This document shows positions 1-49,004 of a stretch of 49,004 nucleotides of DNA, one piece after another. Both the position numbers and the translations under genes were made by a program. Under the pieces are notes generated by a model that worked only from the letters and a program-made list of their open reading frames with translations, ran no database searches and was not told where the DNA came from. Source of the stretch: Planctomycetes bacterium GWA2_39_15 (GTDB taxonomy: Bacteria > Planctomycetota > Brocadiia > Brocadiales > Brocadiaceae); assembly GCA_001824485.1 (NCBI GenBank), contig MHXP01000208.1, positions 1 through 49,004 on the forward strand, read 5' to 3'. Positions within the stretch are counted from its first letter, which is position 1, and every line of letters starts with the position of its first letter.

Positions 1-146
1 AGGTTGAAATCATAACCAAGTTGTTCTGACAAAAATAGCAATTCTACCTGATGTCTTTTCATTTTCAAAACAGAAGAAAGTATTGCCAGACCATTGTTAA
101 TACCCACTGTTGAACCGATATTGAAATTAATGAATAAAATTTTCAT
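1..146 (-). CDS. N-terminal 48 codons of a gene running off the window; probable sixth B12-binding-domain radical SAM paralog
   Basis: Not in the ORF track because it is truncated. ATG at 146..144 (minus). My translation MKILFINFNIGSTVGINNGLAILSSVLKMKRHQVELLFLSEQLGYDFN stays open to position 1. The N-terminal pattern matches MNILVINI..VGLGYITTAMKNAGFDF (32059..33459) and MRILLVVY..QGLAYVASVLQKNGYEI (35556..36944). The CxxxCxxC region would lie outside the window. Confidence 0.4.
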   Translation of the reverse strand, partial: MKILFINFNIGSTVGINNGLAILSSVLKMKRHQVELLFLSEQLGYDFN

Positions 147-156
147 AGTGGCGTTA

Positions 157-197
157 TTTTACAACCCCCTTTCCCCACTTTTTAAGGGGAATTAACC
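157..197. repeat. short degenerate copy of the GC-rich palindromic intergenic repeat family
   Basis: Sequence ttttacaaccccctttccccactttttaaggggaattaacc. It begins like the core of the 1155..1270 element (tttaccacccctttatcc) and carries the hairpin ttcccc-N9-ggggaa (171..191). It sits between the stop of 209..1141 and the start at 146. Confidence 0.3.
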
Positions 198-208
198 TAA
201 TTCGTCCG

Positions 209-1141
209 CTACAGACGTTTATAATATTCTATTGTTTTCTGTAAACATTTATCCGTATCCAGTACAGGCTCCCATTTCAGCAGGTTTTTGGCAAGACTAA
301 TGTCAGCATACAACTCCATATTTTCGCCCTTCCTGTATGGATGCGCACCCCACAGCGGTCTTCCGCCCCCTGTCAAAGCCATTATTTTACCTATCATTTC
401 TTTAATTGAAACAGGTAAACCCGATGCTATGTTTATTATATGCCCCTTAGACAGTGGAGATACAGCCGCTTTTATCATTGCATCGGTTACATCTTCCATA
501 TAGCAGAAATCTCTTAATTGTTTTCCTTCTGATGTTTTAAATTCACTCTTATTTAAACAGCCCTTTATAATCTGGGGCAGGAATCTCTGGTCATTCTGGC
601 CTGGTCCGTAAACAAGAAACAGCCTCAGAGTAACTCCAGGAAACCCTTCGGTATGATGAAGCATTTGTATGAAATGGGACGCAGCAACTTTTGCAAAAGA
701 ATAAGGAGAAATCGGGCGTTCCCGCATCGTTTCTCTTTGCGGAGCAGGGGCAGCGCCATATTCATCGCTGCTGCCGACCTGAACAAAACCTTTTAGCCTT
801 TCTCTGTCAAGACATTCAATCAAATTCATAAGACCGATAAAATGAGATTCTATCACCTTGCGTCCACCCGAGAAATAATAACTGTGGTCTATATACCCGC
901 CAAGATTAAAGACGTAATCAAATGACTTATGCAAGAGGACGGATTTTAAGACATCTTTATTGCAAATATCAGCTTGAAGATACTTAGTACCACTCAGACG
1001 ATGTCCTTTATCCAATCTATCGGTTAATCCAAGACAGGTAACATTAGATGTTTCATTCAAGCATCTTTCAGCAAGATGTTTCCCAATAAACCCTGTACCT
1101 CCAATAATCAATATCCTGTCAGAAGTTGATAAGATACCCAT
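209..1141 (-). CDS. NAD-dependent sugar epimerase/dehydratase (extended SDR)
   Basis: 310 aa ORF. N-terminal Rossmann motif ILIIGGTGFIGKHL. Catalytic YxxxK present as YSFAK. Length and layout are typical of nucleotide-sugar epimerases/reductases. Confidence 0.8.
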   Translation of the reverse strand: MGILSTSDRILIIGGTGFIGKHLAERCLNETSNVTCLGLTDRLDKGHRLSGTKYLQADICNKDVLKSVLLHKSFDYVFNLGGYIDHSYYFSGGRKVIESHFIGLMNLIECLDRERLKGFVQVGSSDEYGAAPAPQRETMRERPISPYSFAKVAASHFIQMLHHTEGFPGVTLRLFLVYGPGQNDQRFLPQIIKGCLNKSEFKTSEGKQLRDFCYMEDVTDAMIKAAVSPLSKGHIINIASGLPVSIKEMIGKIMALTGGGRPLWGAHPYRKGENMELYADISLAKNLLKWEPVLDTDKCLQKTIEYYKRL

Positions 1142-1154
1142 TTGTTCCTATAGC

Positions 1155-1270
1155 ATTACCGTGTAAAAACTTCTTTTTTTAGCAAGATTTTTACCACCCC
1201 TTTATCCTCTCCTTGCAAAGGGGGGGGAAATAAGGGGTGGTTATCTTGGTTGCGGCTATGCTGCGCTATG
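1155..1270. repeat. copy A of a ~115-bp composite intergenic repeat (conserved arms flanking a GC-rich palindrome)
   Basis: Left arm attaccgtgtaaaaactt and right arm ttggttgcggctatgctgcgctatg are identical to 10484..10596 (18/18 and 25/25 by my alignment). The centre is the palindrome accaccccttt..aaggggtggt with a G8 run. It lies 13 nt upstream of the start codon of 209..1141 and 21 nt past the stop of 1292..3154. Confidence 0.85.
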
Positions 1271-1291
1271 AAATTTTGTACCGTCCAGAGG

Positions 1292-3154
1292 TCATGTGAG
1301 AAATGCCTTCAGGGTTTCCTCTGTTGCAGGATAAAAAAGTTCTTCTGTCTTTTTTTTCCCTCTGGCAATTAAACTTCTTATCTCTTCCTCTCCAAGGCTG
1401 ATGGCCCGTTGCACTGCTTTTGTAATCTCATCTGTACTGAAAACAGGTTTAAAATCGGGATAATTTTTAAACCATTCAAGTATATTTTGTTGTAAAGTAG
1501 TTTCCTTACCGACAATTACTGTAGGAACACCCCGACATACTGCCTCGACAGCAGGACTGCCATCCGATGTCACAACACATTTGCACCTGTGTAACCACTC
1601 GCCAAAATCACCGGTTATCCATTCCCATCCCTCAGGTAAAGATTCTCTTTTTAATGCTCTCATTATAAAGTTTATATTGTACATAGGATGTGGCTTTACT
1701 ACTATCGGCACAATAATCTGCGTCAAACTTTCAATACATTTCGACAACAGTTCTACAGAAGCGTCAGCATCCATCGTCAAAGCAATTAAAACGACACGTG
1801 GTCTCTCGTTATTTCTCTTAATAGAAAATTGTTGAAAAAGATGCATGTATTTAAGGACTGGCCCGGCTATCAACTTTTCCACGACCATGCCTTCCTGTTC
1901 TAGTTTTTTACACATCCATGGTCCGTTGGTTATGATCCGGTCTGGGTACGGTCCCATTTTTGATTCCTCAGGTGTTCCTGAGTACCGTAGGTTAAACGGC
2001 TGGCCCCCTGCATGCTGGTACCCTATGGTCATTACCTCTGGCATAAACTTTCTAAAAGCTAATATTTGTGGCTTCTCATTACTATAGTTTTCAAAAAAAT
2101 CAATAAAAGAATGTACTCGTACATTCTTCTCTTTCCAATTTTTGATCATTCTGTAGTAGAGTAAAAAATTGACTGAAAATACGTTTCCTGCCTGCCGCCA
2201 ACGGCACATTTTGACGAGCCTGGTTATATCCCATCCATTGACCACTTGCGTGCCTTTGATTTTGTTTAACCCTTTCAATACCTGATAAATAGCCCAAATA
2301 TAATCCCTAAACCCAACGTGGTCTTCCGGTATTATGAAGGGTTTGGAATTTTGCCTGAGCCACTTGTAGGCTGAGATAAGACCGCGATTCATATTATACA
2401 GTCTGGCCAATGTCCAGATATCAAATCCTTTTTCTTTCAGCCAATTCGGTAAGTTGGCGAAATAGCGATCGTTAAAAACGCCGTCTTTACCGAAGCATGC
2501 CTCATCAACACATGTGCGAATAATAATGCGCGGTAAATTACAGTTTTTATAGAAATTATGTTTATCAAACTTCAAAGTGTACTTCGCCGCCAACCAGGAT
2601 TTTGACAAATACCATATGCCTAAAACCCAGCGTCCCGCCAGGAGAAAAATTTCTTTTACTATTTCACTGACGACTTTAATCCACACGTTTCCTGTTGTTT
2701 CTATGTTCCTTCCCCTTTTTGTAAGTTCATCCCGCATTGTTTGGATAAGTGGTATAGATTCACAAATCACCATGATATTTTCTTTATGCTCATCAATTAT
2801 CTTACTGACCACATTAAGGTAGCAAAGATATAAAAACAAAGGGTTTATCTGGGTATTCCTTTCCCACATAAATGAAGCCCACCATGAAATGTCGTTCTGG
2901 TATATTCGTGAGAAAGATGCGCTCCATCCCACAAAAGGACGACGTAGTTCCCATGCAGATTCATGAATATCTTTACTGATAGATACATGATTGAATGATG
3001 TGAGGGCATCTTTCAAGCTGAGTAAAGTCTTATATGATCTCCCCAGATATATCCAATCGGCTGTATTATGTTTAATCGCGATCTTCTTTAAATTACAAAC
3101 ATCCATACTTTCATGTACTAATAATATTTTTGCTTTCTTGTAACAGTTTAGCAT
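1292..3154 (-). CDS. 620-aa orphan; putative GT-B-type (TagF/KpsS-like) glycosyl- or glycosylphosphotransferase, function unproven
   Basis: Long ORF with a 7-nt overlap to the upstream gene. C-terminal signature VVKPHPMY ..(about 45 aa).. VVTSDGSPAVEAVCRGVPTVIVG is shared in layout with 7168..9126 and 33668..35524. Hydrophobic segment IFLLAGRWVLGIWYL near residue 170. I recognise no N-terminal domain. Confidence 0.5.
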   Translation of the reverse strand: MLNCYKKAKILLVHESMDVCNLKKIAIKHNTADWIYLGRSYKTLLSLKDALTSFNHVSISKDIHESAWELRRPFVGWSASFSRIYQNDISWWASFMWERNTQINPLFLYLCYLNVVSKIIDEHKENIMVICESIPLIQTMRDELTKRGRNIETTGNVWIKVVSEIVKEIFLLAGRWVLGIWYLSKSWLAAKYTLKFDKHNFYKNCNLPRIIIRTCVDEACFGKDGVFNDRYFANLPNWLKEKGFDIWTLARLYNMNRGLISAYKWLRQNSKPFIIPEDHVGFRDYIWAIYQVLKGLNKIKGTQVVNGWDITRLVKMCRWRQAGNVFSVNFLLYYRMIKNWKEKNVRVHSFIDFFENYSNEKPQILAFRKFMPEVMTIGYQHAGGQPFNLRYSGTPEESKMGPYPDRIITNGPWMCKKLEQEGMVVEKLIAGPVLKYMHLFQQFSIKRNNERPRVVLIALTMDADASVELLSKCIESLTQIIVPIVVKPHPMYNINFIMRALKRESLPEGWEWITGDFGEWLHRCKCVVTSDGSPAVEAVCRGVPTVIVGKETTLQQNILEWFKNYPDFKPVFSTDEITKAVQRAISLGEEEIRSLIARGKKKTEELFYPATEETLKAFLT

Positions 3155-3807
3155 TTTGTCACGAGTTTATTTATGTAGTTTTTTATCTCTTTTATATCCC
3201 TAAATGAGAGTACATCCGGACTAAATGTAACAAAATTGTTATTTAGTCCAATAAAATTTATTCTCGCCTCTTGTGCAGCTTTATAATCAAATAGCGAGTC
3301 ACCGATGTAATAAACATTGTTCCTTATAAAATTTTCATTGATAACTATAGCTTCAATTTCTCTCGATTTTACTTGTGCACTTCCAATAATTTTTTTAAAA
3401 AAACTGCATAAGTTGCGCATTTGGGTAATTTCTTCAAGCTCTTTTTGCGGGGTAGTCGACAATAAAAAAATGGGTATCTTTTTTGTGAAATATTCCAGGA
3501 ATTCAACGGCTCCTGCTATAAAAGAACATTCACATATTTTTTTTAGACACATCTCCGAGAACTTATCTGAAAGATTTTTGATCATGTGTGCTGGATCACT
3601 AATCTTTAGTAAGTCTTTAAACAGGTATTCAAATTTTGCATACCGTGACAATCCAATATTTCCCCTGTGATAAGCCATTGCTTTTTCATATACATCGGGA
3701 TAGCGTATAAAAACTTCATGAAATACCTCAGTCTTTACACTTACAGAATCAAGTATCACTCCATCAAAATCAAGTATCAGACAGTCAAGCTTTTTATATG
3801 AAGCCAT
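3148..3807 (-). CDS. HAD-superfamily phosphatase
   Basis: Motif I LILDFDGVILDS (DxDG), motif II LLSTTP, motif IV YIGDSLFDY. 219 aa. Confidence 0.8.
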   Translation of the reverse strand: MASYKKLDCLILDFDGVILDSVSVKTEVFHEVFIRYPDVYEKAMAYHRGNIGLSRYAKFEYLFKDLLKISDPAHMIKNLSDKFSEMCLKKICECSFIAGAVEFLEYFTKKIPIFLLSTTPQKELEEITQMRNLCSFFKKIIGSAQVKSREIEAIVINENFIRNNVYYIGDSLFDYKAAQEARINFIGLNNNFVTFSPDVLSFRDIKEIKNYINKLVTKC

Positions 3808-4696
3808 GCTCTTTTAAATTGTTGTACAAACGCGTGTACTCATCGCTATTCAATCGGCTCCATGGCTCTCTGCAGGTTCCCACATCCAGTCCCTTCATTT
3901 TTAAAATATCATAGCAAACAACGGCTCGTAGCGGTTTGATGCCCTGAAAGGCCCTTGCCTGAATAACTTTCAACTGAAGCTCCGTTGCAGCCTCAAAATC
4001 TCCATTCATAATACTGTTGTAAAGGGCAACAACAATTTCAGGAAATGCCGTAGAAGTGCCGGCAACACACCCTTTTGCGCCAAGCATGAAACCCGGCAAT
4101 AAAATACTTGCAGAACCCGGCAGTAAATTAAAATCAGGCATTTTTTTGTTTATGATATTCATCATCTCACCGAAAGTTGCCATATTTGCACCACTATCCT
4201 TCACGCCGGTAACTCCGACGTCAATCAATTTTGAAAAAAAAGAAGGGGTAAGCGTATAGCCGGTTGTCCGAGGATTATTGTAATAGTGTACGGGTATACG
4301 AACTGAATTTACTATTTTTTCATAATGTTTCAGAATCGAAGCTTCATCGTATCCAAATGAAGAATAGTAAAACGGAACAACACCCGCTACAATATCAGCA
4401 CCAGCAGATTCAGCATGCTGTGCTAAATAAATGGATGTTTTGGTCGAAGGTGATCCTACATGGATAATTATTTGCAAACATCTTTTTTTAGCATGTGAAA
4501 TTATTATCTTAGCGGCATTCATTCTTTCCTGAGTGCTCATTAAGGGAAAACTTCCGTATGAACCAATAGCGAATAAACCGTGCACCCCCTTTTCTGATAA
4601 AAAATCAATGAGATTTCGTATCCCTTTTTCGTATATTTCTCCCCCTTCAGTAAACGCAGTAATTATTGGTGAGATGACGCCTTTAACATTTATCAT
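3794..4696 (-). CDS. DapA/NanA-family class I (Schiff-base) pyruvate aldolase
   Basis: GLFAIGSYGSFPLMSTQER occupies the position of the GTTGE region. VHYYNNPRTTG matches the Y-N-x-P motif. GVTGVKDSGAN contains the candidate Schiff-base Lys. 300 aa. Confidence 0.8.
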   Translation of the reverse strand: MINVKGVISPIITAFTEGGEIYEKGIRNLIDFLSEKGVHGLFAIGSYGSFPLMSTQERMNAAKIIISHAKKRCLQIIIHVGSPSTKTSIYLAQHAESAGADIVAGVVPFYYSSFGYDEASILKHYEKIVNSVRIPVHYYNNPRTTGYTLTPSFFSKLIDVGVTGVKDSGANMATFGEMMNIINKKMPDFNLLPGSASILLPGFMLGAKGCVAGTSTAFPEIVVALYNSIMNGDFEAATELQLKVIQARAFQGIKPLRAVVCYDILKMKGLDVGTCREPWSRLNSDEYTRLYNNLKEHGFI

Positions 4697-5418
4697 ATGT
4701 TCTCCTTTTTATTATCTTTATTTAGCAAGAATTTAACGTACTCAAATTGGAATTCGTGGTCTATATCTATAGACCTTTCAAAAGGCATAATATAAGGGAT
4801 AGGTTCAGTCCCTATTAGATTTTCCTGTTTTTTTAACCGCATTACTGTATTGAAAATAATAGCTCCATTATACCAAAACGTCATTGTATGCTCTTGACTG
4901 CGCGTTGTTCTTAAATACTCCCTTGGGAAAACCGGGACTAAGCGGTTATCTTCTGAGATTGCGAGTGCCAAATGAATGGGTCTCTCGTACCGCGTTACGC
5001 TCACCACAGGAGTTTTGATGTCGTTATTCAAAAAAATTTCCCAAGTGTCTTTGATATCGGTAACATTTCGCAGGGGAGAGGTCGCAAGCATTATTCCAAC
5101 CGCAACATCGTCTTTTAGATTTAAAGCTGACAGCATTTCTTTAATCACGTCTATAAGGAGGATGTTATCTCCGGACAATTCTGCCGGTCGTCTATATCCC
5201 TCTGCGCCGTAATACCTGCCAATATTAAGAATCTCATCGTTTTCAGAGTTTACTATTATTCTTGAAAAAATTCCACTTTCTCTGGCTTTAACAATAGTGT
5301 GATATAGTAACGGTTTTCCGTTACATTCTTTTATGTTTTTATTTTTAACTCTTTTTGACCCTCCCCGCGCAGGAATGATGCATATACACTTGCTTTTGTG
5401 AGATTCCTTTGATTCCAT
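4693..5418 (-). CDS. CMP-sugar synthetase (acylneuraminate cytidylyltransferase family, CTP_transf_3)
   Basis: N-terminal CIIPARGGSKRVKNKN followed by NGKPLLYHTI. 241 aa. 4-nt overlap with the aldolase gene downstream. Confidence 0.85.
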   Translation of the reverse strand: MESKESHKSKCICIIPARGGSKRVKNKNIKECNGKPLLYHTIVKARESGIFSRIIVNSENDEILNIGRYYGAEGYRRPAELSGDNILLIDVIKEMLSALNLKDDVAVGIMLATSPLRNVTDIKDTWEIFLNNDIKTPVVSVTRYERPIHLALAISEDNRLVPVFPREYLRTTRSQEHTMTFWYNGAIIFNTVMRLKKQENLIGTEPIPYIMPFERSIDIDHEFQFEYVKFLLNKDNKKENI

Positions 5419-5424
5419 TTTTAA

Positions 5425-7167
5425 CTAGAGGTAATTTCCTATCCCCTTATAAAAATTGTAATAACTTGTCGGTGTGATAATGTGAATATCCTCTTTTTCT
5501 TTCGAAAGCAGATAATTATTGATTTGTCCGAGATGCCATGCGCACCAATGGTGTCGTTCTATTATTAATTCTCTCCTTTCATATTCATCTTCATCATGAT
5601 AAAACAAAAATTGTCCTTCTTTATCGGTTGAAAGATAACCATCCATCCCGGCAACATAAATTTTTTCAGCCCCCATAACGATTGACACCGCTATTAACAG
5701 AACGGAAACCGTACGACAATTACTTGAGATTCTTCCCGTAGTGTCAATATCAAATCCTTTATTGACAATGTCATCATAATAAATTCTCTCGTATGGACGA
5801 TCTAAATAAGTTCTTACCAAGGGGTCTGGGATATATTCTCCTAAAAGTATTTTGGAGTCGGGGGCTACCGTATCATAAAAGCGAAGGAATCTTTTTGACA
5901 GGGTGAAAGCATGATAATGCGGTTTAATTAAATTTCCAAGATAGTTCGCACCGATTACGATAGGGCTATATTTTTCAATAAACGCCTGTATTCTTGTTTG
6001 ATATTCCTTAAGAGTCGGACCATTTGCAAGAATAAGAAAAGATTTTCCCCTATGCCTCCCAATGTAAGGAACACAGACCTTCTGTTTATTAAAATCAACT
6101 GACTCTTTTCCCACCACCTTAATATCCCGAAGTACGCCATCTCCAATAAAACCGTTGATAATGACGTCGTCTATTATTTGTTTCGAATACCCTATGGGAT
6201 TCTTTTTTTTAATCAATTCCATAACTCTCCATATATCTTCCATGGAGTATCGCTTTCTATCGAGTAAATCTTTAACATAATTAGGATGCGTTGAAAATAC
6301 TCCCGAAAGCATAAATGGAAGACTGTACCCCCATGGATTATCCTCAAAAATTTTCATTAAAAAGGTATCTATACAATTAAGCACTGGCAGAGCATTGTAT
6401 CTATGGGGCTTAATTTTTTGAAAGTAAGCCAGGATGATTTCCGTGGGGAGATTTCCAGCCCCACGTCCCATGCCATACATCGAACTGTCAATTATATGCG
6501 CACCGCATCTTATAGCTTCAAGGGTGTTTGCAAAAGCCATTTGCAGGTTATTGTGAGGATGAAAACCAATCATGGCATTCGGGATTTCAAGGAAGGTTTC
6601 AATTATTGATTGAATCTGATTAGGGAATATCGAACCGTAGCTATCAGCAATGTAAACATAATCAACGTCCGAAGCCTTAAGTAAACTTATAAGATTTTTG
6701 ATATCAGAGTGGGTATAGCTACTGATGCCCATTACATTTAAAGAAACTTCATAGCCTTTGTTCTTAATTTTCTCTAATAAGTTTATAGCGTCTTTAACGC
6801 TATCCTTATGCACAGCAAGTCTTATCAGAGTTATCGCAGTGTTGTTGGCACAATCAAAATCGCCTTCTTCTATCTTTCCGTAGTCGGCCATTATAGCGAT
6901 TTTAGCACCATTAATACCTTTAGAAACTTCTCTAATAAGCTCATCCTCGGAAAACCTCCATATACCGTATTCTTTTCTATTAAAGTATTTTTCTGTCCCT
7001 CTGAATCCCAACTCAACATAATCTATTCCAGCCTTCGATAAAGAACGGTATGCTTCACGTACAAATTTCATATCAAAATGCCAGTCATTCACATAACCAC
7101 CATCTCTGATTGTACAATCTAATATTTTAAAATTATTGATGCTCTGTTTGTCTGACAGGTATTTCAT
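5425..7167 (-). CDS. fusion: HMGL-like (DRE-TIM, 4-hydroxy-2-oxovalerate aldolase-type) domain + C-terminal DUF115/Maf- or GT42 sialyltransferase-like domain
   Basis: N-terminal half: ILDCTIRDGGY and GFHPHNNLQMAFANTLEAIRCGAHIIDSSMYGMGRGAGNLPTE. C-terminal half: FLILANGPTLKEY (compare the GNGPSL motif) and SVLLIAVSIVMGAEKIYVAGMDGY (compare the Cst-II-type ..GYKEIYLSGIDFY as I recall it). Confidence 0.7.
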   Translation of the reverse strand: MKYLSDKQSINNFKILDCTIRDGGYVNDWHFDMKFVREAYRSLSKAGIDYVELGFRGTEKYFNRKEYGIWRFSEDELIREVSKGINGAKIAIMADYGKIEEGDFDCANNTAITLIRLAVHKDSVKDAINLLEKIKNKGYEVSLNVMGISSYTHSDIKNLISLLKASDVDYVYIADSYGSIFPNQIQSIIETFLEIPNAMIGFHPHNNLQMAFANTLEAIRCGAHIIDSSMYGMGRGAGNLPTEIILAYFQKIKPHRYNALPVLNCIDTFLMKIFEDNPWGYSLPFMLSGVFSTHPNYVKDLLDRKRYSMEDIWRVMELIKKKNPIGYSKQIIDDVIINGFIGDGVLRDIKVVGKESVDFNKQKVCVPYIGRHRGKSFLILANGPTLKEYQTRIQAFIEKYSPIVIGANYLGNLIKPHYHAFTLSKRFLRFYDTVAPDSKILLGEYIPDPLVRTYLDRPYERIYYDDIVNKGFDIDTTGRISSNCRTVSVLLIAVSIVMGAEKIYVAGMDGYLSTDKEGQFLFYHDEDEYERRELIIERHHWCAWHLGQINNYLLSKEKEDIHIITPTSYYNFYKGIGNYL

Positions 7168-9126
7168 TTAGGATATATTTAAAAGTAAAGGTTGCAGATT
7201 ACTTTCGGCAGAAAATAACTTTTCAAAGTAAGACACCAATTTTATTACTTCAGTGCCTTGTAAGGCATGCCTCTCCCAAATAGACTTTGGAACATCAGTC
7301 TTTTCAAGATGATTTTCAATAATCCAACGAAGTCCCCAGTATATATGTTCCTCAGTACTAACATAGTAACATGAATCTATCCTAGGTTCTAAAAAAGGAT
7401 TAAGTGGCTGCGCATCCTTGACATGACAATATTTTCCATGTGGATCATAAAGCAAGACAGGAACTTTATTCAGTATTGCTTCTTCAATAGTAGTTGATGA
7501 ATAACTGATTAACAGATCGGCGATTGCAAGATAATCCGAAAAAGGACCTTCCGTATGGATACCATAGCAATCAGACGGCAATAAAAGTTCTTTAAAATTA
7601 TTTATACTCATTTCAGGATTTGGCCTGAAACGAACTATTAGATACGCATTTTGAATTTTCTTTACATTCTGTATAAGGGAATTAATATTATTTATATACT
7701 CATCTGTGGTTTCATAAACATAAAACCTTCTGGCAAATCTGGTCTTTGGAGTACCTGCGTGTATTAGTATTTTCTTATCTAAATATTTTGGTATAATTTT
7801 TTGCTTCAATATCAATTTTTTCTCTCTGTCAGTTTGCGCAAACAATAAAGGGCCTGTAACTATCTCTTTACTCTCAGTGGGTATTTGTTGGAGATATCTT
7901 TTTGCCCAGGGTGACTGAATAGCGACGTATTTATAATGAGTATTCATTAAGCCCAAACCATGTTCTCCCCACTCAATTTTTTCATATTCATTTGCCATCG
8001 GTACATGCGATCCGTGGGATATTAACAGAGAAGGAATATTATATAATCGAGTTAATTCTCCCAAATTGTAATTAATATCTCTGCTCATTTGAGAAATGAC
8101 TATGGAAGGTTGAAATGTTTTTAGAAATTTTTCAAGGTATACACTCTGCCCATAAATATTACAGATTGTTGGAATAATATCTTTTTTTATTTTTTTTATA
8201 ACAAGAGTTTTAAACTTCACACCCTTATATTCAAAAACAATGTCAGCGTCAGGGGAATTTTCTAACTTACATACTTTTTCGGTAAGAGCTTTAAAAAAAC
8301 GGATACGTCTTTTTCTGCTGGAATAAGGCGGCAGGGATACATACCCATCTTCGTCATGTGTAACAAATAATCGTTTTAACGAAAGGGTATTTTTCTCGCT
8401 TAAATAAACTGCATGAATATGGGGAAATTGTTCTTTAAATTGTTTTACTACTTTGTCGAGATTGTAATTTTTTGAGGTCGCCACGAGGATTTTGTCTTTT
8501 CCCCACCGTCGCCTCATAGCATAGATATTGAAAGTAAAAGCCGTTAACTTGGCTAGCGTGATAAAAAATTTAGTTATTTTTTTAATAGCAAATTTATGTT
8601 TCTGTATTTTACCTCTAAACAACTCATACCTGATTCCATATTTGCTAGCGATTATTTTCCCGACGTCTGTAACATATCCCTCGTTATCGGCTAAACGAGG
8701 GATTGTCATGTGGCTATAGTCTCTTTGACAAAAAAGTATTTTATTAATATTCCACCGACTACATGCGTTATCGATAATTTCAATTAACCAGAGGATATAG
8801 TGAACATAACACCTCATATAGAAAAGTAAAGATATTTTATATCCTTCCGTTATTCCCAGGTCATCTTTTATTGTTAAAAAAGACTGACAGAATCTGTATA
8901 TTCGGTCTGATTGCAACAGTGCCTGTTCGTGTCCCCTCCTGTTAAAAAAACTATAAGTATTAAAAAAACGAATATCCATGCATTTTAAATGTGCCTGAGC
9001 CTCAGGCAGAAGGGCAAGGATGTACGTATTCGTATCCCTTAGTTCCCCAATTGATCTCTGTAAAAGAAAAGAATCAATTTCATCTTTGAATTCAAACAAT
9101 ACAAGCGTCTTATCGATACTTTTCAT
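7168..9126 (-). CDS. 652-aa orphan; putative GT-B-type transferase, paralog-like to 1292..3154 and 33668..35524
   Basis: C-terminal IVRFRPNPEM ..(about 40 aa).. LLISYSSTTIEEAILNKVPVLLYD. Hydrophobic segment FFITLAKLTAFTFNIYAM near residue 185. It abuts the downstream gene (7167/7168) and overlaps the upstream gene by 4 nt. Confidence 0.5.
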   Translation of the reverse strand: MKSIDKTLVLFEFKDEIDSFLLQRSIGELRDTNTYILALLPEAQAHLKCMDIRFFNTYSFFNRRGHEQALLQSDRIYRFCQSFLTIKDDLGITEGYKISLLFYMRCYVHYILWLIEIIDNACSRWNINKILFCQRDYSHMTIPRLADNEGYVTDVGKIIASKYGIRYELFRGKIQKHKFAIKKITKFFITLAKLTAFTFNIYAMRRRWGKDKILVATSKNYNLDKVVKQFKEQFPHIHAVYLSEKNTLSLKRLFVTHDEDGYVSLPPYSSRKRRIRFFKALTEKVCKLENSPDADIVFEYKGVKFKTLVIKKIKKDIIPTICNIYGQSVYLEKFLKTFQPSIVISQMSRDINYNLGELTRLYNIPSLLISHGSHVPMANEYEKIEWGEHGLGLMNTHYKYVAIQSPWAKRYLQQIPTESKEIVTGPLLFAQTDREKKLILKQKIIPKYLDKKILIHAGTPKTRFARRFYVYETTDEYINNINSLIQNVKKIQNAYLIVRFRPNPEMSINNFKELLLPSDCYGIHTEGPFSDYLAIADLLISYSSTTIEEAILNKVPVLLYDPHGKYCHVKDAQPLNPFLEPRIDSCYYVSTEEHIYWGLRWIIENHLEKTDVPKSIWERHALQGTEVIKLVSYFEKLFSAESNLQPLLLNIS

Positions 9127-10478
9127 TTATTGTCATTTTTTATCCAATATCCAATGAGTTTTTCTGCCATTCGGAAATCTTCTTCTCCCCTTACCTCTAT
9201 GGAAGAGTACGGATTGTTAACTTCATAAATACCTATCCTCTCACCTAATAGTGACCCCGCCCTCAGAAACTCCGGGTGAGTAACACAACAAAGACCTTTC
9301 ATTCCGATGAAGCATGGCTCCTTGTATTTTCTTGGAATATCCCCCTTATCAATTCTCTCTATTACGCCATTTTCTTCTCTCCAAATTGATCTAAATTCCT
9401 TCTTTATAGCAAGCACACTGTCAAATCCATTTTTTACCGCTTGTTCTATCATATTATCAACAAGATACTTTGGTCTGAAAGGAAAAGTCTCTTCAAGATA
9501 AACCACAATGTCAGGAAAGATTTTCAGTTCTTCGATTTTATCCAGGGAATATTGAAGAACCTTCTCAGTATCAACAAAATCCTTTGAATGGGACTCATCT
9601 CTCAGAAAAGGGACCTCGGCACCCAATGAATCAGCCAGCCTTGCCAGTTCGGGATTGTCAGTTGATACAATAACCTGTTTTACATGTCTCGACGTAAGCG
9701 CCCGTTCAATTGTATAACCGATAAGGGGTTCGCCATTAAGGTAATTAATCCTTCCCTTTACGGGGATTATTGCAATAACATGTAAATTTCTGATATCCAC
9801 ATGGTTGTTATATAAGGTCTCAGGATTAAGCGATTCAAGAATTCTTACGATATTTGCACATCTCCTTTTATCTTCTGCATGGTGAATACCATGATAATGA
9901 TACACACTCGCTTCCGGTTCGTAGACAATCCTGTATCCCCTCTGGAGCATTTTCTCGGCCCATATCCTATCTTCTATGTTAGTGACTGTTTCATCAAATG
10001 GTACTTCCTCCCACAGAGACTTTCTTATCATGCTATTGGCATTATGGAAAAAGCTATCCTTTCTTTGAACCCTCCTATCCAGCCCGAATATTATCGAAAG
10101 GTCCCTCTTGTCTGCATCCTGGGTAAATGCAAGTGGTTCTTGTCTCCCATACACGGCTGCTAATTCTGTATCATCAAAGTTTCTCAGCAAGTTTGTAAGC
10201 CACCTTTCGTTAACCGGGATACAATGCCCGGAAAGGCAGACAATATATTCGCCTTTTGCTTCGCGTATTCCCATATTTAGAGCCAGTCCCGGTTTGTAAT
10301 CTGTGCATGTCACAATTTTTGCAATATCAAATTGCAATGCTTTTTCTATGGTTTTGTCAGTACTTTCGTTATCAACTATAATGACCTCAAAATCCTTGTT
10401 ATGCTGTTTGAAAACTGCCGTTAAACACGAAGTTATCCATCTCTCTTCGTTTTTAGTTCTGACAATAATCGAAACCAT
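9123..10478 (-). CDS. fusion: GT2 (GT-A) glycosyltransferase domain + cytidylyltransferase (CTP_transf_3)-like domain with divergent motifs
   Basis: N-terminal half: VSIIVRTKNEERW and FEVIIVDNESTDKT, with the usual DxD position reading IVCLSGHCIP. C-terminal half: IAIIPVKGRINYLNGEPLIGYTIERAL and VIVSTDNPELARLADSLGAEVPFLR follow the CMP-sugar synthetase layout, but the ARGGSK loop is replaced by VKGRIN. Confidence 0.7.
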   Translation of the reverse strand: MVSIIVRTKNEERWITSCLTAVFKQHNKDFEVIIVDNESTDKTIEKALQFDIAKIVTCTDYKPGLALNMGIREAKGEYIVCLSGHCIPVNERWLTNLLRNFDDTELAAVYGRQEPLAFTQDADKRDLSIIFGLDRRVQRKDSFFHNANSMIRKSLWEEVPFDETVTNIEDRIWAEKMLQRGYRIVYEPEASVYHYHGIHHAEDKRRCANIVRILESLNPETLYNNHVDIRNLHVIAIIPVKGRINYLNGEPLIGYTIERALTSRHVKQVIVSTDNPELARLADSLGAEVPFLRDESHSKDFVDTEKVLQYSLDKIEELKIFPDIVVYLEETFPFRPKYLVDNMIEQAVKNGFDSVLAIKKEFRSIWREENGVIERIDKGDIPRKYKEPCFIGMKGLCCVTHPEFLRAGSLLGERIGIYEVNNPYSSIEVRGEEDFRMAEKLIGYWIKNDNK

Positions 10479-10483
10479 ATAGT

Positions 10484-10596
10484 ATTACCGTGTAAAAACT
10501 TTCTTTTTTAGTAAGTTCTTTACCTCCCCTTCATCCCATCCTTGCGAAGGAGGGGAAAGAGGGATGGTCAATTGGTTGCGGCTATGCTGCGCTATG
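10484..10596. repeat. copy B of the ~115-bp composite intergenic repeat
   Basis: Same arms as 1155..1270. The central palindrome has diverged (tacctccccttcatcccatccttgcgaaggaggggaaagagggatggt). It lies 5 nt upstream of the start codon of 9123..10478 and 37 nt past the stop of 10634..11371. Confidence 0.85.
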
Positions 10597-10633
10597 CATT
10601 GGATGCCTATTTCAAAATACTAAAATGTTGCTT

Positions 10634-11371
10634 TTATTCTAAGTCCTCAACAGATTCATCGTATTTAACCCCGTATTTTTTTACCAACGATTTTGCTCTC
10701 AGTATGTAATCAGCAAGCATGAGGTCTTCTTTGGTCTTTATGATAATCGAGGTCTCTTTACTCACAGGATAGTATCTTACTTTACCGCAAAAAAAGGCAT
10801 AACCCTTTTCTTTATACGCATCCATAAATGTTCTGTTTTTCCACATCATTATTGAATACACAAAAGGTTGAACCGGTTTTAAGTTCTGTGTCTGGGCAAA
10901 AACTTCACCAGGATTAAAATTAACAGGTTTTCCATCATAAACACAGTGAACCTGTTCGTTTTTTACAGTAATAAGGGTATCAAGTTTCTCTCTGATAAAA
11001 TAGTTTATGACCGCTCTTATCTCTTCTCCTGTTTGTAATGGAGACGTAGGATTTACCCATGCCATGATATCGGATGGATACTTCGACATAAAATCATATA
11101 CGACACTATCGGACTTAGTCGTGGAAGAACCTAGTTCTTTTGGTCTTAAGTAAAATTCCACACCGTAGCGTTTCGCAATTTTGGCAAAAAATTCACTATC
11201 AGAATTCACGATAATACTGGTGAAGATACCTGAATCTTTTGCCGCCTCAATCGCATACGAAATAAGGGGCTTCTCGTTTATAAGTGCAAGGTTTTTCATC
11301 TTAAGACGGTTACTCCCAATCCTTGCAGGAATCATTGCAATTATGTATTTTTTTTTATTTCCAGACACCAC
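10634..11371 (-). CDS. cytidylyltransferase (CTP_transf_3 family)
   Basis: IAMIPARIGSNRLKMKNL followed by NEKPLISYAIEAA. 245 aa. An A9 run lies in codons 5-8. Confidence 0.85.
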   Translation of the reverse strand: MVSGNKKKYIIAMIPARIGSNRLKMKNLALINEKPLISYAIEAAKDSGIFTSIIVNSDSEFFAKIAKRYGVEFYLRPKELGSSTTKSDSVVYDFMSKYPSDIMAWVNPTSPLQTGEEIRAVINYFIREKLDTLITVKNEQVHCVYDGKPVNFNPGEVFAQTQNLKPVQPFVYSIMMWKNRTFMDAYKEKGYAFFCGKVRYYPVSKETSIIIKTKEDLMLADYILRAKSLVKKYGVKYDESVEDLE

Positions 11372-11382
11372 CGTTTTTATAT

Positions 11383-12420
11383 TTAATTAAATTGAATACC
11401 ATATTCTTTACTTATCTTTTTAAATGCTTCATATTCAGATGGTTTTAGTGGAATTCCCTTTCTCATTCTTTCTTCACAATTCATCTTCTCAGGGTCACCA
11501 GCAACCTGAACAGGAATTCCCTTATCTAATGCCGGTTCATTTCTGAGTTCTTTCATCATAGCAGAGAGGCGCTCTTTAAAAATTTCTTTGTCTTGAAAAC
11601 AGTCAATTTTTATCGCTATGATAAACTGTCCGAGAAAACGCTTTGCACTCATAGGCGCTTCAAACATTTTTGGAATATGTGGTCCATACGGCATACCAGT
11701 AAACAAACCACATAAAATTTCCACAACCATACTCAAACCATATCCTTTATAACCTCCTACAGGCAAAAGCATTGTTATTTCATTCGGGTCTGTGGTTTCA
11801 ACACCATCTTTATTTGCACCAACACCTGCAGGTGCAGGTATTTTCTCATCCCTTAGCTGCCTTATTTTGTTAAAAGTAACAATGCTGGTCGCCATGTCCA
11901 GACAGAAAGGTTCCTCCTCTTTACATGGCGCCGCAAAACATATTGGATTATTTCCCAAAAATGGCCTTTTCCCTGCATAAGTTTTAACAAGGGCGTCTGT
12001 ATTGGTAAAACACATGCCCACCATATCGTGTTTCGCTATTTCTAGTGCGTAATAAGCCGCAGCTCCAAAGTGGGTTGAATTATAAATAGCGATATGTCCT
12101 GTGCCAGCTTCATGGGCAAGTTCAATTGCTCTTTTTGTTGCTTCCATGCCTGCAGCATGACCGAATGTATGATCAGCATCTAAAAGCCCAGTAGATGAGG
12201 AAGTTTGTTTAAACTTATAATTTGGATTTGGATTGATTCTTCCACCCTTAACACCATTAATGTAATGTGGTAGTAGCCTGATGCCGTGCGAATCAACCCC
12301 TCTGAGAGAAGTCTGAACTAATCCTTCTGTAACATACTCAGCTACATCATTACGAACACCGGCTTTTAATAGGACGCTCTTAATAAACTCTTGTAATTTC
12401 CCAGCTTGTACTAAAACCAT
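11383..12420 (-). CDS. Ldh_2-family (malate/L-lactate/sulfolactate-type) 2-oxo-acid dehydrogenase
   Basis: LRGVDSHGIRLLPHY and GGYKGYGLSMVVE motifs. 345 aa. Confidence 0.8.
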   Translation of the reverse strand: MVLVQAGKLQEFIKSVLLKAGVRNDVAEYVTEGLVQTSLRGVDSHGIRLLPHYINGVKGGRINPNPNYKFKQTSSSTGLLDADHTFGHAAGMEATKRAIELAHEAGTGHIAIYNSTHFGAAAYYALEIAKHDMVGMCFTNTDALVKTYAGKRPFLGNNPICFAAPCKEEEPFCLDMATSIVTFNKIRQLRDEKIPAPAGVGANKDGVETTDPNEITMLLPVGGYKGYGLSMVVEILCGLFTGMPYGPHIPKMFEAPMSAKRFLGQFIIAIKIDCFQDKEIFKERLSAMMKELRNEPALDKGIPVQVAGDPEKMNCEERMRKGIPLKPSEYEAFKKISKEYGIQFN

Positions 12421-12423
12421 AAC

Positions 12424-12591
12424 TTATTCCTCATATTTATTCAGCCGCATATCTACGCAGATCATCGCAGATGTTTTTCTTTTGTTATCATATGCAGATT
12501 CTAAAAAACCATCACCAAGTTCGTTATACACTTCATAAAATCCTTTAATAATTTTATCTGTTATATCTTTATGTTTAAAATCTGTGCTCAT
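12424..12591 (-). pseudogene. truncated GxxExxY-family (PD-(D/E)XK-like) gene relic
   Basis: My translation is MSTDFKHKDITDKIIKGFYEVYNELGDGFLESAYDNKRKTSAMICVDMRLNKYEE*. It keeps the family N-terminus including the eponymous G-F-L-E-S-A-Y, then diverges and stops at 55 aa. The near-complete copy at 28555..28926 would encode about 123 aa. Confidence 0.6.
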
Positions 12592-12600
12592 CTGTGTAAA

Positions 12601-13848
12601 TCAGCGGTTGAATAGATATATATTTTCAAATCCCACAAATCTATCTTCGATAAAATTTGTTTTTATCCACTGTCCATTCTCAACAAGACTTCTATTCACA
12701 GCTTCAATAACTTTTGTTGGAACAAGCGACTGCTTAAAAGTAGGTCTTTCATTTTCTAAGTCACATACTTTTAATAAACCTTTTTCAATTTGAATCGCAT
12801 CATTAAAAAATTGATGTATGCTATCTATTCCATATCCACGATAAGAAATCTTGCCGGCCTGACCGTAGACGCTGCAAAAATATGGATTCGGCTCCTCAAT
12901 TCCCTTTTCGTCGGTTACAATAGCAATGCCACGTTTCTTCTGATCGGATTCAAATCTTCCTTTCGTCCCTATCACCTTGATTTTCTGATCAGACACTGCA
13001 GAACTTGTTTCAGGATCAATCCAATTTGTTAGAATATAAGAGGTGAATCTTTTCCCATTTGGCATTTCCCATTCAACTACACTCCCAATCGAATCGTAGG
13101 TATTTATTCCTTTTGAATACAACCAGTTCTTTTGTCCTGTTGCCATTACCCGTTTAGGAGCGGCTTTCGTAGCAAAATATATGATGTCGACATAATGAAT
13201 ACCGAGATATTGAAATATGTTTGTAGTCTCTACCCAGCCTTTAAATCTCTCTGTAGGAATGCTCTTTCTCTGGCTGTACTCGACTATAAAATACAGAGGA
13301 TCACCAATCACACCGCTCTTAATAACGTCTCTTAACTTTAGGTTCGCGAGATCAAATCGCTTATGAAATTCTACTGCACCGTATACGTTATGTTTTTTTT
13401 GAAGTTCTATGAGGTCGACAACCTCTTTTACTGTAGGAGCAAGCGGCTTAACGACAAGGGTATGTAATCCATGCCCAATAGTATCGCCAGCGACTTTTCT
13501 GTGAAGATTATCAGGCACAACCACAATTGCACAGGCAGGTCTGGAAATCTCGCGGATTGCTTCCCGGTAAGCCTCTGGATCATAGGTCTTATTTTCAGTG
13601 AAATATCTCGGTGCTATTTCGAAACCAAAAAGTTTGTTCAGTTCTTTGATTTTTTCCTTTACCGTCTCTATTCCTTCAAAATGGGCGCCTGCGATGTACA
13701 CATTGCCTGATATTTTTCGTTGTCGTTTCCACTCATAAATGGCAGGGAGTATCGTTCCATAGCCGTCCGTACCCCTTCCGCAAACATACATACCTGTGCC
13801 AATGATAAGAATGTTTATAGGAACATCAGCAGTAACAGTATTTTTCAT
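12601..13848 (-). CDS. Gfo/Idh/MocA-like NAD(P) oxidoreductase (putative sugar dehydrogenase)
   Basis: Rossmann start INILIIGTGMY. LVVKPLAPT sits at the EKP position. AVEFHKRFD is present. The track ORF extends to 13926, but that extension overlaps the upstream gene. The ATG at 13848 (MKNTVTADVP..) is the more likely start. Confidence 0.6.
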   Translation of the reverse strand: MKNTVTADVPINILIIGTGMYVCGRGTDGYGTILPAIYEWKRQRKISGNVYIAGAHFEGIETVKEKIKELNKLFGFEIAPRYFTENKTYDPEAYREAIREISRPACAIVVVPDNLHRKVAGDTIGHGLHTLVVKPLAPTVKEVVDLIELQKKHNVYGAVEFHKRFDLANLKLRDVIKSGVIGDPLYFIVEYSQRKSIPTERFKGWVETTNIFQYLGIHYVDIIYFATKAAPKRVMATGQKNWLYSKGINTYDSIGSVVEWEMPNGKRFTSYILTNWIDPETSSAVSDQKIKVIGTKGRFESDQKKRGIAIVTDEKGIEEPNPYFCSVYGQAGKISYRGYGIDSIHQFFNDAIQIEKGLLKVCDLENERPTFKQSLVPTKVIEAVNRSLVENGQWIKTNFIEDRFVGFENIYLFNR

Positions 13849-13915
13849 TGTGTTATAATTTAGTTTACCGTTTTTACGGCCAATCCACACAATAATCAGG
13901 GTTGGACAAAACTTC

Positions 13916-15589
13916 TTATGAACCAATCTTCAGAAGTAATTTCTCATTAATTTTTTTCAAAGACATCTCTATATTAATTTTTGAATAATCAAGGCCATCT
14001 AAAAGTTCCTCTATATTTATGTTCACAGGTTTCTTAAAACGTGGATATATACCTTGAATATCACCTTTTTTTACGTTTTTAAGCCTAGAATTAAAGAGAT
14101 TTTTAATTTTATTTTTTAAAATAACCCACAGGTGCTTCTTTTTATAATTTATATATATCTTTTGCAATGGAAGCATAATCTTAATAAGCAACTTTATTTT
14201 ATACTTTCTGTAAAGATAATATTCGTCCATCTCGTCCCTTATCGTAGTCACCCACTTCGCAACTACTTCATCTGATTCATCAGTAAGGTTTACATGGAAA
14301 TTTCCTGCACGTCCGGTATCTCCATCAAGAGAAGAAAGGTATTCATCTTCATCTTTTACAATTCCGGTTAGTCTTGAAAAATCATAGAGCGGTGACCCGG
14401 GGATAGGAAGGGCATATGTCATTTGGTACTGCTTAAAATTAAAGTTTAAAGATTTAAGAAAATCAATTGATTCTCTGATGGTCTTGTTAGTTTCACCAGG
14501 CATTCCCAAAACAAGTGCCGGAGAAGTATAAATGGCTGCTTCTTTAGTTAATATTGCAACTTGTCTGTTTTGTTCAACAGTTACTCTCTTATCTATTATA
14601 TTCAGCATTTTTTGGTTACCCGATTCAAAGCCGTATTCTATCATCCAGCAGCCAATTTCTTTATATGCCTTAAGTATATCTTTATCCACAGTATCTACTC
14701 TCATACCGAGTATTCGAAAAATTATATCAAGATTTCTTCTTTTATACTCTTCGATAAAATCCCAATTCCTTTTCTTATTTGGTGCAAAACACTCATCCCC
14801 AAAGGTAAAAAAACCCACATCGAACTTTTCGATGCAATATTCTATAAAATCAAAAACATATTTCATCGAGTGTACTCTTATTCCTCTATTTGCTCTAAAA
14901 CAAAAACTGCATATCCCAAAACATCCTCTGCTTGTGGGAATTGTTATCATTTTCCTTTTTCTTTTGGAATTATATATCCTTTTATCTATTTTAGTTGTGA
15001 ATTTACGGATGAATTCTATGCCATCGGGCAAATATTCACTAATGTCTATCAAATCAAATGCAGGATAAGGCAAACTATCTAAATCCTTTATCGTTTCTCT
15101 TTTATCTGTATGTACATTTGAAAACTCATTTTTAAAAGTAATCCCAGATATACTATTCAAATCTTTGTTACTTTTCAAACAGTCCATCAGTTCTACTATA
15201 GCGATTTCTCCCTCTCCATGAACTACAATATTAATTGCAGTATGTTGTAAAACAGGCTCTACCGCACTAGTTAATCCTCCGCCAAGAATTTGTATTTTAT
15301 TGGGAAAGGCTTGTTTAATTTCCCGACTCAAATCTTTTATATATTTGTACGAAGGTGCAACTATACCGCTAAATCCAATATATTTTGGATTAATTTGCCT
15401 GACTCTTTCAATTACTCCTTGATTATTTATTCTTTCGGTATCGACATTTAATATCATAGGGGTATATCCTTTTTGTCTCAATGCACTGGCAATATACATT
15501 GCACCATAGGGAGGATAAATAGTATGTTTTATACGTGATGGAGGAATAATTAATAAGAGATCAACATTTGTTTTATATAATGACGACAT
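13916..15589 (-). CDS. B12-binding-domain (class B) radical SAM enzyme
   Basis: N-terminal cobalamin-domain pattern with VVHGEGEIAIVEL. 4Fe-4S motif TSRGCFGICSFCF (CxxxCxxC). 557 aa with a Lys-rich C-terminal extension. Confidence 0.85.
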   Translation of the reverse strand: MSSLYKTNVDLLLIIPPSRIKHTIYPPYGAMYIASALRQKGYTPMILNVDTERINNQGVIERVRQINPKYIGFSGIVAPSYKYIKDLSREIKQAFPNKIQILGGGLTSAVEPVLQHTAINIVVHGEGEIAIVELMDCLKSNKDLNSISGITFKNEFSNVHTDKRETIKDLDSLPYPAFDLIDISEYLPDGIEFIRKFTTKIDKRIYNSKRKRKMITIPTSRGCFGICSFCFRANRGIRVHSMKYVFDFIEYCIEKFDVGFFTFGDECFAPNKKRNWDFIEEYKRRNLDIIFRILGMRVDTVDKDILKAYKEIGCWMIEYGFESGNQKMLNIIDKRVTVEQNRQVAILTKEAAIYTSPALVLGMPGETNKTIRESIDFLKSLNFNFKQYQMTYALPIPGSPLYDFSRLTGIVKDEDEYLSSLDGDTGRAGNFHVNLTDESDEVVAKWVTTIRDEMDEYYLYRKYKIKLLIKIMLPLQKIYINYKKKHLWVILKNKIKNLFNSRLKNVKKGDIQGIYPRFKKPVNINIEELLDGLDYSKINIEMSLKKINEKLLLKIGS

Positions 15590-15607
15590 AATATTACATA
15601 CTCCATC

Positions 15608-16753
15608 TCATGTCGTTAATGCCTTTTGTAATAGCTTCCGCGCAAAACGATTCAACTGTGTAGTTGGGCTTCTAAAATCTCTCTCAACGGTTTGAAGATA
15701 CGCTAAAATCCTTTCCGCTGAGTTTGGATTATAATAATTTCCCTTCGTCAATTCAGTTGAGTCTGACTTTCTGAATAACGCTCGCACCCATTCATCTCCG
15801 ATTACCATCTCAAATCCGTTCCTTTCAAAGAAGGAAGAAACCTTTTCAAGATCGAAGCAATAATTATGTACAGATTGCAAATACATAAGAAAATTATTAC
15901 TGCTTTTGCATCCATCCTCCGAAATAAAATCACTTCTTTTTCTGTTCCAGTTCAACAATCCGGGAACCTCGACATATACGTATCCTCTCGGTGTCAGCAT
16001 TTTTCTAACATCGGCAATCGATTTATCAATATCAACGAAATGTTCAAAGACATGGGAGAGTATAATCAGATCTGCCTGCCTGCCTGATGCAACCAAACTA
16101 TCAGTGCCTCCACGTAGCAAATTGAGTCCTCTTCTACGTCCTACGTCCAGGTACTCTTCATCAAAATCACATCCCATAACCTCTTTTCCAGCAAGATAAA
16201 ATGGCAAGAGATTGCACCCATCTCTGCATCCAATCTCAAAGATGGTCTTAAGCTCTTTCAGAATGGTATCCAATTTTAATGCAATAAACGCAAATCTTTT
16301 CCATGAATAAGCATCGGGTCTTGTCCGCTTAAAAAAACTACCTTCAGGGGCTACACCGTCAAAATTGATATCGCCATAAAATTCTTCATAAACTACTTCA
16401 AGAGAAACTTCATCAAAAAATGAATCGTTAAAAACCAATCCGCAACACTTACAAATTACCGTCTCGCATGGAATTCCATATCTGTCTTTTTCAGCAATTA
16501 GTATAGCCTCTTTACCAAAACAGAGCGGACAGGATTCATGTTCTCTCTGTTCTATATTCCCTTTGTTTATTTCTTCTTTTAGACGTTTAAGTGTTTCTTT
16601 TGCCCTTAAAGACATCTTTCTATTAGTGAGAAATAATCCTTTTGAGTTATTTCTGAAACGATGGGAGAGAATATTATCTGTTTTTTTCATAATACCTTTA
16701 TATAAATTTAACGTTAAGGAATTTCTAACCGATCCTGTACTGGCAATCAACAA
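15608..16753 (-). CDS. class I SAM-dependent methyltransferase with N-terminal 4-Cys zinc ribbon
   Basis: CPLCFGKEA .. CKCCGLVF, then motif I IFEIGCRDGCNLL. An alternative ATG start at 16690 (MKKTDNIL..) is plausible. Confidence 0.75.
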   Translation of the reverse strand: MLIASTGSVRNSLTLNLYKGIMKKTDNILSHRFRNNSKGLFLTNRKMSLRAKETLKRLKEEINKGNIEQREHESCPLCFGKEAILIAEKDRYGIPCETVICKCCGLVFNDSFFDEVSLEVVYEEFYGDINFDGVAPEGSFFKRTRPDAYSWKRFAFIALKLDTILKELKTIFEIGCRDGCNLLPFYLAGKEVMGCDFDEEYLDVGRRRGLNLLRGGTDSLVASGRQADLIILSHVFEHFVDIDKSIADVRKMLTPRGYVYVEVPGLLNWNRKRSDFISEDGCKSSNNFLMYLQSVHNYCFDLEKVSSFFERNGFEMVIGDEWVRALFRKSDSTELTKGNYYNPNSAERILAYLQTVERDFRSPTTQLNRFARKLLQKALTT

Positions 16754-16799
16754 ATTACAACTCGTTCCAAACTATATTTGGAAACGCAATGACCAAGAA

Positions 16800-16892
16800 A
16801 CCTTCCCCTCCTTATGAAGGAGGGGAAATAGGGGAGGTATAAAAATAATACCCTTCCGGCTTCTCCTTACTAAAGAGGAGATTGGGGGTGGT
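16800..16892. repeat. two adjacent GC-rich palindromes of the CCCCTCCTT..AAGGAGGGG family
   Basis: 16803..16827 is ttcccctcctt-atg-aaggaggggaa, a perfect 11-bp stem nested in accttcccc..ggggaggt. 16861..16892 is ttctccttactaaagaggagattgggggtggt. They overlap the 3' tail of the DUF559 ORF. Confidence 0.6.
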
Positions 16893-17240
16893 TTTTATAA
16901 TAATATCTTGTAAAACACCTTTTATATTCTTGAGAACGTCAATATTTGTGTATCTTAGCACCTTAATTCCCAAAGCTTCTATATCCTTTTTCCGTTGCAT
17001 GTCAGATGCAATCCGATAATTATAATAATGAACACCACCATCAATTTCGATTGCCAATCTTAGCTCAGAGCAATAAAAATCAACGGTATAATTGTTAATC
17101 CCATATTGCCTTCTAAATTTCAAACCATTGATTTGTTTACCCTTTAATTTCGACCAAAGGTATATTTCTGCTTTTGTCATATCCTTTCGCAAATGTCGCC
17201 TTTTTTTTGTATATTCTTTTTTGTTGAATATTTCTGTCAT
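16812..17240 (-). CDS. DUF559 (Vsr/restriction-endonuclease-like) domain protein
   Basis: LRKDMTKAEIYLWSKLKGKQINGLKFRRQY and VDFYCSELRLAIEIDGGVH match the DUF559 pattern. The track start at 17249 is a TTG; the first ATG is at 17240. The C-terminal tail (..TTPNLLFSKEKPEGYYFYTSPISPPS) is a read-through of the palindromic repeats. Confidence 0.75.
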   Translation of the reverse strand: MTEIFNKKEYTKKRRHLRKDMTKAEIYLWSKLKGKQINGLKFRRQYGINNYTVDFYCSELRLAIEIDGGVHYYNYRIASDMQRKKDIEALGIKVLRYTNIDVLKNIKGVLQDIIIKTTPNLLFSKEKPEGYYFYTSPISPPS

Positions 17241-17248
17241 ATTTGACA

Positions 17249-17286
17249 ACCTCCCCTTTATCCCCTCCTTCGTAAGGAGGGGAGAT
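17249..17286. repeat. GC-rich palindrome, same family, immediately 5' of the DUF559 gene
   Basis: Sequence acctcccctttatcccctccttcgtaaggaggggagat. The stem tcccctcctt/aaggagggga is 10 bp with loop cgt. The left half matches the cores at 1192.. and 10522.. Confidence 0.6.
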
Positions 17287-17360
17287 TACTTCTTCCTACC
17301 CTACTAAATAAAAATGGAGGCAATGATAAGCCCCTGGTGGAAGGGGTTGAACTGTTACGC

Positions 17361-18335
17361 CTAGTGTAACACTTTTTTCATCTTCGTTCCAATACCCCAA
17401 ACAATCTTTCTCATTTTATGTCCTTCAACCGTATATTTTTGTACAATGTCATTTATTTTCTCTATCAGATCGGAAGTAACGGACAAATCAAGTGCTTTTA
17501 TATTTTCCTGCAATTGGTCGCATGAACTGGTCCCACAAATCACAGAATGCACTTCCTGATGATTAAGCACCCAATGTATTGCAAGTTGATGAATACCTAT
17601 CTGATGCTCCTGTGCTAATTGAATTACCAGTTTATATGCTGGAAATTCAGGACGGTAGTAACCCGGTTGAAAAAATGGGAATTTGCTTTTTGCCAGGGCT
17701 GTGTATTTTGTCTTTAAAATCCACCCTGAAGCCAGAGGCGAAAAAGTTGAAAACCCATAATGCATAGCGCTAGTTTCAGACCTGATGGAATATGTTGTTT
17801 GAAAATCAAAAAAATTTAAGCAGTACTGCACACATGAAACAGCAGTATCATTTTTTACTGTTCTTAATTCCTCCAGAGAAAGTTGGGATACTCCCCCGAA
17901 GCGTGCCTTTCCCTCACGGATCAAATTGTTTATACCACCGATAGATTCAGCAAGAGGAATCTTCGGATCAGGACGATGAAGATAGAACATATCAACGTAA
18001 TCTGTTTTCAATTTTTTCAAACTGTTTTCTAGTGAATTTCTTAAATGGTCAGGATGGCCATTTCTTCCGCCATCACCGGTCAGACCGGCCTTCGTTGATA
18101 TAATTACCTTTGCTCTTTCCGAACCGAGTATACGGCCAAGCCATTCTTCAGACAACCTCTCTCCATAAACGTCTGCTGTATCGAAATAATTAATCCCTTT
18201 ATCAAGGGCGAGGAATAACGCCTCTTTTGCACGTGCAAAATCTTTATAGCCTGTTTTGCCAGAGCCGATTTGATTGCAGCCAAATCCAATTACAGAAGCA
18301 TTAAGCCCGGTTTTACCCAATTTCCTGTAATACAT
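17361..18335 (-). CDS. aldo/keto reductase
   Basis: MYYRKLGKTGLNASVIGFGC and FDTADVYG are canonical AKR N-terminal motifs. 324 aa. Confidence 0.85.
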   Translation of the reverse strand: MYYRKLGKTGLNASVIGFGCNQIGSGKTGYKDFARAKEALFLALDKGINYFDTADVYGERLSEEWLGRILGSERAKVIISTKAGLTGDGGRNGHPDHLRNSLENSLKKLKTDYVDMFYLHRPDPKIPLAESIGGINNLIREGKARFGGVSQLSLEELRTVKNDTAVSCVQYCLNFFDFQTTYSIRSETSAMHYGFSTFSPLASGWILKTKYTALAKSKFPFFQPGYYRPEFPAYKLVIQLAQEHQIGIHQLAIHWVLNHQEVHSVICGTSSCDQLQENIKALDLSVTSDLIEKINDIVQKYTVEGHKMRKIVWGIGTKMKKVLH

Positions 18336-18464
18336 TTATAATAATGACTAACGTTACCTAAGCATATAATAATTATAGAACATAAAATTACACAACCATC
18401 AGGAGAACTATTCCGCACCGGAGTTTTTTAGATAAATGCCCCATACATTAAGTTAACTGTATCT

Positions 18465-20234
18465 CTAATGTGCAAGTATCTGTTCTTTTTCAACTTTTCG
18501 AATTAATTTTCCGCCCCGCAGTTCAAAAATAATATCACAGTTCTGAATGGTACTATGCCGGTGAGCAACGATTATCAATGTCTTTTCTCCATGCAATGCC
18601 TCTATAGCCTTCATTACTTCTTTTTCAGTATCGTTATCGAGAGACGATGTCGCTTCGTCAAGAATCAAAATTTTCGGATTATAATAAAGAGCACGTGCTA
18701 TACCGATACGCTGCCGTTGCCCGCCTGAAAGACGGACACCTCGCTCTCCAATTGATGTTTCAAGTTTGACGGGGAGACTCTCAACAAAGTTCTTAAGCTG
18801 TGCGGACTCTAACGCCTTCCATACCTGATCATCATTAATCTCATTGTCTGGCACACCGAAAGCAACATTTCTGCGTACAGTGTCATCTAACAAGGAAATT
18901 GTCTGGGGAATATAACCTATTCTCTTCTGCCATGAAGACAGATCAGAAAAAATATTTTGACCTTCTACAACTACCATCCCCTCTGTTGGAATTAAAATCC
19001 CCAAAATAATATCAACTAACGTAGTCTTGCCTGACCCTGATGGTCCAATGAGTCCCACGGATGATGCCTTCGGTATAATTAATGAAACATCTTTAATAGT
19101 AAAATTCTTCGCGCTAGGGTATCTGTAACATAAATTCACTAATTCTATATAATGACATTTTTTATTATGCACTCGTTTAATATTCATTGAACTTTCATTA
19201 TTTTTATCAAACTTTTCCCCCGTATCTAATATCATATCCTCATAAAGCTGATTTACAGAAACCTTGCCACTTCGTATAAATGCTAACGCAACGTTTATCC
19301 TATTTGCGGAAGGCATCAAACGGAAGGCTGCCATAGTAAATAGGATCAAAATGGACATGACATTACTTATGCCGCCACTCTTTGTTAATACAGTCAAAAT
19401 AATAACTAAAATGCCCACTACAAATACGGTTTCAAGAATTATTCTCGGCATTATATTTATTATATTAATTGCAACATTTAACCTACTGTCAGAAATACAA
19501 AGCTCTCTAAAAACACTTGTAAAAAAACCTTCTCTTCCCATTACTTTTATTTCTTTAACGGTTCCGAAACCCTGATTAAGTAATTTGTATCGTTGACCTA
19601 AAATATAATGTCTTTTCTTGCTGATTTTATCTATTTTTGTATGAAAAACTTTCCTAAAGATTAAAAAGCACATTCCTAAACTTAGAATTGTTATTAAAGT
19701 TATATGTGGCTCTATGAAAAAAAGTAAAACAATAATGCCTGTAATTACTGAAATTTCAGTAAATAAAATTAATAATTGCTGAATCACACTAACATAAACA
19801 TGTTTAACGTCACCATCAACATTTCTCAGTAATTCAGCAGAATTTCTTTGCAAATGAAAAACGTATGGTTTCCTCAAATATGACTCAAATAGGCGAGCTG
19901 ACAGTAAAGCTTGCCTATTAAAGATAAACATGAATTGCATAAAATACAAAAACAACATATATACATTTTTAAAAAGATAAAACAATATAAAGGCAATGCT
20001 AATAAAAATTAAAAATTTATTAAATGATCCTAAACCTAATAAGCTATACAACAAAAATAGATTTTTATGCTCTTGTATAAGTTGAGGATTATTTACCAGA
20101 CTAATAAAAGGAACAATAAAACCTATTCCAAATATTTCTAAGGCTGCACCAATAAGCATTAATATTGCAAGAATAAGAATTTGAACCTTTTCCCGTCGGG
20201 TCAAGATAAAAAATAATTTGTGCAGAGTTGGCAT
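18465..20234 (-). CDS. fused TMD-NBD ABC exporter (MsbA/PglK-type half transporter)
   Basis: Hydrophobic N-terminal half. Walker A GPSGSGKTT, signature LSGGQRQRIGIARAL, Walker B ILILDEATSSLD, H-loop VAHRHS. 589 aa. Confidence 0.9.
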   Translation of the reverse strand: MPTLHKLFFILTRREKVQILILAILMLIGAALEIFGIGFIVPFISLVNNPQLIQEHKNLFLLYSLLGLGSFNKFLIFISIAFILFYLFKNVYMLFLYFMQFMFIFNRQALLSARLFESYLRKPYVFHLQRNSAELLRNVDGDVKHVYVSVIQQLLILFTEISVITGIIVLLFFIEPHITLITILSLGMCFLIFRKVFHTKIDKISKKRHYILGQRYKLLNQGFGTVKEIKVMGREGFFTSVFRELCISDSRLNVAINIINIMPRIILETVFVVGILVIILTVLTKSGGISNVMSILILFTMAAFRLMPSANRINVALAFIRSGKVSVNQLYEDMILDTGEKFDKNNESSMNIKRVHNKKCHYIELVNLCYRYPSAKNFTIKDVSLIIPKASSVGLIGPSGSGKTTLVDIILGILIPTEGMVVVEGQNIFSDLSSWQKRIGYIPQTISLLDDTVRRNVAFGVPDNEINDDQVWKALESAQLKNFVESLPVKLETSIGERGVRLSGGQRQRIGIARALYYNPKILILDEATSSLDNDTEKEVMKAIEALHGEKTLIIVAHRHSTIQNCDIIFELRGGKLIRKVEKEQILAH

Positions 20235-20386
20235 CCCTTAAGCCTTTCTAATGCCTACAATGAAAGACATATGAAAATAAATTGTGGAATACTTATTGCG
20301 AATATCTATTCAATAATCTCCGGAAAGCAGGATGCTCCAATAAGAGTCTTAGTGTAACATTGCAAAACAAAACGAGAATATTCTAA

Positions 20387-22036
20387 TTAATTTTTCTTCA
20401 TTATTCTCTTAAAACCTTTAGCTATATTATAGAAGGATCTGAAAAAAACAAATCTCCCCAAATAAACATGATACATAAAAAGTAGGTGATAGAAAAATCC
20501 ATGTATGACATTATAATCGTCCAGAAAAGCTTTCTTAGTCTTTATTTTAATGCGATGATAACAATGCTTGCATAACACTATTGTGTAAAGCCTAATTGTG
20601 TCCAGGGGGTGTTTATACCTGGAAATTTGGTGGCACAATGGACACTCAACCGTGAAAGCATAAACAGTTTTCCCTTCGTACGTATCAGATTCCTTTTTTG
20701 AAGACAATACTTTTCCTTTCATAAAAAGTTGGGTAAAGTCTAAATACATAATCCTTCTTCTAATTTTATTGAACTTGCGGTCGCTTATCTTAGTAAGATT
20801 TATTACAGGGAATTTGCTTTTGATAAACTGCACCTTATCACTAACAAGATTATGCTCAATTGCATGTCTCCAGACTTGAGAGTCTGGCACTGCGAGAAGC
20901 CAACGTAGACGTATATCGTACTCAGGATGTTTCATCCGCCAATCAAGTGACTCTTTAATTGTTTCCTCTGTCTCTTCAGGATCACCGAAGATTAGATTGC
21001 CTCCGGCATTTACTCCGGCATCGCCTGCCAGCTTAAATGCCTTATCAACATCGGCTTTTGTGGTATGCTTTCTCATGCTCTTTAAAACCTTATCGCTCAT
21101 ACTCTCCACACCTATTCCAAGTGTCAAGATGCCAGAGTCCTTTAAAATTTTGAGCATTTTCTCATTCACATTATCGGCTCTCCACTGTGCCATCCATCTG
21201 ATGTTGTATTTTTTTATTCTAGAAGCAAACTCATATACTCTTTTTTCATCAAAAGAGAAAAGCTCGTCCAGAATATTCAATACATTTGTATTATATTTTC
21301 TGACAAGATAGTCAATTTCTTGAAAAACATTATCAAGCGACCTCTGTCTGTACTTTTGACCAAGAGGATGATAGCAAAATGTACAATTGTAAGGGCATGA
21401 TCTCGCTGTAATAATCTCATGAAGCCTCACTTTTTCGTCAATATCATGAAAAAGAGCTCCAACCCCCGACAGTTCCACCCTCTTTATAGAAAGCCATTTG
21501 CTATATTCAAGACCTTCATCATGAGGAAACGGCAGTGAATCCAAATCCGATATTGCTTCCCTTGGCGCCGTAACAGTCAAGCCGTTATCATTATCGTGAA
21601 AAATTAACCCTCTTACCTTGGCGATCTCCCCATCGCTTGTCAACGCAGCGGCAAGCTCAGCCATCGTAATTTCGCCTTCACCTATAACCCCGTAATCAAT
21701 CTTCATATTCTCCAGGACCAGCTTTGGGTCCGCGGTAATAATCGCTCCGCCTACGACTGTTATAATTTCTGGGTTTATTTTCTTTGCAATTTCTACAACC
21801 TCGCTGACTTCGTTCCAATAGAAAGACATTGCTCCGGTGCATATGACATCAATATGCTTGTCCTTAATGCATTTGTGCAATTGCTGTTCGATTGAGGCAT
21901 CATAGTGACAGAGATTCAGACAGAACACATTAAAACCTTTATGCTTCATATATGAAACGACATAGCCAAAACCAATCGGGAAAAAATACGATTCTCCTGC
22001 CCTAGCAATCTTAGGAACAACAAACAAAAAATTCAC
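20387..22036 (-). CDS. B12-binding-domain (class B) radical SAM enzyme with C-terminal zinc ribbon and hydrophobic tail
   Basis: VIGEGEITMAEL. ITARSCPYNCTFCYH. C-terminal ECPLCHQ..CKHCYH, then FFYHLLFMYHVYLGRFVFF. GTG start with the strong SD GGGAGG 8 nt upstream. Confidence 0.85.
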   Translation of the reverse strand: MNFLFVVPKIARAGESYFFPIGFGYVVSYMKHKGFNVFCLNLCHYDASIEQQLHKCIKDKHIDVICTGAMSFYWNEVSEVVEIAKKINPEIITVVGGAIITADPKLVLENMKIDYGVIGEGEITMAELAAALTSDGEIAKVRGLIFHDNDNGLTVTAPREAISDLDSLPFPHDEGLEYSKWLSIKRVELSGVGALFHDIDEKVRLHEIITARSCPYNCTFCYHPLGQKYRQRSLDNVFQEIDYLVRKYNTNVLNILDELFSFDEKRVYEFASRIKKYNIRWMAQWRADNVNEKMLKILKDSGILTLGIGVESMSDKVLKSMRKHTTKADVDKAFKLAGDAGVNAGGNLIFGDPEETEETIKESLDWRMKHPEYDIRLRWLLAVPDSQVWRHAIEHNLVSDKVQFIKSKFPVINLTKISDRKFNKIRRRIMYLDFTQLFMKGKVLSSKKESDTYEGKTVYAFTVECPLCHQISRYKHPLDTIRLYTIVLCKHCYHRIKIKTKKAFLDDYNVIHGFFYHLLFMYHVYLGRFVFFRSFYNIAKGFKRIMKKN

Positions 22037-22124
22037 TATAAGTACCTCCCTGAATAGAAAGTCAACTTTTTAGTAACTGGATCAATAATGACATCCTAGT
22101 CTTTCATCTTAACAAGAACTTCCA

Positions 22125-23183
22125 TTAAAGGTCTTCTGCAACCGCACGATAGACGGGCATAAAGTCCGCGTGATACGGCGAAGAAGGATTTAAAAGTGCA
22201 GGTAATGTAATATGATTTGAAGGGTGAATCTTGTATTGTATATTTTTCACTATATTCCACATATTTTTTACACACGGTATATGTTTTATTTCCTCTTTTA
22301 TCCTTTCGACGCATCCCAAAGCCCCCAAGGAACCATAACGGTTTTGGAAATGGCGATTTGACTTGTACCTCAGATGTGCCCAGAATGCTTGTTTTACAAC
22401 AGCATGTGCTTCACCAATCGTAATGCCATCCTGTTTCATTAATTCTTCCGATAGAGTATTATAAAAAATTTGATATGATGGAAACCAGTTGTGACTTGTA
22501 ATCCAATCATAATGTTCTATAGGTTGTTGCTGTTTATGCGTTTGATGTATTATATGGAAACAATCAAGCTTTTTGCTATTACCCAGAATTGCTGCAAGAC
22601 AGCTTGGCAACAAATCGTTTCCCAAAGACCTATCAGGTATAGCATCATTTTCAAACGTCCTTTTTAAAATAGGAGTACGATATACGGAAAACAAATTATT
22701 GGAATAATTTGATAAATGATTTAAAAACCTTTTAGACGCTGTTTCTTCTTCTCTTGAAGGCAACAGATATTCCCAAATATTATCAAATTGACCATATGGT
22801 CCACTTTGCCTAAGACGAAAAACAGCACCAATACCATGACACGCAATATACGCTGGATTCAGTTCTAAAAAATCAATACAACTCTCTAAACTTTTTGGAA
22901 CTAAAAAATCATCATCAGCCAACAAAGAGGCGTATGGTGTAGATACTTCTTGAAGTAATTGTTTAGTACATTTAGATACATTTAGGACAGGGTATTCATG
23001 ATATATAATATTAAGTTTATCCTCTAATTTTTCTATTATTTCCTTCAGCCGTTTAACATGCAACTCATTGCTTGAATCACCGATATGTATCCAATGCTTA
23101 AAATTGGTATCAGCAAAGTAGTTAAGCAACCTAATTAAAAAATCTGACCGATTTTTTGTCGGTATTATTATTGTGTACATCAT
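22125..23183 (-). CDS. GT-A (family-2-like) glycosyltransferase
   Basis: YTIIIPTKNRSDFL at the N-terminus and an acidic LLADDDFLV (DxD-like). 352 aa. The C-terminal half is unassigned. Confidence 0.6.
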   Translation of the reverse strand: MMYTIIIPTKNRSDFLIRLLNYFADTNFKHWIHIGDSSNELHVKRLKEIIEKLEDKLNIIYHEYPVLNVSKCTKQLLQEVSTPYASLLADDDFLVPKSLESCIDFLELNPAYIACHGIGAVFRLRQSGPYGQFDNIWEYLLPSREEETASKRFLNHLSNYSNNLFSVYRTPILKRTFENDAIPDRSLGNDLLPSCLAAILGNSKKLDCFHIIHQTHKQQQPIEHYDWITSHNWFPSYQIFYNTLSEELMKQDGITIGEAHAVVKQAFWAHLRYKSNRHFQNRYGSLGALGCVERIKEEIKHIPCVKNMWNIVKNIQYKIHPSNHITLPALLNPSSPYHADFMPVYRAVAEDL

Positions 23184-23371
23184 ATGGATCTCTTTTTTAA
23201 CCCAAAAACCGCTAAAAATTTAAATTTCCATTACGTAAAACTGTTTGAAGTTCAATGTAATTATTTAAAATTGCATTCTTATCCATTCCAAAACCTTCTT
23301 TGATGTTTTTAAGAACGAATTCAATCATTGCTAGGATTGTGTTGCTTTATAGGTGAAAAATTGTATGTTGT

Positions 23372-24841
23372 TTAATTTTCAAGTAAGTTTCTCTTGAGTC
23401 TTGTCTTTGTCATTTCTTCGATATGCTTTTTGATGTGTGGTCCAAATTTATTTTCAACCATATCCAAATATTTTTGATTCTCAAAGTATTTATGAAAGCC
23501 GTCATCTCTGAATTTCAAAACTTCTTTTGCACTGATATACTTTGTTGGAAGTGGAAGCATTTCGTAGGAGTGCTGTGAAAAACCATACCATTCTTTTGGA
23601 AGCTCCCACCCTTCTCTAAGTGCAATATCATAAAGTTTTGACCCTGGATACGCCATGGCACAATAAAAATTTACAAATTCACAATTCAAATCCATTGCCA
23701 TATCAAGGGTTTCCTGCATTGTGCCGGGATTATCATCTGGCAGACCAAAGATATAATTACCTATCACTTTTATGCCTTCGCGCTGCATTGCCTGCACAAC
23801 ATTCTTTATATCCCTTACTCTCATCCTTTTTTCAGCACCATCCCTTACATCAGGATTAGCTGATTCAATACCGAGGGCAAGCCAGTTAATTCCAGCCTTT
23901 TTCATACTTTGCAAATTTTCCAGTTTTACAGTATCAACCCTTGCATATGCCCAGATATTCAGGTCATAACCCTTCTTAATCAGTAAATCTACTATGGACA
24001 TATAATGTCTTTCACTCAGAACAAATAATTCATCCACAATCTTGATATTTCCTATTCCATAATCCCTTATCAATACCCCCATCTCTTCAACAACCAATTC
24101 AGGGCTTCTGTATCTTATCCCAGGCTTGCCAAAAGGTGCATTGATACAGCAAAACGCACATGAATACGGACACCCAAGGCTTGTATATACTGCCCCGTAG
24201 GGCATCCTGTTTTCAAGACTGTCAAAGCAGTGCCAGTTATGTGCCCTGTATTTTTCCATGGGGAGTAAATCCCATGCAGCAACAGACAACACTTCATCCA
24301 GATTCTTAATAAGACACGCTCTTGGATTATTTTTAATTTTACCGTCTTTGTAATACCAGAGACCATCGACAACTGAATAATCAGTTTTTCCTGCCTTCAA
24401 TACCCGAATTAAACTTGTTAATGTATATGGTCCTTCACCTTCTATAACAAAATCCGCCTTTGCCTCCTGTAGGGTTTGTCCGGGGAGTGCTGACGGATGA
24501 AGACCTCCTATAGCTACTTTTGAAGATGTATTTTCTTTGAGTGCCTTGCAGATCTTTTCTGCAACTGTCATATTCTGTGTGGATGCGGAAGGCTGTGAGC
24601 CATATACAATCACAGCAGATAAAAGCGGATTCAATTCTTTGGCCCGCAGTGAGGTCTCCTCATGAGTGATGTTTTCTGCATTAGAATCGATAATTGCCAC
24701 AGAAAAACCGTTATTTCTTAAATATGAGGCAATCACTGCAATCCAGAAAGGTGGTTCAATTGCAGAATATTCTTTCCCTAAATCTTGATAGACCTGTTTT
24801 CTATCCCCGGGGTTAATCAGGACTATATCCAATTTACTCAT
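23372..24841 (-). CDS. B12-binding-domain (class B) radical SAM enzyme
   Basis: VIEGEGPYTL. YTSLGCPYSCAFCC (CxxxCxxC). 489 aa. 8-nt overlap with the transketolase C-subunit gene upstream. Confidence 0.85.
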   Translation of the reverse strand: MSKLDIVLINPGDRKQVYQDLGKEYSAIEPPFWIAVIASYLRNNGFSVAIIDSNAENITHEETSLRAKELNPLLSAVIVYGSQPSASTQNMTVAEKICKALKENTSSKVAIGGLHPSALPGQTLQEAKADFVIEGEGPYTLTSLIRVLKAGKTDYSVVDGLWYYKDGKIKNNPRACLIKNLDEVLSVAAWDLLPMEKYRAHNWHCFDSLENRMPYGAVYTSLGCPYSCAFCCINAPFGKPGIRYRSPELVVEEMGVLIRDYGIGNIKIVDELFVLSERHYMSIVDLLIKKGYDLNIWAYARVDTVKLENLQSMKKAGINWLALGIESANPDVRDGAEKRMRVRDIKNVVQAMQREGIKVIGNYIFGLPDDNPGTMQETLDMAMDLNCEFVNFYCAMAYPGSKLYDIALREGWELPKEWYGFSQHSYEMLPLPTKYISAKEVLKFRDDGFHKYFENQKYLDMVENKFGPHIKKHIEEMTKTRLKRNLLEN

Positions 24842-25793
24842 CTAATACATCCTTTATTGTCTGGATAACAATCTCGTCATCTAACTTATTTAGCTTATGA
24901 AGATGTTCTCTATTTCCCATCTCAAAAGTATAAGTATCTTCAATGCCCATTCTTTTTAATCTTATGTTTGAGTTTTTTCTATCTAATATGCACGAGACCA
25001 GACTATCCAAACCTCCCTTATTTATGAAGGCCTCTTCAAGAGTTATAAGACAATCGTATTTATCTATTAATTTTAGGAATAAATCTTCATTAAATGGTTT
25101 CAGTAAAAAGACATCAATGACTCCAATATTAATATTTGAACCATTTAACAAACCTGCAACCTTCATAGCTCGATGTGTCATATACCCTGTTGAAATCAGG
25201 CAAACTTTTTCACCCCTTTTCAATTCTTTTAATCCCATTGCCATATCTAAATCTTTTGGCTTATTATAAATCTGTGATAGTGGTTTTCCATCAAACCTTA
25301 TATATTTAGGTTTTTTTACCTTAATTGAATAATCCGCAAACCATTGAGCCAAAACCCAATCACTTGGTGAAAATATAATAAAGTTAGGAAGGGATCCCAT
25401 TATGGTAATATCCTCAAGACAGTGATGTGTCGGCCCGGATACATCGTAGCTAAAACCCGCACCAACTCCGATGAGATTTACATTAATCTCTTTAACTTGA
25501 GACACTAATGAGAGATTATTCCTTATCTGCTCATAAGCCCTCATCGTTAAAAATGGAGCTATAGCATAGGCATATACAGTAAAACCCTCCAATGCCAGAC
25601 CTGTTGAGATATTTATAAGATTCTGTTCAGCAATACCAACATTTATAAATCTATCCTTAAAATCCACTCTCAATTTATCCAGTTTTGGTGATCCGAAATC
25701 TGCTGATAGAAAAAAGATATTTTTATCTTCGTGCATACGGTTATAAATCTCTTCTATAAAGACATCTCTCATTGTTTTTATTTCTAACTTCAT
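24834..25793 (-). CDS. transketolase, C-terminal (pyrimidine-binding) subunit
   Basis: FINVGIAEQNLINISTGLALEG. 319 aa. 4-nt overlap with the N-terminal subunit gene. Confidence 0.85.
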   Translation of the reverse strand: MKLEIKTMRDVFIEEIYNRMHEDKNIFFLSADFGSPKLDKLRVDFKDRFINVGIAEQNLINISTGLALEGFTVYAYAIAPFLTMRAYEQIRNNLSLVSQVKEINVNLIGVGAGFSYDVSGPTHHCLEDITIMGSLPNFIIFSPSDWVLAQWFADYSIKVKKPKYIRFDGKPLSQIYNKPKDLDMAMGLKELKRGEKVCLISTGYMTHRAMKVAGLLNGSNINIGVIDVFLLKPFNEDLFLKLIDKYDCLITLEEAFINKGGLDSLVSCILDRKNSNIRLKRMGIEDTYTFEMGNREHLHKLNKLDDEIVIQTIKDVLDE

Positions 25794-26641
25794 TTCAAAC
25801 CTGCAATTGCCGTTTCAATTTCATTTTCCTTTAAGACCTTAATATGACTTAATGGGTCTGTCTCAAGGGATGGGACACCTTTACCTTTTACCGTATTTGC
25901 TATAATCACCTTTGGCTTATCATTTCTATCTTCCTTAAATTTTATCATGGTGTTATAGAGATGCTTTACATCATGGCCATCAACTGCTTCTACATCCCAT
26001 TTAAAAACCTTAAACTTCTCATTCAAGGGATCCAAATCCAAAATATTTTTGCAATAATCGAGCATGCAGATTTTATTATTGTCAATTATAAGCCTTAAAT
26101 TATCCAATTTGTGTTCTCCGGCAAACATAACAGCTTCCCATACCGAGCCTTCATATAATTCGCCATCACCAATCAATACAAATACTTTTTCATTCCTATT
26201 TTTTCTCTTCAGTGCCAAAGCCATACCGCAAGCAACTCCCAATCCGTGTCCTAAAGAACCATTTGTTGTCTCAAATCCAGGGATGATGCAGTCAGGAATA
26301 CCGCCAAGAAATGAACCCTCCTTACAAACCCTACCTAACTCATGCTTATCAAAAAAACCAAGGTCAGCAAGTATGGGGTAAAATGAGATTGCACCATGAC
26401 CCTTACTGATAATGAATCTGTCTCTATCCTGCAATTGTATATCGGATGGATTAAAACTGAGAACCTTTCCATAATACAAAACAACAAATATTTCTACACA
26501 GGACAGAGAAGATGCCAATCTTGTCTCCGGAGCGATTCTATGGATATTCAGAGTTTCTTTCCTTACCCACTTAGCCTTATCTTTTAGAAATTCAATCATA
26601 CTATTGTTCATGCCGTTTTGGGGATATTTTTTGAATACCAT
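25790..26641 (-). CDS. transketolase, N-terminal (ThDP-binding) subunit
   Basis: SKGHGAISFYP, GSLGHGLGVACGMA and IGDGELYEGSVWEA (ThDP/Mg motif). The track start overlaps 26608..27555 by 34 nt. Internal ATGs at 26611 and 26599 are alternative starts. Confidence 0.85.
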   Translation of the reverse strand: MVFKKYPQNGMNNSMIEFLKDKAKWVRKETLNIHRIAPETRLASSLSCVEIFVVLYYGKVLSFNPSDIQLQDRDRFIISKGHGAISFYPILADLGFFDKHELGRVCKEGSFLGGIPDCIIPGFETTNGSLGHGLGVACGMALALKRKNRNEKVFVLIGDGELYEGSVWEAVMFAGEHKLDNLRLIIDNNKICMLDYCKNILDLDPLNEKFKVFKWDVEAVDGHDVKHLYNTMIKFKEDRNDKPKVIIANTVKGKGVPSLETDPLSHIKVLKENEIETAIAGLK

Positions 26642-27555
26642 CCATAAGTTGTTTTCAGTCCCTCTTCAAGGGTAGTTGATGGTTTCCATCCCAAGTTCAA
26701 GAATTTTGAACTGTCCAATAGTTTTCTGGATGCACCATCCGGCTTGCCTGTATCCCATTCAATCTCCCCTTTGAATTCTACAATCCGTGACACAATTTCA
26801 GCAAGCTCTCTTATTGAATAGTCAATTCCTGTCCCTAAATTGTACTGGGTATTCTGAAATCTTCCTGCATTTTTCATGGCAAAGACAGAGGCATCAGCCA
26901 CATCTTTGCTGAAAATAAATTCCCTTCTTGGATTTCCACTCCCCCACAGTATGACCTTATCCCACCCTCCGATTTTTGCCTCGTGAATTTTTTTTATCAA
27001 AGCAGACAATACATGGGAGTTTTCCAAATCAAAATTATCCATTGGTCCATACATTGAATTGGGGATGAGGGCAATAAAACGATTGGTTTTATATTGATTA
27101 TTATAGGACTTGCATGCAATTATGCCTACAATCTTTGCGGCTGCATAGGCATCGCTTGTATCCTCTATCTCTCCTGTCAGCAAATATTCCTCTTTTATTG
27201 GCTGTAGACAATTCTTAGGATAAACACATGATGAGCCGTAGAAAATGAGGTGTTTTACATTATATGTATGAGATGCCTGAAATATATTGTCCTGAATGGC
27301 AATATTCGTATGAAGGAATGTTGCTGGATAGGTTTTATTGGCTATTATGCCCCCTGTTAATCCGGCGCAGAGGAATACATACTCAGGCTGCTCTTTTTTA
27401 AAAAAATCCTCTACTGATTTCTGGTCTATTAAATCAAGCTCCTTATGAGTTATAGTTAATATATTACGATACCCTTCTGATTTTAATCTCTTTAATATTG
27501 CCGACCCTAATAAACCTGTATGCCCTGCAACATAAATCTTTGAGTCTTTAAACAT
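26608..27555 (-). CDS. GDP-L-fucose synthase-like (Fcl/ColC-type) NDP-4-keto-6-deoxy-sugar epimerase/reductase
   Basis: KIYVAGHTGLLGSAI (Fcl-type GHxGxxGS), YAAAK, NLGTGIDYSIRELAE. 315 aa. Confidence 0.75.
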   Translation of the reverse strand: MFKDSKIYVAGHTGLLGSAILKRLKSEGYRNILTITHKELDLIDQKSVEDFFKKEQPEYVFLCAGLTGGIIANKTYPATFLHTNIAIQDNIFQASHTYNVKHLIFYGSSCVYPKNCLQPIKEEYLLTGEIEDTSDAYAAAKIVGIIACKSYNNQYKTNRFIALIPNSMYGPMDNFDLENSHVLSALIKKIHEAKIGGWDKVILWGSGNPRREFIFSKDVADASVFAMKNAGRFQNTQYNLGTGIDYSIRELAEIVSRIVEFKGEIEWDTGKPDGASRKLLDSSKFLNLGWKPSTTLEEGLKTTYGWYSKNIPKTA

Positions 27556-28486
27556 TACTATACTTACTGTTTGTAATTATCCTATACCCCTTGATGAGTT
27601 CCCTGATTCCCATATCAAGCGAATACATAGGACTAAACCCGGTCTTTTCAATCTTTTCATTAGAAACAATATAATCCCTTTTATCGGGATCCTCCCCTAT
27701 CGGTGACTCTAAATACACAAAATCAGGAATAAGGTCTTTTATTTTTGCGCATAGATCAAGCTTTGAGAGATTGGCATCAGACAAACCCACATTATACGGT
27801 TCGTTTTTCATCTTATCAAAGTTATCAATCGCATGGATAAACGCCCTCGCAACATCGCGAATATGGATATAATTCCGTTTGAAATGCCCTTCAAAGATTA
27901 CAACGAATCTATCATTTATTGCCCTATATGTGAAATCATTCACGAGCAAATCAATCCTCATCCGTGGAGACATGCCAAAAACCGTAGCCAACCTAAAACT
28001 TATAGAGTTTCCTCTGTCGAGTACAATTTTCTCCGCCTCAACCTTTGCCTTTCCATATAAAGAAATTGGTTTCAATGGGGTGGTCTCAGTACAGCAAATA
28101 CCCTTCTGGCCAACGCCATACCCACTGTTTGTGGTAGGTATAATTATTCTTTGTTCCTTTGATGTAAGCTTTACCAGGGAAGCCACTGCATTTACAATTG
28201 TGGTCTTAGCGCCTATTTTATCCCTGTTACAGAGTGGAGCTCCAACTAATGCTGCCAAAGGAATAATATAGTCCACATTTTTTAATAAGGTTTTTAATGT
28301 CTCCTCGTCCCTTGCGTCTTCCTTAACGACATCAAAATTTTCATAAACGCAACACTCAAGCAAAGAGTTTTGACCATACATGAAGTTGTCTAAGACCGTA
28401 ACCTTGTGACCAAGCCTCAATAATTCAGGAACCAGCACTGAACCCAAATATCCTGCACCGCCGGTAACTAAGATATTATACGACAT
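27548..28486 (-). CDS. NAD-dependent sugar epimerase/dehydratase (extended SDR)
   Basis: ILVTGGAGYLGSVL and YGKAK. Paralog-like to 42706..43737 (LAALVGAPLC versus LAAIVGDIPC). Confidence 0.8.
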   Translation of the reverse strand: MSYNILVTGGAGYLGSVLVPELLRLGHKVTVLDNFMYGQNSLLECCVYENFDVVKEDARDEETLKTLLKNVDYIIPLAALVGAPLCNRDKIGAKTTIVNAVASLVKLTSKEQRIIIPTTNSGYGVGQKGICCTETTPLKPISLYGKAKVEAEKIVLDRGNSISFRLATVFGMSPRMRIDLLVNDFTYRAINDRFVVIFEGHFKRNYIHIRDVARAFIHAIDNFDKMKNEPYNVGLSDANLSKLDLCAKIKDLIPDFVYLESPIGEDPDKRDYIVSNEKIEKTGFSPMYSLDMGIRELIKGYRIITNSKYSNV

Positions 28487-28531
28487 TTAATTTCCCCCTC
28501 CTAACCCAGGCAAGCCAGAGCCAAATTAATT

Positions 28532-28970
28532 TTTACCACGAAGGACACGAAGATTTATAAAACAAATCTTTTGATCCCATCTTTCAATACCTTCTCATTA
28601 AAGTTCATTAATAAACCTATCTTTATATTCGCTAACCTCATATATGTAAGCAACTGGGCTTCATGCACAGGGGCTATCTTATCAACACTCTTTAATTCTA
28701 ATATTAATTTATTTTCTATTAGCAGGTCTATCCGATAACCGCAAGAAATAAGAATGTTTTTATACTTTACAGGTAATTCCACCTCCATTTAAAAATTAAT
28801 TTTAGCCTGACTCAATTCATAGGCAAGGCATTGTTTATATGTATTTTCTAACAAACCAGGACCAAGTTCTCGATGAACTTCAATTGCCAATCCAATTACT
28901 TTATTAGATAACTCATCAAATTCCATAATTCCACTACTTCCTTAGTGTGCTTCGTGTTCTTCGTGGTAAA
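28532..28970 (-). mobile_element. 439-bp unit: GxxExxY gene bounded by 21-bp terminal inverted repeats
   Basis: 28532..28552 is tttaccacgaaggacacgaag. The reverse complement of 28950..28970 is tttaccacgaagaacacgaag (20/21 match). The unit carries its own RBS (aaggaag) upstream of the ATG at 28926. Confidence 0.5.
28555..28926 (-). pseudogene. GxxExxY-family gene interrupted by a single in-frame TAA
   Basis: My translation from the ATG at 28926 is MEFDELSNKVIGLAIEVHRELGPGLLENTYKQCLAYELSQAKINF-TAA(28791..28789). It continues in the same frame into the track ORF MEVELPVKYKN..(28555..28788). Together these form a full-length family member of about 123 aa. Confidence 0.75.
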
Positions 28971-29009
28971 TTTTATTTCCATTTTGCGCAACAGTTTATT
29001 TGTAAGGTA

Positions 29010-30212
29010 CTAAATATCTTTTAATGTCTTATGCAAATAATCTATCTTATCTCTTATATCATAAGGATGATTCCCTACAAAAAATCCATTATAATGGGCT
29101 ATGTCAGCATTTGTTGACCTGGTAACAATATGATCATAATATTTAATAACATCGTGTCTTAAAATATTTCCACCTGTTATAATCCTATGTTCAATACCAG
29201 CATCTTTTAACTTCTGCAACACACTTTTACGATCAATTTTTGAATTTGGATTAAGTATCATTGTAAAACAGAACCACGAACTTTCACCTGTTTCTTTCTG
29301 AATAATAAATCTCTCATCATTTTGAAAAAACTTCACAAAGTGTCTCGCATTCTCTCTTCTGGTTTTTACAAAACCTTCTAATTTATCTAATTGCCTTATA
29401 CCTATAGCGCCATGCATTTCACCTGGTCTCAAATTATATCCCGGCAGTATGAAACGGTATGCCTCAAAGAAATCATCCTCTCTTCTTTGGAAAATAGAAC
29501 TATCTTCATCCTGTCCTCGTGTCCAGCCATGGTTCCTGAGGGATTTCAAAATATTATAAATCTCCTTATCATTCGTAAGAACAAGGCCGCCTTCCATGGT
29601 AGATATATGATGAGAAAAAAACGTACTAAAGGTATTAACTAAACCAAATGTGCCAGTATACCTGCCATTAAATTTTGCCCCCATTGATTCGCAATTATCC
29701 TCAAGCAAAATTATATTATTTTTTTCGCAAATCTTTATTATCTCATCAAACTGGCAGGAATTTCCCAAAATACTGACAGCAACAATCATTTTAGTATTTT
29801 CAGTTATAGCCTTTTTTAATTCCTCTACATCATAGTTTAAAGTATGCAAATCAATATCAACAAATTTTAATTTTAGTCCATACTGGTGAAGCGGATGAAA
29901 GGTCGTTGACCACGAAATGCATGGGGCAATAACCTCATCACCTCTTTTTAAAGGATTTTCTTTTTTATAAAAAAGCGAAGCCACAGCAATGAGATTTGCT
30001 GAAGAGCCGGAATTAACCATCACAGCATATTTCATCCCAAAATATTTTGCGAATTTATCTTCAAACTCTCTTACTTTCTCACCCATGGTATACATACCGC
30101 TCTTCATCACTTCCAAAACTGCCTGCTCCTCCTCTTTACCCCATGTTGAACTAGTAAGTTCAAATCTCATCTCCACTTTATCTCCCATTTTGATAACTTG
30201 GTTTATAAACAA
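29010..30212 (-). CDS. ColD/E1-type PMP-dependent NDP-4-keto-6-deoxy-sugar 3-dehydratase (DegT fold with the PLP Lys replaced by His)
   Basis: FSTFFSHHISTMEGG aligns with MSFHAAKVMTTIEGG of the bona fide aminotransferase at 41554..42669, placing His where Lys sits. End-to-end resemblance to ColD as I recall it (SSTW.., SGSSANL, LLEDNCESMGA, HGWTR, LPGYN.RP, ETGESSWF). The track start is a TTG; ATGs at 30188 and 30170 are more likely. Confidence 0.75.
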   Translation of the reverse strand: MFINQVIKMGDKVEMRFELTSSTWGKEEEQAVLEVMKSGMYTMGEKVREFEDKFAKYFGMKYAVMVNSGSSANLIAVASLFYKKENPLKRGDEVIAPCISWSTTFHPLHQYGLKLKFVDIDLHTLNYDVEELKKAITENTKMIVAVSILGNSCQFDEIIKICEKNNIILLEDNCESMGAKFNGRYTGTFGLVNTFSTFFSHHISTMEGGLVLTNDKEIYNILKSLRNHGWTRGQDEDSSIFQRREDDFFEAYRFILPGYNLRPGEMHGAIGIRQLDKLEGFVKTRRENARHFVKFFQNDERFIIQKETGESSWFCFTMILNPNSKIDRKSVLQKLKDAGIEHRIITGGNILRHDVIKYYDHIVTRSTNADIAHYNGFFVGNHPYDIRDKIDYLHKTLKDI

Positions 30213-31182
30213 TAATTTCTGAACCGCTAAAATCGAACATAAAAGGTATGTGTAAATACCCTTTTAACGCTTTCTTCACTCTTTTCTGTGCCTCCGGTTC
30301 AATATATAAAAGCATAAAACCTCCTCCTCCAGCACCTAGCAATTTACCTCCTACTGCACCATGCCTTATAGCGGTTTCATAAATATGGTCAATTTCGCTG
30401 TTACTAATTTTACTCGATAGTTGCTTTTTTAATTCCCAGGACTCATTTAATAGCTTCCCAAATTCAATAAAATTGCCCTTACTCGAAATAATTACCTTGT
30501 ATGCTTCATCAACCAAATCCCTTATTGCTTTCAATTCATATTTTTTTTCATTAATACTTTGAATTTGCTCTTTAGCTATTTCAGATGCATATCTTGATAT
30601 TCCCGTAAAAAAAAGCATAAATTTACTTTCAAAACTTCTTAAATTATTCTTCTCCATTATTATTGGTTCAACTATAATATTGCCGGTTCTTAGAAACTCA
30701 ATAGTATTAACCCCCCCACAAGCAGCCCAAGCCTGGTCCTGAGAACCTACATTTTCTTTTAGCAAATTCTGTTCAATATGAATTGCCGTCTTGTAGAGAT
30801 CTTCCTTTGAAATAATCTTGCCGTTAATCGCATACAGAGTTTTTAGAAGCCCTACCGTGAAAGCAGAACTTGAACCCATACCAGAACGAGCAGGTATGTC
30901 GGCGTCATGATGAATTTCAAGTCCTTGTTCAACTTGTAAATATTTTAATGTTTCCCTAACCGACGGATGCTGAATTTCATCTATATTAGATACCGTCTCT
31001 ACCTTTGAATACGCAACTCGAAACCTATGCGCGAAAAAAGGTGGCAGTTCCCGGCATGTTATGTAACAGTATTTATCTATTGTTGCACCTAAAACCTTAC
31101 CTCCATGTTCCAGATACCACGAAGGATAATCTGTTCCTCCCCCGAAAAACGAAATTCTATGTGGAGTTCTTGAAATAATCAT
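30178..31182 (-). CDS. GHMP sugar kinase, HddA-like (D-glycero-D-manno-heptose 7-phosphate kinase type)
   Basis: RTPHRISFFGGGTDYP and the GHMP motif PARSGMGSSSAF. 334 aa. Adjacent to a nucleotidyltransferase gene. Confidence 0.7.
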   Translation of the reverse strand: MIISRTPHRISFFGGGTDYPSWYLEHGGKVLGATIDKYCYITCRELPPFFAHRFRVAYSKVETVSNIDEIQHPSVRETLKYLQVEQGLEIHHDADIPARSGMGSSSAFTVGLLKTLYAINGKIISKEDLYKTAIHIEQNLLKENVGSQDQAWAACGGVNTIEFLRTGNIIVEPIIMEKNNLRSFESKFMLFFTGISRYASEIAKEQIQSINEKKYELKAIRDLVDEAYKVIISSKGNFIEFGKLLNESWELKKQLSSKISNSEIDHIYETAIRHGAVGGKLLGAGGGGFMLLYIEPEAQKRVKKALKGYLHIPFMFDFSGSEIIVYKPSYQNGR

Positions 31183-31188
31183 ATTCCG

Positions 31189-31890
31189 TCACTTTAAATA
31201 AAACACCAATTCCTTCTTTGCTCTTTCATAATCTTCTGGAATTCCAATGTCGATAAAATAATCATTACTAATATATGAAAACACATTTATTTTCTTTGCA
31301 ATTTTTTGTATGAAGTCTCTTTCAAAAGAAAATTGGTTTCCAAATTCATCAATAATACTTGAAATAACTTTACTATTTATTATGTAAATACCTCCGTTAA
31401 TATACCCAAAACTATTGCTAGCCTTTTCTTCAAATTGTACTATTTTGTCATTCTGTATAATTACGGCCCCATACCTACTACAATTTTCCGTTGCCTTTAC
31501 AGCAATTGTTAAATTTGAACTTTTCCCCCGATGGAAATCATACATTTCAGAGAGATTAATACAAAAGAATGTATCACCATTCAAAACTATAACATTATCG
31601 TCACTAACATATTTTAAAGCTTCCCGAATCGCACCTCCTGTTCCCAAAGGTATTGTCTCAAAAACATATCCTATTTCGATATTTTTATATCTAAAACCAA
31701 AATAATTTTCTATAGCCTCATGCTTGTAGCAAACCGAAAGCAAAACCTTCTTTACTTTCTGGTTTATTAAATAATCCAGTAGAAACGATAAAAATGGTCT
31801 TCCATTTATATCTGCCATTGGTTTTGGAACATTTTTCACAATACTCTGAAGTCTTGTTCCAAAACCGCCTGCCAAAATTATTACCTCCAT
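31189..31890 (-). CDS. sugar-1-phosphate nucleotidyltransferase, HddC-like
   Basis: MEVIILAGGFGTRL .. VPKPMADINGRPFL. 233 aa. Confidence 0.8.
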   Translation of the reverse strand: MEVIILAGGFGTRLQSIVKNVPKPMADINGRPFLSFLLDYLINQKVKKVLLSVCYKHEAIENYFGFRYKNIEIGYVFETIPLGTGGAIREALKYVSDDNVIVLNGDTFFCINLSEMYDFHRGKSSNLTIAVKATENCSRYGAVIIQNDKIVQFEEKASNSFGYINGGIYIINSKVISSIIDEFGNQFSFERDFIQKIAKKINVFSYISNDYFIDIGIPEDYERAKKELVFYLK

Positions 31891-31894
31891 AAAA

Positions 31895-31900
31895 ATTATA
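31895..31900 (-). promoter_or_regulatory. candidate -10 box (perfect TATAAT) 4 nt upstream of the ATG of 31189..31890; possible leaderless start
   Basis: The minus-sense sequence reads GAGTATAATTTTTATG. There is no SD and the -35 is poor. A 168-bp gap lies upstream. A chance match is plausible in AT-rich DNA. Confidence 0.2.
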
Positions 31901-32058
31901 CTCTTTGCAAAAAAGTTAAGTTATATTTACTGTTTTCTGTTAGTTGAAGATGATGCAGATTTGAATTGTTTTAACTATACTAGCATCTTAAGACTTCTGC
32001 GAAATTCCCACTGCCGCAAAATCAAAATATCTTAATCGCACCAAATTTTGTGGTAAGC

Positions 32059-33459
32059 CTAAAAGGATTTACTTTGGCTTGCACCTCTATAATATTGTGT
32101 TTTTATTAATTTGTCTTTTTCTAAACCTAAATTTAGTTTTTCATTGCACCGTTGCAAACCATTGACAACATGCGCTGCAAATTCCTCATCGCTCATTTGA
32201 GTCATATTTACTCTTAAATCCTGCCTATCACCTAATCTTAACAGATACGATTCTTCGTCTTCAATAAAACCATGCCTTACAGCATAATCATACATCTGGC
32301 TGCCAGGCAGCGGAAGAAGGTATCCTGTGGATGGGTAAATGTTATTTTCTATACATGCATCAAATGTTTTCTTTATTGTTTCAGGGGTCTCTTGGGGATA
32401 TCCAAATACAACAGTAGTCCATGTTTGAAGCCCCGCTTTTTGAAGTAATCTTGTTTGCTTAGAAAATTGATTCACAGGAATCCTTCTTTTCATCTCCCTC
32501 AAAATATTAGAATCGGCAGACTCAAGACCATAACATAACCCTAAACAACCGGCTTCTTTCATGTTTTCAATCATAGGCATATCTGCCTCATCATCAAAAA
32601 GGTTGGGCCGGCAGTTTGCCATCCAATAAAATTTGGCTTTTTCATTAAGAATTTTTTCAACGAACTCCAGTGTGTGTTTTTTAGAAGACAAAGCTAAATC
32701 ATCCCAAAATATAACGAAATTTATTGAGTATTTTTCAATAAGAGACTTTATTTCGGTAACAATTGATTCTGAAGTTCTGCGTCTATACGGCATATCTTGG
32801 AATATATGATAGCAAAAAGTGCATTTTGCAATACAACCTCTTGCAATACTTACTTGTAATGCTCTTATTTCCTCTCTTGGAATTGGTAATGGATCGTTGA
32901 TTCGCTGTTTGGTGCCATCTATATATATTTCTAAATCAAAAAGAGAATAATTCATGAAAGGCAAAGATGAAATATCTTTGATCAAAGGCCTTGGAGGAGT
33001 ACAAACCACGTTGCCATCCTTCATAAAGCAAATACCACAGACTTCCTCAAGAGGTTTGGATTCTGAAAGTTTCCGAAGTATGTCGACAATAGTCTCTTCA
33101 CCCTCACCAATTACTGCTATGTCAACTTTCGTACGTCTAAGTAGCGTATCAAAAACTGATGTAGCTACAGTGTTGCCTACAATAATTTTAGAATACGGGT
33201 GACATTTCTTAATTAGAGCTGCAAGTGATTTAATTATCCTATAACCCGTAACAACGGTACCCATGCAAATTACATCATATTTTCTCCCTCTGATAAATTG
33301 CTCTATTTGTCCATCTGTGTATCTATAAGCATTAATATCCAGCAAATCAAAATCAAAACCCGCATTTTTCATTGCTGTAGTAATATATCCCAAACCAACA
33401 GGAAATAACTTTACGGGTGATTCTGGTCTTAAACAAATATTAATAACTAAAATATTCAT
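32059..33459 (-). CDS. B12-binding-domain (class B) radical SAM enzyme
   Basis: VIGEGEETIVDIL. IARGCIAKCTFCYH. 466 aa. RBS gaaaggaag 6 nt upstream of the ATG. Confidence 0.85.
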   Translation of the reverse strand: MNILVINICLRPESPVKLFPVGLGYITTAMKNAGFDFDLLDINAYRYTDGQIEQFIRGRKYDVICMGTVVTGYRIIKSLAALIKKCHPYSKIIVGNTVATSVFDTLLRRTKVDIAVIGEGEETIVDILRKLSESKPLEEVCGICFMKDGNVVCTPPRPLIKDISSLPFMNYSLFDLEIYIDGTKQRINDPLPIPREEIRALQVSIARGCIAKCTFCYHIFQDMPYRRRTSESIVTEIKSLIEKYSINFVIFWDDLALSSKKHTLEFVEKILNEKAKFYWMANCRPNLFDDEADMPMIENMKEAGCLGLCYGLESADSNILREMKRRIPVNQFSKQTRLLQKAGLQTWTTVVFGYPQETPETIKKTFDACIENNIYPSTGYLLPLPGSQMYDYAVRHGFIEDEESYLLRLGDRQDLRVNMTQMSDEEFAAHVVNGLQRCNEKLNLGLEKDKLIKTQYYRGASQSKSF

Positions 33460-33520
33460 AATAGCTTCCTTTCAAAACTTATTGTAATGTACTGCTCCCA
33501 CTACCTATATTTCCTTTCTA

Positions 33521-33549
33521 ATTATCATCAGATTTAAAAATTTATTCAA
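33521..33549 (-). promoter_or_regulatory. candidate sigma70-type promoter for the rSAM gene 32059..33459
   Basis: Minus sense reads TTGAAT-17 nt-GATAAT (-35 at 33549..33544, -10 at 33526..33521), about 60 nt upstream of the ATG. AT-rich context, so a chance match is possible. Confidence 0.25.
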
Positions 33550-33667
33550 TCCCCAATAATGTGATATAATTATTATACTTGTAACAGTAAATTGAGAGCC
33601 ATCATTAATGATAAGTTTTAAACATTTTCCCTTATTCACATCCATTGAGAATAACGATTATGCAAGC

Positions 33668-35524
33668 TTATTTTCTCATACTATAATTTCCACTAAAGTT
33701 AATAACTTTATTCCCACCCCACTTTTCAGCATATTTAATATTGGCTTTATTTATTACTTCACCCCAGCTTAATCCATCATCAAATCCTTTTAAACACCAT
33801 TTGAAGTATTCACCCATTCTCTTGCCTCCGTCCCCATCCCTAAATGGATCAAGCAAATCCAAAAAAGGTCCCCAATCGCCAATGTCGAGATTTGAATCAG
33901 GGTTTATTTTAAAAGACTTAATTGCTGCAATCATCTTCTCTAGATCATTAAATATAAACCGTTCATAACCCCATTTGTAAAATACATGATTCCTATGATA
34001 TGTCATATCATAATGTATACCTCTACATCCAGCAATAACCGCTTCTACAACTGCCGAAGAAATACCACAACCTACAGCTATATCAGCACCAAAAGAAGCG
34101 TCTGATGGGAAACGTCCAAGCTCGTTTTCCAATTTTATACACCGCCCACTTTCTATTGCCTCGATAAATAAAGGATGAATTGTTGTAAGATTATTAATAA
34201 CAAAAGGTTTTTTCGATTTAATAATCAAACCAATTGTCGAATCATCAAGCATCAATTGCAAAAATGATTGATAAAATTTAGCCATGCTATTCATTGAGAA
34301 TTGCAAATCAGGCCCACACATGCTATCAAATAATGCTATTATAAACTTGACTCCTTTTGACCTTAGTTTCTGACAATAATTTTCATACTTCTGGTAAATA
34401 TTATTTGTAAAACCTGAAACAATACATATTGCCTCTCGGCCATAATTATGTTTGAAATAATTTTCCCCTCTTTCATTCCAAATGAACAATACATGCTTTG
34501 GATTTGGATTAACACCTATAAAAGAAGTCGGTTGATAAAGAAACTCTGATCTTTGTTTACCAGCAAGAAATCCAGACATTCCATTTTTTATATCAAAAGC
34601 AATCGCTTGCGCTATATTTTTTGCCATACCTTCTTCTGGCGTATAGTTAATCTTAATATTAAAATCATCGTAAAAAGAGCACCAAAAATGAACTTGTTTT
34701 ATCAAATCATTAGCAACCTTGATGATCCAGGCTTCTATCTTATTTTGTACTACACCTTTCTCAAATAACATATTCTTTAATATTCTAGATGGTTGCCAAT
34801 AGTTTTTCTCATTTCCTTCGATAATTCCCTTTTCTAAAGAAACCCAATTAAATCTTTGGCATTCAATTTTTTGAATAATTTTTCTTCCAATAGATTTGCC
34901 CCTAGAGGAGTTGATATCGAAATAAATTAAAATCCGTTCTGGTTCTACGCCACTTTCAAAATACCAATTCAGATCATTCCTTCGCGAAGGATCGATTCCT
35001 TCACTATAATGACAGGCAATAGTTCCACATTGGTTAACGTGAAAAGGAAGATAATTATTCTTTCTAAATTTAATAGAACTTTCACGAACTTTGTCGGAAT
35101 AGCTTTTCACGTTATCTTTTATTAGTTTTTTTAGTAAACTTCCGCTTGTGAAACCCAAGAATATTTGGTTTACCAATAAAATTGGAATATCCTCAAAATT
35201 CCAACATTCTTTAAGTAACATAAAAATACCTAACTTCGGCGCCTTAACTACACCTTCTTGAAGAGAAATTTCTTTACCATTGCGTTTGTACCATTTAATT
35301 ACACATGCTTGTCGCACAAATGGATAGATTTCTTGTTTCACAATATACTGAAAGTACATAAGAACACGCCGGCTCGGTAATATTTTAACTAATTGTTTAA
35401 AAATGTCGGTTGACTCAATACTATATGAAATATGAATAGCTAATTCCGAAGCTTTTTCTTCTACCTCATACTTCAAAACGTCACCATGAATTCCCCTCAT
35501 TTCACCAAGCTGGTATTCTAACAT
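33668..35524 (-). CDS. 618-aa orphan; putative GT-B-type transferase, third member of the orphan family
   Basis: C-terminal LIIKSKKPF ..(about 45 aa).. VGCGISSAVVEAVIAGCRGIHYD has the same layout as the KPHP..SxxxxEA..P blocks of 1292..3154 and 7168..9126. I recognise nothing in the N-terminal 400 aa. Confidence 0.5.
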   Translation of the reverse strand: MLEYQLGEMRGIHGDVLKYEVEEKASELAIHISYSIESTDIFKQLVKILPSRRVLMYFQYIVKQEIYPFVRQACVIKWYKRNGKEISLQEGVVKAPKLGIFMLLKECWNFEDIPILLVNQIFLGFTSGSLLKKLIKDNVKSYSDKVRESSIKFRKNNYLPFHVNQCGTIACHYSEGIDPSRRNDLNWYFESGVEPERILIYFDINSSRGKSIGRKIIQKIECQRFNWVSLEKGIIEGNEKNYWQPSRILKNMLFEKGVVQNKIEAWIIKVANDLIKQVHFWCSFYDDFNIKINYTPEEGMAKNIAQAIAFDIKNGMSGFLAGKQRSEFLYQPTSFIGVNPNPKHVLFIWNERGENYFKHNYGREAICIVSGFTNNIYQKYENYCQKLRSKGVKFIIALFDSMCGPDLQFSMNSMAKFYQSFLQLMLDDSTIGLIIKSKKPFVINNLTTIHPLFIEAIESGRCIKLENELGRFPSDASFGADIAVGCGISSAVVEAVIAGCRGIHYDMTYHRNHVFYKWGYERFIFNDLEKMIAAIKSFKINPDSNLDIGDWGPFLDLLDPFRDGDGGKRMGEYFKWCLKGFDDGLSWGEVINKANIKYAEKWGGNKVINFSGNYSMRK

Positions 35525-35555
35525 AATCCTTTACATCATATACAAAGTACACATT

Positions 35556-36944
35556 TCAGGTTTGACGAAATCCTCTAAAACTCGTATTCCTTTCTGAATA
35601 GAGTTTTTTTGATTGTTCAAGGTAATTTAATAATTTTTTATTAAAATAATTTGTAAACAATTTTTTGTTTGCTTCAAAAAGACACTGATGAAATTCATCA
35701 TCATCCATATCTGTAAAATTAATCGCCAATAAATCCGAATTGGTATGCTTATTTTCATAAAAATCAGCACAGTCTCTAAGAAGTCTTTTTCCAATAGCAT
35801 AATAATAAAGCGGTGAACCTGGATAAGGGGTTACAGGCCGGATAGTCCGCATTTGAGCACCATCATCATATTTCAATAAAAAATCTACACCCTTCTTTAT
35901 AGTTTCTTTATTATCACCTATATTGCCAAATATAATATTAAAGCCAGGGCTTATTCCAGCATTTAAAGTAGCTTCTATACCATTAATAATTTGTTCTGTT
36001 GTTAAGCCCTTTTTCATATTTTTCAGTACCTGATCATCCATGGCTTCAATTCCATAATTGATAAACACACAACCTGCCTTTCGCATTAGCTTTAAGACTT
36101 CTGGCTTGGCATAATTTAATCTACCATTACAGTCCCATTTTATATTTAATTCTGCCTTGACAAAATCTTCACATAAACTTATAGTCCTTGAAATTGATGA
36201 CATTAGTAATTCATCAGAAAACGCTATATAAGTAATACCATAATTCCATTTTAAAAATTTTATTTCTTCGATAATACTTCCATTACTACGAGGTCTAAAA
36301 CCTTCATCCATGCGATAGCAAAAACTACATTCAAAAGTACATCCTCTACCAGATAAAACAGGCATTATAAAATCACTATTTACTGCATGTGGCATACGTA
36401 AAAGTCTATAATATTCTATAGGAAATAATTCATAAGCGGGAAAAGGAATGGAATCTACATCTTTTACTAGGTTTCGTCGCTCATTTATAATAATCTTATC
36501 TTCTTCACGAAAAGCTATTCCTTTTACAGAAGTTAAAGCTTTATTATTGCCAACAGCCTTCATTAATTCAATAATTGTTTCTTCTCCTTCTCCAATAACA
36601 ACCGCATCAGCTTGAGTTTTCCTAAGAAAAAACGCAGGTTCAGGAGAAGGACCATGCCCGCCAATTATATAAAAAGGCCTTTGCTTAGATTTATTTATTG
36701 CATCAGAAATTTTTAACAACTTTCTGTACTGATAATATCCTGCTATAACACTTATCCCGACAACATCAAACTTATTTTTGTTTAAATACTCTGTTAAATG
36801 CTCATCAGGATAATGATTCATATCTTGGCTATAAACCTCTATTTCATATCCATTCTTCTGTAGCACAGAGGCAACATATGCTAATCCTTGGGGAAACCAA
36901 TGTACATACGATTCATTATCATATACAACCAGTAAGATTCTCAT
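35556..36944 (-). CDS. B12-binding-domain (class B) radical SAM enzyme
   Basis: VIGEGEETIIEL. SGRGCTFECSFCYR. 462 aa. Most similar in length and layout to 32059..33459. Confidence 0.85.
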   Translation of the reverse strand: MRILLVVYDNESYVHWFPQGLAYVASVLQKNGYEIEVYSQDMNHYPDEHLTEYLNKNKFDVVGISVIAGYYQYRKLLKISDAINKSKQRPFYIIGGHGPSPEPAFFLRKTQADAVVIGEGEETIIELMKAVGNNKALTSVKGIAFREEDKIIINERRNLVKDVDSIPFPAYELFPIEYYRLLRMPHAVNSDFIMPVLSGRGCTFECSFCYRMDEGFRPRSNGSIIEEIKFLKWNYGITYIAFSDELLMSSISRTISLCEDFVKAELNIKWDCNGRLNYAKPEVLKLMRKAGCVFINYGIEAMDDQVLKNMKKGLTTEQIINGIEATLNAGISPGFNIIFGNIGDNKETIKKGVDFLLKYDDGAQMRTIRPVTPYPGSPLYYYAIGKRLLRDCADFYENKHTNSDLLAINFTDMDDDEFHQCLFEANKKLFTNYFNKKLLNYLEQSKKLYSERNTSFRGFRQT

Positions 36945-37167
36945 TTTATCCCACTATTTTAATATGACAATACGACAGCAAAGTCACACAATTTTATAAA
37001 AAATTATTTTTAAATGAAGTACTTTAGCGAGAATAACACCGTTAACTTAGAAATTGTTGAACTTTAAAAGGACTGATAATTAAATTCTATTCTGGTAAGT
37101 TGCAAAAACACCGGGGGAAAAATATAAATTTGTTTTTGTTGTTTTTATCTAAAGGCAAAAAAATTTA

Positions 37168-39003
37168 TTATTTCTCTGTCCTTTTTGATACAAGGGTATT
37201 ACTATTGATGTATAAATGACCTAGGCCTGATGACCCAAATGTTCTTAATGCATCTGAGATATCGTTGACTATTGGCTCACCATGAAGATTAAAACTTGTA
37301 TTGAGAAGCGCAGGAATTCCTGTCAATTTATAAAATTCCTCTATAAAATTATAAAATTCAGGTGTATGTTCTTTTGATACATATTGCGGACGGACAGTTT
37401 TATCGTAAGGGTGTGTCCCAGCATATATATTATAATATGAATCAGGCAGAGTATTAAAGGCCAGGCTCATAAAAGGAGCTTTTAATTTTTTGGGGTTATA
37501 AATATATTTATCTGCACAATCTTCAAGAATAGATAGAGCAAATGGCATCCAGAAATCCCTGTTTTTAATGGCTTCATTAATTTTCATTACAATATCTCTT
37601 TTGCTGGGGTCAGCTAGTATACTACGGTTACCCAAAGCTCTTGCTCCGAATTCTGCACGACCATCTATTTTAGCTATTATATTCCCATTTGCAATTAAAC
37701 TTGCCACAGCAGAATACGTCACTCCATGCCTAACAATATAATCCCTACATATTGGTTCCCAATCAATTTTGTTAATCTCATCCTTAATATCACAACCAAG
37801 ATAAAGATTCTTTAAATATTTATTATTCTTGTTCTTTCGGTTTAAATAATAACAACCTCCTATACTTGTTGATTCATCAGATCCAGAGCCGCATACAAAA
37901 AGCGAAGAGACACAATTTAGTTCTGATACTGCTTTATTCATTTTAACATTCATGGAAATTCCACCACTGATTACAAAACATTTAATACCAGTTTCCATAT
38001 AGATATTCTCAATTAGTTCTTTTGCTAACTTCTCTGTATATTTTTGAATTGCACCAGCAATACTATCAAAACGGTATTCAGCCCATTTATCCCTTAAATA
38101 GGTAAATAAATCGACTGGTCTATTATTATGGACAATCTTCATTCCATCTACCATCAAAATGTCTTTAATGACTTCCATAGCTCTATCAACATTAAGCGCT
38201 TTTGCATATGGAGCAAGTCCCATTACCTTATACTCGTGTTCATCAGGACGCATTCCCAAAATTAAAGTAGCCATCTTATACAATCGTCCTATATCACTCT
38301 GATCAGATTCTACAATCATAGTCAGCTCATCGTTTGAAGCTTTCCATACTGTCTGATTACGGCCATCACCCCAACTATCAAGAGTCACAACAATACAGTC
38401 TTCTTTACGAAAAGGACTACCAAAATAACCATAATAAGCATGGCACGCATGATGATCAACAAATTCAATCTTATCTGGAGAAATGTTTAAATGTGTAGCA
38501 AGTGTTCTTTTCCGTTCCTGACGAAACAATTCTTCATCCAATTTGTTATCACTTAAAACTTGATCATTTAAATAAGAAAAATCAAAGTACTGCTCATCAA
38601 TATTAAACTTTTCAGAATCCCGTAACCACCTCAAATAATCAAGACAATCTTCTCCCTTTAATTTGCGGCCATAATATCTCTCACCATAGTAACCTAGATA
38701 ATCTCTAATCGAAAATTGCGTAAAATGTTTTGATTTAATGGGAATACTCGAAAAATTTATCGTTGTATATGCAACATGCGCCAGGTCGCTACCTTTAACA
38801 TTTCCTTTATTTAAACAATAATCAATGGCTCTTCTCGGATAACCAGTATAATTTTTTTTACCACAAAATCTTTCCTCTTGAACTGCTATGATTATTTCTC
38901 CATCCATCATAAGTGCAGAGGAGGCATTATGACCACAATGAACAGCAAGAATATAGGTATGTTTACTAGGCATATTTTTACTTTTAATCACCATGCAGAC
39001 CAA
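37168..39003 (-). CDS. NodU/CmcH-family carbamoyltransferase
   Basis: ILAVHCGHNASSALMMDGEIIIAVQEERF at the N-terminus and LNTSFNLHGEPIV near the C-terminus. About 600 aa. The ATG at 38973 (MPSKHTY..) is a likely start and avoids the overlap. Confidence 0.85.
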   Translation of the reverse strand: MVCMVIKSKNMPSKHTYILAVHCGHNASSALMMDGEIIIAVQEERFCGKKNYTGYPRRAIDYCLNKGNVKGSDLAHVAYTTINFSSIPIKSKHFTQFSIRDYLGYYGERYYGRKLKGEDCLDYLRWLRDSEKFNIDEQYFDFSYLNDQVLSDNKLDEELFRQERKRTLATHLNISPDKIEFVDHHACHAYYGYFGSPFRKEDCIVVTLDSWGDGRNQTVWKASNDELTMIVESDQSDIGRLYKMATLILGMRPDEHEYKVMGLAPYAKALNVDRAMEVIKDILMVDGMKIVHNNRPVDLFTYLRDKWAEYRFDSIAGAIQKYTEKLAKELIENIYMETGIKCFVISGGISMNVKMNKAVSELNCVSSLFVCGSGSDESTSIGGCYYLNRKNKNNKYLKNLYLGCDIKDEINKIDWEPICRDYIVRHGVTYSAVASLIANGNIIAKIDGRAEFGARALGNRSILADPSKRDIVMKINEAIKNRDFWMPFALSILEDCADKYIYNPKKLKAPFMSLAFNTLPDSYYNIYAGTHPYDKTVRPQYVSKEHTPEFYNFIEEFYKLTGIPALLNTSFNLHGEPIVNDISDALRTFGSSGLGHLYINSNTLVSKRTEK

Positions 39004-39776
39004 CCACCATCAACCATAATCGCCTGTCCAGTAATATAAGATGCGGCGTCTGAACAAAGGAATAAAACAGGTCCTGCTATATCCTCTGGACTTGCCATCC
39101 TGCCCATAGGGGTTAGTTTTACATATTTTTCAATAAATTTTGGATCCTGATTGTTAAAAATACCGCCTGGGCAAATCGCATTTACCCGAATATTGTATTG
39201 GGCATAATACGTAGCGAGATATTTTGAAAAATTAACTATCCCACCTTTAATAAGAGAATAAGCGGCAGGCATTGTCATTTGTGTACCTTCGTAAACTGAA
39301 AAATTAGGACCCAGGACACCATAGTGAGAACCAATGTTTAACAGGACTCCTGTTCCCCTTTTTTTCATTTCATTCAAGACTTTTTGACAGCATATAAAAT
39401 ACCCATTCATGTGCATATCAACGTTCCTTCTCAGGGAATCAGAAGAAATATCCTCAAATTTATTGCCCCAATCGGACGTCCTTGGGTATGCATTATTAAT
39501 CCATATATCAATCTTTTTGTCCTTGTTTATCACCTCAAAAATGGCGGACTCGATTAAACTTTCATTTGTAATATCCATTTTGACGAAATCAGCATTTAAA
39601 CCGTTGTTTTTCATTTCAGTGCATAATTTCTTCCCACGTTCATCGTCAACTTCTGCAATATAAACCTTGGCACCGGCTTCAGCTAAGGCAAGGCACAAAC
39701 TCTTCCCAATTAACCCGGCGCCTCCTGTAACAACTGCTACCTTATTAATAATCTGAAATCTTTCTGGGAATATCAT
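38988..39776 (-). CDS. classical short-chain dehydrogenase/reductase
   Basis: VAVVTGGAGLIGKSL (TGxxxGxG), NNAY (NNAG-like), YSLIK (YxxxK). 262 aa. Confidence 0.85.
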   Translation of the reverse strand: MIFPERFQIINKVAVVTGGAGLIGKSLCLALAEAGAKVYIAEVDDERGKKLCTEMKNNGLNADFVKMDITNESLIESAIFEVINKDKKIDIWINNAYPRTSDWGNKFEDISSDSLRRNVDMHMNGYFICCQKVLNEMKKRGTGVLLNIGSHYGVLGPNFSVYEGTQMTMPAAYSLIKGGIVNFSKYLATYYAQYNIRVNAICPGGIFNNQDPKFIEKYVKLTPMGRMASPEDIAGPVLFLCSDAASYITGQAIMVDGGWSAW

Positions 39777-40471
39777 TTCTTTTCTTTCATAAAATATTCA
39801 ACTAACTTAAAATCCACCTCGCTGTCAATATCAATTGATCTTTCTTCCGGCATCGCAACGAGTTTAACCTTACCTGCGACAACATCAGTTTGATTAAATA
39901 AAACATCTGTCTTCCAAATATAAACTGATGCGTTCATCGCATAAACTACTGGCGCATCCTGCCTTCTTACAATTTGTTTTTCTGGTTTTTTACTTAAACA
40001 AGCAAAACCATCAGAATTTATTTCTACCATATTAAAATAAGGGTTTTTATTTGACTTGTAACCTGTTATAACCAAATCACAATTACAATCGTTCATAATC
40101 AAATTCAGGCATTTTTCTATATCTTCAGATGTTCTCAAGGGTGACGTTGGATCTAAATCAATCACATAGTTGGGATTAAAATTCAGGTTTTCAACATAAT
40201 ATTTAATTGCATGCTTTATAACGGGTAATTTAGATGCTTCATCTGTAGCTAAAAACTGGGGTCTCATAAATGGGACTTCAGCGCCGTATTGTTTTGCTAC
40301 ATTTGCTATCTTTTCGGAGTCGGTTGAAACAACAACACGGTTAATAAGTCTGTTACTTAAAGCCTGTTCTATTGTATAAGCGATTAGTGGTTTGCCTAAT
40401 AAGTTCTTTATATTTTTACCTGGCACACCTTTCGAACCACCCCTTGCACATATAGTACATAACACACTCAT
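39773..40471 (-). CDS. CMP-nonulosonic-acid synthetase-type cytidylyltransferase (NeuA/LegF/PseF family)
   Basis: CTICARGGSKGVPGKNIKNLLGKPLIAYT is the canonical loop. 232 aa. Confidence 0.85.
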   Translation of the reverse strand: MSVLCTICARGGSKGVPGKNIKNLLGKPLIAYTIEQALSNRLINRVVVSTDSEKIANVAKQYGAEVPFMRPQFLATDEASKLPVIKHAIKYYVENLNFNPNYVIDLDPTSPLRTSEDIEKCLNLIMNDCNCDLVITGYKSNKNPYFNMVEINSDGFACLSKKPEKQIVRRQDAPVVYAMNASVYIWKTDVLFNQTDVVAGKVKLVAMPEERSIDIDSEVDFKLVEYFMKEKK

Positions 40472-40472
40472 T

Positions 40473-41456
40473 TTATAAGTTCTTTTTTATCTCCAGACAC
40501 GTTTTTAAAATATAAATTGCATCTTCCAAATCACATCTGGGTTTTTCTTCACCGGAAATACATTTAATAAAATGCTTCATCGCATCAATATACATCTGGT
40601 TATTATCATAATTAGTTAGATCCAGGAGCATCTTATACTTTTGTTGTTCAAAATCATAAAATTGTAAATATCTATCACCGAAACAATAATCTATTGATCC
40701 TTTTGAACCCTGTATTTGTATTGTTCTCTTAGATGGTCTTTGCAAATAATCCAAGTGTATTTCAAGTAGCTGACCAGACTCCATCTCAGCTATAATCGAA
40801 GCAACATCTTCCACATCAATTTCTAAATTGCTTATTTTCTTTACATAAGACTTAATGTTTTTATACTTACCAAACAACCAATATGCATAGTCAATTTCAT
40901 GTTGGAGAGTTAATACTACCCCACCGCCCAATTCACTCCTTGCGCTATAGCCCCTCCTGTAATCCTCCCATGGATGCCAATCTGGAAGATATTGTCCAAC
41001 TTGGATCCTGGCAAAATATATGGTTCCAAATTCATTGTTCTTAATGAGGCTCTTGATACAAAGTAGAACGGGATGGAATCTAAAATTGTTTGCCAGAAGA
41101 AAAACCAGACCTTTCCGGAACAAGTTCATCTTTAATTCTTCTAACCCATTTAAATTATGCGATAACGGTTTTTCCATAAAGATATGGCAGTTTATATTTG
41201 CGGCTATCATTGCAAATTCAATGTGCTTAGAAGTTGGGTTTGCAATAACAAAGGCATCCGGCTTTTTCCCCTTAATTCTTTCCAAACTATGAAAAGTTTC
41301 TATTCCGTATTTTTGCTTAAATTCTGCGTCTTTATTATCGTCAGAAAATTCAGAGAAAGCAATTATATCACTATAAGAAAGGAATTTAAGGTTTTTTAAG
41401 TGTCTGGTTCCAATTGACCCACGACCGACTAAGCAGAACTGTAAATTATTTTTCAT
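40473..41456 (-). CDS. Gfo/Idh/MocA-family oxidoreductase
   Basis: FCLVGRGSIGTRHL Rossmann start and the FMEKPLS (EKP) motif. 327 aa. Confidence 0.8.
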   Translation of the reverse strand: MKNNLQFCLVGRGSIGTRHLKNLKFLSYSDIIAFSEFSDDNKDAEFKQKYGIETFHSLERIKGKKPDAFVIANPTSKHIEFAMIAANINCHIFMEKPLSHNLNGLEELKMNLFRKGLVFLLANNFRFHPVLLCIKSLIKNNEFGTIYFARIQVGQYLPDWHPWEDYRRGYSARSELGGGVVLTLQHEIDYAYWLFGKYKNIKSYVKKISNLEIDVEDVASIIAEMESGQLLEIHLDYLQRPSKRTIQIQGSKGSIDYCFGDRYLQFYDFEQQKYKMLLDLTNYDNNQMYIDAMKHFIKCISGEEKPRCDLEDAIYILKTCLEIKKNL

Positions 41457-41553
41457 TACGCTGATAACTAATAATTTTATGCTGCTTTTCTCTCTGCAAT
41501 TTTTTATCTATATTTTTCCCTGTTTATTTTGTTTTTTAATAAAATCGAGATTT

Positions 41554-42669
41554 TTACTTTTCGATTTCTTTAAAAATAGCTCTACATACTTGCTCAATCA
41601 TATCATCCGTCATAGAAGGGAAGATTGGTAAATTCAATATCTTTGAGGTTACTTCTTCTGCAATTGGACATTCCATCTTTCGATATTTTAACTTTCCAGA
41701 AGCAAAAACCTCTTGTTTATACAGCGGCATGGGATAGGCAATACGTGTATCAATACCGTATTTTTCACGAAGTACATAGGAGACTCTATCTCTATCTTCA
41801 ACAAGAATGGGATAAAAAAAATATGCATTTTTACAATCGACTCTTTCCTTAGGAAAAAATATTTTATCTTTACTTTGAGAAAACAATTTATTATATTTTT
41901 CTCCCACCCTTCTTCGCTGTTTTATAAAAACAGGTAATTTCTTAAATTGAGCTAAGCCAATACCCGCCGTTAAATCGGTCATTCGAGCATTAGTTCCAAG
42001 CGTTATATGTATATACTTCCCGCCTTTTGATTCTCCTTGATTTCTTCTTGACAAAATATCTTCTTTAAGAGACTCGTTGTGAGTAAAAATCATGCCACCT
42101 TCGATAGTCGTCATTACTTTGGCCGCATGGAAGCTCATAGTCGAGGTTTCTGTTTGTGCCCCCATCGGCCTACCTTTATAAAAAGCCCCTAATGATTGGG
42201 CTCCATCTTGTAAGACTTTAATGTTATATTTTTGCCCAACTTTGGCTATAGCATCATAATTTGATGGATTTCCACCATAATCTATGAAAATAATTGCTTT
42301 TGTCTTCTCCGTAATAGCTTCTGGAATGCGGTCTGGGTCCAAATTGAAAGTTTCTTTCTCAATGTCAACAAAGACTGGAACTGCATTTTGATAACTTACT
42401 GATGATGCTGTTGCAAAATAGGTCATTGCAGGAACAATTACCTCATCGCCGGGTTCTACACCTATTGCCTTCAGTACCAAATCTAAAGCAACTGTCCCAT
42501 TTGAAATGGCAATAGCATATGGAACTTCTAAAAAAATAGAAACTTCATGTTCTAATTTGTTCACTTTAGGCCCCATTGTAAGCCAATTTGACTTAAAAGA
42601 ATCAATTACTTCATTTAACTCTTCTTCGCCTAATTCTGGTTTAGCCCAAGGAATTTTAATTTTTTTCAT
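41554..42669 (-). CDS. DegT/DnrJ/EryC1-family PLP sugar aminotransferase
   Basis: ISNGTVALDL and MSFHAAKVMTTIEGG with the PLP lysine present. 371 aa. Confidence 0.85.
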   Translation of the reverse strand: MKKIKIPWAKPELGEEELNEVIDSFKSNWLTMGPKVNKLEHEVSIFLEVPYAIAISNGTVALDLVLKAIGVEPGDEVIVPAMTYFATASSVSYQNAVPVFVDIEKETFNLDPDRIPEAITEKTKAIIFIDYGGNPSNYDAIAKVGQKYNIKVLQDGAQSLGAFYKGRPMGAQTETSTMSFHAAKVMTTIEGGMIFTHNESLKEDILSRRNQGESKGGKYIHITLGTNARMTDLTAGIGLAQFKKLPVFIKQRRRVGEKYNKLFSQSKDKIFFPKERVDCKNAYFFYPILVEDRDRVSYVLREKYGIDTRIAYPMPLYKQEVFASGKLKYRKMECPIAEEVTSKILNLPIFPSMTDDMIEQVCRAIFKEIEK

Positions 42670-42705
42670 TTTTTAATGATTACCTTTTACCCTTAAATTA
42701 TTTAA

Positions 42706-43737
42706 TTAATTACCCAATACTTCTTCCTTTTCTTTGAAAAATTTTTCTAATGTTTCGAGTTTGTTTGCTTCATAATTATTTTCTGTTATGACCCCATATT
42801 TAAAACAATAAATTAACTCCCGAAAACCATCTTCAAGATTTTTCGTCGGTTTAAAACCAATAATATTTTCCAATTTGCTAAAATCAACCCGATAATCCCT
42901 GCGATCATCAACTGATTCTATATATTTTGTTTTAATGCCCGGCATAATCCTCTTCAAAACTTCAATAACGTCCCTCTTCGTGAAATTTTGAGACGTACTT
43001 CCCGCATTAAAAATTTGTCCACTTATCTTCTCGGCAGGAATGCACAACATTTTTCTAATAATTAAAGACATATCTGCAACATGAATATAAGGTCTCCATG
43101 TATTTACAGCAAAAGCAATTATTTCTTTTTTTGTCAAAGCCTCATAGGCAAAAGAATTTACAAGCAAATCAAATCTTGTACGGAAAGAAATACCGTAAGC
43201 AGTTCCAAATCTTAAGCATATTGTTGCAAATTTTTCATCATGAATTTTTGTCAAATAACGCTCACAATCAATTTTTGTTTCCGCATAAAGCGAAACCGGG
43301 TTCAGTCTTGTAGTTTCTGTTGCCATTTCATTGGAGTTTACAACGCCATAATTTGAACAAGTTGAGCCAAAAATAAAACGTTCTATACCCATTTCTTTCG
43401 CTAAATCAGCAATCAACTTTGTACCCTGAAAATTAATTTGAACAGTTGATTTCGGAGCAGCCCTACATGGTATATCACCTACAATTGCAGCAAGATGCAC
43501 AACGCAATCAATGTCTTTCAGCGCTTTTCTAAGAATCTCCGCATCTCGGATATCACCTCGAATAAATTCAAAATTTGGATGATTTATAAATCCAACAATA
43601 GGTCTACCATCGTATATTAGTAAATCTAAACAACGAACTATCAAACCTTCTTCCAAACAATCCCGAATAAGAGTACTCCCCACATAACCTGCTCCACCTG
43701 TAATCAAAATCCTTTTCTTATAATTTATCTCTTTCAT
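42706..43737 (-). CDS. NAD-dependent sugar epimerase/dehydratase (extended SDR)
   Basis: ILITGGAGYVGSTL and YAETK. 343 aa. Confidence 0.8.
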   Translation of the reverse strand: MKEINYKKRILITGGAGYVGSTLIRDCLEEGLIVRCLDLLIYDGRPIVGFINHPNFEFIRGDIRDAEILRKALKDIDCVVHLAAIVGDIPCRAAPKSTVQINFQGTKLIADLAKEMGIERFIFGSTCSNYGVVNSNEMATETTRLNPVSLYAETKIDCERYLTKIHDEKFATICLRFGTAYGISFRTRFDLLVNSFAYEALTKKEIIAFAVNTWRPYIHVADMSLIIRKMLCIPAEKISGQIFNAGSTSQNFTKRDVIEVLKRIMPGIKTKYIESVDDRRDYRVDFSKLENIIGFKPTKNLEDGFRELIYCFKYGVITENNYEANKLETLEKFFKEKEEVLGN

Positions 43738-44363
43738 TATTCAAACTCGCTTCTAACTAAATCAGGTAAAGACTCACTTACAATAACACCAGCCCCAACT
43801 TGCTGGTTTTTACCTATATTAACACGGTGGGTTAACGTAGATCGTACATCAAGTTTTACGTTCCTTCCTATTTCACACTCTCCTCCAATAACACATGAAG
43901 AAGCTATTATACAATTTTCACCAATTTTTGCATTATTCTCAATAATAACTCCAGGTCCTATGAACGTATTATTACCAATTTCTGCATCGTGTAAAATGAC
44001 TGATCCTGCACAAATAACTACACCTTTCCCAATTTTAACAGAAGGATTAACTATGGCATGGGAGGATACAACATTAATAGGAACTAATTTGTATTGTACT
44101 GCTTCATAATACGATTTCTCCCTAATCGTATTAATACCTATTGCAATAACAAATCCCATAATATCATTTTCTTTTAGCTTAGGAAGAATTGAATGATCTC
44201 CAAGAAAAGGTATCTCGTTATACAATTTCTTACCAGTAAATTTTCCTTCCTCTTCAGTTGTACCCACGAATCCGTATAACTTAAAGTTTTTATCATGAAT
44301 TAAAATATCTGCCACATTAGCAGCCCCAGTCCCTGCTCCAATAATTACTACTTTCATAAACAT
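43737..44363 (-). CDS. NeuD/PglD-type sugar N-acyltransferase (left-handed beta-helix)
   Basis: N-terminal VVIIGAGTGAANVADIL, then the hexapeptide run IGNNTFIGPGVIIENNAKIGENCIIASSCVIGGECEIGRNVKL. 208 aa. Confidence 0.75.
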   Translation of the reverse strand: MFMKVVIIGAGTGAANVADILIHDKNFKLYGFVGTTEEEGKFTGKKLYNEIPFLGDHSILPKLKENDIMGFVIAIGINTIREKSYYEAVQYKLVPINVVSSHAIVNPSVKIGKGVVICAGSVILHDAEIGNNTFIGPGVIIENNAKIGENCIIASSCVIGGECEIGRNVKLDVRSTLTHRVNIGKNQQVGAGVIVSESLPDLVRSEFE

Positions 44364-45046
44364 TCCTCCAATAAATTATTCCTCAATTTTCTTGCTGGAA
44401 CCCCCGCATAAACAGTATTATCTGGTACATCTCTGTTGACAAACGCGCCGCCTCCAACAATAGAATTATTACCAATTTTTATTTTTTCTTTTACTGCCGA
44501 GCCAATTCCAATAACGGTGTTTTTACCAACATACACGTGCCCAGCTAAATGAACGCCGGGTTGTATAAACGAATTATCACCAACAACACAATCATGGTCT
44601 ATTGTAGCGCCTGTATTAACTACTACATGGTTTCCGAGCTTAACAAATGGATTAATAGCCGCCCCAGCCATAACCACAACACCTTCACCCAGAGTGGCCG
44701 AACTTGCTATAATAGATGAAGGATGCGTAATTACGCACAAAGAATACCCATTTTTTTTTAATTGTGCTGCAATTCTTGCTCTTACTTTCATTAATTCTTG
44801 CCCTATACCCAACACAAATAATATCTGATTATCACTACATTTCTTTTGAAATAATTCACTATCAGCATAAATGGGAAACCATAAACTCTTAGTTACTTGT
44901 CTCTTTTTACAGGGAAGACTTTTGAATACATCATCTCTCTCTGAAAATCCTAAAAGCTTAAACTTGTTACCACATAATATAATATCAGCAATTACAACAC
45001 CATGAGAACCGGACCCAATGATAATTACATCGTTTGGTTTGCTCAT
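44354..45046 (-). CDS. NeuD/PglD-type sugar N-acyltransferase (second copy)
   Basis: VIIIGSGSHGVVIADII, then hexapeptide repeats LGEGVVVMAGAAINPFVKLGNHVVVNTGATIDHDCVVGDNSFIQPG... 230 aa. A9 run at 44751..44759. Confidence 0.75.
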   Translation of the reverse strand: MSKPNDVIIIGSGSHGVVIADIILCGNKFKLLGFSERDDVFKSLPCKKRQVTKSLWFPIYADSELFQKKCSDNQILFVLGIGQELMKVRARIAAQLKKNGYSLCVITHPSSIIASSATLGEGVVVMAGAAINPFVKLGNHVVVNTGATIDHDCVVGDNSFIQPGVHLAGHVYVGKNTVIGIGSAVKEKIKIGNNSIVGGGAFVNRDVPDNTVYAGVPARKLRNNLLEECL

Positions 45047-45078
45047 TTTAAAAGGTAAAAAACTTAAAAATATATATA

Positions 45079-45951
45079 CTAAAATACAGAAGAGATAAGG
45101 CTGATTTGTTGTTGAATAACTTTGATTGGTAAATTATAAGCTTCTAAAACAAAAACAAGCTTGTCAGTAATAATCTTCTTCAAGGGTTTCCAAAACCAAG
45201 AATCTTTTTTAATTATATTATTAGTATCTTTACTGCCATCATTTTCACTAAAATGAATACACTTTATAAAAGGTTTACACGCATCCAGAAATTTTTCAAT
45301 TGAAAATTTCAAACTTTTAGAAGAAATATATAAATGACCTACATCCAGTAATATACCAACATTTTCTCTCCCAATTTTATGTACGATATGAATTAAATCG
45401 TCAGCAGTTACTCCTAACAGCAACTTGTTTTCCCCTTCGATAAGATTAAAAGGAGCAAGCACATTATTTTCAATTAAGACTATTATGTTATAAAGCTTTG
45501 CATAATCTGCAATAATCTTCATACTTTCTATAAAGATAGCTTCGGCCTCTTCCATTCGCACTGGCTTGATTCCTGATAAATCATTACCCAAATGTTCCAC
45601 TAACGCATTGAAACAATATCCGGTATGTACGCTATAATAAGGAGATTTCAGTTTTGCACAAAGGCGGATTGCATCTTTGCAAAATATTCGACTTCTTTCA
45701 CTCATAGAACTATCAACAGAAGCAAGATTCAGTACAAAAGGTACTTCTGGAGGTGGAAAATAATTATGAACCAAAAAGTTAAATTGTCCTGAATCCACAA
45801 GGTAACTTAAATCAGATAAAATTAGTGCATCATAATACACGGCGACTCCTAGCTCAATATTTGATATTTTATTCTCTGCACATTCCTTTAATATCATACG
45901 TAAATCTCGTGTCAGAAATGCCCCTGTAGATACGTAAATTTTTTTATCCAT
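45079..45951 (-). CDS. xylose-isomerase-like TIM-barrel protein (sugar phosphate isomerase/epimerase family)
   Basis: YYSVHTGY, VLIENN, GILLDVGHLYIS and IHFSENDGSKD follow the AP_endonuc_2 / TIM-barrel metal-site pattern. 290 aa. Confidence 0.65.
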   Translation of the reverse strand: MDKKIYVSTGAFLTRDLRMILKECAENKISNIELGVAVYYDALILSDLSYLVDSGQFNFLVHNYFPPPEVPFVLNLASVDSSMSERSRIFCKDAIRLCAKLKSPYYSVHTGYCFNALVEHLGNDLSGIKPVRMEEAEAIFIESMKIIADYAKLYNIIVLIENNVLAPFNLIEGENKLLLGVTADDLIHIVHKIGRENVGILLDVGHLYISSKSLKFSIEKFLDACKPFIKCIHFSENDGSKDTNNIIKKDSWFWKPLKKIITDKLVFVLEAYNLPIKVIQQQISLISSVF

Positions 45952-45958
45952 TTTCTAT

Positions 45959-47008
45959 TTATTCAATATCATTCCAGCACAATAAATGGTTTACTTTCAA
46001 ATCACATTTGGCCTTTTTGCCGACAATATTCCTTATTTCTCTAGAATATAGACCAGTACCTGGTCTTTTCATTACCAAGTGGTCCATCGTAAAAGTTTCA
46101 CCTTTAGTAATGTCTTTGTTTAAAACAATACTCTTCCTAGAAACATTTGCCATATCTACCTCCTCCGATTGGCATTTTTTTATAGAACTCCCCAACATCA
46201 CTTCAGTCTTACGAATGGATTCTACTAATTTTTTAAATTCCTCTGGTGTAGAAGAAGCCCTATGGTCTGGTCCAGGAAGTGATTTATCCAATGTAAAATG
46301 TTTTTCAATCACAACAGCTCCTAATGCCACTGCAATACATGATGCAAGAAAATCAGTACTATGATCAGAAAAGCCAACATTCACACCAAAAGCAGCCTGT
46401 AATGTTTCTATGACCCTTAAATTCAAACTTTTTTCTGAACAAGGATAATTTGACACACAGTGGAGCAATATTATATCTTCGTGTTTTGCGGCTTGGTATA
46501 TTCCCATTACTTCTTCTATTTCTCCAAGTGTTGCCATTCCTGTTGCAATTATAACAGGTCTATTACTCTTGGCTAAAAATTCATGTACTGGTAAATCAAC
46601 AATATCAACTGAAGCAGTTTTAAAACACCTAACACCAAGGTTTAATAGGAATTTTGCACTAGCTATGTCATAAGGTGTTGAAATAAATTCAATATCAATT
46701 TTTTGACAATGCTCTAAAAGAAGAAAATGATTTTCCCTTGATAGCTCTAATTTCTTTAACATATCAAAATGTGTTTCCTCCGGAGAGGTTAAATTTTTTT
46801 GATATTGAACCTTTGGTGTAGTGGGAATCACTAATTTTTCAGTGGAATATGTTTGAAATTTTACGGCATCTGCACCGCACTCCTTTGCGCAACATATCAA
46901 TTTTTTTGCTAATTCTACACTACCATTGTGGTTTACACCGATTTCCGCAATAATATAAATAGGTGCATTAGAAGAAATTAATCTTGAGCCAATTTTAATT
47001 TCATTCAT
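45959..47008 (-). CDS. NeuB-family nonulosonic acid synthase (NeuB/LegI/PseI type) with C-terminal SAF domain
   Basis: IYIIAEIGVNHNGS, GFSDHS, EKHFTLDK, and a C-terminal SAF-like region ..VMKRPGTGL. The track ORF runs to 47059, but the ATG at 47008 (MNEIKIGSR..) fits the family N-terminus. Confidence 0.85.
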   Translation of the reverse strand: MNEIKIGSRLISSNAPIYIIAEIGVNHNGSVELAKKLICCAKECGADAVKFQTYSTEKLVIPTTPKVQYQKNLTSPEETHFDMLKKLELSRENHFLLLEHCQKIDIEFISTPYDIASAKFLLNLGVRCFKTASVDIVDLPVHEFLAKSNRPVIIATGMATLGEIEEVMGIYQAAKHEDIILLHCVSNYPCSEKSLNLRVIETLQAAFGVNVGFSDHSTDFLASCIAVALGAVVIEKHFTLDKSLPGPDHRASSTPEEFKKLVESIRKTEVMLGSSIKKCQSEEVDMANVSRKSIVLNKDITKGETFTMDHLVMKRPGTGLYSREIRNIVGKKAKCDLKVNHLLCWNDIE

Positions 47009-47098
47009 GTTGTTTTTCTTAACTCCGGTATCTAAAAAGGAATATAATCCAAAACCCAAAAATAGATTTTAAACCCAAGATATCTTTTTAAAGTATAG

Positions 47099-47461
47099 CT
47101 ATAAAAAGCATTGAGCAAACATAAACAATCTATCTTCAATCGTTCGAAACAAGTGCTTAAATTTATATGATGAAGGAAGACTCACTTGAATGCCTTTACC
47201 ATACCCGAAGACATTGCCTGGTATCTCGATCAAGTAATTTTTGATTGTTTTAAAACTGCTGTTTTGCCAAGCATCTTTCAGAATAAACTGCTTAAAGCAC
47301 TTGGCAATGTCATAGGCGATACATTTGATTGTTATAAAGACATAACTGGCAGTAAACTCTTGTGAATTAATCTTATCAATGTAAAATTCATAACTCAGCC
47401 CTTTGATAAAATTCTCTACCTGACTCCCTGAATTATCGGAATCAGTGGGATTCGGGATCAA
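47099..47461 (-). pseudogene. C-terminal remnant of an IS4/IS1380-type DDE transposase
   Basis: GSQVENFIKGLSYEF resembles the conserved ..R....ENFIKELK.. block carrying the DDE glutamate. FTASYVFITIKCIAYDIAKCFKQF.. and ..TIKNYLIEIPGNVFGYGKGIQVSLPSSY follow the usual transposase C-terminal layout. Only about 115 aa remain, there is no ATG (TTG in the track), and it is wedged between two sugar genes. Confidence 0.55.
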
Positions 47462-48456
47462 ATACAGTAGATATCTTTTTTGTATCTCTTTAAATTTTCT
47501 TTATCTCTGAACCATTCTATTGTTTTTAACAAACCTTCTTTCAGGGGGGTTTCTGGTTTCCATCCTGTCAACTCTTTCATTAAACTGTTATCACAAACCA
47601 ATCGCCCCACTTCACTTTCTTCGGGTCTTTTCCTTGCATCCTGAGAAACAATTTTTGCATTTGAACCTATGAGTTCTATTAAAAGGTTTGCAAGATCGCC
47701 TATTGATATTTCAGTACCAGAACCAATATTTATTTCTTTACCAACCGCAACATCACATTGAGTAAGAGTAATAAAACCATTACAAATATCATTAACATAA
47801 TTTAAATCCCTTGTTGGATGTAAAGACCCAAGATGAATCTCTTTTTTGCCACTTAGCAGTTGAGTGATAATAGTTGGAATAACGGCCCTTGCTGATTGTC
47901 TCGGTCCATAGGTGTTAAAAGGTCTTGCTATAATAACTGGCGTAGAAAATGAACGATAAAAAGACTCTGCTATTTTATCAGCACCAATTTTTGAAGCAGA
48001 GTAAGGTGATTGTCCCTGAAATGGGTGTTTTTCATTGATGGGAACATATTGAGCAGTACCATATACCTCTGAAGTAGATGTAATTACAACTCTTTCTATA
48101 CTGTATTCTCTGCATGCCTGTAAAACATTCAAGGTTCCTTTTATATTCGTATCAACATAAGCATCTGGAGAATGATAAGAAAAAGGTATTCCAATTAATG
48201 CTGCTAAATGAAAAACCACATTAACATCTTTTATTGCCGTCCTTACTCCATTTGGATCTCTGATATCACCCGCAAAAATTTCCAAATCCTTAAGTTTGTC
48301 TTCTGGGAAAGTGTCAAGCCAACCCCATGAATTAAAGGAATTATAATAGACAAAGGCTTTTATTTGGCAGTTTTCTTCCAGTAATCTTTCTACAAGATGA
48401 CTACCTATGAAACCGTCCGCCCCAGTTATTAGTATTTTCTTTCTGTTAAGATCCAT
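47458..48456 (-). CDS. NDP-sugar 4,6-dehydratase-like extended SDR (LegB/RmlB-like)
   Basis: ILITGADGFIGSHL, TSTSEVYG, YSASK. 332 aa. First biosynthetic gene after the regulator. Confidence 0.75.
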   Translation of the reverse strand: MDLNRKKILITGADGFIGSHLVERLLEENCQIKAFVYYNSFNSWGWLDTFPEDKLKDLEIFAGDIRDPNGVRTAIKDVNVVFHLAALIGIPFSYHSPDAYVDTNIKGTLNVLQACREYSIERVVITSTSEVYGTAQYVPINEKHPFQGQSPYSASKIGADKIAESFYRSFSTPVIIARPFNTYGPRQSARAVIPTIITQLLSGKKEIHLGSLHPTRDLNYVNDICNGFITLTQCDVAVGKEINIGSGTEISIGDLANLLIELIGSNAKIVSQDARKRPEESEVGRLVCDNSLMKELTGWKPETPLKEGLLKTIEWFRDKENLKRYKKDIYCI

Positions 48457-48498
48457 GCTTATTATTATTGGCTACTAACCTACAGATTAAATTCTTCA

Positions 48499-49004
48499 TT
48501 AAAGCCTGATATCAACAATTTTAGTGGAAATGGGTATCTGTTTTATTTTACCGGCATCCAATTCTTTCGTTAACATAAGAAAATCGGGAGAATAGTTATT
48601 TATTTCCTCGGTTCCTACTACGTGATAACCAAATATCCTTATCTTCGCTTCATCATCAACAATTGCAACAAGGTCTAACTCCTCTTTGTCCTGGATAACG
48701 AGATAGGCCAACTCCATCAGGTCAGTAACCCCGTATAGCGCAATACGATTTCTATCATTAAAAGAAATGTTATTGATTTTATCTTCAACATCTTTTCTAA
48801 CGGCCTTATAGAAATGAAAATTCCTGTCAAAGAATTTATAGGCAATCTGCGTTTTTTCAGTAATTCCTTTGGGCGTTAAAATATACCGCATCCTTCGAGG
48901 GTTGGCTCCAAGCATCTTCACAAAACCCCTCTTCGTGAGTTTTTTTATCGCAAAATTTATAGAGGCTACGTTGATGCCCAATTGCGAGGAAAGCTGACGC
49001 TGCG
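48499..49004 (-). CDS. winged-HTH regulator (MarR/EPS-associated type) with an extra C-terminal Rossmann-like domain; N-terminus outside the window
   Basis: The track start is a TTG, and the frame stays open to the window edge (..QRQLSSQLGINVASINFAIKKLTKRGFV). RMRYILTPKGITEKT matches the wing and following helix of EPS-type MarR regulators as I recall them. The C-terminal RIALYGVTDLMELAYLV..DLVAIVDD has a nucleotide-binding-like pattern. Confidence 0.6.
   Translation of the reverse strand, partial: QRQLSSQLGINVASINFAIKKLTKRGFVKMLGANPRRMRYILTPKGITEKTQIAYKFFDRNFHFYKAVRKDVEDKINNISFNDRNRIALYGVTDLMELAYLVIQDKEELDLVAIVDDEAKIRIFGYHVVGTEEINNYSPDFLMLTKELDAGKIKQIPISTKIVDIRL

What the first reader, a model, noticed from the sequence alone, without database searches (positions are those of the whole stretch)
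1..36944. Six cobalamin-type radical SAM genes inside one glycan locus
Seen:
- Five complete ORFs (13916..15589, 20387..22036, 23372..24841, 32059..33459, 35556..36944) each have an N-terminal Rossmann-like domain with the GEGE-type motif of cobalamin-binding domains (VVHGEGE, VIGEGE, VIEGEG, VIGEGEE twice).
- Each also has a CxxxCxxC cluster motif (CFGICSFC, CPYNCTFC, CPYSCAFC, CIAKCTFC, CTFECSFC).
- A sixth such N-terminus is cut by the window edge (1..146).
- They are divergent paralogs (462-557 aa), not recent duplicates.
- A classical SAM methyltransferase (15608..16753) follows one of them, 18 nt downstream.

Established: class B radical SAM enzymes mostly methylate unactivated C or P centres. 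Examples are GenK/GenD1 on aminoglycoside sugars, Fom3, and the hopanoid enzymes HpnP/HpnR. Some do other radical chemistry (BchE).

Inference: this density inside a sugar-nucleotide and transferase locus predicts a surface glycan with several C-methylated or otherwise radical-tailored sugars. I know of no characterised cell-surface glycan pathway with so many class B rSAMs.
Basis: partly seen in the sequence, partly recalled or inferred. Interest (0 to 1): 0.8.

Follow-up and report, generated by a model that had tools for sequence, protein, structure and literature searches.

The report
Radical SAM enzymes in sugar cassettes
A 49-kb surface-sugar gene cluster from an uncultivated groundwater microbe carries six very different vitamin-B12-type radical enzymes, at least three of which belong to conserved, uncharacterised enzyme families that travel with sugar-building gene sets across many phyla and probably add carbon (methyl) groups to unusual sugars.

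Summary
Five complete ORFs at the stated coordinates carry a B12-binding domain, a radical SAM core and a CxxxCxxC motif. The cut sixth gene is completed to a 503-aa protein of the same type on a contig identical to the window edge. The paralogs share only 22-29% identity, and none reaches the cutoff of any curated subfamily (BchE, HpnJ, ladderane lipid, AprD4, P-methylases).

The new point is that the locus is a mosaic of nucleotide-sugar cassettes, each with its own radical SAM enzyme:
- rSAM5 (35556-36944) has orthologs at 64-80% identity in over 20 phyla, including archaea. It typically sits last in a legionaminic-acid operon.
- rSAM3 (23372-24841) ends a conserved cassette: HddC-like, HddA-like, RfbH-like, two SDRs and a split transketolase.
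- rSAM1 (13916-15589) sits in a conserved cassette: methyltransferase, GFO, Ldh_2 and cytidylyltransferases.

Such multi-rSAM glycan loci recur elsewhere, with up to four enzymes per 21 kb. The window is extreme but not unique.

Cobalamin-dependent C-methylation of activated sugars is the likeliest chemistry, but it is inferred. AprD4-like non-methylating chemistry is not excluded. No paper in the searched library links radical SAM enzymes to nonulosonic acids.

The parts
1..146 (-). rSAM6: N-terminus (48 aa) of a 503-aa class B radical SAM protein cut by the window edge
   Evidence: L086 is identical to the window edge and gives the full protein, which starts with the same 48 aa. It scores PF04055 83.4 bits and PF02310 54.3 bits.
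209..1141 (-). NAD-dependent sugar epimerase/dehydratase (SDR), immediately upstream of rSAM6
   Evidence: PF01370, 158.9 bits.
1292..3154 (-). 620-aa protein, candidate glycosyltransferase (weak TIGR04326 'surface carbohydrate biosynthesis' match)
   Evidence: TIGR04326 scores 58 bits against a cutoff of 250. The DUF6716 hint is sub-threshold. No solved-structure relative.
3148..3807 (-). HAD-family phosphatase
   Evidence: PF13419, 70.5 bits.
3794..4696 (-). DHDPS/NanA-family pyruvate aldolase or synthase
   Evidence: PF00701, 172 bits.
4693..5418 (-). Cytidylyltransferase (CMP-ulosonic acid synthetase type)
   Evidence: PF02348, 76.2 bits.
5425..7167 (-). HMGL-like aldolase fused to a C-terminal domain of about 250 aa with weak MptE-like/CST-I hints
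   Evidence: PF00682, 102.7 bits. The C-terminal hints are sub-threshold: 15.4 and 13.9 bits.
7168..9126 (-). 652-aa protein, candidate glycosyltransferase
   Evidence: BFO_1060 family glycosyltransferase scores 20.9 bits against a cutoff of 200. No Pfam hit at E<=0.01; only a sub-threshold DUF6716 hint, 11.7 bits. No solved-structure relative.
9123..10478 (-). GT2 glycosyltransferase fused to a cytidylyltransferase; part of the rSAM1 cassette
   Evidence: PF00535 85.7 bits plus PF02348 47.3 bits. The same fusion occurs in L172, L174 and L180.
10634..11371 (-). Cytidylyltransferase (rSAM1 cassette)
   Evidence: PF02348, 86.1 bits. Its position is conserved in L172 and L174.
11383..12420 (-). 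Ldh_2 family 2-oxoacid/hydroxyacid dehydrogenase (rSAM1 cassette)
   Evidence: PF02615, 362 bits. Conserved in L172, L174 and L180.
12601..13926 (-). GFO/IDH/MocA oxidoreductase; overlaps the end of rSAM1 by 11 nt
   Evidence: PF22725 and PF01408. Adjacent to rSAM1 orthologs in L172 and L174.
13916..15589 (-). rSAM1: class B radical SAM, 557 aa
   Evidence: PF02310 53 bits and PF04055 52.6 bits. Family members share 52-75% identity in Omnitrophota, Saganbacteria and others. Synteny is conserved.
15608..16753 (-). Class I SAM-dependent methyltransferase, 18 nt upstream of rSAM1
   Evidence: Methyltransf_23/11/12/25. Conserved next to rSAM1 orthologs in L174 and near them in L172.
18465..20234 (-). 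ABC exporter (fused membrane and ATPase domains)
   Evidence: PF00005 111 bits and PF00664 38.8 bits.
20387..22036 (-). rSAM2: class B radical SAM, 549 aa
   Evidence: PF04055 83.3 bits and PF02310 68.4 bits. The closest relative in the fetched loci is 36% identical, apart from the strain variant L112.
22125..23183 (-). GT2 glycosyltransferase
   Evidence: PF00535, 33.8 bits.
23372..24841 (-). rSAM3: class B radical SAM, 489 aa; overlaps the transketolase C-subunit gene by 8 nt
   Evidence: PF02310 65.8 bits and PF04055 64.4 bits. Family members share 63-85% identity across phyla. It is the terminal gene of a conserved cassette.
24834..26641 (-). Split transketolase (N-terminal subunit 25790-26641, C-terminal subunit 24834-25793)
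   Evidence: PF00456; PF02779 plus PF02780. Found with rSAM3 in 54 and 51 of 80 loci, usually directly upstream, at 62-66% identity.
26608..28486 (-). GDP-L-fucose-synthase-like reductase/epimerase (26608-27555) and an SDR dehydratase/epimerase (27548-28486)
   Evidence: NF047922 scores 393 bits against a cutoff of 500. PF01370. Conserved in the cassette.
29010..30212 (-). RfbH/ColD-like PLP enzyme (candidate sugar 3-dehydratase or aminotransferase)
   Evidence: PRK15407 RfbH scores 282 bits against a cutoff of 423. PF01041, 264.6 bits.
30178..31890 (-). HddA-like GHMP sugar kinase (30178-31182) and HddC-like sugar-1-phosphate nucleotidyltransferase (31189-31890)
   Evidence: NF049969 scores 157 bits (cutoff 600) and NF049965 scores 235 bits (cutoff 300). 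Conserved with rSAM3 in 43 and 31 of 80 loci.
32059..33459 (-). rSAM4: class B radical SAM, 466 aa
   Evidence: PF04055 57 bits and PF02310 56.1 bits. The nearest cluster representatives among 1.84 billion proteins are 38-49% identical.
33668..35524 (-). 618-aa protein with no recognisable domain; follows rSAM5 orthologs in several genomes; candidate transferase
   Evidence: No Pfam or NCBIfam hit. Homologs follow rSAM5 in L006 and L032, and a similar-sized unannotated protein follows it in L180. The single-sequence model failed.
35556..36944 (-). rSAM5: class B radical SAM, 462 aa; member of a highly conserved family linked to legionaminic-acid operons
   Evidence: PF04055 80.5 bits and PF02310 66.3 bits. 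Orthologs share 64-80% identity in more than 20 phyla. Synteny is conserved. The AF2 model has pLDDT 90.3 and matches TsrM, MgmA, AprD4, OxsB, CysS and TokK.
37168..39003 (-). NodU/CmcH-type carbamoyltransferase
   Evidence: PF16861 182.6 bits and PF02543 109.3 bits.
38988..41456 (-). SDR (38988-39776), CMP-nonulosonic acid synthetase-type cytidylyltransferase (39773-40471) and GFO/IDH/MocA oxidoreductase (40473-41456)
   Evidence: Pfam hits. The PseF model scores 156 bits against a cutoff of 205.7. The same trio occurs in many rSAM5 loci.
41554..45046 (-). DegT-type aminotransferase (41554-42669), SDR dehydratase/epimerase (42706-43737) and two NeuD/PglD-type N-acetyltransferases (43737-45046)
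   Evidence: PF01041, 358.6 bits. The aminotransferase is below both the LegC and PseC cutoffs (240 and 250 bits). NeuD_NnaD scores 193.7 bits (above 160.8) and 137 bits.
45079..45951 (-). Xylose-isomerase-like TIM-barrel protein; also precedes rSAM5 in a Brocadiaceae genome
   Evidence: PF01261, 72 bits. Seen in L180.
45959..47008 (-). NeuB-type nonulosonic acid synthase (349 aa from the ATG at 47008)
   Evidence: TIGR03569 scores 403.7 bits, above the cutoff of 399.65. The gene is called as 349 aa on public contigs.
47458..48456 (-). LegB-type NAD-dependent 4,6-dehydratase
   Evidence: TIGR04180 scores 508.5 bits, above the cutoff of 475.

Best explanation
The window is a one-strand, mosaic glycan-biosynthesis locus from an uncultivated groundwater microbe. 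It is assembled from several horizontally mobile nucleotide-sugar cassettes, and each cassette carries its own deeply divergent class B (B12-binding-domain) radical SAM enzyme as a tailoring step.

Cassettes:
- Cassette A (48456 to 35556) makes a CMP-activated legionaminic-acid-type nonulosonic acid. Its genes are LegB, a NeuB-type synthase, two N-acetyltransferases, an aminotransferase, a cytidylyltransferase and a carbamoyltransferase. It ends with rSAM5.
- Cassette B (31890 to 23372) makes a nucleotide-activated deoxy or higher-carbon sugar. Its genes are an HddC-like transferase, an HddA-like kinase, an RfbH/ColD-like PLP enzyme, two SDRs and a split transketolase. It ends with rSAM3.
- Cassette C (16753 to 9123) holds a methyltransferase, rSAM1, a GFO oxidoreductase, Ldh_2, a cytidylyltransferase and a GT2-cytidylyltransferase fusion.
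- A further aldolase/cytidylyltransferase block ends with rSAM6.
- rSAM2 and rSAM4 sit between cassettes, next to glycosyltransferase-like genes and an ABC exporter.

Proposed mechanism (inferred from established class B chemistry in GenK, Fom3, TokK and CysS):
1. The [4Fe-4S] cluster bound by CxxxCxxC cleaves SAM to a 5'-deoxyadenosyl radical.
2. That radical abstracts a hydrogen from an unactivated sugar carbon.
3. The substrate radical takes a methyl group from methylcobalamin held in the N-terminal domain.
4. A second SAM re-methylates the cofactor.

The predicted product is a glycan containing several C-methylated, and so carbon-extended or branched, sugars.

Shown: domain architecture, fold, exclusion from characterised subfamilies, and conserved synteny for rSAM1, rSAM3 and rSAM5. 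Inferred: substrate identity, cobalamin use, methylation, and surface display.
For: Architecture and fold:
- All six enzymes pass the PF02310 and PF04055 gathering scores and carry CxxxCxxC.
- The rSAM5 model (pLDDT 90.3) superposes on the solved class B enzymes TsrM, MgmA, OxsB, CysS and TokK at TM 0.65-0.68 normalised to the query.

rSAM5 and the legionaminic-acid operon:
- Orthologs share 64-80% identity in Brocadiaceae, Nitrospirota, Omnitrophota, Desulfobacterota, Bacillota, Actinomycetota, Campylobacterales, Methanolobus, Promethearchaeota and others.
- The recurrent gene order is LegB, LegC, NeuD-type acetyltransferase, NeuB, NeuC, CBS-nucleotidyltransferase, cytidylyltransferase, rSAM.
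- Of 43 loci with at least 8 kb on both sides, 34 have NeuB and 36 have NeuB or the cytidylyltransferase.
- Partner representatives pass curated cutoffs: NeuC 488 > 236, LegC 528 > 420, NeuD 193 > 161.

rSAM3: the transketolase C subunit is present in 54 of 80 metagenome loci, usually directly upstream of rSAM3, and the rest of the cassette in 31-51 loci, at 58-66% identity for the kinase, SDR and transketolase genes.

rSAM1: orthologs at 61% and 71% identity sit in the same cassette (methyltransferase, GFO, Ldh_2, cytidylyltransferase, GT2-cytidylyltransferase) in a Saganbacteria genome and in a 148-kb metagenome contig. That contig also reproduces the window's rSAM5 block.

Operon structure in the window: an 8-nt overlap between the transketolase C gene and rSAM3, an 11-nt overlap between rSAM1 and GFO, and an 18-nt gap between the methyltransferase and rSAM1.

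Exclusion from known families: no enzyme reaches any curated non-glycan family cutoff.

Possible products: orphan CMP-activated ulosonic acids with an extended C10 backbone, and +14 Da nonulosonic acids, have been detected by mass spectrometry with no enzyme assigned (bioRxiv 10.64898/2026.04.20.719630).
Against: - No biochemical data exist for any of these families.
- AprD4 is a class B-like enzyme that acts on a sugar but binds no cobalamin and dehydrates rather than methylates. It is the best solved-structure sequence hit for rSAM3, rSAM4 and rSAM5, a close second for rSAM1, and gives the highest TM-score (0.72) for the rSAM5 model.
- PF02310 homology does not prove cobalamin binding.
- There is no cobalamin riboswitch or B12 gene in the window (Pfam).
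- rSAM2, rSAM4 and rSAM6 have no close orthologs in the 160 fetched loci (at most 36% identity), so their assignment rests on location only.
- The window's cassette A is not a canonical legionaminic-acid operon. Its aminotransferase is below the LegC cutoff, no NeuC homolog is present, and a transposase remnant separates LegB from NeuB.
- The host organism and the type of glycoconjugate are unknown.
Confidence: 0.6

Rival explanations
1. The enzymes do tailor the activated sugars, but by non-methylating radical chemistry. Options include AprD4-like 1,2-diol dehydration or deoxygenation, epimerisation (for example generating 4-epi or 8-epi legionaminic acids), or ring or chain rearrangement as in OxsB. 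Cobalamin may or may not be involved.
For: - AprD4 (6fd2) is the top solved-structure sequence hit for rSAM3, rSAM4 and rSAM5 and a close second for rSAM1 (E 3e-16 to 5e-13).
- AprD4 gives the highest TM-score for the rSAM5 model, 0.72.
- OxsB also matches.
- BchE, a cyclase rather than a methylase, is the top or a near-top NCBIfam hit for all five.
- A classical methyltransferase is already present beside rSAM1.
Against: - Identity to AprD4 is only 17-18%, and the AprD4 sequence match covers only the radical SAM core.
- The AprD4 family model scores 54-74 bits. That is lower than the scores for methylase, cyclase and other class B models such as BchE, HpnJ, the P-methyltransferases and the ladderane lipid enzyme, at 86-165 bits.
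- Most characterised class B enzymes are methylases (established knowledge).
- The B12-binding domain matches nearly the full Pfam model in all six.
Confidence: 0.25
2. The enzymes modify a non-sugar substituent or carrier of the glycan. Candidates are an N-acyl group on the nonulosonic acid (acetyl to propionyl, or an acetimidoyl group), a phosphonate head group (P-methylation as in PhpK or Sden_1168), or the lipid anchor.
For: - Sub-threshold hits to P-methyltransferase families: Sden_1168 at 108-131 bits and PhpK at 91-130 bits.
- rSAM5 orthologs often sit beside the HisH/HisF/WbuX amidotransferase trio that makes acetimidoyl groups. WbuX scores 355 bits, above its cutoff of 203.
Against: - There is no PEP mutase or other phosphonate gene in the window.
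- Scores are far below the cutoffs of 575-600.
- rSAM5 also occurs in minimal legionaminic-acid operons that lack the amidotransferase trio.
- An N-acyl methylation would still count as sugar tailoring, so this reading partly overlaps the main explanation.
Confidence: 0.1
3. The radical SAM genes are unrelated passengers (tetrapyrrole, hopanoid or ladderane lipid, or peptide-maturation enzymes) that were inserted into a recombination-prone locus.
For: - The locus is mosaic. It holds a transposase remnant at 47099-47461, PDDEXK remnants near 28.5-29.0 kb, a DUF559 endonuclease-like gene, and toxin-antitoxin genes just beyond the left edge.
- The top NCBIfam names are BchE, HpnJ and a ladderane lipid enzyme.
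Against: - All those hits are 2.5- to 4.5-fold below their curated cutoffs.
- Synteny with sugar genes is conserved across phyla for three of the enzymes.
- Gene overlaps show co-translation with sugar genes.
- No precursor peptide, tetrapyrrole or hopanoid genes are present.
Confidence: 0.03

Closest known systems
Class B radical SAM C-methyltransferases acting on sugars or cytidylylated substrates: GenK and GenD1 (gentamicin), Fom3 (fosfomycin; substrate is cytidylyl-2-hydroxyethylphosphonate). This comparison rests on established knowledge, not on a test run here.
   Same: N-terminal B12-binding domain plus a radical SAM core with CxxxCxxC. They are encoded inside sugar or nucleotide-activated pathways. 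Fom3 acts on a CMP-activated substrate, which parallels CMP-nonulosonic acids.
   Different: Those enzymes belong to antibiotic secondary metabolism in actinomycetes. The enzymes here sit in cell-glycan loci of many phyla. They share no subfamily-level similarity with any curated class B model. Direct comparison with GenK and Fom3 sequences was not possible with these tools.
AprD4 (PDB 6fd2), radical SAM 1,2-diol dehydratase of apramycin biosynthesis
   Same: It is the best solved-structure sequence hit for three of the five complete enzymes and a close second for a fourth. It gives the highest TM-score, 0.72, for the rSAM5 model. It acts on an aminosugar.
   Different: Identity is 17-18%. The AprD4 family model scores 54-74 bits against a cutoff of 500. 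AprD4 does not use cobalamin, whereas these proteins keep a full-length PF02310 match.
Solved cobalamin-dependent radical SAM enzymes: the methylases TsrM (6wte), MgmA (9ccb), TokK (7kdx) and CysS (9n1b), plus OxsB (5ul2)
   Same: The same two-domain fold, with Foldseek E-values of 1e-23 to 1e-18 and TM 0.65-0.68.
   Different: Identity is 16-22%. Their substrates are tryptophan, a protein glutamine, a carbapenem, a thioester-linked aromatic and a nucleotide. None is a nucleotide sugar.
Legionaminic acid pathway of Campylobacter jejuni and Legionella pneumophila (LegB, LegC, LegH, LegG, LegI, LegF, PtmE)
   Same: In related genomes, rSAM5 orthologs are appended to operons whose members pass the LegB, LegC, NeuB, NeuC and NeuD cutoffs. 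The window has LegB and NeuB above their cutoffs.
   Different: The characterised pathway contains no radical SAM enzyme. The window lacks NeuC and a bona fide LegC. The only prior mention found is an uncharacterised radical-SAM-superfamily ORF 13-c in the LPS locus of some L. pneumophila serogroup 1 strains (PMC3766260).
GDP-heptose (HddA/HddC), GDP-colitose (ColD/ColC) and lincosamide GDP-octose (LmbP/LmbO with transaldolase LmbR) pathways. This analogy for cassette B comes from memory and is a lead only.
   Same: A GHMP sugar kinase, a guanylyltransferase-like enzyme, an RfbH/ColD-like PLP enzyme and an Fcl-like reductase. A carbon-chain-transferring enzyme is encoded alongside.
   Different: All matches are below equivalog cutoffs. 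Here the carbon-transfer enzyme is a split transketolase, and the cassette ends with a class B radical SAM. No paper combining these elements was found.

Membership tests
Class B (B12-binding domain) radical SAM superfamily | N-terminal cobalamin-binding Rossmann-type domain (PF02310) above the gathering score | tested here: met
   The five complete ORFs score 53-68.4 bits against a gathering score of 32.1. rSAM6 scores 54.3 bits.
Class B (B12-binding domain) radical SAM superfamily | Radical SAM core (PF04055) with a CxxxCxxC cluster motif | tested here: met
   Scores are 52.6-83.4 bits against a gathering score of 29.5. The motifs were read in the translations. The three cysteines are invariant in a 39-sequence alignment.
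Class B (B12-binding domain) radical SAM superfamily | Two-domain fold matching solved class B structures | tested here: met
   Tested for rSAM5 only. The AF2 model has pLDDT 90.3. It matches TsrM, MgmA, AprD4, OxsB, CysS and TokK with E 1e-23 to 1e-18 and TM 0.65-0.72.
Class B (B12-binding domain) radical SAM superfamily | Actual binding of cobalamin and methyl transfer via methylcobalamin | not testable with these tools
   This needs purified protein. AprD4 shows that the fold alone does not prove cobalamin use.
BchE anaerobic Mg-protoporphyrin cyclase (TIGR02026) | Score at or above the equivalog cutoff of 481.35 bits | tested here: not met
   129.6-164.9 bits. No tetrapyrrole genes in the window.
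Hopanoid radical SAM enzymes HpnJ (TIGR03471) and HpnR (TIGR04367) | Score at or above the equivalog cutoffs of 577.6 and 650 bits | tested here: not met
   HpnJ 127-161 bits; HpnR 60-79 bits.
Lipid (ladderane-associated) B12/radical SAM protein (TIGR04072) | Score at or above the cutoff of 360 bits | tested here: not met
   86-140 bits.
AprD4 family radical SAM diol-dehydratase (NF033070) | Score at or above the cutoff of 500 bits | tested here: not met
   53.8-74.1 bits.
P-methyltransferases PhpK (TIGR04479) and Sden_1168 (NF038361) | Score at or above the cutoffs of 600 and 575 bits, with phosphonate genes (PEP mutase) nearby | tested here: not met
   91-131 bits. No PEP mutase domain in any window protein.
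Legionaminic acid biosynthesis locus | LegB 4,6-dehydratase (TIGR04180, cutoff 475) and NeuB-type synthase (TIGR03569, cutoff 399.65) | tested here: met
   508.5 and 403.7 bits.
Legionaminic acid biosynthesis locus | LegC aminotransferase (TIGR04181, cutoff 420) and hydrolysing 2-epimerase NeuC/LegG (TIGR03568) | tested here: not met
   The window aminotransferase at 41554-42669 scores 240.5 bits. No window protein matches the NeuC cluster. Both features are met in the related rSAM5 loci, at 527.7 and 488.3 bits.
GDP-D-glycero-D-manno-heptose pathway (HddA/HddC) | Equivalog scores for HddA (cutoff 600) and HddC (cutoff 300) | tested here: not met
   156.7 and 235.1 bits. The proteins are related to this family but are not members.

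The most novel reading that the evidence does not exclude
The rSAM5 family is a cobalamin-dependent C-methylase of CMP-activated legionaminic-acid-type sugars, and it makes ten-carbon or otherwise carbon-extended ulosonic acids. On this reading it is the missing enzyme behind two orphan mass-spectrometry signals: the 'extended backbone' C10 CMP-ulosonic acids in Magnetospirillum, and the +14 Da nonulosonic acids in the anammox bacterium Kuenenia. Together with the rSAM3 and rSAM1 cassettes, it would show that radical C-methylation of nucleotide sugars is a widespread, horizontally traded way to diversify cell-surface glycans in anaerobic bacteria and archaea.
Probability: 0.25. Interest if true: 0.8.

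Novelty: new variant of a known kind. Interest (0 to 1): 0.66.

Why it matters
Class B radical SAM enzymes are known almost entirely from antibiotic, cofactor, lipid and peptide pathways. None has been characterised in the synthesis of a cell-surface glycan or a sialic-acid-like sugar.

This work defines at least three conserved, uncharacterised enzyme families, each with a clear genomic partner set:
- a legionaminic-acid operon;
- a cassette built around a split transketolase and nucleotide-sugar genes;
- a cassette built around cytidylyltransferases and Ldh_2.

The families occur in more than 20 phyla, including three cultured species in which the legionaminic-acid cluster lies beside flagellin genes. 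That makes a specific hypothesis directly testable: radical C-methylation of CMP- or GDP-sugars.

It also offers candidate enzymes for higher-carbon ulosonic acids that mass spectrometry has detected without any assigned biosynthesis. Such sugars affect surface charge, phage recognition and immune recognition. The enzymes would be useful tools for making rare sugars.

Tried and rejected
- **Host organism.** Exact-protein look-ups return only short groundwater or aquifer metagenome contigs that break near both window ends. A look-up of the 332-aa LegB ORF found nothing on record. The host stays unidentified. Similarity of mobile cassettes to Brocadiaceae, Nitrospirota or Omnitrophota is not taxonomic evidence.
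- **Cobalamin riboswitch or any Rfam family in the window.** None at gathering thresholds.
- **The three domain-less proteins of 618-652 aa.** They have no significant Pfam or NCBIfam hits; TIGR04326, BFO_1060, DUF6716, MptE-like and CST-I appear only as sub-threshold hints. They are not similar to one another by BLASTP. They have no meaningful solved-structure sequence hits, and the antibody light-chain matches are spurious. A single-sequence AlphaFold model of 33668-35524 was unusable (pLDDT 35), so no fold search was run on it.
- **Separating methylase from dehydratase by fold.** This failed. TsrM, MgmA, AprD4, OxsB, CysS and TokK all match about equally.
- **Orthologs of rSAM2, rSAM4 and rSAM6.** The best matches in 160 fetched loci are only 34-36% identical. 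The search for rSAM4 across 1.84 billion cluster representatives gave nothing closer than 49%.
- **Magnetospirillum gryphiswaldense and Kuenenia stuttgartiensis.** Whether they encode an rSAM5 ortholog could not be checked with the remaining tools.
- **Phosphonate P-methylation reading.** Rejected, because no PEP mutase is present.
- **BchE, HpnJ and ladderane lipid readings.** Rejected on curated cutoffs and on gene context.

Full report
**1. Observation**

The window has about 35% G+C, and every substantial ORF is on the minus strand.

- Each passes the Pfam gathering score for the B12-binding domain: PF02310, 53-68 bits against 32.1, matched over almost the whole model.
- Each passes the score for the radical SAM core: PF04055, 52.6-83.3 bits against 29.5.
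- The quoted GEGE-type and CxxxCxxC motifs are in the translations.
- In a 39-sequence alignment the two glycines of the motif and the three cysteines are invariant, and the first glutamate is nearly invariant.

The 48-residue fragment at the left edge is too short for a profile hit. However, contig L086 is 100% identical to the last 2 kb of the window. It continues the fragment into a 503-aa protein with CIGEGED and CIYKCTYC that passes both Pfam models.

The six proteins are 22-29% identical to each other. One detail needs correcting: because transcription runs right to left, the SAM methyltransferase at 15608-16753 precedes rSAM1 by 18 nt rather than following it.

**2. What the enzymes are not**

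No enzyme reaches the curated cutoff of any NCBIfam class B family.

| Family | Scores here (bits) | Cutoff (bits) |
|---|---|---|
| BchE | 130-165 | 481 |
| HpnJ | 127-161 | 578 |
| Ladderane-associated lipid enzyme | 86-140 | 360 |
| Sden_1168 and PhpK P-methylases | 91-131 | 575-600 |
| AprD4 | 54-74 | 500 |

Sequence hits to solved structures are remote: AprD4, MgmA, TsrM, CysS, OxsB and TokK at E 3e-16 to 4e-4.

An AlphaFold model of rSAM5 (pLDDT 90.3) matches all of these at TM 0.65-0.72. This confirms the class B two-domain fold. It cannot separate a methylase from an AprD4-like dehydratase.

**3. The surroundings**

Pfam and NCBIfam scans of all other ORFs show a nucleotide-sugar and transferase locus. 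Read in the direction of transcription, it contains:

- LegB (508.5 bits, above the cutoff of 475);
- a transposase remnant;
- a NeuB-type synthase (403.7 bits, above 399.65);
- a TIM-barrel protein, two NeuD-type acetyltransferases, an SDR, an aminotransferase, a GFO oxidoreductase, a cytidylyltransferase, an SDR and a carbamoyltransferase;
- rSAM5, a 618-aa orphan protein, and rSAM4;
- an HddC-like transferase, an HddA-like kinase, an RfbH-like PLP enzyme, an SDR, an Fcl-like reductase and a split transketolase, then rSAM3;
- a GT2 glycosyltransferase, rSAM2, an ABC exporter, an aldo-keto reductase and a DUF559 gene;
- a methyltransferase, rSAM1, a GFO oxidoreductase, Ldh_2, a cytidylyltransferase and a GT2-cytidylyltransferase fusion;
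- a 652-aa orphan protein, an HMGL-like aldolase fusion, a cytidylyltransferase, a DHDPS-type aldolase, a HAD phosphatase, a 620-aa orphan protein and an SDR, then rSAM6.

There are five PF02348 cytidylyltransferase domains but only one NeuB. This suggests several different CMP-activated acidic sugars.

**4. rSAM5 belongs to a conserved family attached to legionaminic-acid operons**

Its 120 best-scoring homologs are 72-96% identical and nearly all 462 aa long. Named sources span Thermodesulfovibrionales, Brocadiaceae, Omnitrophota, Nitrospirae, Eremiobacterota, Schekmanbacteria and Actinobacteria.

A scan of one genome per species found 146 relatives. The best 80 are 64-80% identical and include Methanolobus, Promethearchaeota, Campylobacterales, Parcubacteria and Elusimicrobia. 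They also include three cultured species: Geomonas silvestris, Desulfoscipio geothermicus and Wukongibacter baidiensis.

Clustering the neighbouring genes gives a recurrent order: dehydratase, aminotransferase, acetyltransferase, NeuB, NeuC, CBS-nucleotidyltransferase, cytidylyltransferase, rSAM.

- Representatives pass curated cutoffs for NeuC (488 > 236), LegC (528 > 420), NeuD (193 > 161) and, where present, the WbuX amidotransferase (355 > 203).
- Of 43 loci with at least 8 kb on each side, 34 carry NeuB and 36 carry NeuB or the cytidylyltransferase.
- In the three cultured species the cluster lies beside flagellin genes.
- A Brocadiaceae genome has cytidylyltransferase, NeuB, acetyltransferase, TIM barrel, rSAM5 ortholog, a 624-aa protein and a Wzx-type flippase. 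This closely matches the window.

rSAM5 is much more conserved between the window and these loci (median 69%) than its partners are: NeuB 42%, cytidylyltransferase 38%.

**5. rSAM3 ends a second conserved cassette**

Its 120 best-scoring homologs are 71-85% identical and occur in Elusimicrobia, Nitrospirae, Deltaproteobacteria and Scalindua.

In 80 metagenome loci the transketolase C subunit is present in 54, usually directly upstream. The N subunit is present in 51, the SDR and Fcl-like pair in 46, the HddA-like kinase in 43, the RfbH-like enzyme in 40 and the nucleotidyltransferase in 31. Identity to the window proteins is 58-66% for the kinase, SDR and transketolase genes and lower (31-37%) for the RfbH-like and nucleotidyltransferase genes.

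All members are related to the GDP-heptose, colitose or fucose enzymes but fall below their equivalog cutoffs. In the window the rSAM3 start overlaps the transketolase gene by 8 nt. I found no description of this cassette.

**6. rSAM1 sits in a third conserved cassette**

Full-length homologs at 52-75% identity occur in Omnitrophota and Saganbacteria, and a Brocadiaceae relative is 48% identical.

- A Saganbacteria genome has GFO, rSAM1 ortholog (61%), cytidylyltransferase, methyltransferase, GT2-cytidylyltransferase, Ldh_2, ABC exporter, NeuB and a split transketolase.
- A 148-kb contig has formyltransferase, deacetylase, nucleotidyltransferase, cytidylyltransferase, rSAM5 ortholog (79%), a 684-aa protein and a flippase. 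It continues with methyltransferase, rSAM1 ortholog (71%), GFO, Ldh_2, cytidylyltransferase, GT2-cytidylyltransferase, a 600-aa protein, an aldolase, another rSAM and a cytidylyltransferase. This is nearly the window's order.
- The Brocadiaceae locus has the same cassette without the radical SAM gene. That fits an optional tailoring step.

**7. The remaining three enzymes, and how unusual the locus is**

rSAM2, rSAM4 and rSAM6 have no relative above 36% identity in the 160 fetched loci, apart from a strain variant. For rSAM4 the nearest representatives among 1.84 billion clusters are 38-49% identical.

Across the 160 loci (2.30 Mb), 214 class B enzymes fall into 46 clusters at 45% identity. 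Nineteen of 78 loci in one set and 27 of 80 in the other carry two or more; the maximum is four.

The window has five within 23 kb and six overall. It is the densest case seen, but it belongs to a recurring pattern.

**8. Mechanism**

The best-supported reading is that each enzyme tailors the activated sugar of its cassette. Established class B chemistry points to methylcobalamin-dependent methylation of an unactivated carbon. Fom3, which acts on a cytidylylated substrate, is an apt precedent for CMP-sugars; this point comes from my own knowledge.

This step is inferred. AprD4-like chemistry remains a serious rival. No cobalamin riboswitch or B12 gene is in the window.

**9. Literature**

No paper in the searched library combines radical SAM with legionaminic or nonulosonic acids in a relevant way. 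The nearest mention is an uncharacterised radical-SAM-superfamily ORF 13-c in the LPS locus of some Legionella pneumophila strains (PMC3766260).

A 2026 preprint (10.64898/2026.04.20.719630) reports two relevant signals, with no enzyme proposed for either:
- CMP-activated ulosonic acids with an extended C10 backbone in Magnetospirillum gryphiswaldense;
- +14 Da CMP-nonulosonic acids in Kuenenia stuttgartiensis.

Anammox S-layer O-glycans are known to contain nonulosonic acids and GDP-heptose-derived chains (10.1101/2020.12.03.409086). These are leads, not tests.

**10. Verdict**

The chemistry, the cofactor use, the host and the glycoconjugate type remain to be shown. I rate this a new variant of a known kind, with moderately high interest.

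Noticed in passing
window 47099-47461 (-): This 120-aa ORF is the C-terminal remnant of a DDE_Tnp_1_4 transposase (51.7 bits). It sits between LegB and NeuB, and public contigs of this organism break just beyond it. It points to past IS activity in the locus.
   Followed up: partly
window 28486-29010 and 16812-17249 (-); L086 12240-14777: Other signs of mosaic assembly are present. PDDEXK_3 fragments lie in the 524-bp gap upstream of the SDR gene. An intact DUF559 (Vsr-like endonuclease) gene sits in the middle of the glycan locus. PIN and HEPN/nucleotidyltransferase toxin-antitoxin pairs lie just past the left edge, and further glycan genes follow them (GT2, SDR, DegT, methyltransferase, ArnT-like PMT_2).
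   Followed up: no
window 4693-5418, 9123-10478, 10634-11371, 39773-40471 (-): Four genes in the window carry a PF02348 cytidylyltransferase domain (one of them fused to a GT2 glycosyltransferase), but there is only one NeuB-type synthase. Two pyruvate-aldolase-type genes (DHDPS family at 3794-4696, HMGL-like at 5425-7167) may supply other 2-keto-3-deoxy acids for CMP activation.
   Followed up: no
window 5425-7167 (-): An HMGL-like aldolase domain is fused to a C-terminal region of about 250 aa. That region has only sub-threshold hints to MptE-like/DUF115 and CST-I sialyltransferase. It may be an aldolase-transferase fusion.
   Followed up: partly
L112 6746-8220 (Ga0209521_10002963): In a 96-99% identical strain variant of this locus, the rSAM3 gene carries a 5-nt insertion cluster near codon 125 that breaks the reading frame. 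This is either a natural pseudogene or an assembly error.
   Followed up: partly
P0376, P0381, P0392, P0425, P0461, P0463: Among relatives of rSAM4 are giant proteins of 1,800-2,300 aa with 3-6 separate matches to the class B radical SAM query. They appear to be tandem fusions of several such enzymes.
   Followed up: no
L180 15697-21389 (Brocadiaceae GCA_031316145.1): The cassette of GFO, Ldh_2, methyltransferase, cytidylyltransferase and GT2-cytidylyltransferase occurs here without any rSAM1 ortholog. The radical SAM step therefore looks like an optional add-on to that pathway.
   Followed up: no
L077 (Wukongibacter baidiensis), L047 (Desulfoscipio geothermicus), L035 (Geomonas silvestris): In all three cultured carriers of an rSAM5 ortholog, the legionaminic-acid cluster lies next to flagellin genes (four tandem copies in L077). 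In two of them (L047, L077) proteins of 600-630 aa flank the region, and L035 has an 843-aa one. This suggests flagellin glycosylation islands.
   Followed up: partly

What the first reader, a model, noticed from the sequence alone, without database searches (positions are those of the whole stretch)
5425..7167. Aldolase fused to a sialyltransferase/Maf-like (DUF115, GT42-like) domain
Seen: one 580-aa ORF joins two domains.
- A complete HMGL-like DRE-TIM aldolase domain (DCTIRDGG; HPHNN..GMGRGAGN).
- A C-terminal domain with FLILANGPTL and ..MGAEKIYVAGMDGY.

Established: the C-terminal motifs match, in order and spacing, the GNGPSL and G-I-D-F-Y motifs of Cst-II-type (GT42) sialyltransferases and of DUF115/Maf flagellin nonulosonic-acid transferase candidates. 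I quote these from memory.

Inference: physically coupling a pyruvate-dependent C-C bond-forming or -cleaving domain to a keto-acid-sugar transferase-like domain is unusual. It could channel a newly built ulosonic acid. Alternatively the DUF115 part may be a kinase-like (MptE-type) module acting on the aldolase product.
Basis: partly seen in the sequence, partly recalled or inferred. Interest (0 to 1): 0.75.

Follow-up and report, generated by a model that had tools for sequence, protein, structure and literature searches.

The report
Aldolase fused to cytidine-nucleotide transferase-like domain
A real, widespread but uncharacterised two-domain enzyme (pyruvate aldolase plus a small nucleotide-binding domain related to sialyltransferases) sits in a surface-sugar gene cluster and probably builds and hands on an unusual CMP-activated keto-acid sugar by a route that does not use the classical synthases.

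Summary
The 580-aa ORF is real; it lies on the minus strand (5425-7167). It is not an assembly artefact. The identical protein occurs on 16 independently assembled contigs, and the same architecture occurs in more than 80 species.

- **N-terminal domain (residues 1-336).** A DmpG-like DRE-TIM aldolase. The metal ligands and Arg are kept; the DmpG catalytic His and Tyr are replaced.
- **C-terminal domain (residues 363-580).** The window copy scores below the Pfam threshold, but 21 of 30 relatives match PF01973. Its motifs are collinear with Cst-II. Its closest solved folds are archaeal MptE kinase and SteA, not Cst-II or Maf.
- **Operon.** The conserved operon adds a HAD phosphatase, a cytidylyltransferase (KdsB-type in the canonical operon, PseF-like in the window), a KpsC-like transferase and often a second pyruvate aldolase.
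- **Other arrangements.** The C-domain also exists as a stand-alone 205-270-aa protein, usually next to a cytidylyltransferase. One locus has the aldolase fused to the cytidylyltransferase instead.

Best reading (about 0.42): a pyruvate-aldolase synthase of a Kdo-like acid fused to a module that uses a cytidine-nucleotide-linked substrate, probably as a transferase. A kinase role is the main rival. No paper was found on this family. It is a new variant of a known kind, of moderate to high interest.

The parts
5425..7167 (-). Whole 580-aa fusion ORF ('FUS'). Its start abuts the stop of the upstream gene (7168), and the next gene starts 6 nt downstream.
   Evidence: Exact protein on 16 contigs. 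120 full-length homologues.
6160..7167 (-). Residues 1-336: DmpG-like DRE-TIM metallo-aldolase barrel plus a helical 'communication' subdomain. R21, D22, H203 and H205 are conserved. Y25 and F291 replace DmpG H21 and Y291. Family-specific invariant residues are W29, F31, W279-G-Y281, S288 and H294-P295.
   Evidence: PF00682 at E=3e-29. PDB 3DXI at 4e-47 and DmpG 1NVM at 3e-24 with a residue map. Foldseek. Conservation over 77 sequences.
6082..6159 (-). Residues 337-362: variable interdomain linker, predicted disordered.
   Evidence: Gappy, unconserved alignment columns. pLDDT below 50.
5428..6081 (-). Residues 363-580: compact Rossmann-like phosphonucleotide-binding domain of the MptE/DUF115/GT42 superfamily. 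Motifs: ANGPTL 381-386, N408, R426-F427, C484-R485-T486, GMDGY 507-511, Y523 and TPT 565-567.
   Evidence: PF01973 in 21 of 30 relatives. Model pLDDT 87. Foldseek hits to SteA, MptE and ST8SiaIII-CTP. hhalign against Cst-II. Stand-alone homologues exist.
4693..5418 (-). Cytidylyltransferase (CTP_transf_3, PseF/NeuA-like) immediately downstream.
   Evidence: A cytidylyltransferase (CMPt_a cluster) is in 39 of 62 orthologous loci with enough downstream sequence.
3794..4696 (-). DHDPS/NanA-like class I pyruvate aldolase. In most other loci an HpcH/HpaI class II aldolase takes its place.
3148..3807 (-). HAD-IA phosphatase.
   Evidence: A HAD gene is in 40 of 62 loci.
1292..3154 (-). 620-aa TIGR04326-like protein with a KpsC-like C-terminal region and an invariant K-x-H-P motif. 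Candidate CMP-ulosonate transferase.
   Evidence: Alignment A3 and a KpsC hit at E=1.7e-4. Present in 40 of 62 loci.
209..1141 (-). NAD-dependent epimerase/dehydratase at the end of the operon.
   Evidence: Recurrent downstream partner.
7168..9126 (-). 652-aa unknown protein with weak similarity to the BFO_1060 family (the Tannerella forsythia Pse/Leg transferase). Second candidate transferase.
   Evidence: E=1.6e-4. PMC5420450. Present in 23 loci.
9123..11371 (-). GT2-cytidylyltransferase fusion (9123-10478) and a further cytidylyltransferase (10634-11371).
   Evidence: The same block is seen in Brocadiaceae and other loci.

Best explanation
FUS is a two-domain enzyme of a PEP-independent pathway to a CMP-activated 3-deoxy-2-ulosonic (Kdo/KDG-like) sugar acid used in a surface glycan.

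**Proposed steps, all inferred**
1. The N-terminal DmpG-type domain binds pyruvate (or another 2-oxo acid) on a divalent metal held by D22, H203 and H205. R21 stabilises the enolate. The enolate adds to an aldose or aldose-phosphate carbonyl and creates the keto-deoxy acid skeleton.
2. The neighbouring HAD phosphatase removes a phosphate.
3. The adjacent cytidylyltransferase makes the CMP-acid.
4. The fused C-terminal MptE/Maf/GT42-superfamily domain binds that cytidine-nucleotide-linked product. It most likely transfers the acid to an acceptor, alongside the KpsC-/TagB-like transferases of the operon.

**Shown:** the folds, the conserved residues, the obligate fusion and the gene linkage.
**Inferred:** the substrates, the direction of the aldolase reaction and transferase activity of the C-domain.
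For: **Aldolase domain**
- PF00682 at 3e-29. The closest solved relatives are 3DXI and DmpG.
- The metal ligands and Arg are conserved in 77 sequences.

**C-domain**
- PF01973 is matched by 21 of 30 relatives.
- Motifs are collinear with Cst-II: NGP(S/T)LKE, N31, R129-T, GxDxY and xPxS.
- Foldseek hits are phosphonucleotide-binding folds, including ST8SiaIII bound to CTP. The SteA paper links this pocket to the CMP site of Cst-II.

**Operon context**
- Of 62 loci with at least 6.5 kb downstream, T4326 is in 40, a cytidylyltransferase in 39 and HAD in 34 plus 6.
- The canonical cytidylyltransferase passes the KdsB models.
- T4326 resembles the KpsC beta-Kdo transferase.
- The PfkB partner is KDG-kinase-like and the HpcH partner is a 2-keto-3-deoxy-acid aldolase.
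- In about 9 loci FUS is the only candidate enzyme for C-C bond formation next to a cytidylyltransferase.

**Alternative arrangements of the same parts**
- Stand-alone C-domains have a cytidylyltransferase within about 4 genes in 7 of 9 contexts.
- L090 has C-domain | HMGL-cytidylyltransferase fusion | HAD.
- L089 has HpcH and a cytidylyltransferase five genes upstream of its C-domain. L094 has the compact run HpcH | KdsB-type cytidylyltransferase | methyltransferase | C-domain.

**Other**
- Maf (DUF115) enzymes can transfer Kdo as well as nonulosonic acids (bioRxiv 10.1101/2020.06.03.131540, its title and abstract as listed).
- The full-length model has pTM 0.81, which suggests a fixed domain arrangement.
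Against: - There are no biochemical data for any member.
- The window copy fails the Pfam thresholds for PF01973 and PF06002. A profile search finds no PDB sequence.
- The best structural matches are the MptE pyrophosphokinase and SteA, at TM about 0.5. Cst-II and Maf are absent from the top 50.
- The Cst-II catalytic His188 equivalent could not be established. R485 is not conserved in the distant Bacillota subfamily.
- The operon already encodes KpsC-/TagB-like transferases, so a further transferase is not required.
- DmpG catalytic H21 and Y291 are replaced by Y25 and F291, so the aldolase chemistry may differ.
- Fusing the first and last steps of a pathway is unusual.
- Distant subfamilies lie in NDP-sugar loci with no cytidylyltransferase within 10 kb.
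Confidence: 0.42

Rival explanations
1. Kinase-synthase fusion. The C-domain is an ATP-dependent kinase or pyrophosphokinase like MptE. It phosphorylates the aldose or the aldol product. The aldolase domain condenses it with pyruvate, HAD then dephosphorylates, the cytidylyltransferase activates, and T4326 or unk650 transfers. This matches the mammalian order of ManNAc kinase, Neu5Ac-9-P synthase, phosphatase and CMP-synthetase.
For: - The best Foldseek hits are MptE HPPK (8SD5, E=2.7e-5, TM 0.54, and the same 215-aa size) and the TPK-like SteA.
- A HAD phosphatase is a very frequent partner, in 40 of 62 loci.
- Each conserved gene would get exactly one role, and the fused domains would catalyse consecutive steps.
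- PF01973 is named after MptE.
Against: - Only one acidic residue (D509) is conserved across all subfamilies. Mg-ATP pyrophosphokinases normally need several (this is inference).
- The stand-alone C-domain tracks cytidylyltransferases (7 of 9 contexts) better than phosphatases (3 of 9).
- Loci with a KDG-kinase-like PfkB lack a phosphatase.
- The Cst-II-like NGPSLKE, R-T and GxDxY motifs are present.
Confidence: 0.22
2. Nucleotide-anchored aldolase, acting as a branching or chain-extending enzyme. The C-domain holds the nucleotide handle of an NDP- or CMP-linked keto or aldehydo sugar. The aldolase domain adds a pyruvate C3 unit to it. The product would be a C-branched or higher-carbon sugar such as the 4-C-(pyruvamide) sugar shewanellose.
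For: - In Bacillota the fusion directly follows NTP-transferase, 4,6-dehydratase, DegT and a YerE-like ThDP enzyme in a Wzx/Wzy locus with no cytidylyltransferase.
- Loci L076 and L077 add a split transketolase and an NDP-sugar C-methyltransferase.
- Asn-synthase-like amidotransferases recur in these loci.
- The structure of shewanellose, which co-occurs with a legionaminic acid derivative, is given in PMC4052302.
- SteA, the top fold match, binds GDP or UDP.
- The two domains are always fused in the FUS family, and the model has pTM 0.81.
Against: - It does not explain the tight linkage to HAD, a KdsB-type cytidylyltransferase and a KpsC-like transferase in the main family.
- The C-domain also works as a stand-alone protein with no aldolase nearby.
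- No Shewanella homologue was seen. The scan patterns were strict, so this is weak evidence.
Confidence: 0.14
3. Regulatory domain. The C-domain is a non-catalytic sensor that binds the CMP-activated end product and feedback-inhibits the aldolase. C-terminal regulatory domains do this in other DRE-TIM enzymes (LeuA, CimA, HCS), and CMP-Neu5Ac does it for GNE.
For: The architecture of barrel, helical subdomain, flexible linker and C-terminal domain mirrors LeuA-type enzymes (established knowledge). The domain has a nucleotide-binding fold.
Against: - The C-domain is at least as conserved as the catalytic domain: 69% mean column identity against 63% overall.
- It exists as an independent protein family in operons without this aldolase.
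Confidence: 0.07
4. The database reading: an ordinary catabolic 4-hydroxy-2-oxovalerate aldolase (K01666, DmpG).
For: JGI and KEGG label relatives '4-hydroxy 2-oxovalerate aldolase'. The best NCBIfam hits are PRK08195 and TIGR03217.
Against: - Scores are far below the cut-offs: 137 against 229 and 123 against 286.
- The catalytic His and Tyr are replaced.
- None of the 40 window ORFs scanned matched a DmpF-type dehydrogenase family.
- The context is always glycan biosynthesis.
Confidence: 0.02

Closest known systems
DmpG/BphI/HsaF 4-hydroxy-2-oxovalerate aldolases (DRE-TIM, PF00682; PDB 1NVM, 4LRS, 4JN6, 8IH7)
   Same: TIM barrel plus C-terminal helical communication domain. The metal ligands Asp/His/His and the enolate-stabilising Arg are kept (D22, H203, H205, R21).
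   Different: Identity is about 21%. Catalytic H21 becomes Y25 and Y291 becomes F291. No DmpF-type dehydrogenase partner is present. A C-terminal nucleotide-binding domain is fused instead. The context is glycan biosynthesis, not aromatic catabolism.
BVU_2661 'putative aldolase' of Bacteroides vulgatus (PDB 3DXI, N-terminal domain only)
   Same: The closest solved structure (E=4e-47, 32% identity). It shares the DCTLRDGGY..NW.F and WG.NLPYMLSG signatures. The entry title says only the N-terminal domain was crystallised, so the protein has more than this domain.
   Different: Function unknown. Its C-terminal part was not seen here. It lacks the H294-P295 motif.
Cst-II / GT42 sialyltransferases (PDB 1RO7)
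   Same: Collinear motifs: GNGPSLKE, beta2-Asn, N-x-R-x-T, GxDxY and xPxS. Local hhalign E=1e-3. Both use or sit beside CMP-activated keto-acid sugars.
   Different: PF06002 gives only E=0.038. There is no Foldseek hit in the top 50. The domain is smaller (218 against 259 aa or more). The lid and the His188 equivalent were not established.
Maf flagellin nonulosonic-acid/Kdo transferases (DUF115, PF01973; PDB 5MU5)
   Same: Same Pfam superfamily. CMP-Pse, CMP-Leg, CMP-Neu5Ac and CMP-Kdo are their donors (with the paper's title and abstract listed).
   Different: Maf proteins carry additional domains around the central DUF115 domain. Here there is only the 218-aa core, no flagellar genes lie nearby, and the fusion partner is an aldolase.
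MptE archaeal 6-hydroxymethyl-dihydropterin pyrophosphokinase (PDB 8SD5) and SteA (9HMY)
   Same: The best structural matches (E about 2e-5, TM about 0.5). MptE is the same size.
   Different: No detectable sequence similarity by profile search. No pterin-pathway context. Only one acidic residue is universally conserved.
Kdo pathway: KdsA, KdsC, KdsB, then KpsC/KpsS or WaaA
   Same: The operon has a HAD phosphatase, a KdsB-type cytidylyltransferase and a KpsC-like transferase in the same logical order.
   Different: The PEP-dependent synthase KdsA (or NeuB) is replaced by pyruvate aldolases (HMGL-type, with or without an HpcH- or NanA-type enzyme). An extra DUF115-like domain, an LdpA-like Fe-S protein and B12-radical SAM enzymes are added.

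Membership tests
DRE-TIM metallolyase / HMGL-like (PF00682) | Profile match above the gathering score. | tested here: met
   102.7 bits against a cut-off of 29, residues 13-248.
DRE-TIM metallolyase / HMGL-like (PF00682) | Conserved Asp/His/His metal site and Arg after strand 1. | tested here: met
   D22, H203, H205 and R21 align to DmpG D18, H200, H202 and R17. They are at least 97% conserved in 77 sequences.
4-hydroxy-2-oxovalerate aldolase (DmpG/BphI; TIGR03217, PRK08195) | Score above the curated equivalog cut-off. | tested here: not met
   123 bits against 286, and 137 against 229.
4-hydroxy-2-oxovalerate aldolase (DmpG/BphI; TIGR03217, PRK08195) | Catalytic His21 and Tyr291. | tested here: not met
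   They align to Y25 and F291.
4-hydroxy-2-oxovalerate aldolase (DmpG/BphI; TIGR03217, PRK08195) | Adjacent acylating acetaldehyde dehydrogenase (DmpF). | tested here: not met
   None of the 40 window ORFs scanned matched such a family. No DmpF-type gene is among the conserved neighbour clusters that were annotated.
MptE-like / DUF115 (PF01973) | Profile match above the gathering score. | tested here: inconclusive
   Window copy: 15.4 bits against 34.6, E=0.016. Of 30 orthologues, 21 match at E<=0.01, the best at 3.8e-8. Several stand-alone homologues carry a precomputed PF01973 hit.
MptE-like / DUF115 (PF01973) | Structural similarity to a solved member. | tested here: met
   8SD5 MptE at E=2.7e-5, TM 0.54/0.55.
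MptE pyrophosphokinase (function) | ATP/Mg-dependent pyrophosphoryl transfer, and a pterin-pathway context. | not testable with these tools
   There is no pterin context. Only D509 is universally conserved among acidic residues. Activity cannot be tested here.
GT42 sialyltransferase (Cst-I/Cst-II, PF06002) | Profile match above the gathering score. | tested here: not met
   13.9 bits against 25, E=0.038, covering 32 residues only.
GT42 sialyltransferase (Cst-I/Cst-II, PF06002) | Donor-site residues: GNGPS loop, Asn31, Asn51, Arg129, Tyr156, Tyr162. | tested here: inconclusive
   The GNGPS, N31, R129 and Y156 equivalents are present (N382-P384, N408, R485, Y511). The N51 position is T/L in the window copy. 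The R129 equivalent is lost in the distant subfamily. The Y162 alignment is uncertain.
GT42 sialyltransferase (Cst-I/Cst-II, PF06002) | Catalytic base His188 in a lid. | tested here: inconclusive
   H539 is nearly invariant, but the global hhalign does not pair it with His188.
GT42 sialyltransferase (Cst-I/Cst-II, PF06002) | Fold match to 1RO7 or 2P2V. | tested here: not met
   Neither is among the top 50 Foldseek hits (E up to 0.1).
Maf flagellin glycosyltransferase | Additional domains around the central DUF115 domain, and a flagellar or flagellin-glycosylation context. | tested here: not met
   The domain is 218 aa with nothing C-terminal to it. No flagellar genes were found in the 49-kb window.
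CMP-ulosonic acid pathway (synthase, phosphatase, cytidylyltransferase, transferase) | Co-located cytidylyltransferase, phosphatase and CMP-sugar transferase-like genes. | tested here: met
   Window genes 4693-5418, 3148-3807 and 1292-3154. Frequencies over 62 loci. KdsB-type and KpsC-like assignments.
CMP-ulosonic acid pathway (synthase, phosphatase, cytidylyltransferase, transferase) | The product is a CMP-linked alpha-keto acid sugar. | not testable with these tools
   Needs metabolite analysis.

The most novel reading that the evidence does not exclude
FUS and its recurrent partners define a previously undescribed route to one or more new CMP-activated keto-deoxy sugar acids. The partners are a KdsB-type cytidylyltransferase, a HAD, an HpcH- or NanA-type aldolase, an LdpA-like Fe-S protein, B12-radical SAM enzymes and a KpsC-like transferase. 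The route would be PEP-independent and based on pyruvate aldolases. It is widespread in uncultivated phyla (Omnitrophota, anammox Planctomycetota, Desulfobacterota, Nitrospirota, Margulisiibacteriota and Saganbacteria, and some archaea). Its C-terminal domain would found a new family of compact (about 220 aa) transferases that depend on cytidine nucleotides, lying between MptE kinases and GT42/Maf sialyltransferases. In some lineages the same enzyme may instead graft a pyruvate unit onto a nucleotide-linked keto-sugar, as in shewanellose-type branched sugars.
Probability: 0.35. Interest if true: 0.75.

Novelty: new variant of a known kind. Interest (0 to 1): 0.6.

Why it matters
All characterised routes to Kdo, sialic, pseudaminic and legionaminic acids use PEP-dependent synthases (KdsA or the NeuB family).

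- A conserved operon in which pyruvate aldolases take that place would add a new biosynthetic logic for acidic surface sugars. Here the aldolase is fused to, or sits next to, a small domain likely to bind cytidine nucleotides.
- It would probably also add new sugars.
- It offers candidate genes for the unassigned CMP-linked alpha-keto acids recently detected by mass spectrometry in environmental bacteria, including anammox bacteria (bioRxiv 10.64898/2026.04.20.719630).
- It would correct a systematic mis-annotation as '4-hydroxy-2-oxovalerate aldolase'.
- It would give function to several hundred PF01973-like sequence clusters of unknown role.
- The enzymes could be useful biocatalysts for making ulosonic acids from pyruvate.

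Tried and rejected
- **Assembly or frameshift artefact.** Rejected: 16 independent contigs and more than 80 species share the architecture.
- **Radical SAM.** The sub-threshold PF04055 hit at residues 89-163 (24.9 bits against 29.5) reflects TIM-barrel similarity only, so this reading was dropped.
- **Profile of the C-domain against PDB sequences.** No hit even at E=10.
- **GT42 mini-profile.** An attempt to obtain Cst-I sequences returned only Cst-II variants.
- **Search with the distant Bacillota C-domain.** It returned only fragments of the same subfamily.
- **Viral contigs.** No relatives.
- **Literature searches.** Queries on DUF115 with aldolase, HMGL with nonulosonic, BVU_2661/3DXI, cytidylyltransferase with aldolase and radical SAM, 4-hydroxy-2-oxovalerate aldolase with NulO terms, MptE structure, and shewanellose found no paper on this fusion or on stand-alone C-domain proteins.
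- **unk652 and T4326 as paralogues.** Only a weak alignment of the C-terminal GT-B-like region (E=0.097). The unk650 profile found no meaningful PDB hit.
- **Phosphonate pathway** (HMGL plus cytidylyltransferase plus B12-radical SAM, as for fosfomycin or FR-900098). Considered, but no PEP mutase was found among the 40 window ORFs scanned.
- **Model coordinates.** They could not be read, so the distance between the two active sites was not measured.
Full report
**1. The observation**

The window holds an ATG-to-stop ORF of 580 aa at 5425-7167 on the minus strand.

- Pfam places HMGL-like (PF00682) on residues 13-248 at E=3e-29.
- The C-terminal 250 residues, scanned alone, give only sub-threshold hits: PF01973 MptE-like/DUF115 at E=0.016 and PF06002 CST-I at E=0.038.

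The DUF115/GT42 label for this particular copy rests on family-level evidence, not on the sequence alone.

**2. Real gene or artefact**

- The identical protein is recorded on 16 independently assembled contigs of 10-50 kb.
- A search of 5.8 billion proteins lists 120 homologues, all full length (567-611 aa). All but one near-identical copy are 50-58% identical, with both halves aligned end to end. They come from Brocadiaceae, Scalindua, Chloroflexota, Omnitrophota, Parcubacteria, Syntrophorhabdaceae and others.
- A scan of one genome per species returned 80 loci. Most are metagenome-assembled genomes, including two archaea. Two cultured carriers are Desulfocarbo indianensis (main-family type) and Ruminococcaceae KHP2 (distant subfamily).
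- The only poorly conserved stretch is a linker (residues about 342-362). It is disordered in the AlphaFold model.

The fusion is therefore ancient and under selection.

**3. The N-terminal domain**

- The closest solved structure is 3DXI, titled 'N-terminal domain of a putative aldolase BVU_2661' from Bacteroides vulgatus. Next come the DmpG, HsaF and AmnG 4-hydroxy-2-oxovalerate aldolases.
- In the residue-level alignment to DmpG, the Arg (R21) and the metal ligands (D22, H203, H205) are kept. DmpG's catalytic His21 and Tyr291 are replaced by Y25 and F291.
- The family has its own invariant residues: W29, F31, W279-G-Y281, S288 and H294-P295.
- NCBIfam scores for the DmpG models are far below their cut-offs.
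- None of the 40 window ORFs scanned matched a DmpF-type dehydrogenase family.

It is a distinct clade of 2-oxo-acid-binding metallo-aldolases, not the catabolic enzyme that JGI and KEGG labels suggest.

**4. The C-terminal domain**

*Sequence.*
- Twenty-one of 30 orthologues match PF01973, the best at 3.8e-8.
- I verified my recollection of the Cst-II sequence against 1RO7; 258 of 258 residues matched.
- hhalign of the domain profile against Cst-II gives a local match at E=1e-3 over N-x-R...GxDxY.
- A global alignment is collinear. GNGPSLKE pairs with ANGPTLKE, N31 with N408, R129-T with R485-T486, GIDFY with GMDGY and CPNS with TPTS.

*Structure.*
- A model of the domain alone has pLDDT 87.
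- Its best PDB matches are SteA (1.8e-5), the archaeal pyrophosphokinase MptE (2.7e-5, TM 0.54, the same size) and human ST8SiaIII bound to CTP (1.2e-3).
- Cst-II and Maf are not among the top 50.
- The SteA paper describes this pocket as a phosphonucleotide site resembling both the ATP site of thiamine pyrophosphokinase and the CMP site of Cst-II (PMC12977500).

*Conservation.* Across all subfamilies the universally conserved residues are G383, N408, R426-F427, G507-D509-G510-Y511 and T565-P566-T567. Only one of them is acidic.

The domain is best described as a compact phosphonucleotide-binding module of the MptE/Maf/GT42 superfamily. Fold alone does not say whether it is a kinase or a transferase.

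**5. The neighbourhood in the window**

All genes in the 49-kb window are on the minus strand and form one glycan locus. The genes around FUS are tightly packed, with overlaps or gaps of a few bases. In order they are:
- GFO oxidoreductase
- Ldh_2
- cytidylyltransferase
- GT2-cytidylyltransferase fusion
- 652-aa unknown
- FUS
- PseF-like cytidylyltransferase
- NanA/DHDPS-like aldolase
- HAD phosphatase
- 620-aa TIGR04326-like protein
- epimerase

. Further along lie five B12-binding radical SAM genes, a split transketolase, a sugar kinase with a nucleotidyltransferase, a carbamoyltransferase, and a canonical legionaminic/pseudaminic-type block with NeuB, a dehydratase, DegT, two PglD-like acetyltransferases and a fourth cytidylyltransferase.

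**6. Conserved context**

I called ORFs in 85 loci and clustered them. The canonical operon is [HpcH] FUS, LdpA-like Fe-S protein, HAD, [HpcH], cytidylyltransferase, TIGR04326-like protein. It is often followed by B12-radical SAM, epimerase and GT2 genes.

Among 62 loci with at least 6.5 kb downstream, the partner counts are:

| Partner | Loci |
|---|---|
| TIGR04326-like protein | 40 |
| Cytidylyltransferase | 39 |
| HAD | 34 (plus 6 of a second HAD type) |
| LdpA-like Fe-S protein | 30 |
| HpcH | 19 (more lie upstream of FUS) |

Variants replace HpcH by a NanA-like aldolase, as in the window. Others have unk650, cytidylyltransferase, FUS and a PfkB kinase.

The partner proteins were assigned as follows:
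- The canonical cytidylyltransferase passes curated KdsB models (NF003952 at 232.8 against 193; TIGR00466 at 162.5 against 155.2).
- The PfkB partner is KDG/KDGal-kinase-like.
- The HpcH partner resembles 2-keto-3-deoxy-acid aldolases.
- A profile of the TIGR04326-like protein hits the beta-Kdo transferase KpsC (E=1.7e-4) over a region with an invariant K-x-H-P motif.
- The window's 652-aa protein weakly matches the BFO_1060 family. These are the genetically validated Pse/Leg transferases of Tannerella forsythia (PMC5420450).

The operon therefore has the logic of the Kdo pathway: synthase, phosphatase, CMP-synthetase, transferase. Pyruvate aldolases stand in place of KdsA or NeuB. In about nine loci FUS is the only candidate for C-C bond formation beside the cytidylyltransferase.

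**7. Stand-alone C-domains and an alternative fusion**

An exhaustive HMMER search with the C-domain profile against 1.84 billion representatives found 561 proteins at E<=1e-3, 218 at E<=1e-10 and 67 at E<=1e-30. Many are complete 205-270-aa proteins on long contigs.

Nine of their contexts were read.
- A cytidylyltransferase lies within about four genes in seven of them. In L086 it overlaps the C-domain gene by 4 nt.
- A pyruvate aldolase or NeuB is present in five, and a phosphatase in three.
- L094 reads HpcH | cytidylyltransferase | methyltransferase | C-domain. L089 has the same HpcH | cytidylyltransferase | methyltransferase start, with three more genes before its C-domain. The L094 cytidylyltransferase is 42% identical to the canonical FUS-operon enzyme.
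- L090 reads C-domain | HMGL-cytidylyltransferase fusion | HAD. Its aldolase part is of the FUS type (32% identity, E=2e-53). Its C-domain is 27% identical to the window's (E=4e-28).

Aldolase, cytidylyltransferase and C-domain thus recur in three different fusion or adjacency arrangements, with two unrelated aldolase folds. This is strong evidence that they work in one pathway. It also suggests that the C-domain acts on something linked to a cytidine nucleotide.

**8. Interpretation**

*Most likely (about 0.42).* The aldolase domain makes a 3-deoxy-2-ulosonic-type acid from pyruvate and an aldose or aldose phosphate. HAD and the cytidylyltransferase process it. The C-domain then uses the CMP-activated product, probably as a small metal-independent transferase related to GT42 and Maf. 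Maf enzymes are reported to transfer Kdo as well as nonulosonic acids (title and abstract listed).

*Main rival (about 0.22).* The C-domain is an MptE-like kinase that precedes the aldolase. This fits the fold ranking and the ubiquitous phosphatase. It fits less well with the cytidylyltransferase linkage of stand-alone copies and with the single universally conserved acidic residue.

*Third reading (about 0.14).* The C-domain anchors a nucleotide-linked keto-sugar for pyruvate addition.
- Distant subfamilies prompt this reading. They sit behind NDP-sugar dehydratase, DegT and YerE-like ThDP genes in loci without a cytidylyltransferase.
- Natural sugars such as shewanellose also prompt it. Its C4 branch is a pyruvamide unit (PMC4052302).

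*Less likely.* A purely regulatory role is disfavoured, because the domain is as conserved as the catalytic one and has an independent life as a separate protein.

**9. Novelty**

- No paper on this fusion or on the stand-alone domain was found.
- Databases call it an 'aldolase catalytic domain-containing protein' or, wrongly, a 4-hydroxy-2-oxovalerate aldolase.
- Untargeted mass spectrometry has reported unassigned CMP-linked alpha-keto acids in environmental bacteria, including anammox bacteria. That makes the prediction testable.

I rate it a new variant of a known kind (CMP-ulosonic acid systems), with interest 0.6. The fusion itself is common rather than unique to this window, and its chemistry remains inferred.

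Noticed in passing
window 13916-15589, 20387-22036, 23372-24841, 32059-33459, 35556-36944 (all minus strand): Five paralogous B12-binding radical SAM genes lie in one glycan locus. The same family is the most frequent extra neighbour of FUS (47 of 85 loci) and of stand-alone C-domains. This suggests C-methylation or another radical modification of cytidylylated sugars, as Fom3 does on CMP-HEP.
   Followed up: partly
window 9123-10478 (minus strand): One ORF fuses a GT2 glycosyltransferase to a CTP_transf_3 cytidylyltransferase, joining activation and transfer. It is conserved in Brocadiaceae, Latescibacterota and other loci, together with Ldh_2 and GFO oxidoreductases.
   Followed up: partly
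window 39773-48456 (minus strand): A canonical legionaminic/pseudaminic-type block: NeuB (45959-47059), a 4,6-dehydratase (47458-48456), DegT (41554-42669), two PglD-like acetyltransferases (43737-45046), a GFO oxidoreductase, an SDR and a fourth cytidylyltransferase (39773-40471). No NeuC/LegG-type hydrolysing epimerase was seen inside the window.
   Followed up: partly
window 24834-26641 (minus strand): A split transketolase/E1-like pair (N and C halves as separate overlapping ORFs) next to two epimerase/dehydratase genes. This pattern is typical of two-carbon branching of NDP-keto-sugars.
   Followed up: no
window 16812-17249 (minus strand): A small DUF559 / REase_MTES_1575 endonuclease-like ORF is embedded in the glycan operon. 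It has no counterpart in any of the 84 related loci.
   Followed up: no
window 37168-39003 (minus strand): A NodU/CmcH-type carbamoyltransferase, implying an O-carbamoylated sugar. Three proteins of 618-652 aa had no Pfam match above threshold (33668-35524, 7168-9126, 1292-3154).
   Followed up: no
L090 6665-8431 (ENA ERZ27251120 k141_184317): An alternative fusion: a FUS-type HMGL aldolase joined to a CTP_transf_3 cytidylyltransferase (588 aa). It is flanked by a stand-alone C-domain gene and a HAD phosphatase.
   Followed up: yes
L001 11748-12761 and 43 other loci, immediately downstream of FUS: A 337-aa homologue of the cyanobacterial clock-associated Fe-S protein LdpA (DUF561-like N-terminus, two 4Fe-4S motifs, LdpA_C) is the gene most often adjacent to FUS. 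It is absent from the window. Its role in a sugar pathway is unexplained.
   Followed up: partly
L080 and L082 (Bacillota MAGs), L083 (Ruminococcaceae KHP2): A distant 521-542-aa FUS subfamily always follows an acetolactate-synthase-like ThDP enzyme. In L080 and L082 this pair lies inside a Wzx/Wzy polysaccharide locus with an NTP-transferase, a dehydratase, DegT and a pyruvyl transferase, but no cytidylyltransferase.
   Followed up: partly
whole window 1-49004: Every ORF of at least 100 aa judged coding is on the minus strand. GC is 33-39% and GC skew is uniformly negative, so this is one long co-directional glycan island.
   Followed up: no

Follow-up and report, generated by a model that had tools for sequence, protein, structure and literature searches.

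The colitose pathway of Escherichia coli O55 and Yersinia pseudotuberculosis, which involves Gmd, ColD, and ColC, ends with ColD- and ColC-type steps and needs no E3-type partner for the 3-dehydratase. In Campylobacter jejuni HS:5/HS:11, GDP-heptose from HddA/HddC-type enzymes is converted into GDP-3,6-dideoxyheptose by a 4,6-dehydratase, a separate cupin C5-epimerase, a PLP/glutamate-dependent C3-dehydratase homologous to ColD, and an Fcl-family C4-reductase (PMC10680097). The GDP-D-glycero-L-gluco-heptose pathway of C. jejuni HS:2 (Cj1427, Cj1430, Cj1428) also has HddA/HddC-like precursor genes but contains no 3-dehydratase, employing a cupin epimerase and a reductase-only Fcl-family enzyme with a Tyr/Arg dyad. 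Cj1427 holds tightly bound NAD(H) that is recycled by the reduction of 2-oxoglutarate to L-2-hydroxyglutarate (PMC10680097). Mixed in vitro, Cj1427 and a C3-dehydratase yielded GDP-D-glycero-3-deoxy-4-keto-heptose (m/z 616.08), and GDP-3-deoxy-heptoses were termed novel (PMC10680097). In the ThDP-dependent branching of yersiniose, erwiniose, and caryophyllose, a 3-dehydratase with a free 4-keto product is found beside a ThDP enzyme (YerE/ErwE) and a reductase, and the substrate is a CDP-3,6-dideoxy-4-keto-hexose (PMC9306805).

Here, we describe a gene block in a 49,004-nucleotide stretch of Planctomycetes bacterium GWA2_39_15 (the window) whose most likely function is to convert GDP-heptose, an activated seven-carbon sugar, to a 3-deoxy-4-keto precursor of a surface glycan. 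We consider it fairly probable that these genes form an operon for GDP-heptose tailoring, in which the core enzymes oxidize C4 and then deoxygenate C3, with the C6 hydroxyl retained. The earlier note on this DNA had suggested a GDP-linked 3,6-dideoxy sugar, possibly a heptose; the GDP-heptose part agrees with the linkage to heptose genes, whereas the 3,6-dideoxy part does not agree with the Cj1427-type short-chain dehydrogenase/reductase (SDR) encoded in the block.

Organization of the gene block

All described features were confirmed in the sequence (Table 1). From 31890 down to 23372 on the minus strand, consecutive genes overlap or adjoin, forming one operon. The block had previously been ended at 26608, but the operon runs on unbroken through a transketolase-like pair and a B12-binding radical SAM gene, which accompany the cassette in other genomes as well. 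The same gene order was found again in a Nitrospirae MAG.

Table 1. Features of the gene block and its flank in the window
Feature	Coordinates	Strand	Basis or remark
HddC-like nucleotidyltransferase	31189..31890	-	NCBIfam, PDB matches, ILAGGFGTRL
HddA-like GHMP kinase, predicted heptose-7-P 1-kinase	30178..31182	-	NCBIfam, PDB matches
ColD-type PMP-dependent NDP-4-keto-sugar 3-dehydratase, 'clade II'	29010..30188	-	PDB 2gms match, clade
GxxExxY / PDDEXK_3 inserted gene, passenger outside the pathway	28555..28926	-	in-frame TAA 28789..28791
Cj1427-like SDR, 312 aa	27548..28486	-	PDB 6VO6/6VO8 match
GDP-fucose-synthase / ColC-like SDR, 315 aa, predicted 5-epimerase/4-reductase	26608..27555	-	NCBIfam Fcl, PDB
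Transketolase-like ThDP enzyme, N-terminal (PP) subunit	25790..26641	-	Pfam Transketolase_N
Transketolase-like ThDP enzyme, C-terminal (Pyr) subunit	24834..25793	-	Pfam Transket_pyr + Transketolase_C
B12-binding radical SAM enzyme	23372..24841	-	Pfam B12-binding + Radical_SAM
GT2-family glycosyltransferase, candidate transferase for the product	22125..23183	-	NCBIfam TIGR04440

As described earlier, an extended SDR and an Fcl/ColC-like reductase lie downstream of the 3-dehydratase, across a GxxExxY unit. This unit is a PDDEXK_3 gene (GLLENTY) split by the in-frame stop codon into parts of 45 and 77 aa. The identical split was called in two further assemblies (a JGI contig and an ENA contig), and is therefore not a local sequencing error. 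L001 and L005, two related cassettes, lack the insert, and in the relatives the ColD gene abuts the SDR gene.

The ColD-type 3-dehydratase

The mechanical ORF 29010..30212 comprises 400 aa from a TTG codon. Both the closest homologues and the gene calls made on identical metagenome contigs have 392 aa, which places the probable start at the ATG at 30188, a codon overlapping the kinase stop. The ORF carries FSTFFSHHISTMEGG, while the true aminotransferase at 41554..42669 carries MSFHAAKVMTTIEGG; anchored on the common (T)xEGG, the aminotransferase Lys corresponds to the first His of SHH. A phmmer search against the PDB aligned the protein over its full length with ColD of E. coli O55 (2gms; 455 bits, E 1.7e-135, 53% identity), and a 400-residue match at E 1e-135 far exceeds chance. 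In this alignment the first His falls on ColD His188, the residue altered in the mutant entries H188N (3b8x, 'SNHI') and H188K (2r0t, 'SKHI'). His188 and the PLP/PMP ligands are common to both enzymes, with His188, Asp159, Glu162, Ser183, and Asn248 all kept in the printed 2gms alignment, and His occupies the PLP-lysine column in 97/97 aligned homologues. The alignment to ColD thus places the His in the register proposed earlier. Of the ColD and E1 types named in the earlier note, the enzyme is of the former, as it scores 455 bits to ColD versus 191 bits to E1.

A neighbour-joining tree of ColD homologues, which did not include the characterised C. jejuni HS:5 enzyme, split into two clades with 100/100 bootstrap support. 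Clade I holds E. coli ColD, Gmd-linked loci, and the Campylobacter bilis and Helicobacter loci with a Gmd-like dehydratase, that of C. bilis additionally with an RmlC-like epimerase. The window enzyme belongs to clade II, apart from these Campylobacter and Helicobacter homologues, and the clade II genes are followed by a Cj1427-like SDR. Overall, a Cj1427-like SDR lies directly downstream of the ColD homologue in 63 of the 83 loci, a biased sample in that the seeds used to gather it were peptides of the window protein itself, and in none of the seven loci among them that have a true Gmd. In the literature searched, the two enzyme types were reported together in vitro only, in an artificial combination drawn from different serotypes; in the window they are encoded side by side as a natural, widely conserved gene couple with ThDP and radical SAM partners, and the in vitro result indicates that the chemistry is feasible (PMC10680097).

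Evidence for a heptose substrate

The GHMP kinase (FFGGGTDYP, SGMGSSSAF) and the nucleotidyltransferase carry the motifs quoted earlier. The kinase, which shares about 30% identity with C. jejuni HddA, scores 157 bits on the NCBIfam HddA model NF049969, far under the 600-bit cut-off, and 114 bits on the fucokinase model; its best structures are the heptose kinases 3k85, 4usk (WcbL), and 4n3o at 129–138 bits, against 75–79 bits for fucokinase. For the nucleotidyltransferase, the top NCBIfam match is HddC NF049965 (235 bits, under the 300-bit cut-off), and Y. pseudotuberculosis HddC (5xhw/6jq8) at 156 bits outscores ManC-type enzymes at 97–99 bits. These comparisons support the earlier assignment of both enzymes as HddA/HddC-like rather than Fkp/ManC-like. 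In four loci, GmhA and GmhB share an operon with cassette orthologues; the kinase orthologues there are 74–75% (L008, L012) and 61–62% (L024, L025) identical, and the nucleotidyltransferase homologues adjoin GmhA/GmhB.

The substrate is accordingly read as probably GDP-heptose. A hexose pathway, in which an anomeric hexose kinase would lead to GDP-mannose or a similar sugar and C4 oxidation followed by ColD would give GDP-3-deoxy-4-keto-hexose, is suggested by the kinase's low HddA score and its resemblance to fucokinase, by a window without GmhA or GmhB, and by the hexose that is the known ColD substrate. We regard this pathway as quite unlikely, given the operonic GmhA and GmhB beside the kinase orthologues, the heptose enzymes as closest structures of both proteins, the absence of ManB/ManC-type genes, and the company of the SDR family, which is heptose genes and almost never Gmd: the 119 loci anchored on that family include HddA-like genes in 56, HddC-like in 49, GmhA in 22, GmhB in 13, and Gmd in 3.

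The Cj1427-like SDR and the fate of C6

The SDR aligns over residues 1–311 with PDB 6VO6/6VO8 (374 bits, E 4e-111). In C. jejuni, the protein of the 6VO6 entry is encoded in the capsule heptose locus, between an fcl-like gene and hddA-gmhA-hddC, which identifies it as Cj1427. At the position of the Gmd catalytic Glu, the motif PTTNSGYG...YGKAK carries Ser rather than an acidic residue. The SDR is a Cj1427 orthologue, and its candidacy as the 4,6-dehydratase, raised in the earlier note, was rejected. That note had recognised no Gmd-type dehydratase, GmhA, or GmhB, and our searches of the 49 kb window likewise found no Gmd/DdahA-type dehydratase, GmhA, GmhB, or RmlC-type epimerase. In the window, only LegB (47458..48456) partially resembles Gmd; it scores above the cut-off of its own family and adjoins NeuB. 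Nor is the distant HAD supported as GmhB: it is a generic HAD_2 protein (3148..3807), and the E. coli GmhB query had no match in the window at E 1e-3.

These results bear on the possibility of a GDP-3,6-dideoxy sugar, be it colitose or a 3,6-dideoxyheptose of the kind made by C. jejuni HS:5, with the 4,6-dehydratase being the SDR itself or encoded elsewhere. The ColD- and ColC-like ending of colitose synthesis and the homologous C3-dehydratase of the C. jejuni dideoxyheptose route (PMC10680097) speak for it, the dehydratase may lie outside the window, and in four clade II loci (L015, L020, L084, and L026/L094) the Cj1427-like gene is immediately followed by one for a Gmd-like SDR, so that the label '6-hydroxy' does not hold strictly across clade II. 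Nevertheless, such a product appears unlikely in view of the SDR's type and its Ser, the separation of the window enzyme's clade from Gmd- and DdahA-linked dehydratases, the frequent direct pairing with a C4-dehydrogenase, and a window with neither a Gmd/DdahA-like gene other than LegB nor an RmlC-type C5-epimerase.

Proposed pathway

From homology, catalytic residues, gene order, co-occurrence, and clade structure, we infer the substrates, the products, and the order of the later steps of GDP-heptose tailoring. GmhA, encoded elsewhere, would provide D-glycero-D-manno-heptose-7-P. Unlike in the colitose pathway, the keto group is predicted to arise from C4 oxidation by the Cj1427-type SDR, and the substrate is probably a heptose retaining O6. 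The ColD-type enzyme would then remove the 3-OH with His188 as base and PMP formed from L-glutamate, so that the core product is predicted to be GDP-D-glycero-3-deoxy-4-keto-D-threo-heptose with its C6 hydroxyl retained. Because the 2-oxoglutarate given off by ColD is used by the dehydrogenase, the products of these neighbouring genes may be coupled in a small cofactor cycle.

The Fcl-like protein scores 393 bits on the NCBIfam Fcl model (cut-off 500 bits), 305 bits to DdahC (7anh), and 296 bits to E. coli GFS. Ser107, Cys109, Tyr136, Lys140, and His179 are kept in the window and in 17/17 orthologues, and, with the role of the Cys/His dyad taken from PMC7949155, the epimerase/reductase site is intact, unlike in the HS:2 reductase. 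With this dyad, which ColC also has, and the Ser-Tyr-Lys triad, the enzyme would most likely catalyze C5 epimerisation and C4 reduction to give GDP-3-deoxy-L-heptose, a colitose homologue retaining a hydroxymethyl-bearing C6.

The ThDP enzyme, the radical SAM enzyme, and the glycosyltransferase

Among solved structures, the N-terminal ThDP subunit is closest to the corresponding chain of the split transketolase 6yak (164 bits), and the C-terminal subunit scores 117 bits to 6yaj. The cofactor residues are kept, including Glu418 and His481 in the C-terminal subunit. Among the cassette orthologues, the donor C1-OH residues of yeast transketolase are replaced (His30 by Arg in 28/35, His103 by Ile in 27/35), as are those for the acceptor C2-OH (Asp477 by Ser in 26/28) and the phosphate (His469 by Gly in 28/28, Arg528 by Gly/Ala in 24/28), and the window shares these replacements. 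In this pair the sugar-phosphate-binding residues are thus replaced and those for ThDP are kept. An ordinary transketolase supplying sedoheptulose-7-P, the start of heptose synthesis, in a cassette that stops at the Fcl-like step, would accord with the family and structure matches of both subunits, but it is improbable in light of these replacements. In addition, L015 has a pyruvate-dehydrogenase-E1-type alpha/beta pair at the corresponding place after the SDR genes, and L077 an E1 alpha gene immediately upstream of ColD; such E1-type enzymes could not make sedoheptulose-7-P.

Within GDP-heptose tailoring, the ThDP and radical SAM enzymes may instead modify the same sugar further, and a two-carbon unit would probably be accepted by the 4-keto intermediate or by an aldehyde formed later. 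Such sugar branching would resemble that by YerE/ErwE-type enzymes, which belong to a different, non-transketolase ThDP family. The window protein differs in being a two-subunit transketolase-like (or E1-like) enzyme and in the predicted GDP linkage of its sugar.

The radical SAM gene overlaps the 3' end of the gene for the C-terminal ThDP subunit and encodes a CPYSCAFC cluster motif. Its top NCBIfam matches (HpnJ 161 bits, BchE 153 bits) are all far under cut-off. Its closest structural match is the diol dehydratase AprD4 (6fd2, 62 bits), so a later radical 6-deoxygenation is possible. Homologues (45–79% identity) occur in many cassette loci, some without the transketolase-like pair, and the enzyme often accompanies the ColD and Cj1427-like pair as an accessory. 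The glycosyltransferase scores 147 bits on its NCBIfam model, over the 70-bit cut-off, and its position is conserved in L001 (89% identity) and L005 (49%).

Operon organization

Every gene of the 49 kb window is encoded on the minus strand, and the window forms a single long surface-glycan locus with a G+C content of ~35%. From 31890 down to 23372, the genes abut or overlap in a tightly packed operon, the upstream part of which is the block described in the earlier note.

Features of the glycan locus (all on the minus strand)
Position	Feature	Remark
31189..31890	nucleotidyltransferase	operon gene 1
30178..31182	GHMP kinase	operon gene 2
29010..30212	DegT-family (ColD-like) protein	operon gene 3
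28555..28926	GxxExxY/PDDEXK_3 gene	in a 0.5 kb insert between ColD-like gene and SDR
27548..28486	Cj1427-like SDR	after insert
26608..27555	Fcl-like SDR	after Cj1427-like SDR
25790..26641, 24834..25793	split transketolase-like pair	after Fcl-like gene
23372..24841	B12-binding radical SAM enzyme	last gene of packed operon
22125..23183	GT2 glycosyltransferase	188-base gap after radical SAM gene
13916..15589, 20387..22036, 32059..33459, 35556..36944	further B12-binding radical SAM genes	
47458..48456	LegB	above its equivalog cut-off
47099..47461	DDE transposase C-terminal fragment	120 aa
45959..47059	NeuB-type synthase	
43737..44363, 44354..45046	hexapeptide acyltransferases	
42706..43737	SDR, paralogue of Cj1427-like enzyme	34% identity
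41554..42669	aminotransferase	Lys-containing
39773..40471, 10634..11371, 4693..5418	CTP_transf_3 cytidylyltransferase domains	
9123..10478	CTP_transf_3 cytidylyltransferase domain	GT2-fused
37168..39003	carbamoyltransferase	
33668..35524, 7168..9126	ORFs	618–652 aa, no family match
16812..17249	DUF559 endonuclease-like gene	
3148..3807	HAD	generic HAD_2 protein

The inserted GxxExxY gene carries an in-frame TAA at 28789..28791 that divides it into 45 + 77 aa; the identical split was called in two further assemblies (one JGI contig and one ENA contig), and the insert is missing in related cassettes. The transposase fragment and the DUF559 gene embedded in the glycan locus are further signs of mobile-element traffic. 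The closest metagenome relative, L001, shows a mosaic of identities to positions 18465..31890, with values of 56% for the nucleotidyltransferase, 97% for the kinase, 94% for ColD, 90% for the SDR, 74% for the Fcl-like enzyme, 92 and 97% for the transketolase subunits, 79% for the radical SAM enzyme, and 66% for an ABC transporter, which suggests gene-scale recombination inside the cassette. In L001, the SDR and the Fcl-like gene are also separated by an additional radical SAM gene.

A ColD-type dehydratase paired with a Cj1427-type dehydrogenase

The earlier identification of the DegT-family protein as a ColD-type 3-dehydratase, with His in place of the PLP-binding Lys, is borne out. The protein has the DegT/aspartate-aminotransferase fold and aligns end to end with the E. 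coli O55 ColD structure 2gms (455 bits, E 1.7e-135, residues 16–398), compared with only 187–191 bits for structures of E1/RfbH, the E1 dehydrase of the CDP pathway. The first His of the SHH motif corresponds to ColD His188, an alignment anchored by the H188N and H188K mutant entries recovered in that search, and His occupies this column in 97/97 aligned homologues, whereas the true aminotransferase of the window has Lys there. Asp159, Glu162, Ser183, and Asn248, the cofactor ligands of ColD, are identical between the two proteins in the printed alignment. The gene probably starts at the ATG at 30188, overlapping the kinase stop.

The SDR located after the insert gives a full-length match to the structure of the C. 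jejuni SDR Cj1427 (6VO6/6VO8; 374 bits, E 4e-111, residues 1–311) and keeps the Tyr-x3-Lys in its motif PTTNSGYG...YGKAK. In a by-eye alignment anchored on YG, both this SDR (TTNSGYG) and Cj1427 (NTNSGYG) have Ser where Gmd has its catalytic Glu (ASTSELYG). When mapped to genomes, the 6VO6 sequence shared 96% identity with a gene of C. jejuni 414 that lies between an fcl-like gene and the genes hddA, gmhA, and hddC. This neighborhood is the Cj1428-Cj1427-...-Cj1425-Cj1424-Cj1423 arrangement. Judged from its sequence, the window SDR can be assigned as a putative Cj1427-type C4-dehydrogenase, rather than as a weak, unassignable epimerase/dehydratase. In Cj1427, the tightly bound NADH is re-oxidized by 2-oxoglutarate, yielding L-2-hydroxyglutarate (PMC10680097). 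Cj1427 leaves O6 in place.

These features contradict the suggestion that the SDR might fill the role of a 4,6-dehydratase. No Gmd/DdahA-type 4,6-dehydratase was found in the window by family scans or by tblastn with E. coli, L015 (a related locus), and C. bilis queries, and the gmd and colC setting of ColD in colitose clusters is likewise absent. The sole partial match in the window was LegB, which passes its own equivalog cut-off, lies beside NeuB as part of a nonulosonic-acid module, and is 27% identical to the C. bilis DdahA-like query in tblastn. Family scans and tblastn, including a C. bilis RmlC-like query, also detected no RmlC-type (cupin) C5-epimerase in the window. The C. jejuni-type 3,6-dideoxyheptose pathway, in contrast, employs both a 4,6-dehydratase and a cupin C5-epimerase. 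Of the earlier proposal of a GDP-linked 3,6-dideoxy sugar, possibly a heptose, the ColD, GDP, and heptose elements stand; as the SDR is not a 4,6-dehydratase, the 6-deoxy state of the sugar is probably wrong too.

Heptose or hexose substrate

Strictly speaking, the kinase is not an HddA and the nucleotidyltransferase is not an HddC, since both fail the NCBIfam equivalog cut-offs. The kinase, which is ~30% identical to C. jejuni HddA, scores 157 bits against a cut-off of 600 (HddA, NF049969), and the nucleotidyltransferase scores 235 bits against a cut-off of 300 (HddC, NF049965), still its best family match. In structure searches, the kinase nevertheless matched best the heptose kinases 3k85, 4usk, and 4n3o, at 129–138 bits versus 75–79 for fucokinase, and the nucleotidyltransferase matched best HddC, at 156 bits versus 97–99 for ManC-type enzymes. 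The HddC-like gene is the only heptose-synthesis gene adjacent to the kinase in the window. In orthologous cassettes, GmhA and GmhB are co-operonic with the kinase, the transferase, the ColD-like gene, and the SDR; the kinases of these cassettes are 74–75% identical to that of the window in two Nitrospiraceae MAGs and 61–62% identical in a Campylobacteraceae MAG and a Sulfurimonas MAG. Family scans of one MAG from each pair, L008 and L024, were used to check the GmhA/GmhB assignments: GmhA reached ~202 bits (cut-off 209), and GmhB of L024 passed TIGR00213. Among 119 loci anchored on the SDR family, HddA-like genes were present in 56, HddC-like in 49, GmhA in 22, GmhB in 13, and Gmd in 3. Taken together, a heptose rather than a hexose is supported as the probable substrate, with the GmhA/GmhB linkage as the more telling evidence.

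Family scans and tblastn found neither GmhA nor GmhB in the window, and the two would therefore need to be supplied from elsewhere in the genome. The distant HAD, which had been considered for the role of GmhB, was rejected in that role, being a generic HAD_2 protein without GmhB similarity.

Linkage and phylogeny of the ColD homologs

Close relatives of the ColD-like protein number in the thousands and share ~80% identity with it in Nitrospirota, Elusimicrobia, Deltaproteobacteria, and other groups. A set of 83 loci carrying a ColD homolog of at least 45% identity was gathered with peptide seeds taken from the window protein itself. In 63 of the 83, the ColD homolog is immediately followed, in the same orientation, by the Cj1427-like SDR, which lies elsewhere in the locus in seven and is absent from 13. 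Seven of these 13 carry a true Gmd (colitose-type), and four, one of them also Gmd-linked, end at a contig edge. The Gmd-linked loci L066, L070, L074, L075, L076, and L083 lack the kinase as well as the Cj1427-like SDR.

A neighbor-joining tree, built without the characterized C. jejuni HS:5 C3-dehydratase (UniProt A0A0U3ALB0), separated the ColD homologs into two clades with 100/100 bootstrap support, and the window enzyme fell in the sister clade of that with characterized ColD. Clade I, represented by only nine members, comprises E. coli ColD together with the Gmd-linked loci and those of Campylobacter bilis and Helicobacter. The latter two both encode a Gmd-like 4,6-dehydratase and C. bilis also an RmlC-like epimerase, the same arrangement as in the C. 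jejuni 3,6-dideoxyheptose route with its 4,6-dehydratase and C5-epimerase (PMC10680097). Clade II contains the window and every locus where the Cj1427-like SDR follows the ColD gene. In a minority of four clade II loci, L015, L020, L084, and L026/L094, a Gmd-like SDR (~159 bits with the gmd model) immediately follows the Cj1427-like gene. Most simply, the enzymes of clade I would use 6-deoxy-4-keto sugars, and those of clade II would use the 6-hydroxy-4-keto-heptose that the dehydrogenase makes. A Candidatus Kuenenia stuttgartiensis MAG is the annotated source of one homolog (P0105), which is 81% identical to the ColD-like protein of the window; the S-layer O-glycan of Kuenenia has an unidentified 174-Da sugar unit (PMC5088730).

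Proposed route to a 3-deoxy-heptose

In the proposed route, the Cj1427-type SDR would oxidize GDP-heptose at C4 in the second step, and the ColD-type enzyme would remove the 3-OH in the third, giving GDP-D-glycero-3-deoxy-4-keto-heptose. Cj1427 and the HS:5 dehydratase run together in vitro gave the expected mass, and the GDP-3-deoxy-heptoses made in this artificial way were called novel by the authors (PMC10680097), whose paper is the only one in the literature searched that mentions 3-deoxy-heptoses. ColD regenerates PMP from glutamate, releasing 2-oxoglutarate, and the dehydrogenase uses 2-oxoglutarate up; the tight coupling of the two genes may reflect a small cofactor cycle built on this.

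The Fcl-like enzyme fails NCBIfam NF047922 (393 bits, cut-off 500). The Ser107-Tyr136-Lys140 triad and the Cys109/His179 dyad are intact in the window enzyme and in 17/17 orthologs. In GDP-fucose synthase, the Cys/His dyad carries out the epimerizations, and the reductase-only DdahC and MlghC of Campylobacter have Thr/His and Tyr/Arg in its place (PMC7949155). Because the dyad is intact and a cupin epimerase is lacking, ColC-like C5-epimerization and C4-reduction are predicted, which would yield a GDP-3-deoxy-L-heptose.

Each enzyme type of the cassette is known, but the literature searched describes neither their pairing in nature, nor a separate ColD clade, nor the rebuilt transketolase-like partner. 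The cassette suggests that 6-hydroxy-3-deoxy-4-keto-heptose is routinely made in nature and would represent a new class of natural sugar. The surface antigens of many bacteria are shaped by deoxy and heptose sugars, and the cassette ranges over Nitrospirota, Elusimicrobia, Delta-, Epsilon-, Alpha-, Beta-, and Gammaproteobacteria, and others. Among cultured carriers, Uliginosibacterium gangwonense DSM 18521 has the full cassette, whereas Alteromonas hispanica LMG 22958, Pseudoalteromonas peptidolytica DSM 14001, Marinomonas spp., and Rheinheimera tilapiae have cassettes that lack the transketolase-like pair. The analysis also defines a separate ColD-like clade, whose members are lumped with aminotransferases or 'E1' in present annotation.

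Transketolase-like pair and radical SAM enzyme

In the transketolase-like pair, the ThDP-binding and activating residues His69, Asp157, Asn187, His263, Glu418, and His481 (yeast numbering) are all kept, as they are in nearly all orthologs. Five other residues are substituted, His30 by Arg, His103 by Ile, His469 by Gly, Asp477 by Ser, and Arg528 by Gly (Gly or Ala in orthologs), and the same substitutions occur in 24–28 of 28–35 cassette orthologs. In transketolase, these five are the substrate residues that hold the C1-hydroxyl of the ketose donor as well as the C2-hydroxyl and the phosphate of the acceptor. In L015 (12104..14866), the Gmd-like SDR is followed by a pyruvate-dehydrogenase-E1-type alpha/beta pair that replaces the transketolase-like pair, and in the related locus L077 an E1 alpha gene lies directly upstream of ColD. 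The possibility that an ordinary transketolase supplies sedoheptulose-7-P was rejected, since both the active-site replacements and these E1-type genes argue against it. They favor a predicted transfer of a two-carbon unit to the nucleotide sugar, like that of YerE/ErwE on CDP-3,6-dideoxy-4-keto-glucose (PMC9306805). A literature search for the combination of transketolase, radical SAM, and GDP-heptose found nothing relevant.

The B12-binding radical SAM enzyme is a frequent accessory partner in the cassettes, including those that lack the ThDP enzyme. It comes closest to HpnJ and BchE among families and to the diol dehydratase AprD4 among solved structures, with weak matches throughout, and it may methylate, cyclize, or dehydrate. 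Five B12-binding radical SAM genes are located in this one glycan locus. The transketolase-like ThDP family, with its rebuilt substrate pockets, and its radical SAM partner are candidate catalysts of new carbon-carbon chemistry acting on nucleotide sugars.

A further, rather improbable reading is that the conserved cassette builds not a plain 3-deoxyheptose but a higher-carbon sugar, in which ThDP-dependent two-carbon addition to the 3-deoxy-4-keto-heptose, with pyruvate as the probable donor given the change of His103 to Ile, would be followed by radical SAM methylation or cyclization to a branched or carbocyclic C9 sugar. Speculatively, the predicted 7 + 2 carbons, 3-deoxy position, terminal methyl, and five-membered carbocycle match the pattern of caryose from Burkholderia (Trinickia) caryophylli, the biosynthesis of which is stated to be unknown (PMC9092360). 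The cassette was not found in Trinickia caryophylli in a ColD scan seeded from a betaproteobacterium, among the matches listed in a GC-biased DNA pattern scan, or among the top 120 homologs of a betaproteobacterial transketolase-like subunit, none of these being targeted at that genome. Erwiniose and caryophyllose were rejected as heptose-derived products on account of their origin from CDP-3,6-dideoxy-4-keto-glucose and long 2-oxoacids (PMC9306805).

Other glycan genes in the window

The paralogous SDR shares a similar DLLVN motif with the Cj1427-like enzyme and adjoins the Lys-containing aminotransferase and the hexapeptide acyltransferases. The region 41554..45046 looks like a second tailoring module, with C4-oxidation, amination, and N-acylation leading to a 4-amino sugar. 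Nonulosonic-acid genes lie within 3794..11371 and 39773..48456, namely LegB, the NeuB-type synthase, and four CTP_transf_3 cytidylyltransferase domains, along with a DHDPS-family aldolase, an HMGL-like protein, and an Ldh_2 dehydrogenase. The window also encodes a carbamoyltransferase.

Follow-up and report, generated by a model that had tools for sequence, protein, structure and literature searches.

The window, meaning the whole 49,004-nt stretch of DNA analysed here, is a large surface-glycan island of interchangeable gene modules, all of which are encoded on the minus strand (Table 1). Within it, a gene for a 618-aa protein is flanked by two class B radical SAM genes, rSAM5 upstream and rSAM4 downstream. 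A first-pass annotation had described these genes correctly with respect to open reading frames, class B rSAM type (here PF02310 plus PF04055), intergenic gaps and position between a carbamoyltransferase gene and heptose genes; the latter are HddC-like and HddA-like by best NCBIfam matches that lie under the curated cut-offs. A second rSAM-GT2-rSAM arrangement that it reported at 20387–24841 is also real. From these observations it proposed a recurring three-gene functional unit, in which the donor or product of an orphan transferase is tailored by two radical enzymes.

Table 1 Features of the window around the 618-aa gene.
Feature	Position	Strand	Description and basis
rSAM5, class B (B12-binding) radical SAM	35556..36944	-	462 aa; PF02310 + PF04055
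Gap between 618-aa gene and rSAM5	35525-35555		31 nt
GT-B-fold protein, 618 aa	33668..35524	-	AF2 model + Foldseek; candidate CMP-nonulosonate glycosyltransferase; last gene of module A
Intergenic gap	33460..33667	.	208 nt; module A/module B boundary
rSAM4, class B radical SAM	32059..33459	-	466 aa; PF02310 + PF04055; optional first gene of module B
NodU/CmcH-type carbamoyltransferase	37168..39003	-	PF02543 + PF16861; variable tailoring slot, between PtmA-like SDR and 618-aa gene
Module A core	38988..48456	-	Legionaminic/pseudaminic-type nonulosonate (NulO) pathway; Pfam + NCBIfam matches
CMP-NulO synthetase	39773-40471	-	Module A; best NCBIfam match PseF-like
Rest of module B	15608..31890	-	Pfam + NCBIfam matches; synteny with L111
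rSAM3	23372-24841	-	Module B
GT2, TIGR04440 type	22125-23183	-	Module B; NCBIfam
rSAM2	20387-22036	-	Module B

The module A core consists, by Pfam, of a 4,6-dehydratase, a NeuB-type synthase, an AP_endonuc_2 protein, two PglD-like acetyltransferases, an SDR, a DegT aminotransferase, a GFO (PtmF-like) oxidoreductase, the CMP-NulO synthetase and a second SDR, for which the best NCBIfam match is PtmA-like. The synthase scores 403.7 bits against NeuB_NnaB of NCBIfam, above the cut-off. Module B continues beyond rSAM4 with the HddC-like and HddA-like genes, an RfbH-like DegT gene, two SDRs, a split transketolase, rSAM3, GT2, rSAM2, an ABC exporter and a methyltransferase, with AKR and DUF559 genes inserted. 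The boundary between the modules was placed at the 208-nt gap on the basis of synteny breaks in two other loci (L111 and L112, see below). This gap has no Rfam match, nor does any other part of the window at gathering thresholds, and around the triad, the gap included, sites resembling promoters or terminators are no commoner than in shuffled sequence.

The AF2 model of the 618-aa protein (pLDDT 87.4, pTM 0.89) alternates strands and helices in both halves and predicts a two-domain GT-B fold for the whole protein from ~residue 90 onward, so that the GT-B likeness extends beyond the C-terminal block in which it was first noticed. A Foldseek search with this model returned 158 PDB matches at E ≤ 1e-3, and the best 50 of the 158 are all GT-B-fold proteins, aligned over ~430–450 columns with E-values of 1e-8 to 1e-5. 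They include UDP-GlcNAc 2-epimerases, GT4 enzymes, MurG and the polysialyltransferase 5wc6/5wcn; the top matches are 2-epimerases, NeuC among them, rather than transferases, with close E-values. At the sequence level, the protein has no match in Pfam or NCBIfam (the latter at E ≤ 0.01), and its family profile retrieved only spurious antibody light-chain matches (E ≥ 0.04) from the PDB sequences; none of these three resources links it significantly to a characterised family of glycosyltransferases or sialyltransferases. No transmembrane segment was found. The gene is nevertheless not an orphan: a profile search at E ≤ 1e-3 revealed 2,387 representatives at 50% identity, and the family forms 97 clusters at 90% identity. 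Its hosts comprise Brocadiaceae, Planctomycetia, Omnitrophota, Thermodesulfovibrionales, Saganbacteria and Pelagibacter relatives, which we describe as uncultivated anaerobes. The family is widespread and uncharacterised, with a predicted GT-B fold.

Conserved motifs among 58 family sequences are E175-G176, R325-S326, K436-S-K438-K439-P and E494. Residue E494 is invariant (58/58) and lies within D-x-A-V-G-x-G-I-S-S-A-x-x-E494-A-V-I-A-G, a Gly-rich loop followed by a helix with a conserved Glu, as in the nucleotide-binding elements of GT-B C-terminal domains; its role is assigned by analogy. In the C-terminal domain, the basic segment comes after the first strand (K436 and K438, 58/58; K439, 57/58; P440, 51/58). 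Residue E175 is kept in 54 of the 58 sequences and G176 in all, and the residue before E175 varies (A, V, T or S); x-E-G is a possible counterpart of the catalytic D/E-D/E-G motif in the N-terminal domain of sialyltransferases. In bacterial sialyltransferases with Freiberger motifs (GT38/GT52/GT80), the His of the HP motif contacts the CMP phosphate. This motif is absent from the 58 sequences, which have no conserved His at the corresponding position, as located through hhalign alignments that are themselves non-significant.

To describe the genomic context, neighbouring genes were labelled by our own ORF calling and by phmmer against the proteins of the window. Homologs of the 618-aa gene occur in NulO clusters with NeuB and CTP_transf_3 genes, usually after the CMP-sugar synthetase gene and often just before a flippase gene. 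The synthetase gene is immediately upstream in six loci and in others only tailoring genes intervene; with such genes allowed, the 618-aa gene directly follows the CMP-NulO genes in the window, L112, L001, L006, L007, L023, L033 and others. Directly downstream, a Wzx-type flippase is found in L021, L043 and L052 and an ABC-type flippase in L010, L012, L044, L045 and L046. An ortholog of the carbamoyltransferase is directly upstream of the homolog in L004, L029 and L030, and sulfotransferase genes adjoin homologs in L002 and L027. In the closest relative, L112, the homolog is 71% identical and the locus is collinear with the module A core at 62–94% identity. The slot upstream of the homolog in L112 contains a methyltransferase, a SPASM-rSAM and a GFO oxidoreductase in place of the carbamoyltransferase; an HddC-like gene follows directly downstream, and a B12-rSAM is present on neither side. 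The pattern that emerges is one of modular cassettes in which the tailoring slot varies.

The two flanking radical SAM proteins carry CxxxCxxC motifs, CIAKCTFC at residue 209 in rSAM4 and CTFECSFC at residue 202 in rSAM5. With their B12-binding domain and rSAM core they resemble class B enzymes acting on sugars and lipids, the closest models being BchE, HpnJ, a ladderane-lipid rSAM, PhpK and AprD4. However, their NCBIfam scores of ~110–165 bits lie far under the equivalog cut-offs of 360–750, and the best of them, 148–150 bits against cut-offs of 481–578, reach no characterised equivalog (BchE, HpnJ, PhpK, GenK-like and others). The two had been counted among the most similar rSAMs. Of all pairs that the five in the window can form, theirs scores highest, but barely so, at 197 bits and 28.9% identity versus 191 bits for the next-best, and as judged from their sequences they are not recent duplicates.

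The two genes also differ in their associations. The family of rSAM5 comprises at least 120 clusters at ≥73% identity (~75% conserved), all of ~462 aa and from many phyla, and is far larger than the 618-aa family. Its members are embedded in legionaminic-type NulO gene clusters, and none of the four contexts sampled (L104–L107) has an adjacent 618-aa gene. A gene of the rSAM5 family is immediately upstream of the 618-aa gene in 10–11 of 39 non-redundant loci, and the homologs concerned fall in at least five separate places on the tree. We conclude that rSAM5 does not depend on the 618-aa protein and that it is likely a NulO tailoring enzyme; in full-text literature searched for "radical SAM" with nonulosonic or legionaminic acid, no paper linked a radical SAM enzyme to NulO tailoring. 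L048 is the only other contig in which rSAM4, in turn, was seen beside a homolog of the 618-aa gene. Its ortholog in L111, a Nitrospirae MAG, is 66% identical and heads a block of 13 genes collinear with module B, including the second triad, at 49–81% identity, in a locus without a 618-aa homolog. Hence rSAM4 is not a partner of the 618-aa gene.

These associations bear on whether the triad is a functional unit of a kind that recurs at 20387–24841, in which the pairing of a transferase with two tailoring rSAMs is physical or obligate. Two rSAM-transferase-rSAM patterns would arise with P ~0.001 under random order of 5 rSAM and 5 transferase-like genes among 42 genes, and the view that the pattern is not random accretion therefore holds, although the comparative data explain it otherwise. 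The unit is also favoured by the single recurrence of the 618-aa/rSAM4 junction and by the retention of the second triad in L111. We counted rSAM neighbours at 41 non-redundant loci and compared the counts with gene-order permutations. In 13 of 38 loci the gene immediately upstream is a B12-rSAM (4.8 expected, P ~5e-5), which makes tailoring of the donor sugar by a radical enzyme plausible; most homologs (the remaining 25) have none there, an outcome that the first-pass annotation had named as refuting its proposal. Directly downstream, B12-rSAMs are not enriched (2/37 versus 3.6 expected), and none of 34 other loci has one on both sides. The absence of both rSAMs from L112, the separate travels of rSAM4 with module B in L111 and the rSAM5-containing NulO clusters without a 618-aa gene also speak against such a unit. 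In addition, the second triad is broken in L109, where the gene order of module B is partly rearranged, and free of rSAM in L110, and neither triad is a copy of the other, as their central genes differ in fold (GT-B versus GT2/GT-A) and their rSAMs are only 25–29% identical. Synteny has already largely refuted the functional-unit reading, which we regard as very improbable. With rSAM5 in the tailoring slot of module A and rSAM4 opening the next module, the triad is a juxtaposition across a module boundary and not a three-protein unit.

The 618-aa protein was then compared with known NulO-related enzymes. Pse and Leg transferases of Tannerella forsythia are GT-B/TagB-like and are encoded directly downstream of the CMP-NulO locus, with only a methyltransferase gene between in strain UB4 (PMC5420450). 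Like these enzymes (Tanf_01245/TFUB4_00887; BFO_1060 family, NF046086), which add the terminal NulO of a protein-linked glycan, the 618-aa protein is predicted to be soluble and GT-B-like without a transmembrane segment, and its gene directly follows CMP-NulO genes with tailoring genes between. They are shorter, however (~445 versus 618 aa), and carry D/E-D/E-G and HP, in contrast to x-E-G and K-S-K-K-P in the 618-aa family, and the NF046086 model does not match the 618-aa protein (NCBIfam, E ≤ 0.01). With GT-B sialyltransferases and polysialyltransferase (5wc6/5wcn, GT38), it shares the two-Rossmann-domain architecture (Foldseek E ~5e-6); a CMP-activated nine-carbon acidic sugar donor and metal-independent chemistry would likewise be expected. 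Unlike them, it shows no sequence-level relationship, reaches a TM-score of only ~0.5, does not keep the catalytic HP and has an extra N-terminal helical region of ~160 residues. A helical N-terminal part followed by a GT-B domain is also found in the cytoplasmic FlmG flagellin NulO transferases, compared here by description, in which the GT-B domain that follows the TPR part sets the Pse-versus-Leg donor specificity (bioRxiv 10.1101/2022.03.25.485807). Foldseek also returned OGT/SPY-type helical-repeat-plus-GT-B proteins at low TM-score, but the 618-aa protein has no TPR Pfam match. Flippase genes, and not flagellar ones, are present in its loci, pointing to a lipid-linked glycan as the acceptor. 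Maf transferases (MAF_flag10, PF01973) are GT-A-like, whereas the 618-aa protein has no match to this Pfam family and a predicted GT-B fold.

The transferase-type character that the first-pass annotation gave the middle gene is borne out by the AF2 model, Foldseek and the glycan-cluster context, and we lean towards the 618-aa protein being the CMP-NulO glycosyltransferase of module A. Two other functions were weighed. As the NeuC/MnaA/WecB proteins (PF02350) are its best fold-level matches (E ~1e-8, target-normalised TM-score ~0.6) and also occur in NulO clusters, it might act as the equivalent of NeuC/LegG/PseG, as a diverged NDP-sugar hydrolase or 2-epimerase with a GT-B fold. In the window and in L021, L023 and L112, module A shows no PF02350 gene, as this function would predict, although the window ends at 49004 and a NeuC gene could lie just upstream. 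Elsewhere a canonical PF02350 epimerase shares the cluster with a homolog (L006, L007, L009, L014 and L020; by marker search also L033, L039, L045, L047, L058 and L060), for which reason we down-weighted the idea. The 618-aa protein is moreover ~250 residues longer without a PF02350 HMM match, and its gene follows the CMP-synthetase and adjoins flippases instead of lying among the early pathway genes, leaving an epimerase function unlikely.

The other function is transfer of a non-sugar or phospho-linked group onto NulO or glycan, by a TagF/TagB-like phosphodiester or a sulfate-related step. The basic K-S-K-K-P in place of HP and the description of the T. forsythia enzymes as TagB-like (PMC5420450) are compatible with it, as are the sulfotransferase genes that adjoin homologs in L002 and L027. 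In L009, a homolog carries a fused APS kinase and is neighboured by an ATP-sulfurylase gene; a plain glycosyltransferase does not predict this, but the fusion was seen in a single cluster among the 58 members scanned. Because canonical sulfotransferases sit beside homologs and account for the PAPS genes, the sulfotransferase idea was down-weighted. Most loci lack PAPS or CDP-alcohol genes and no Glyphos_transf (TagF) HMM matches the protein; we therefore consider this function improbable.

Overall, we favour, with moderate confidence, the module-cassette explanation, in which the 618-aa protein is the NulO transferase and the triad a boundary juxtaposition. It builds on the observed gene neighbourhoods and synteny breaks, the family size and the predicted fold, from which we infer that the 618-aa protein is a glycosyltransferase with CMP-NulO as donor and how the two radical enzymes act. 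A soluble, cytoplasmic protein encoded by the closing gene of the NulO module would most likely take the CMP-activated sugar made, and tailored, by the products of the upstream genes and attach it to a growing lipid-linked glycan, and a flippase would then export the result. The tailoring slot lies between the CMP-sugar synthetase gene, with its PtmA-like reductase, and the putative transferase gene; it is filled here by the carbamoyltransferase and rSAM5 and in relatives by a methyltransferase, SPASM radical SAM, oxidoreductase or sulfotransferase. rSAM5, widely distributed and highly conserved, would be an accessory of the NulO pathway, and its probable reaction is C-methylation or another radical modification of the sugar or of its N-acyl group. 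rSAM4 is the optional opening gene of module B, which may make a GDP-heptose-like, transketolase-branched sugar with its own GT2 transferase and two further radical enzymes.

Little is known about the transferases that act on legionaminic- and pseudaminic-type sugars (PMC5420450), and a family with over 2,000 clusters at 50% identity in the transferase position of NulO modules offers a concrete, assayable candidate. A very conserved B12-radical-SAM family is likewise flagged as a candidate NulO-pathway accessory, and the slot just upstream of the transferase is seen to be hot-swappable. More speculatively, and with considerable doubt, the 618-aa family may represent new CAZy-unclassified CMP-nonulosonate glycosyltransferases, with the phosphate-binding HP motif of sialyltransferases replaced by Lys-x-Lys-Lys-Pro, that co-evolve with a swap-in tailoring cassette including, in this lineage, a B12-radical-SAM C-methylating the CMP-sugar. 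If true, this would explain genetically the nonulosonic-acid variants, a series in steps of 14 Da, that have been reported on the anammox S-layer glycan (bioRxiv 10.1101/2020.12.03.409086). The locus also illustrates that a repeated domain pattern in one window can stem from module juxtaposition, without a functional unit being required.

In favour of the NulO transferase reading, the window encodes three unannotated proteins of ~620–650 aa, each with its own nearby CTP_transf_3 gene. The proteins at 1292–3154 and 7168–9126 were considered as paralogs of the 618-aa protein and rejected, as BLASTP gave nothing significant and hhalign between the families, with small profiles, gave probabilities of 0.1% and 2.5%. 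The protein at 7168–9126 itself matches NF046086 weakly (E 1.6e-4).

The minus strand of the window carries every domain-bearing ORF of at least 100 aa, and the gene for the 618-aa protein lies at the end of the nonulosonic-acid (NulO) gene set, module A, between two B12-binding radical SAM genes, rSAM5 upstream and rSAM4 downstream. ORF calls, Pfam domains and the gaps of 31 nt and 208 nt confirm this triad, with a carbamoyltransferase gene upstream of it and HddC-like and HddA-like genes downstream, labels that are best NCBIfam matches with scores under the cut-offs. The first-pass annotation had counted the two flanking enzymes among the most similar class B rSAMs; they are the top-scoring pair of the five in the window, though by the slim margin of 197 vs 191 bits (~29% identity), and the recurrence of the rSAM-transferase-rSAM pattern in a second triad was likewise verified. 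Two such patterns have a probability of ~0.001 under random gene order (42 genes, of which 5 are rSAM and 5 transferase-like), in line with the earlier view that the layout is unlike random accretion. The triad is genuine, and chance offers no trivial explanation of it.

Features with coordinates in the window and in comparison loci (L-numbers)
Feature	Coordinates	Strand	Domains, matches or content
Unannotated protein, ~620-650 aa	1292-3154		near own CTP_transf_3 gene; weak TIGR04326 match, no Pfam
Unannotated protein, ~620-650 aa	7168-9126		near own CTP_transf_3 gene; weak BFO_1060 NulO-transferase family match, no Pfam
GFO-to-650-aa-protein module	7168-15589		GFO - Ldh_2 - B12-rSAM - (methyltransferase) - CTP_transf_3 - GT2::CTP_transf_3 fusion - 650-aa protein
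Module B	15608-33459		13 genes collinear with L111
Two genes between ABC exporter and methyltransferase	16812-18335		DUF559 (endonuclease-like); aldo/keto reductase
Second triad, rSAM3-GT2-rSAM2	20387-24841		TIGR04440-type GT2 between two B12-rSAM genes
Abutting same-frame ORFs, 45 and 77 aa	28555-28926	-	one in-frame stop between them
rSAM4, 466 aa	32059-33459	-	PF02310 (B12-binding) and PF04055 (Radical_SAM), CxxxCxxC motif
618-aa gene	33668-35524	-	no Pfam/NCBIfam match
rSAM5, 462 aa	35556-36944	-	PF02310 and PF04055, CxxxCxxC motif
AP_endonuc_2 gene	45079-45951		xylose-isomerase-like TIM barrel
L111 (Nitrospirae MAG), collinear block	465-15528		13 genes collinear with module B
L009, two fusion genes	7296-11698		pyruvate-kinase-barrel::PUA::ATP-sulfurylase, then APS-kinase::618-aa homolog
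L002, sulfotransferase	11937-13361		Sulfotransfer_3
L027, sulfotransferase	3431-4429		Sulfotransfer_3

Neighbourhoods of 618-aa homologs were sampled from species-representative genomes (20 loci), metagenomes (80) and entries with precomputed Pfam annotation (3), together with the closest relative, L112; we called the ORFs and assigned their labels in phmmer searches of the window proteins plus NeuC and SPASM markers, and neighbours were counted in 41 non-redundant loci (90% identity). Genes for NeuB-type synthases and CTP_transf_3 (CMP-sugar synthetase) share clusters with the homologs. An rSAM5 ortholog sits immediately upstream in 10 loci and, beyond a small ORF, in an eleventh; in others the immediate upstream gene is another B12-rSAM (3 loci), a SPASM-rSAM (2), a CMP-sugar synthetase (6) or a carbamoyltransferase (1). 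When gene order was permuted within each locus, a B12-rSAM immediately upstream proved more frequent than expected (13 of 38 against 4.8, P ~5e-5), while one immediately downstream was found in 2 of 37 cases (3.6 expected, P 0.90) and one on both sides in 0 of 34. On a neighbour-joining tree, the homologs adjoining rSAM5 turn up in five or more separate places. The second triad is kept in L111, rearranged in L109 and devoid of rSAM in L110. Homologs thus do not always stand beside class B rSAMs, and neither the three-gene unit proposed by the first-pass annotation nor its recurrence is supported; what stands of its functional pairing is an upstream radical enzyme that is enriched but facultative.

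In L112 the 618-aa protein is 71% identical to that of the window and module A is collinear (62-94% identity), with a methyltransferase, a SPASM-rSAM and a GFO oxidoreductase replacing the carbamoyltransferase and rSAM5 in the tailoring slot, the variable stretch that separates the 618-aa gene from the PtmA-like SDR. Its HddC-like gene begins 9 nt past the 618-aa stop, so that rSAM4 is missing; the 618-aa/rSAM4 junction was found once more, in L048. The 21-kb locus L111 has no detectable 618-aa homolog and matches module B at 49-81% identity, comprising rSAM4 (66%), the HddC-like (68%) and HddA-like (73%) genes, an RfbH-like DegT (80%), a first (81%) and a second SDR (73%), the N (72%) and C (63%) halves of a transketolase, rSAM3 (76%), GT2 (49%), rSAM2 (71%), an ABC exporter (53%) and a methyltransferase (60%).

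The reciprocal test starts from rSAM5. Its relatives form at least 120 clusters at ≥73% identity, nearly all exactly 462 aa long, in Nitrospirae, Omnitrophota, Thermodesulfobacteriota, Vulcanimicrobiota/Eremiobacterota, Schekmanbacteria and Actinobacteria; rSAM5 reached no NCBIfam equivalog threshold. In all four sampled contexts (L104-L107) the gene is embedded in a legionaminic-type set (DegT, PglD-like acetyltransferase, NeuB, Epimerase_2, CBS-NTP_transferase, GFO, CTP_transf_3 and adh_short) with no adjoining 618-aa homolog, and one locus only has a weak, distant 618-aa match ~7 kb off. The permutation, reciprocal, L111 and L112 results together show that the first triad joins parts of two modules: it is the last gene of module A, one occupant of the tailoring slot and an optional first gene of module B, and the 208-nt gap marks the boundary between the NulO module and the next. 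C-methylation is the commonest class B radical SAM chemistry, and rSAM5 is most likely a tailoring enzyme acting on the nonulosonic acid itself or on the N-acyl group it carries. The rSAM5 family is conserved much above the neighbouring 618-aa protein (80% vs 56% identity in L001).

The 618-aa gene, described earlier as an orphan, belongs to a family of 97 clusters at 90% identity (word-indexed search), with hosts including Brocadiaceae, Planctomycetia, Omnitrophota, Saganbacteria, Thermodesulfovibrionales and Pelagibacter relatives; an exhaustive profile search gave 2,387 representatives at 50% identity (E≤1e-3), 1,089 of them at E≤1e-30. No solved structure was matched by sequence with the family profile, and PF27878 is listed for two distant members in precomputed annotations. 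The AlphaFold2 model, built with 58 homologs as input, is confident (pLDDT 87.4, pTM 0.89), and Foldseek against the PDB aligned it with GT-B-fold proteins over ~430-450 columns, among them UDP-GlcNAc 2-epimerases (E ~1e-8, target-normalised TM ~0.6), GT4 enzymes, MurG, the polysialyltransferase 5wc6/5wcn and OGT-type enzymes. The GT-B likeness therefore covers both domains rather than the C-terminal block to which it had been assigned. Hydropathy points to no membrane-spanning segment; its highest window, near residue 482, falls on the buried strand and helix there. Residues E175-G176, R182, D184, W187, R325-S326, K436-S-K438-K439-P440, D481, E494, D563 and R569 are invariant or nearly so. 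This is a new, sizeable family inside a known kind, the GT-B enzymes of glycan clusters.

The 618-aa protein is most likely a nonulosonic-acid transferase. As the glycosyltransferase of its module, it would act on the cytoplasmic side, prior to flipping, and transfer the CMP-activated, tailored nonulosonic acid to a lipid-linked glycan. This reading draws on the GT-B fold, on the position of the gene after the CMP-synthetase and ahead of flippases, on the pairing in the window of one synthetase with one large unannotated protein, and on the Pse/Leg transferases of Tannerella forsythia, which are GT-B/TagB-like and encoded immediately after the CMP-NulO locus, one strain having a methyltransferase gene between the two (PMC5420450). 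Flippases often lie directly downstream of the homologs, either Wzx-type (L021, L052, L043) or ABC-type exporters (L010, L012, L044, L045, L046); the alternative neighbour is the next sugar module, usually GFO-Ldh_2-rSAM1-CTP_transf_3-GT2. The two other large unannotated proteins of the window could serve the other CMP-sugar modules as transferases, and neither has homology to the 618-aa family detectable by hhalign (probability ≤2.5%). Unlike sialyltransferases, the family lacks the HP motif and has an invariant K-x-K-K-P where it would be expected, a position taken from non-significant alignments to the families of these two proteins; the invariant E-G of the N-terminal domain might be the counterpart of D/E-D/E-G. 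Nonulosonic-acid variants (oxonium ions 261, 275 and 289) and oligo-heptose chains are reported for the Kuenenia S-layer (bioRxiv 10.1101/2020.12.03.409086), which fits the gene content of the window but is only a lead.

The epimerase matches raise the question of a NeuC/LegG equivalent, and canonical PF02350 epimerases in the same cluster as homologs argue against this role. An AP_endonuc_2 gene, present in the window, L021, L023, L105 and L112, stands beside NeuB with no PF02350 gene in view in the window, L021, L023 and L112; this combination may mark a distinct NulO pathway subtype, in which a role for the 618-aa protein in the NulO pathway keeps a small residual probability. A sulfotransferase role was considered in view of one homolog (L009) that carries a fused APS kinase and is preceded by an ATP-sulfurylase gene. 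Since canonical sulfotransferases directly flank homologs in L002 and L027, the PAPS genes are better read as serving glycan sulfation than as a sign that the GT-B protein is itself a sulfotransferase. The fusion and these neighbours point to sulfated glycans with NulO in some lineages.

The GFO-to-650-aa-protein module recurs widely (L002-L005, L021-L023, L031, L037, L047 and L052) and frequently comes straight after the 618-aa gene; compared with these loci, the window seems to have module B inserted. With three B12-rSAMs, an Fcl-like SDR and a split transketolase, the 13-gene block resembles a pathway that makes a branched sugar of the GDP-heptose type with heavy tailoring. Its DegT-SDR gap is 523 nt in the window vs 75 nt in L111 and holds the 45- and 77-aa ORFs, which when joined presumably resemble a GxxExxY / PD-(D/E)XK-type small protein. 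The ABC exporter and methyltransferase genes, separated in the window by the DUF559 and aldo/keto reductase genes, adjoin in L111, and an aldo/keto reductase accompanies the rSAM1 module in L038 and L052.
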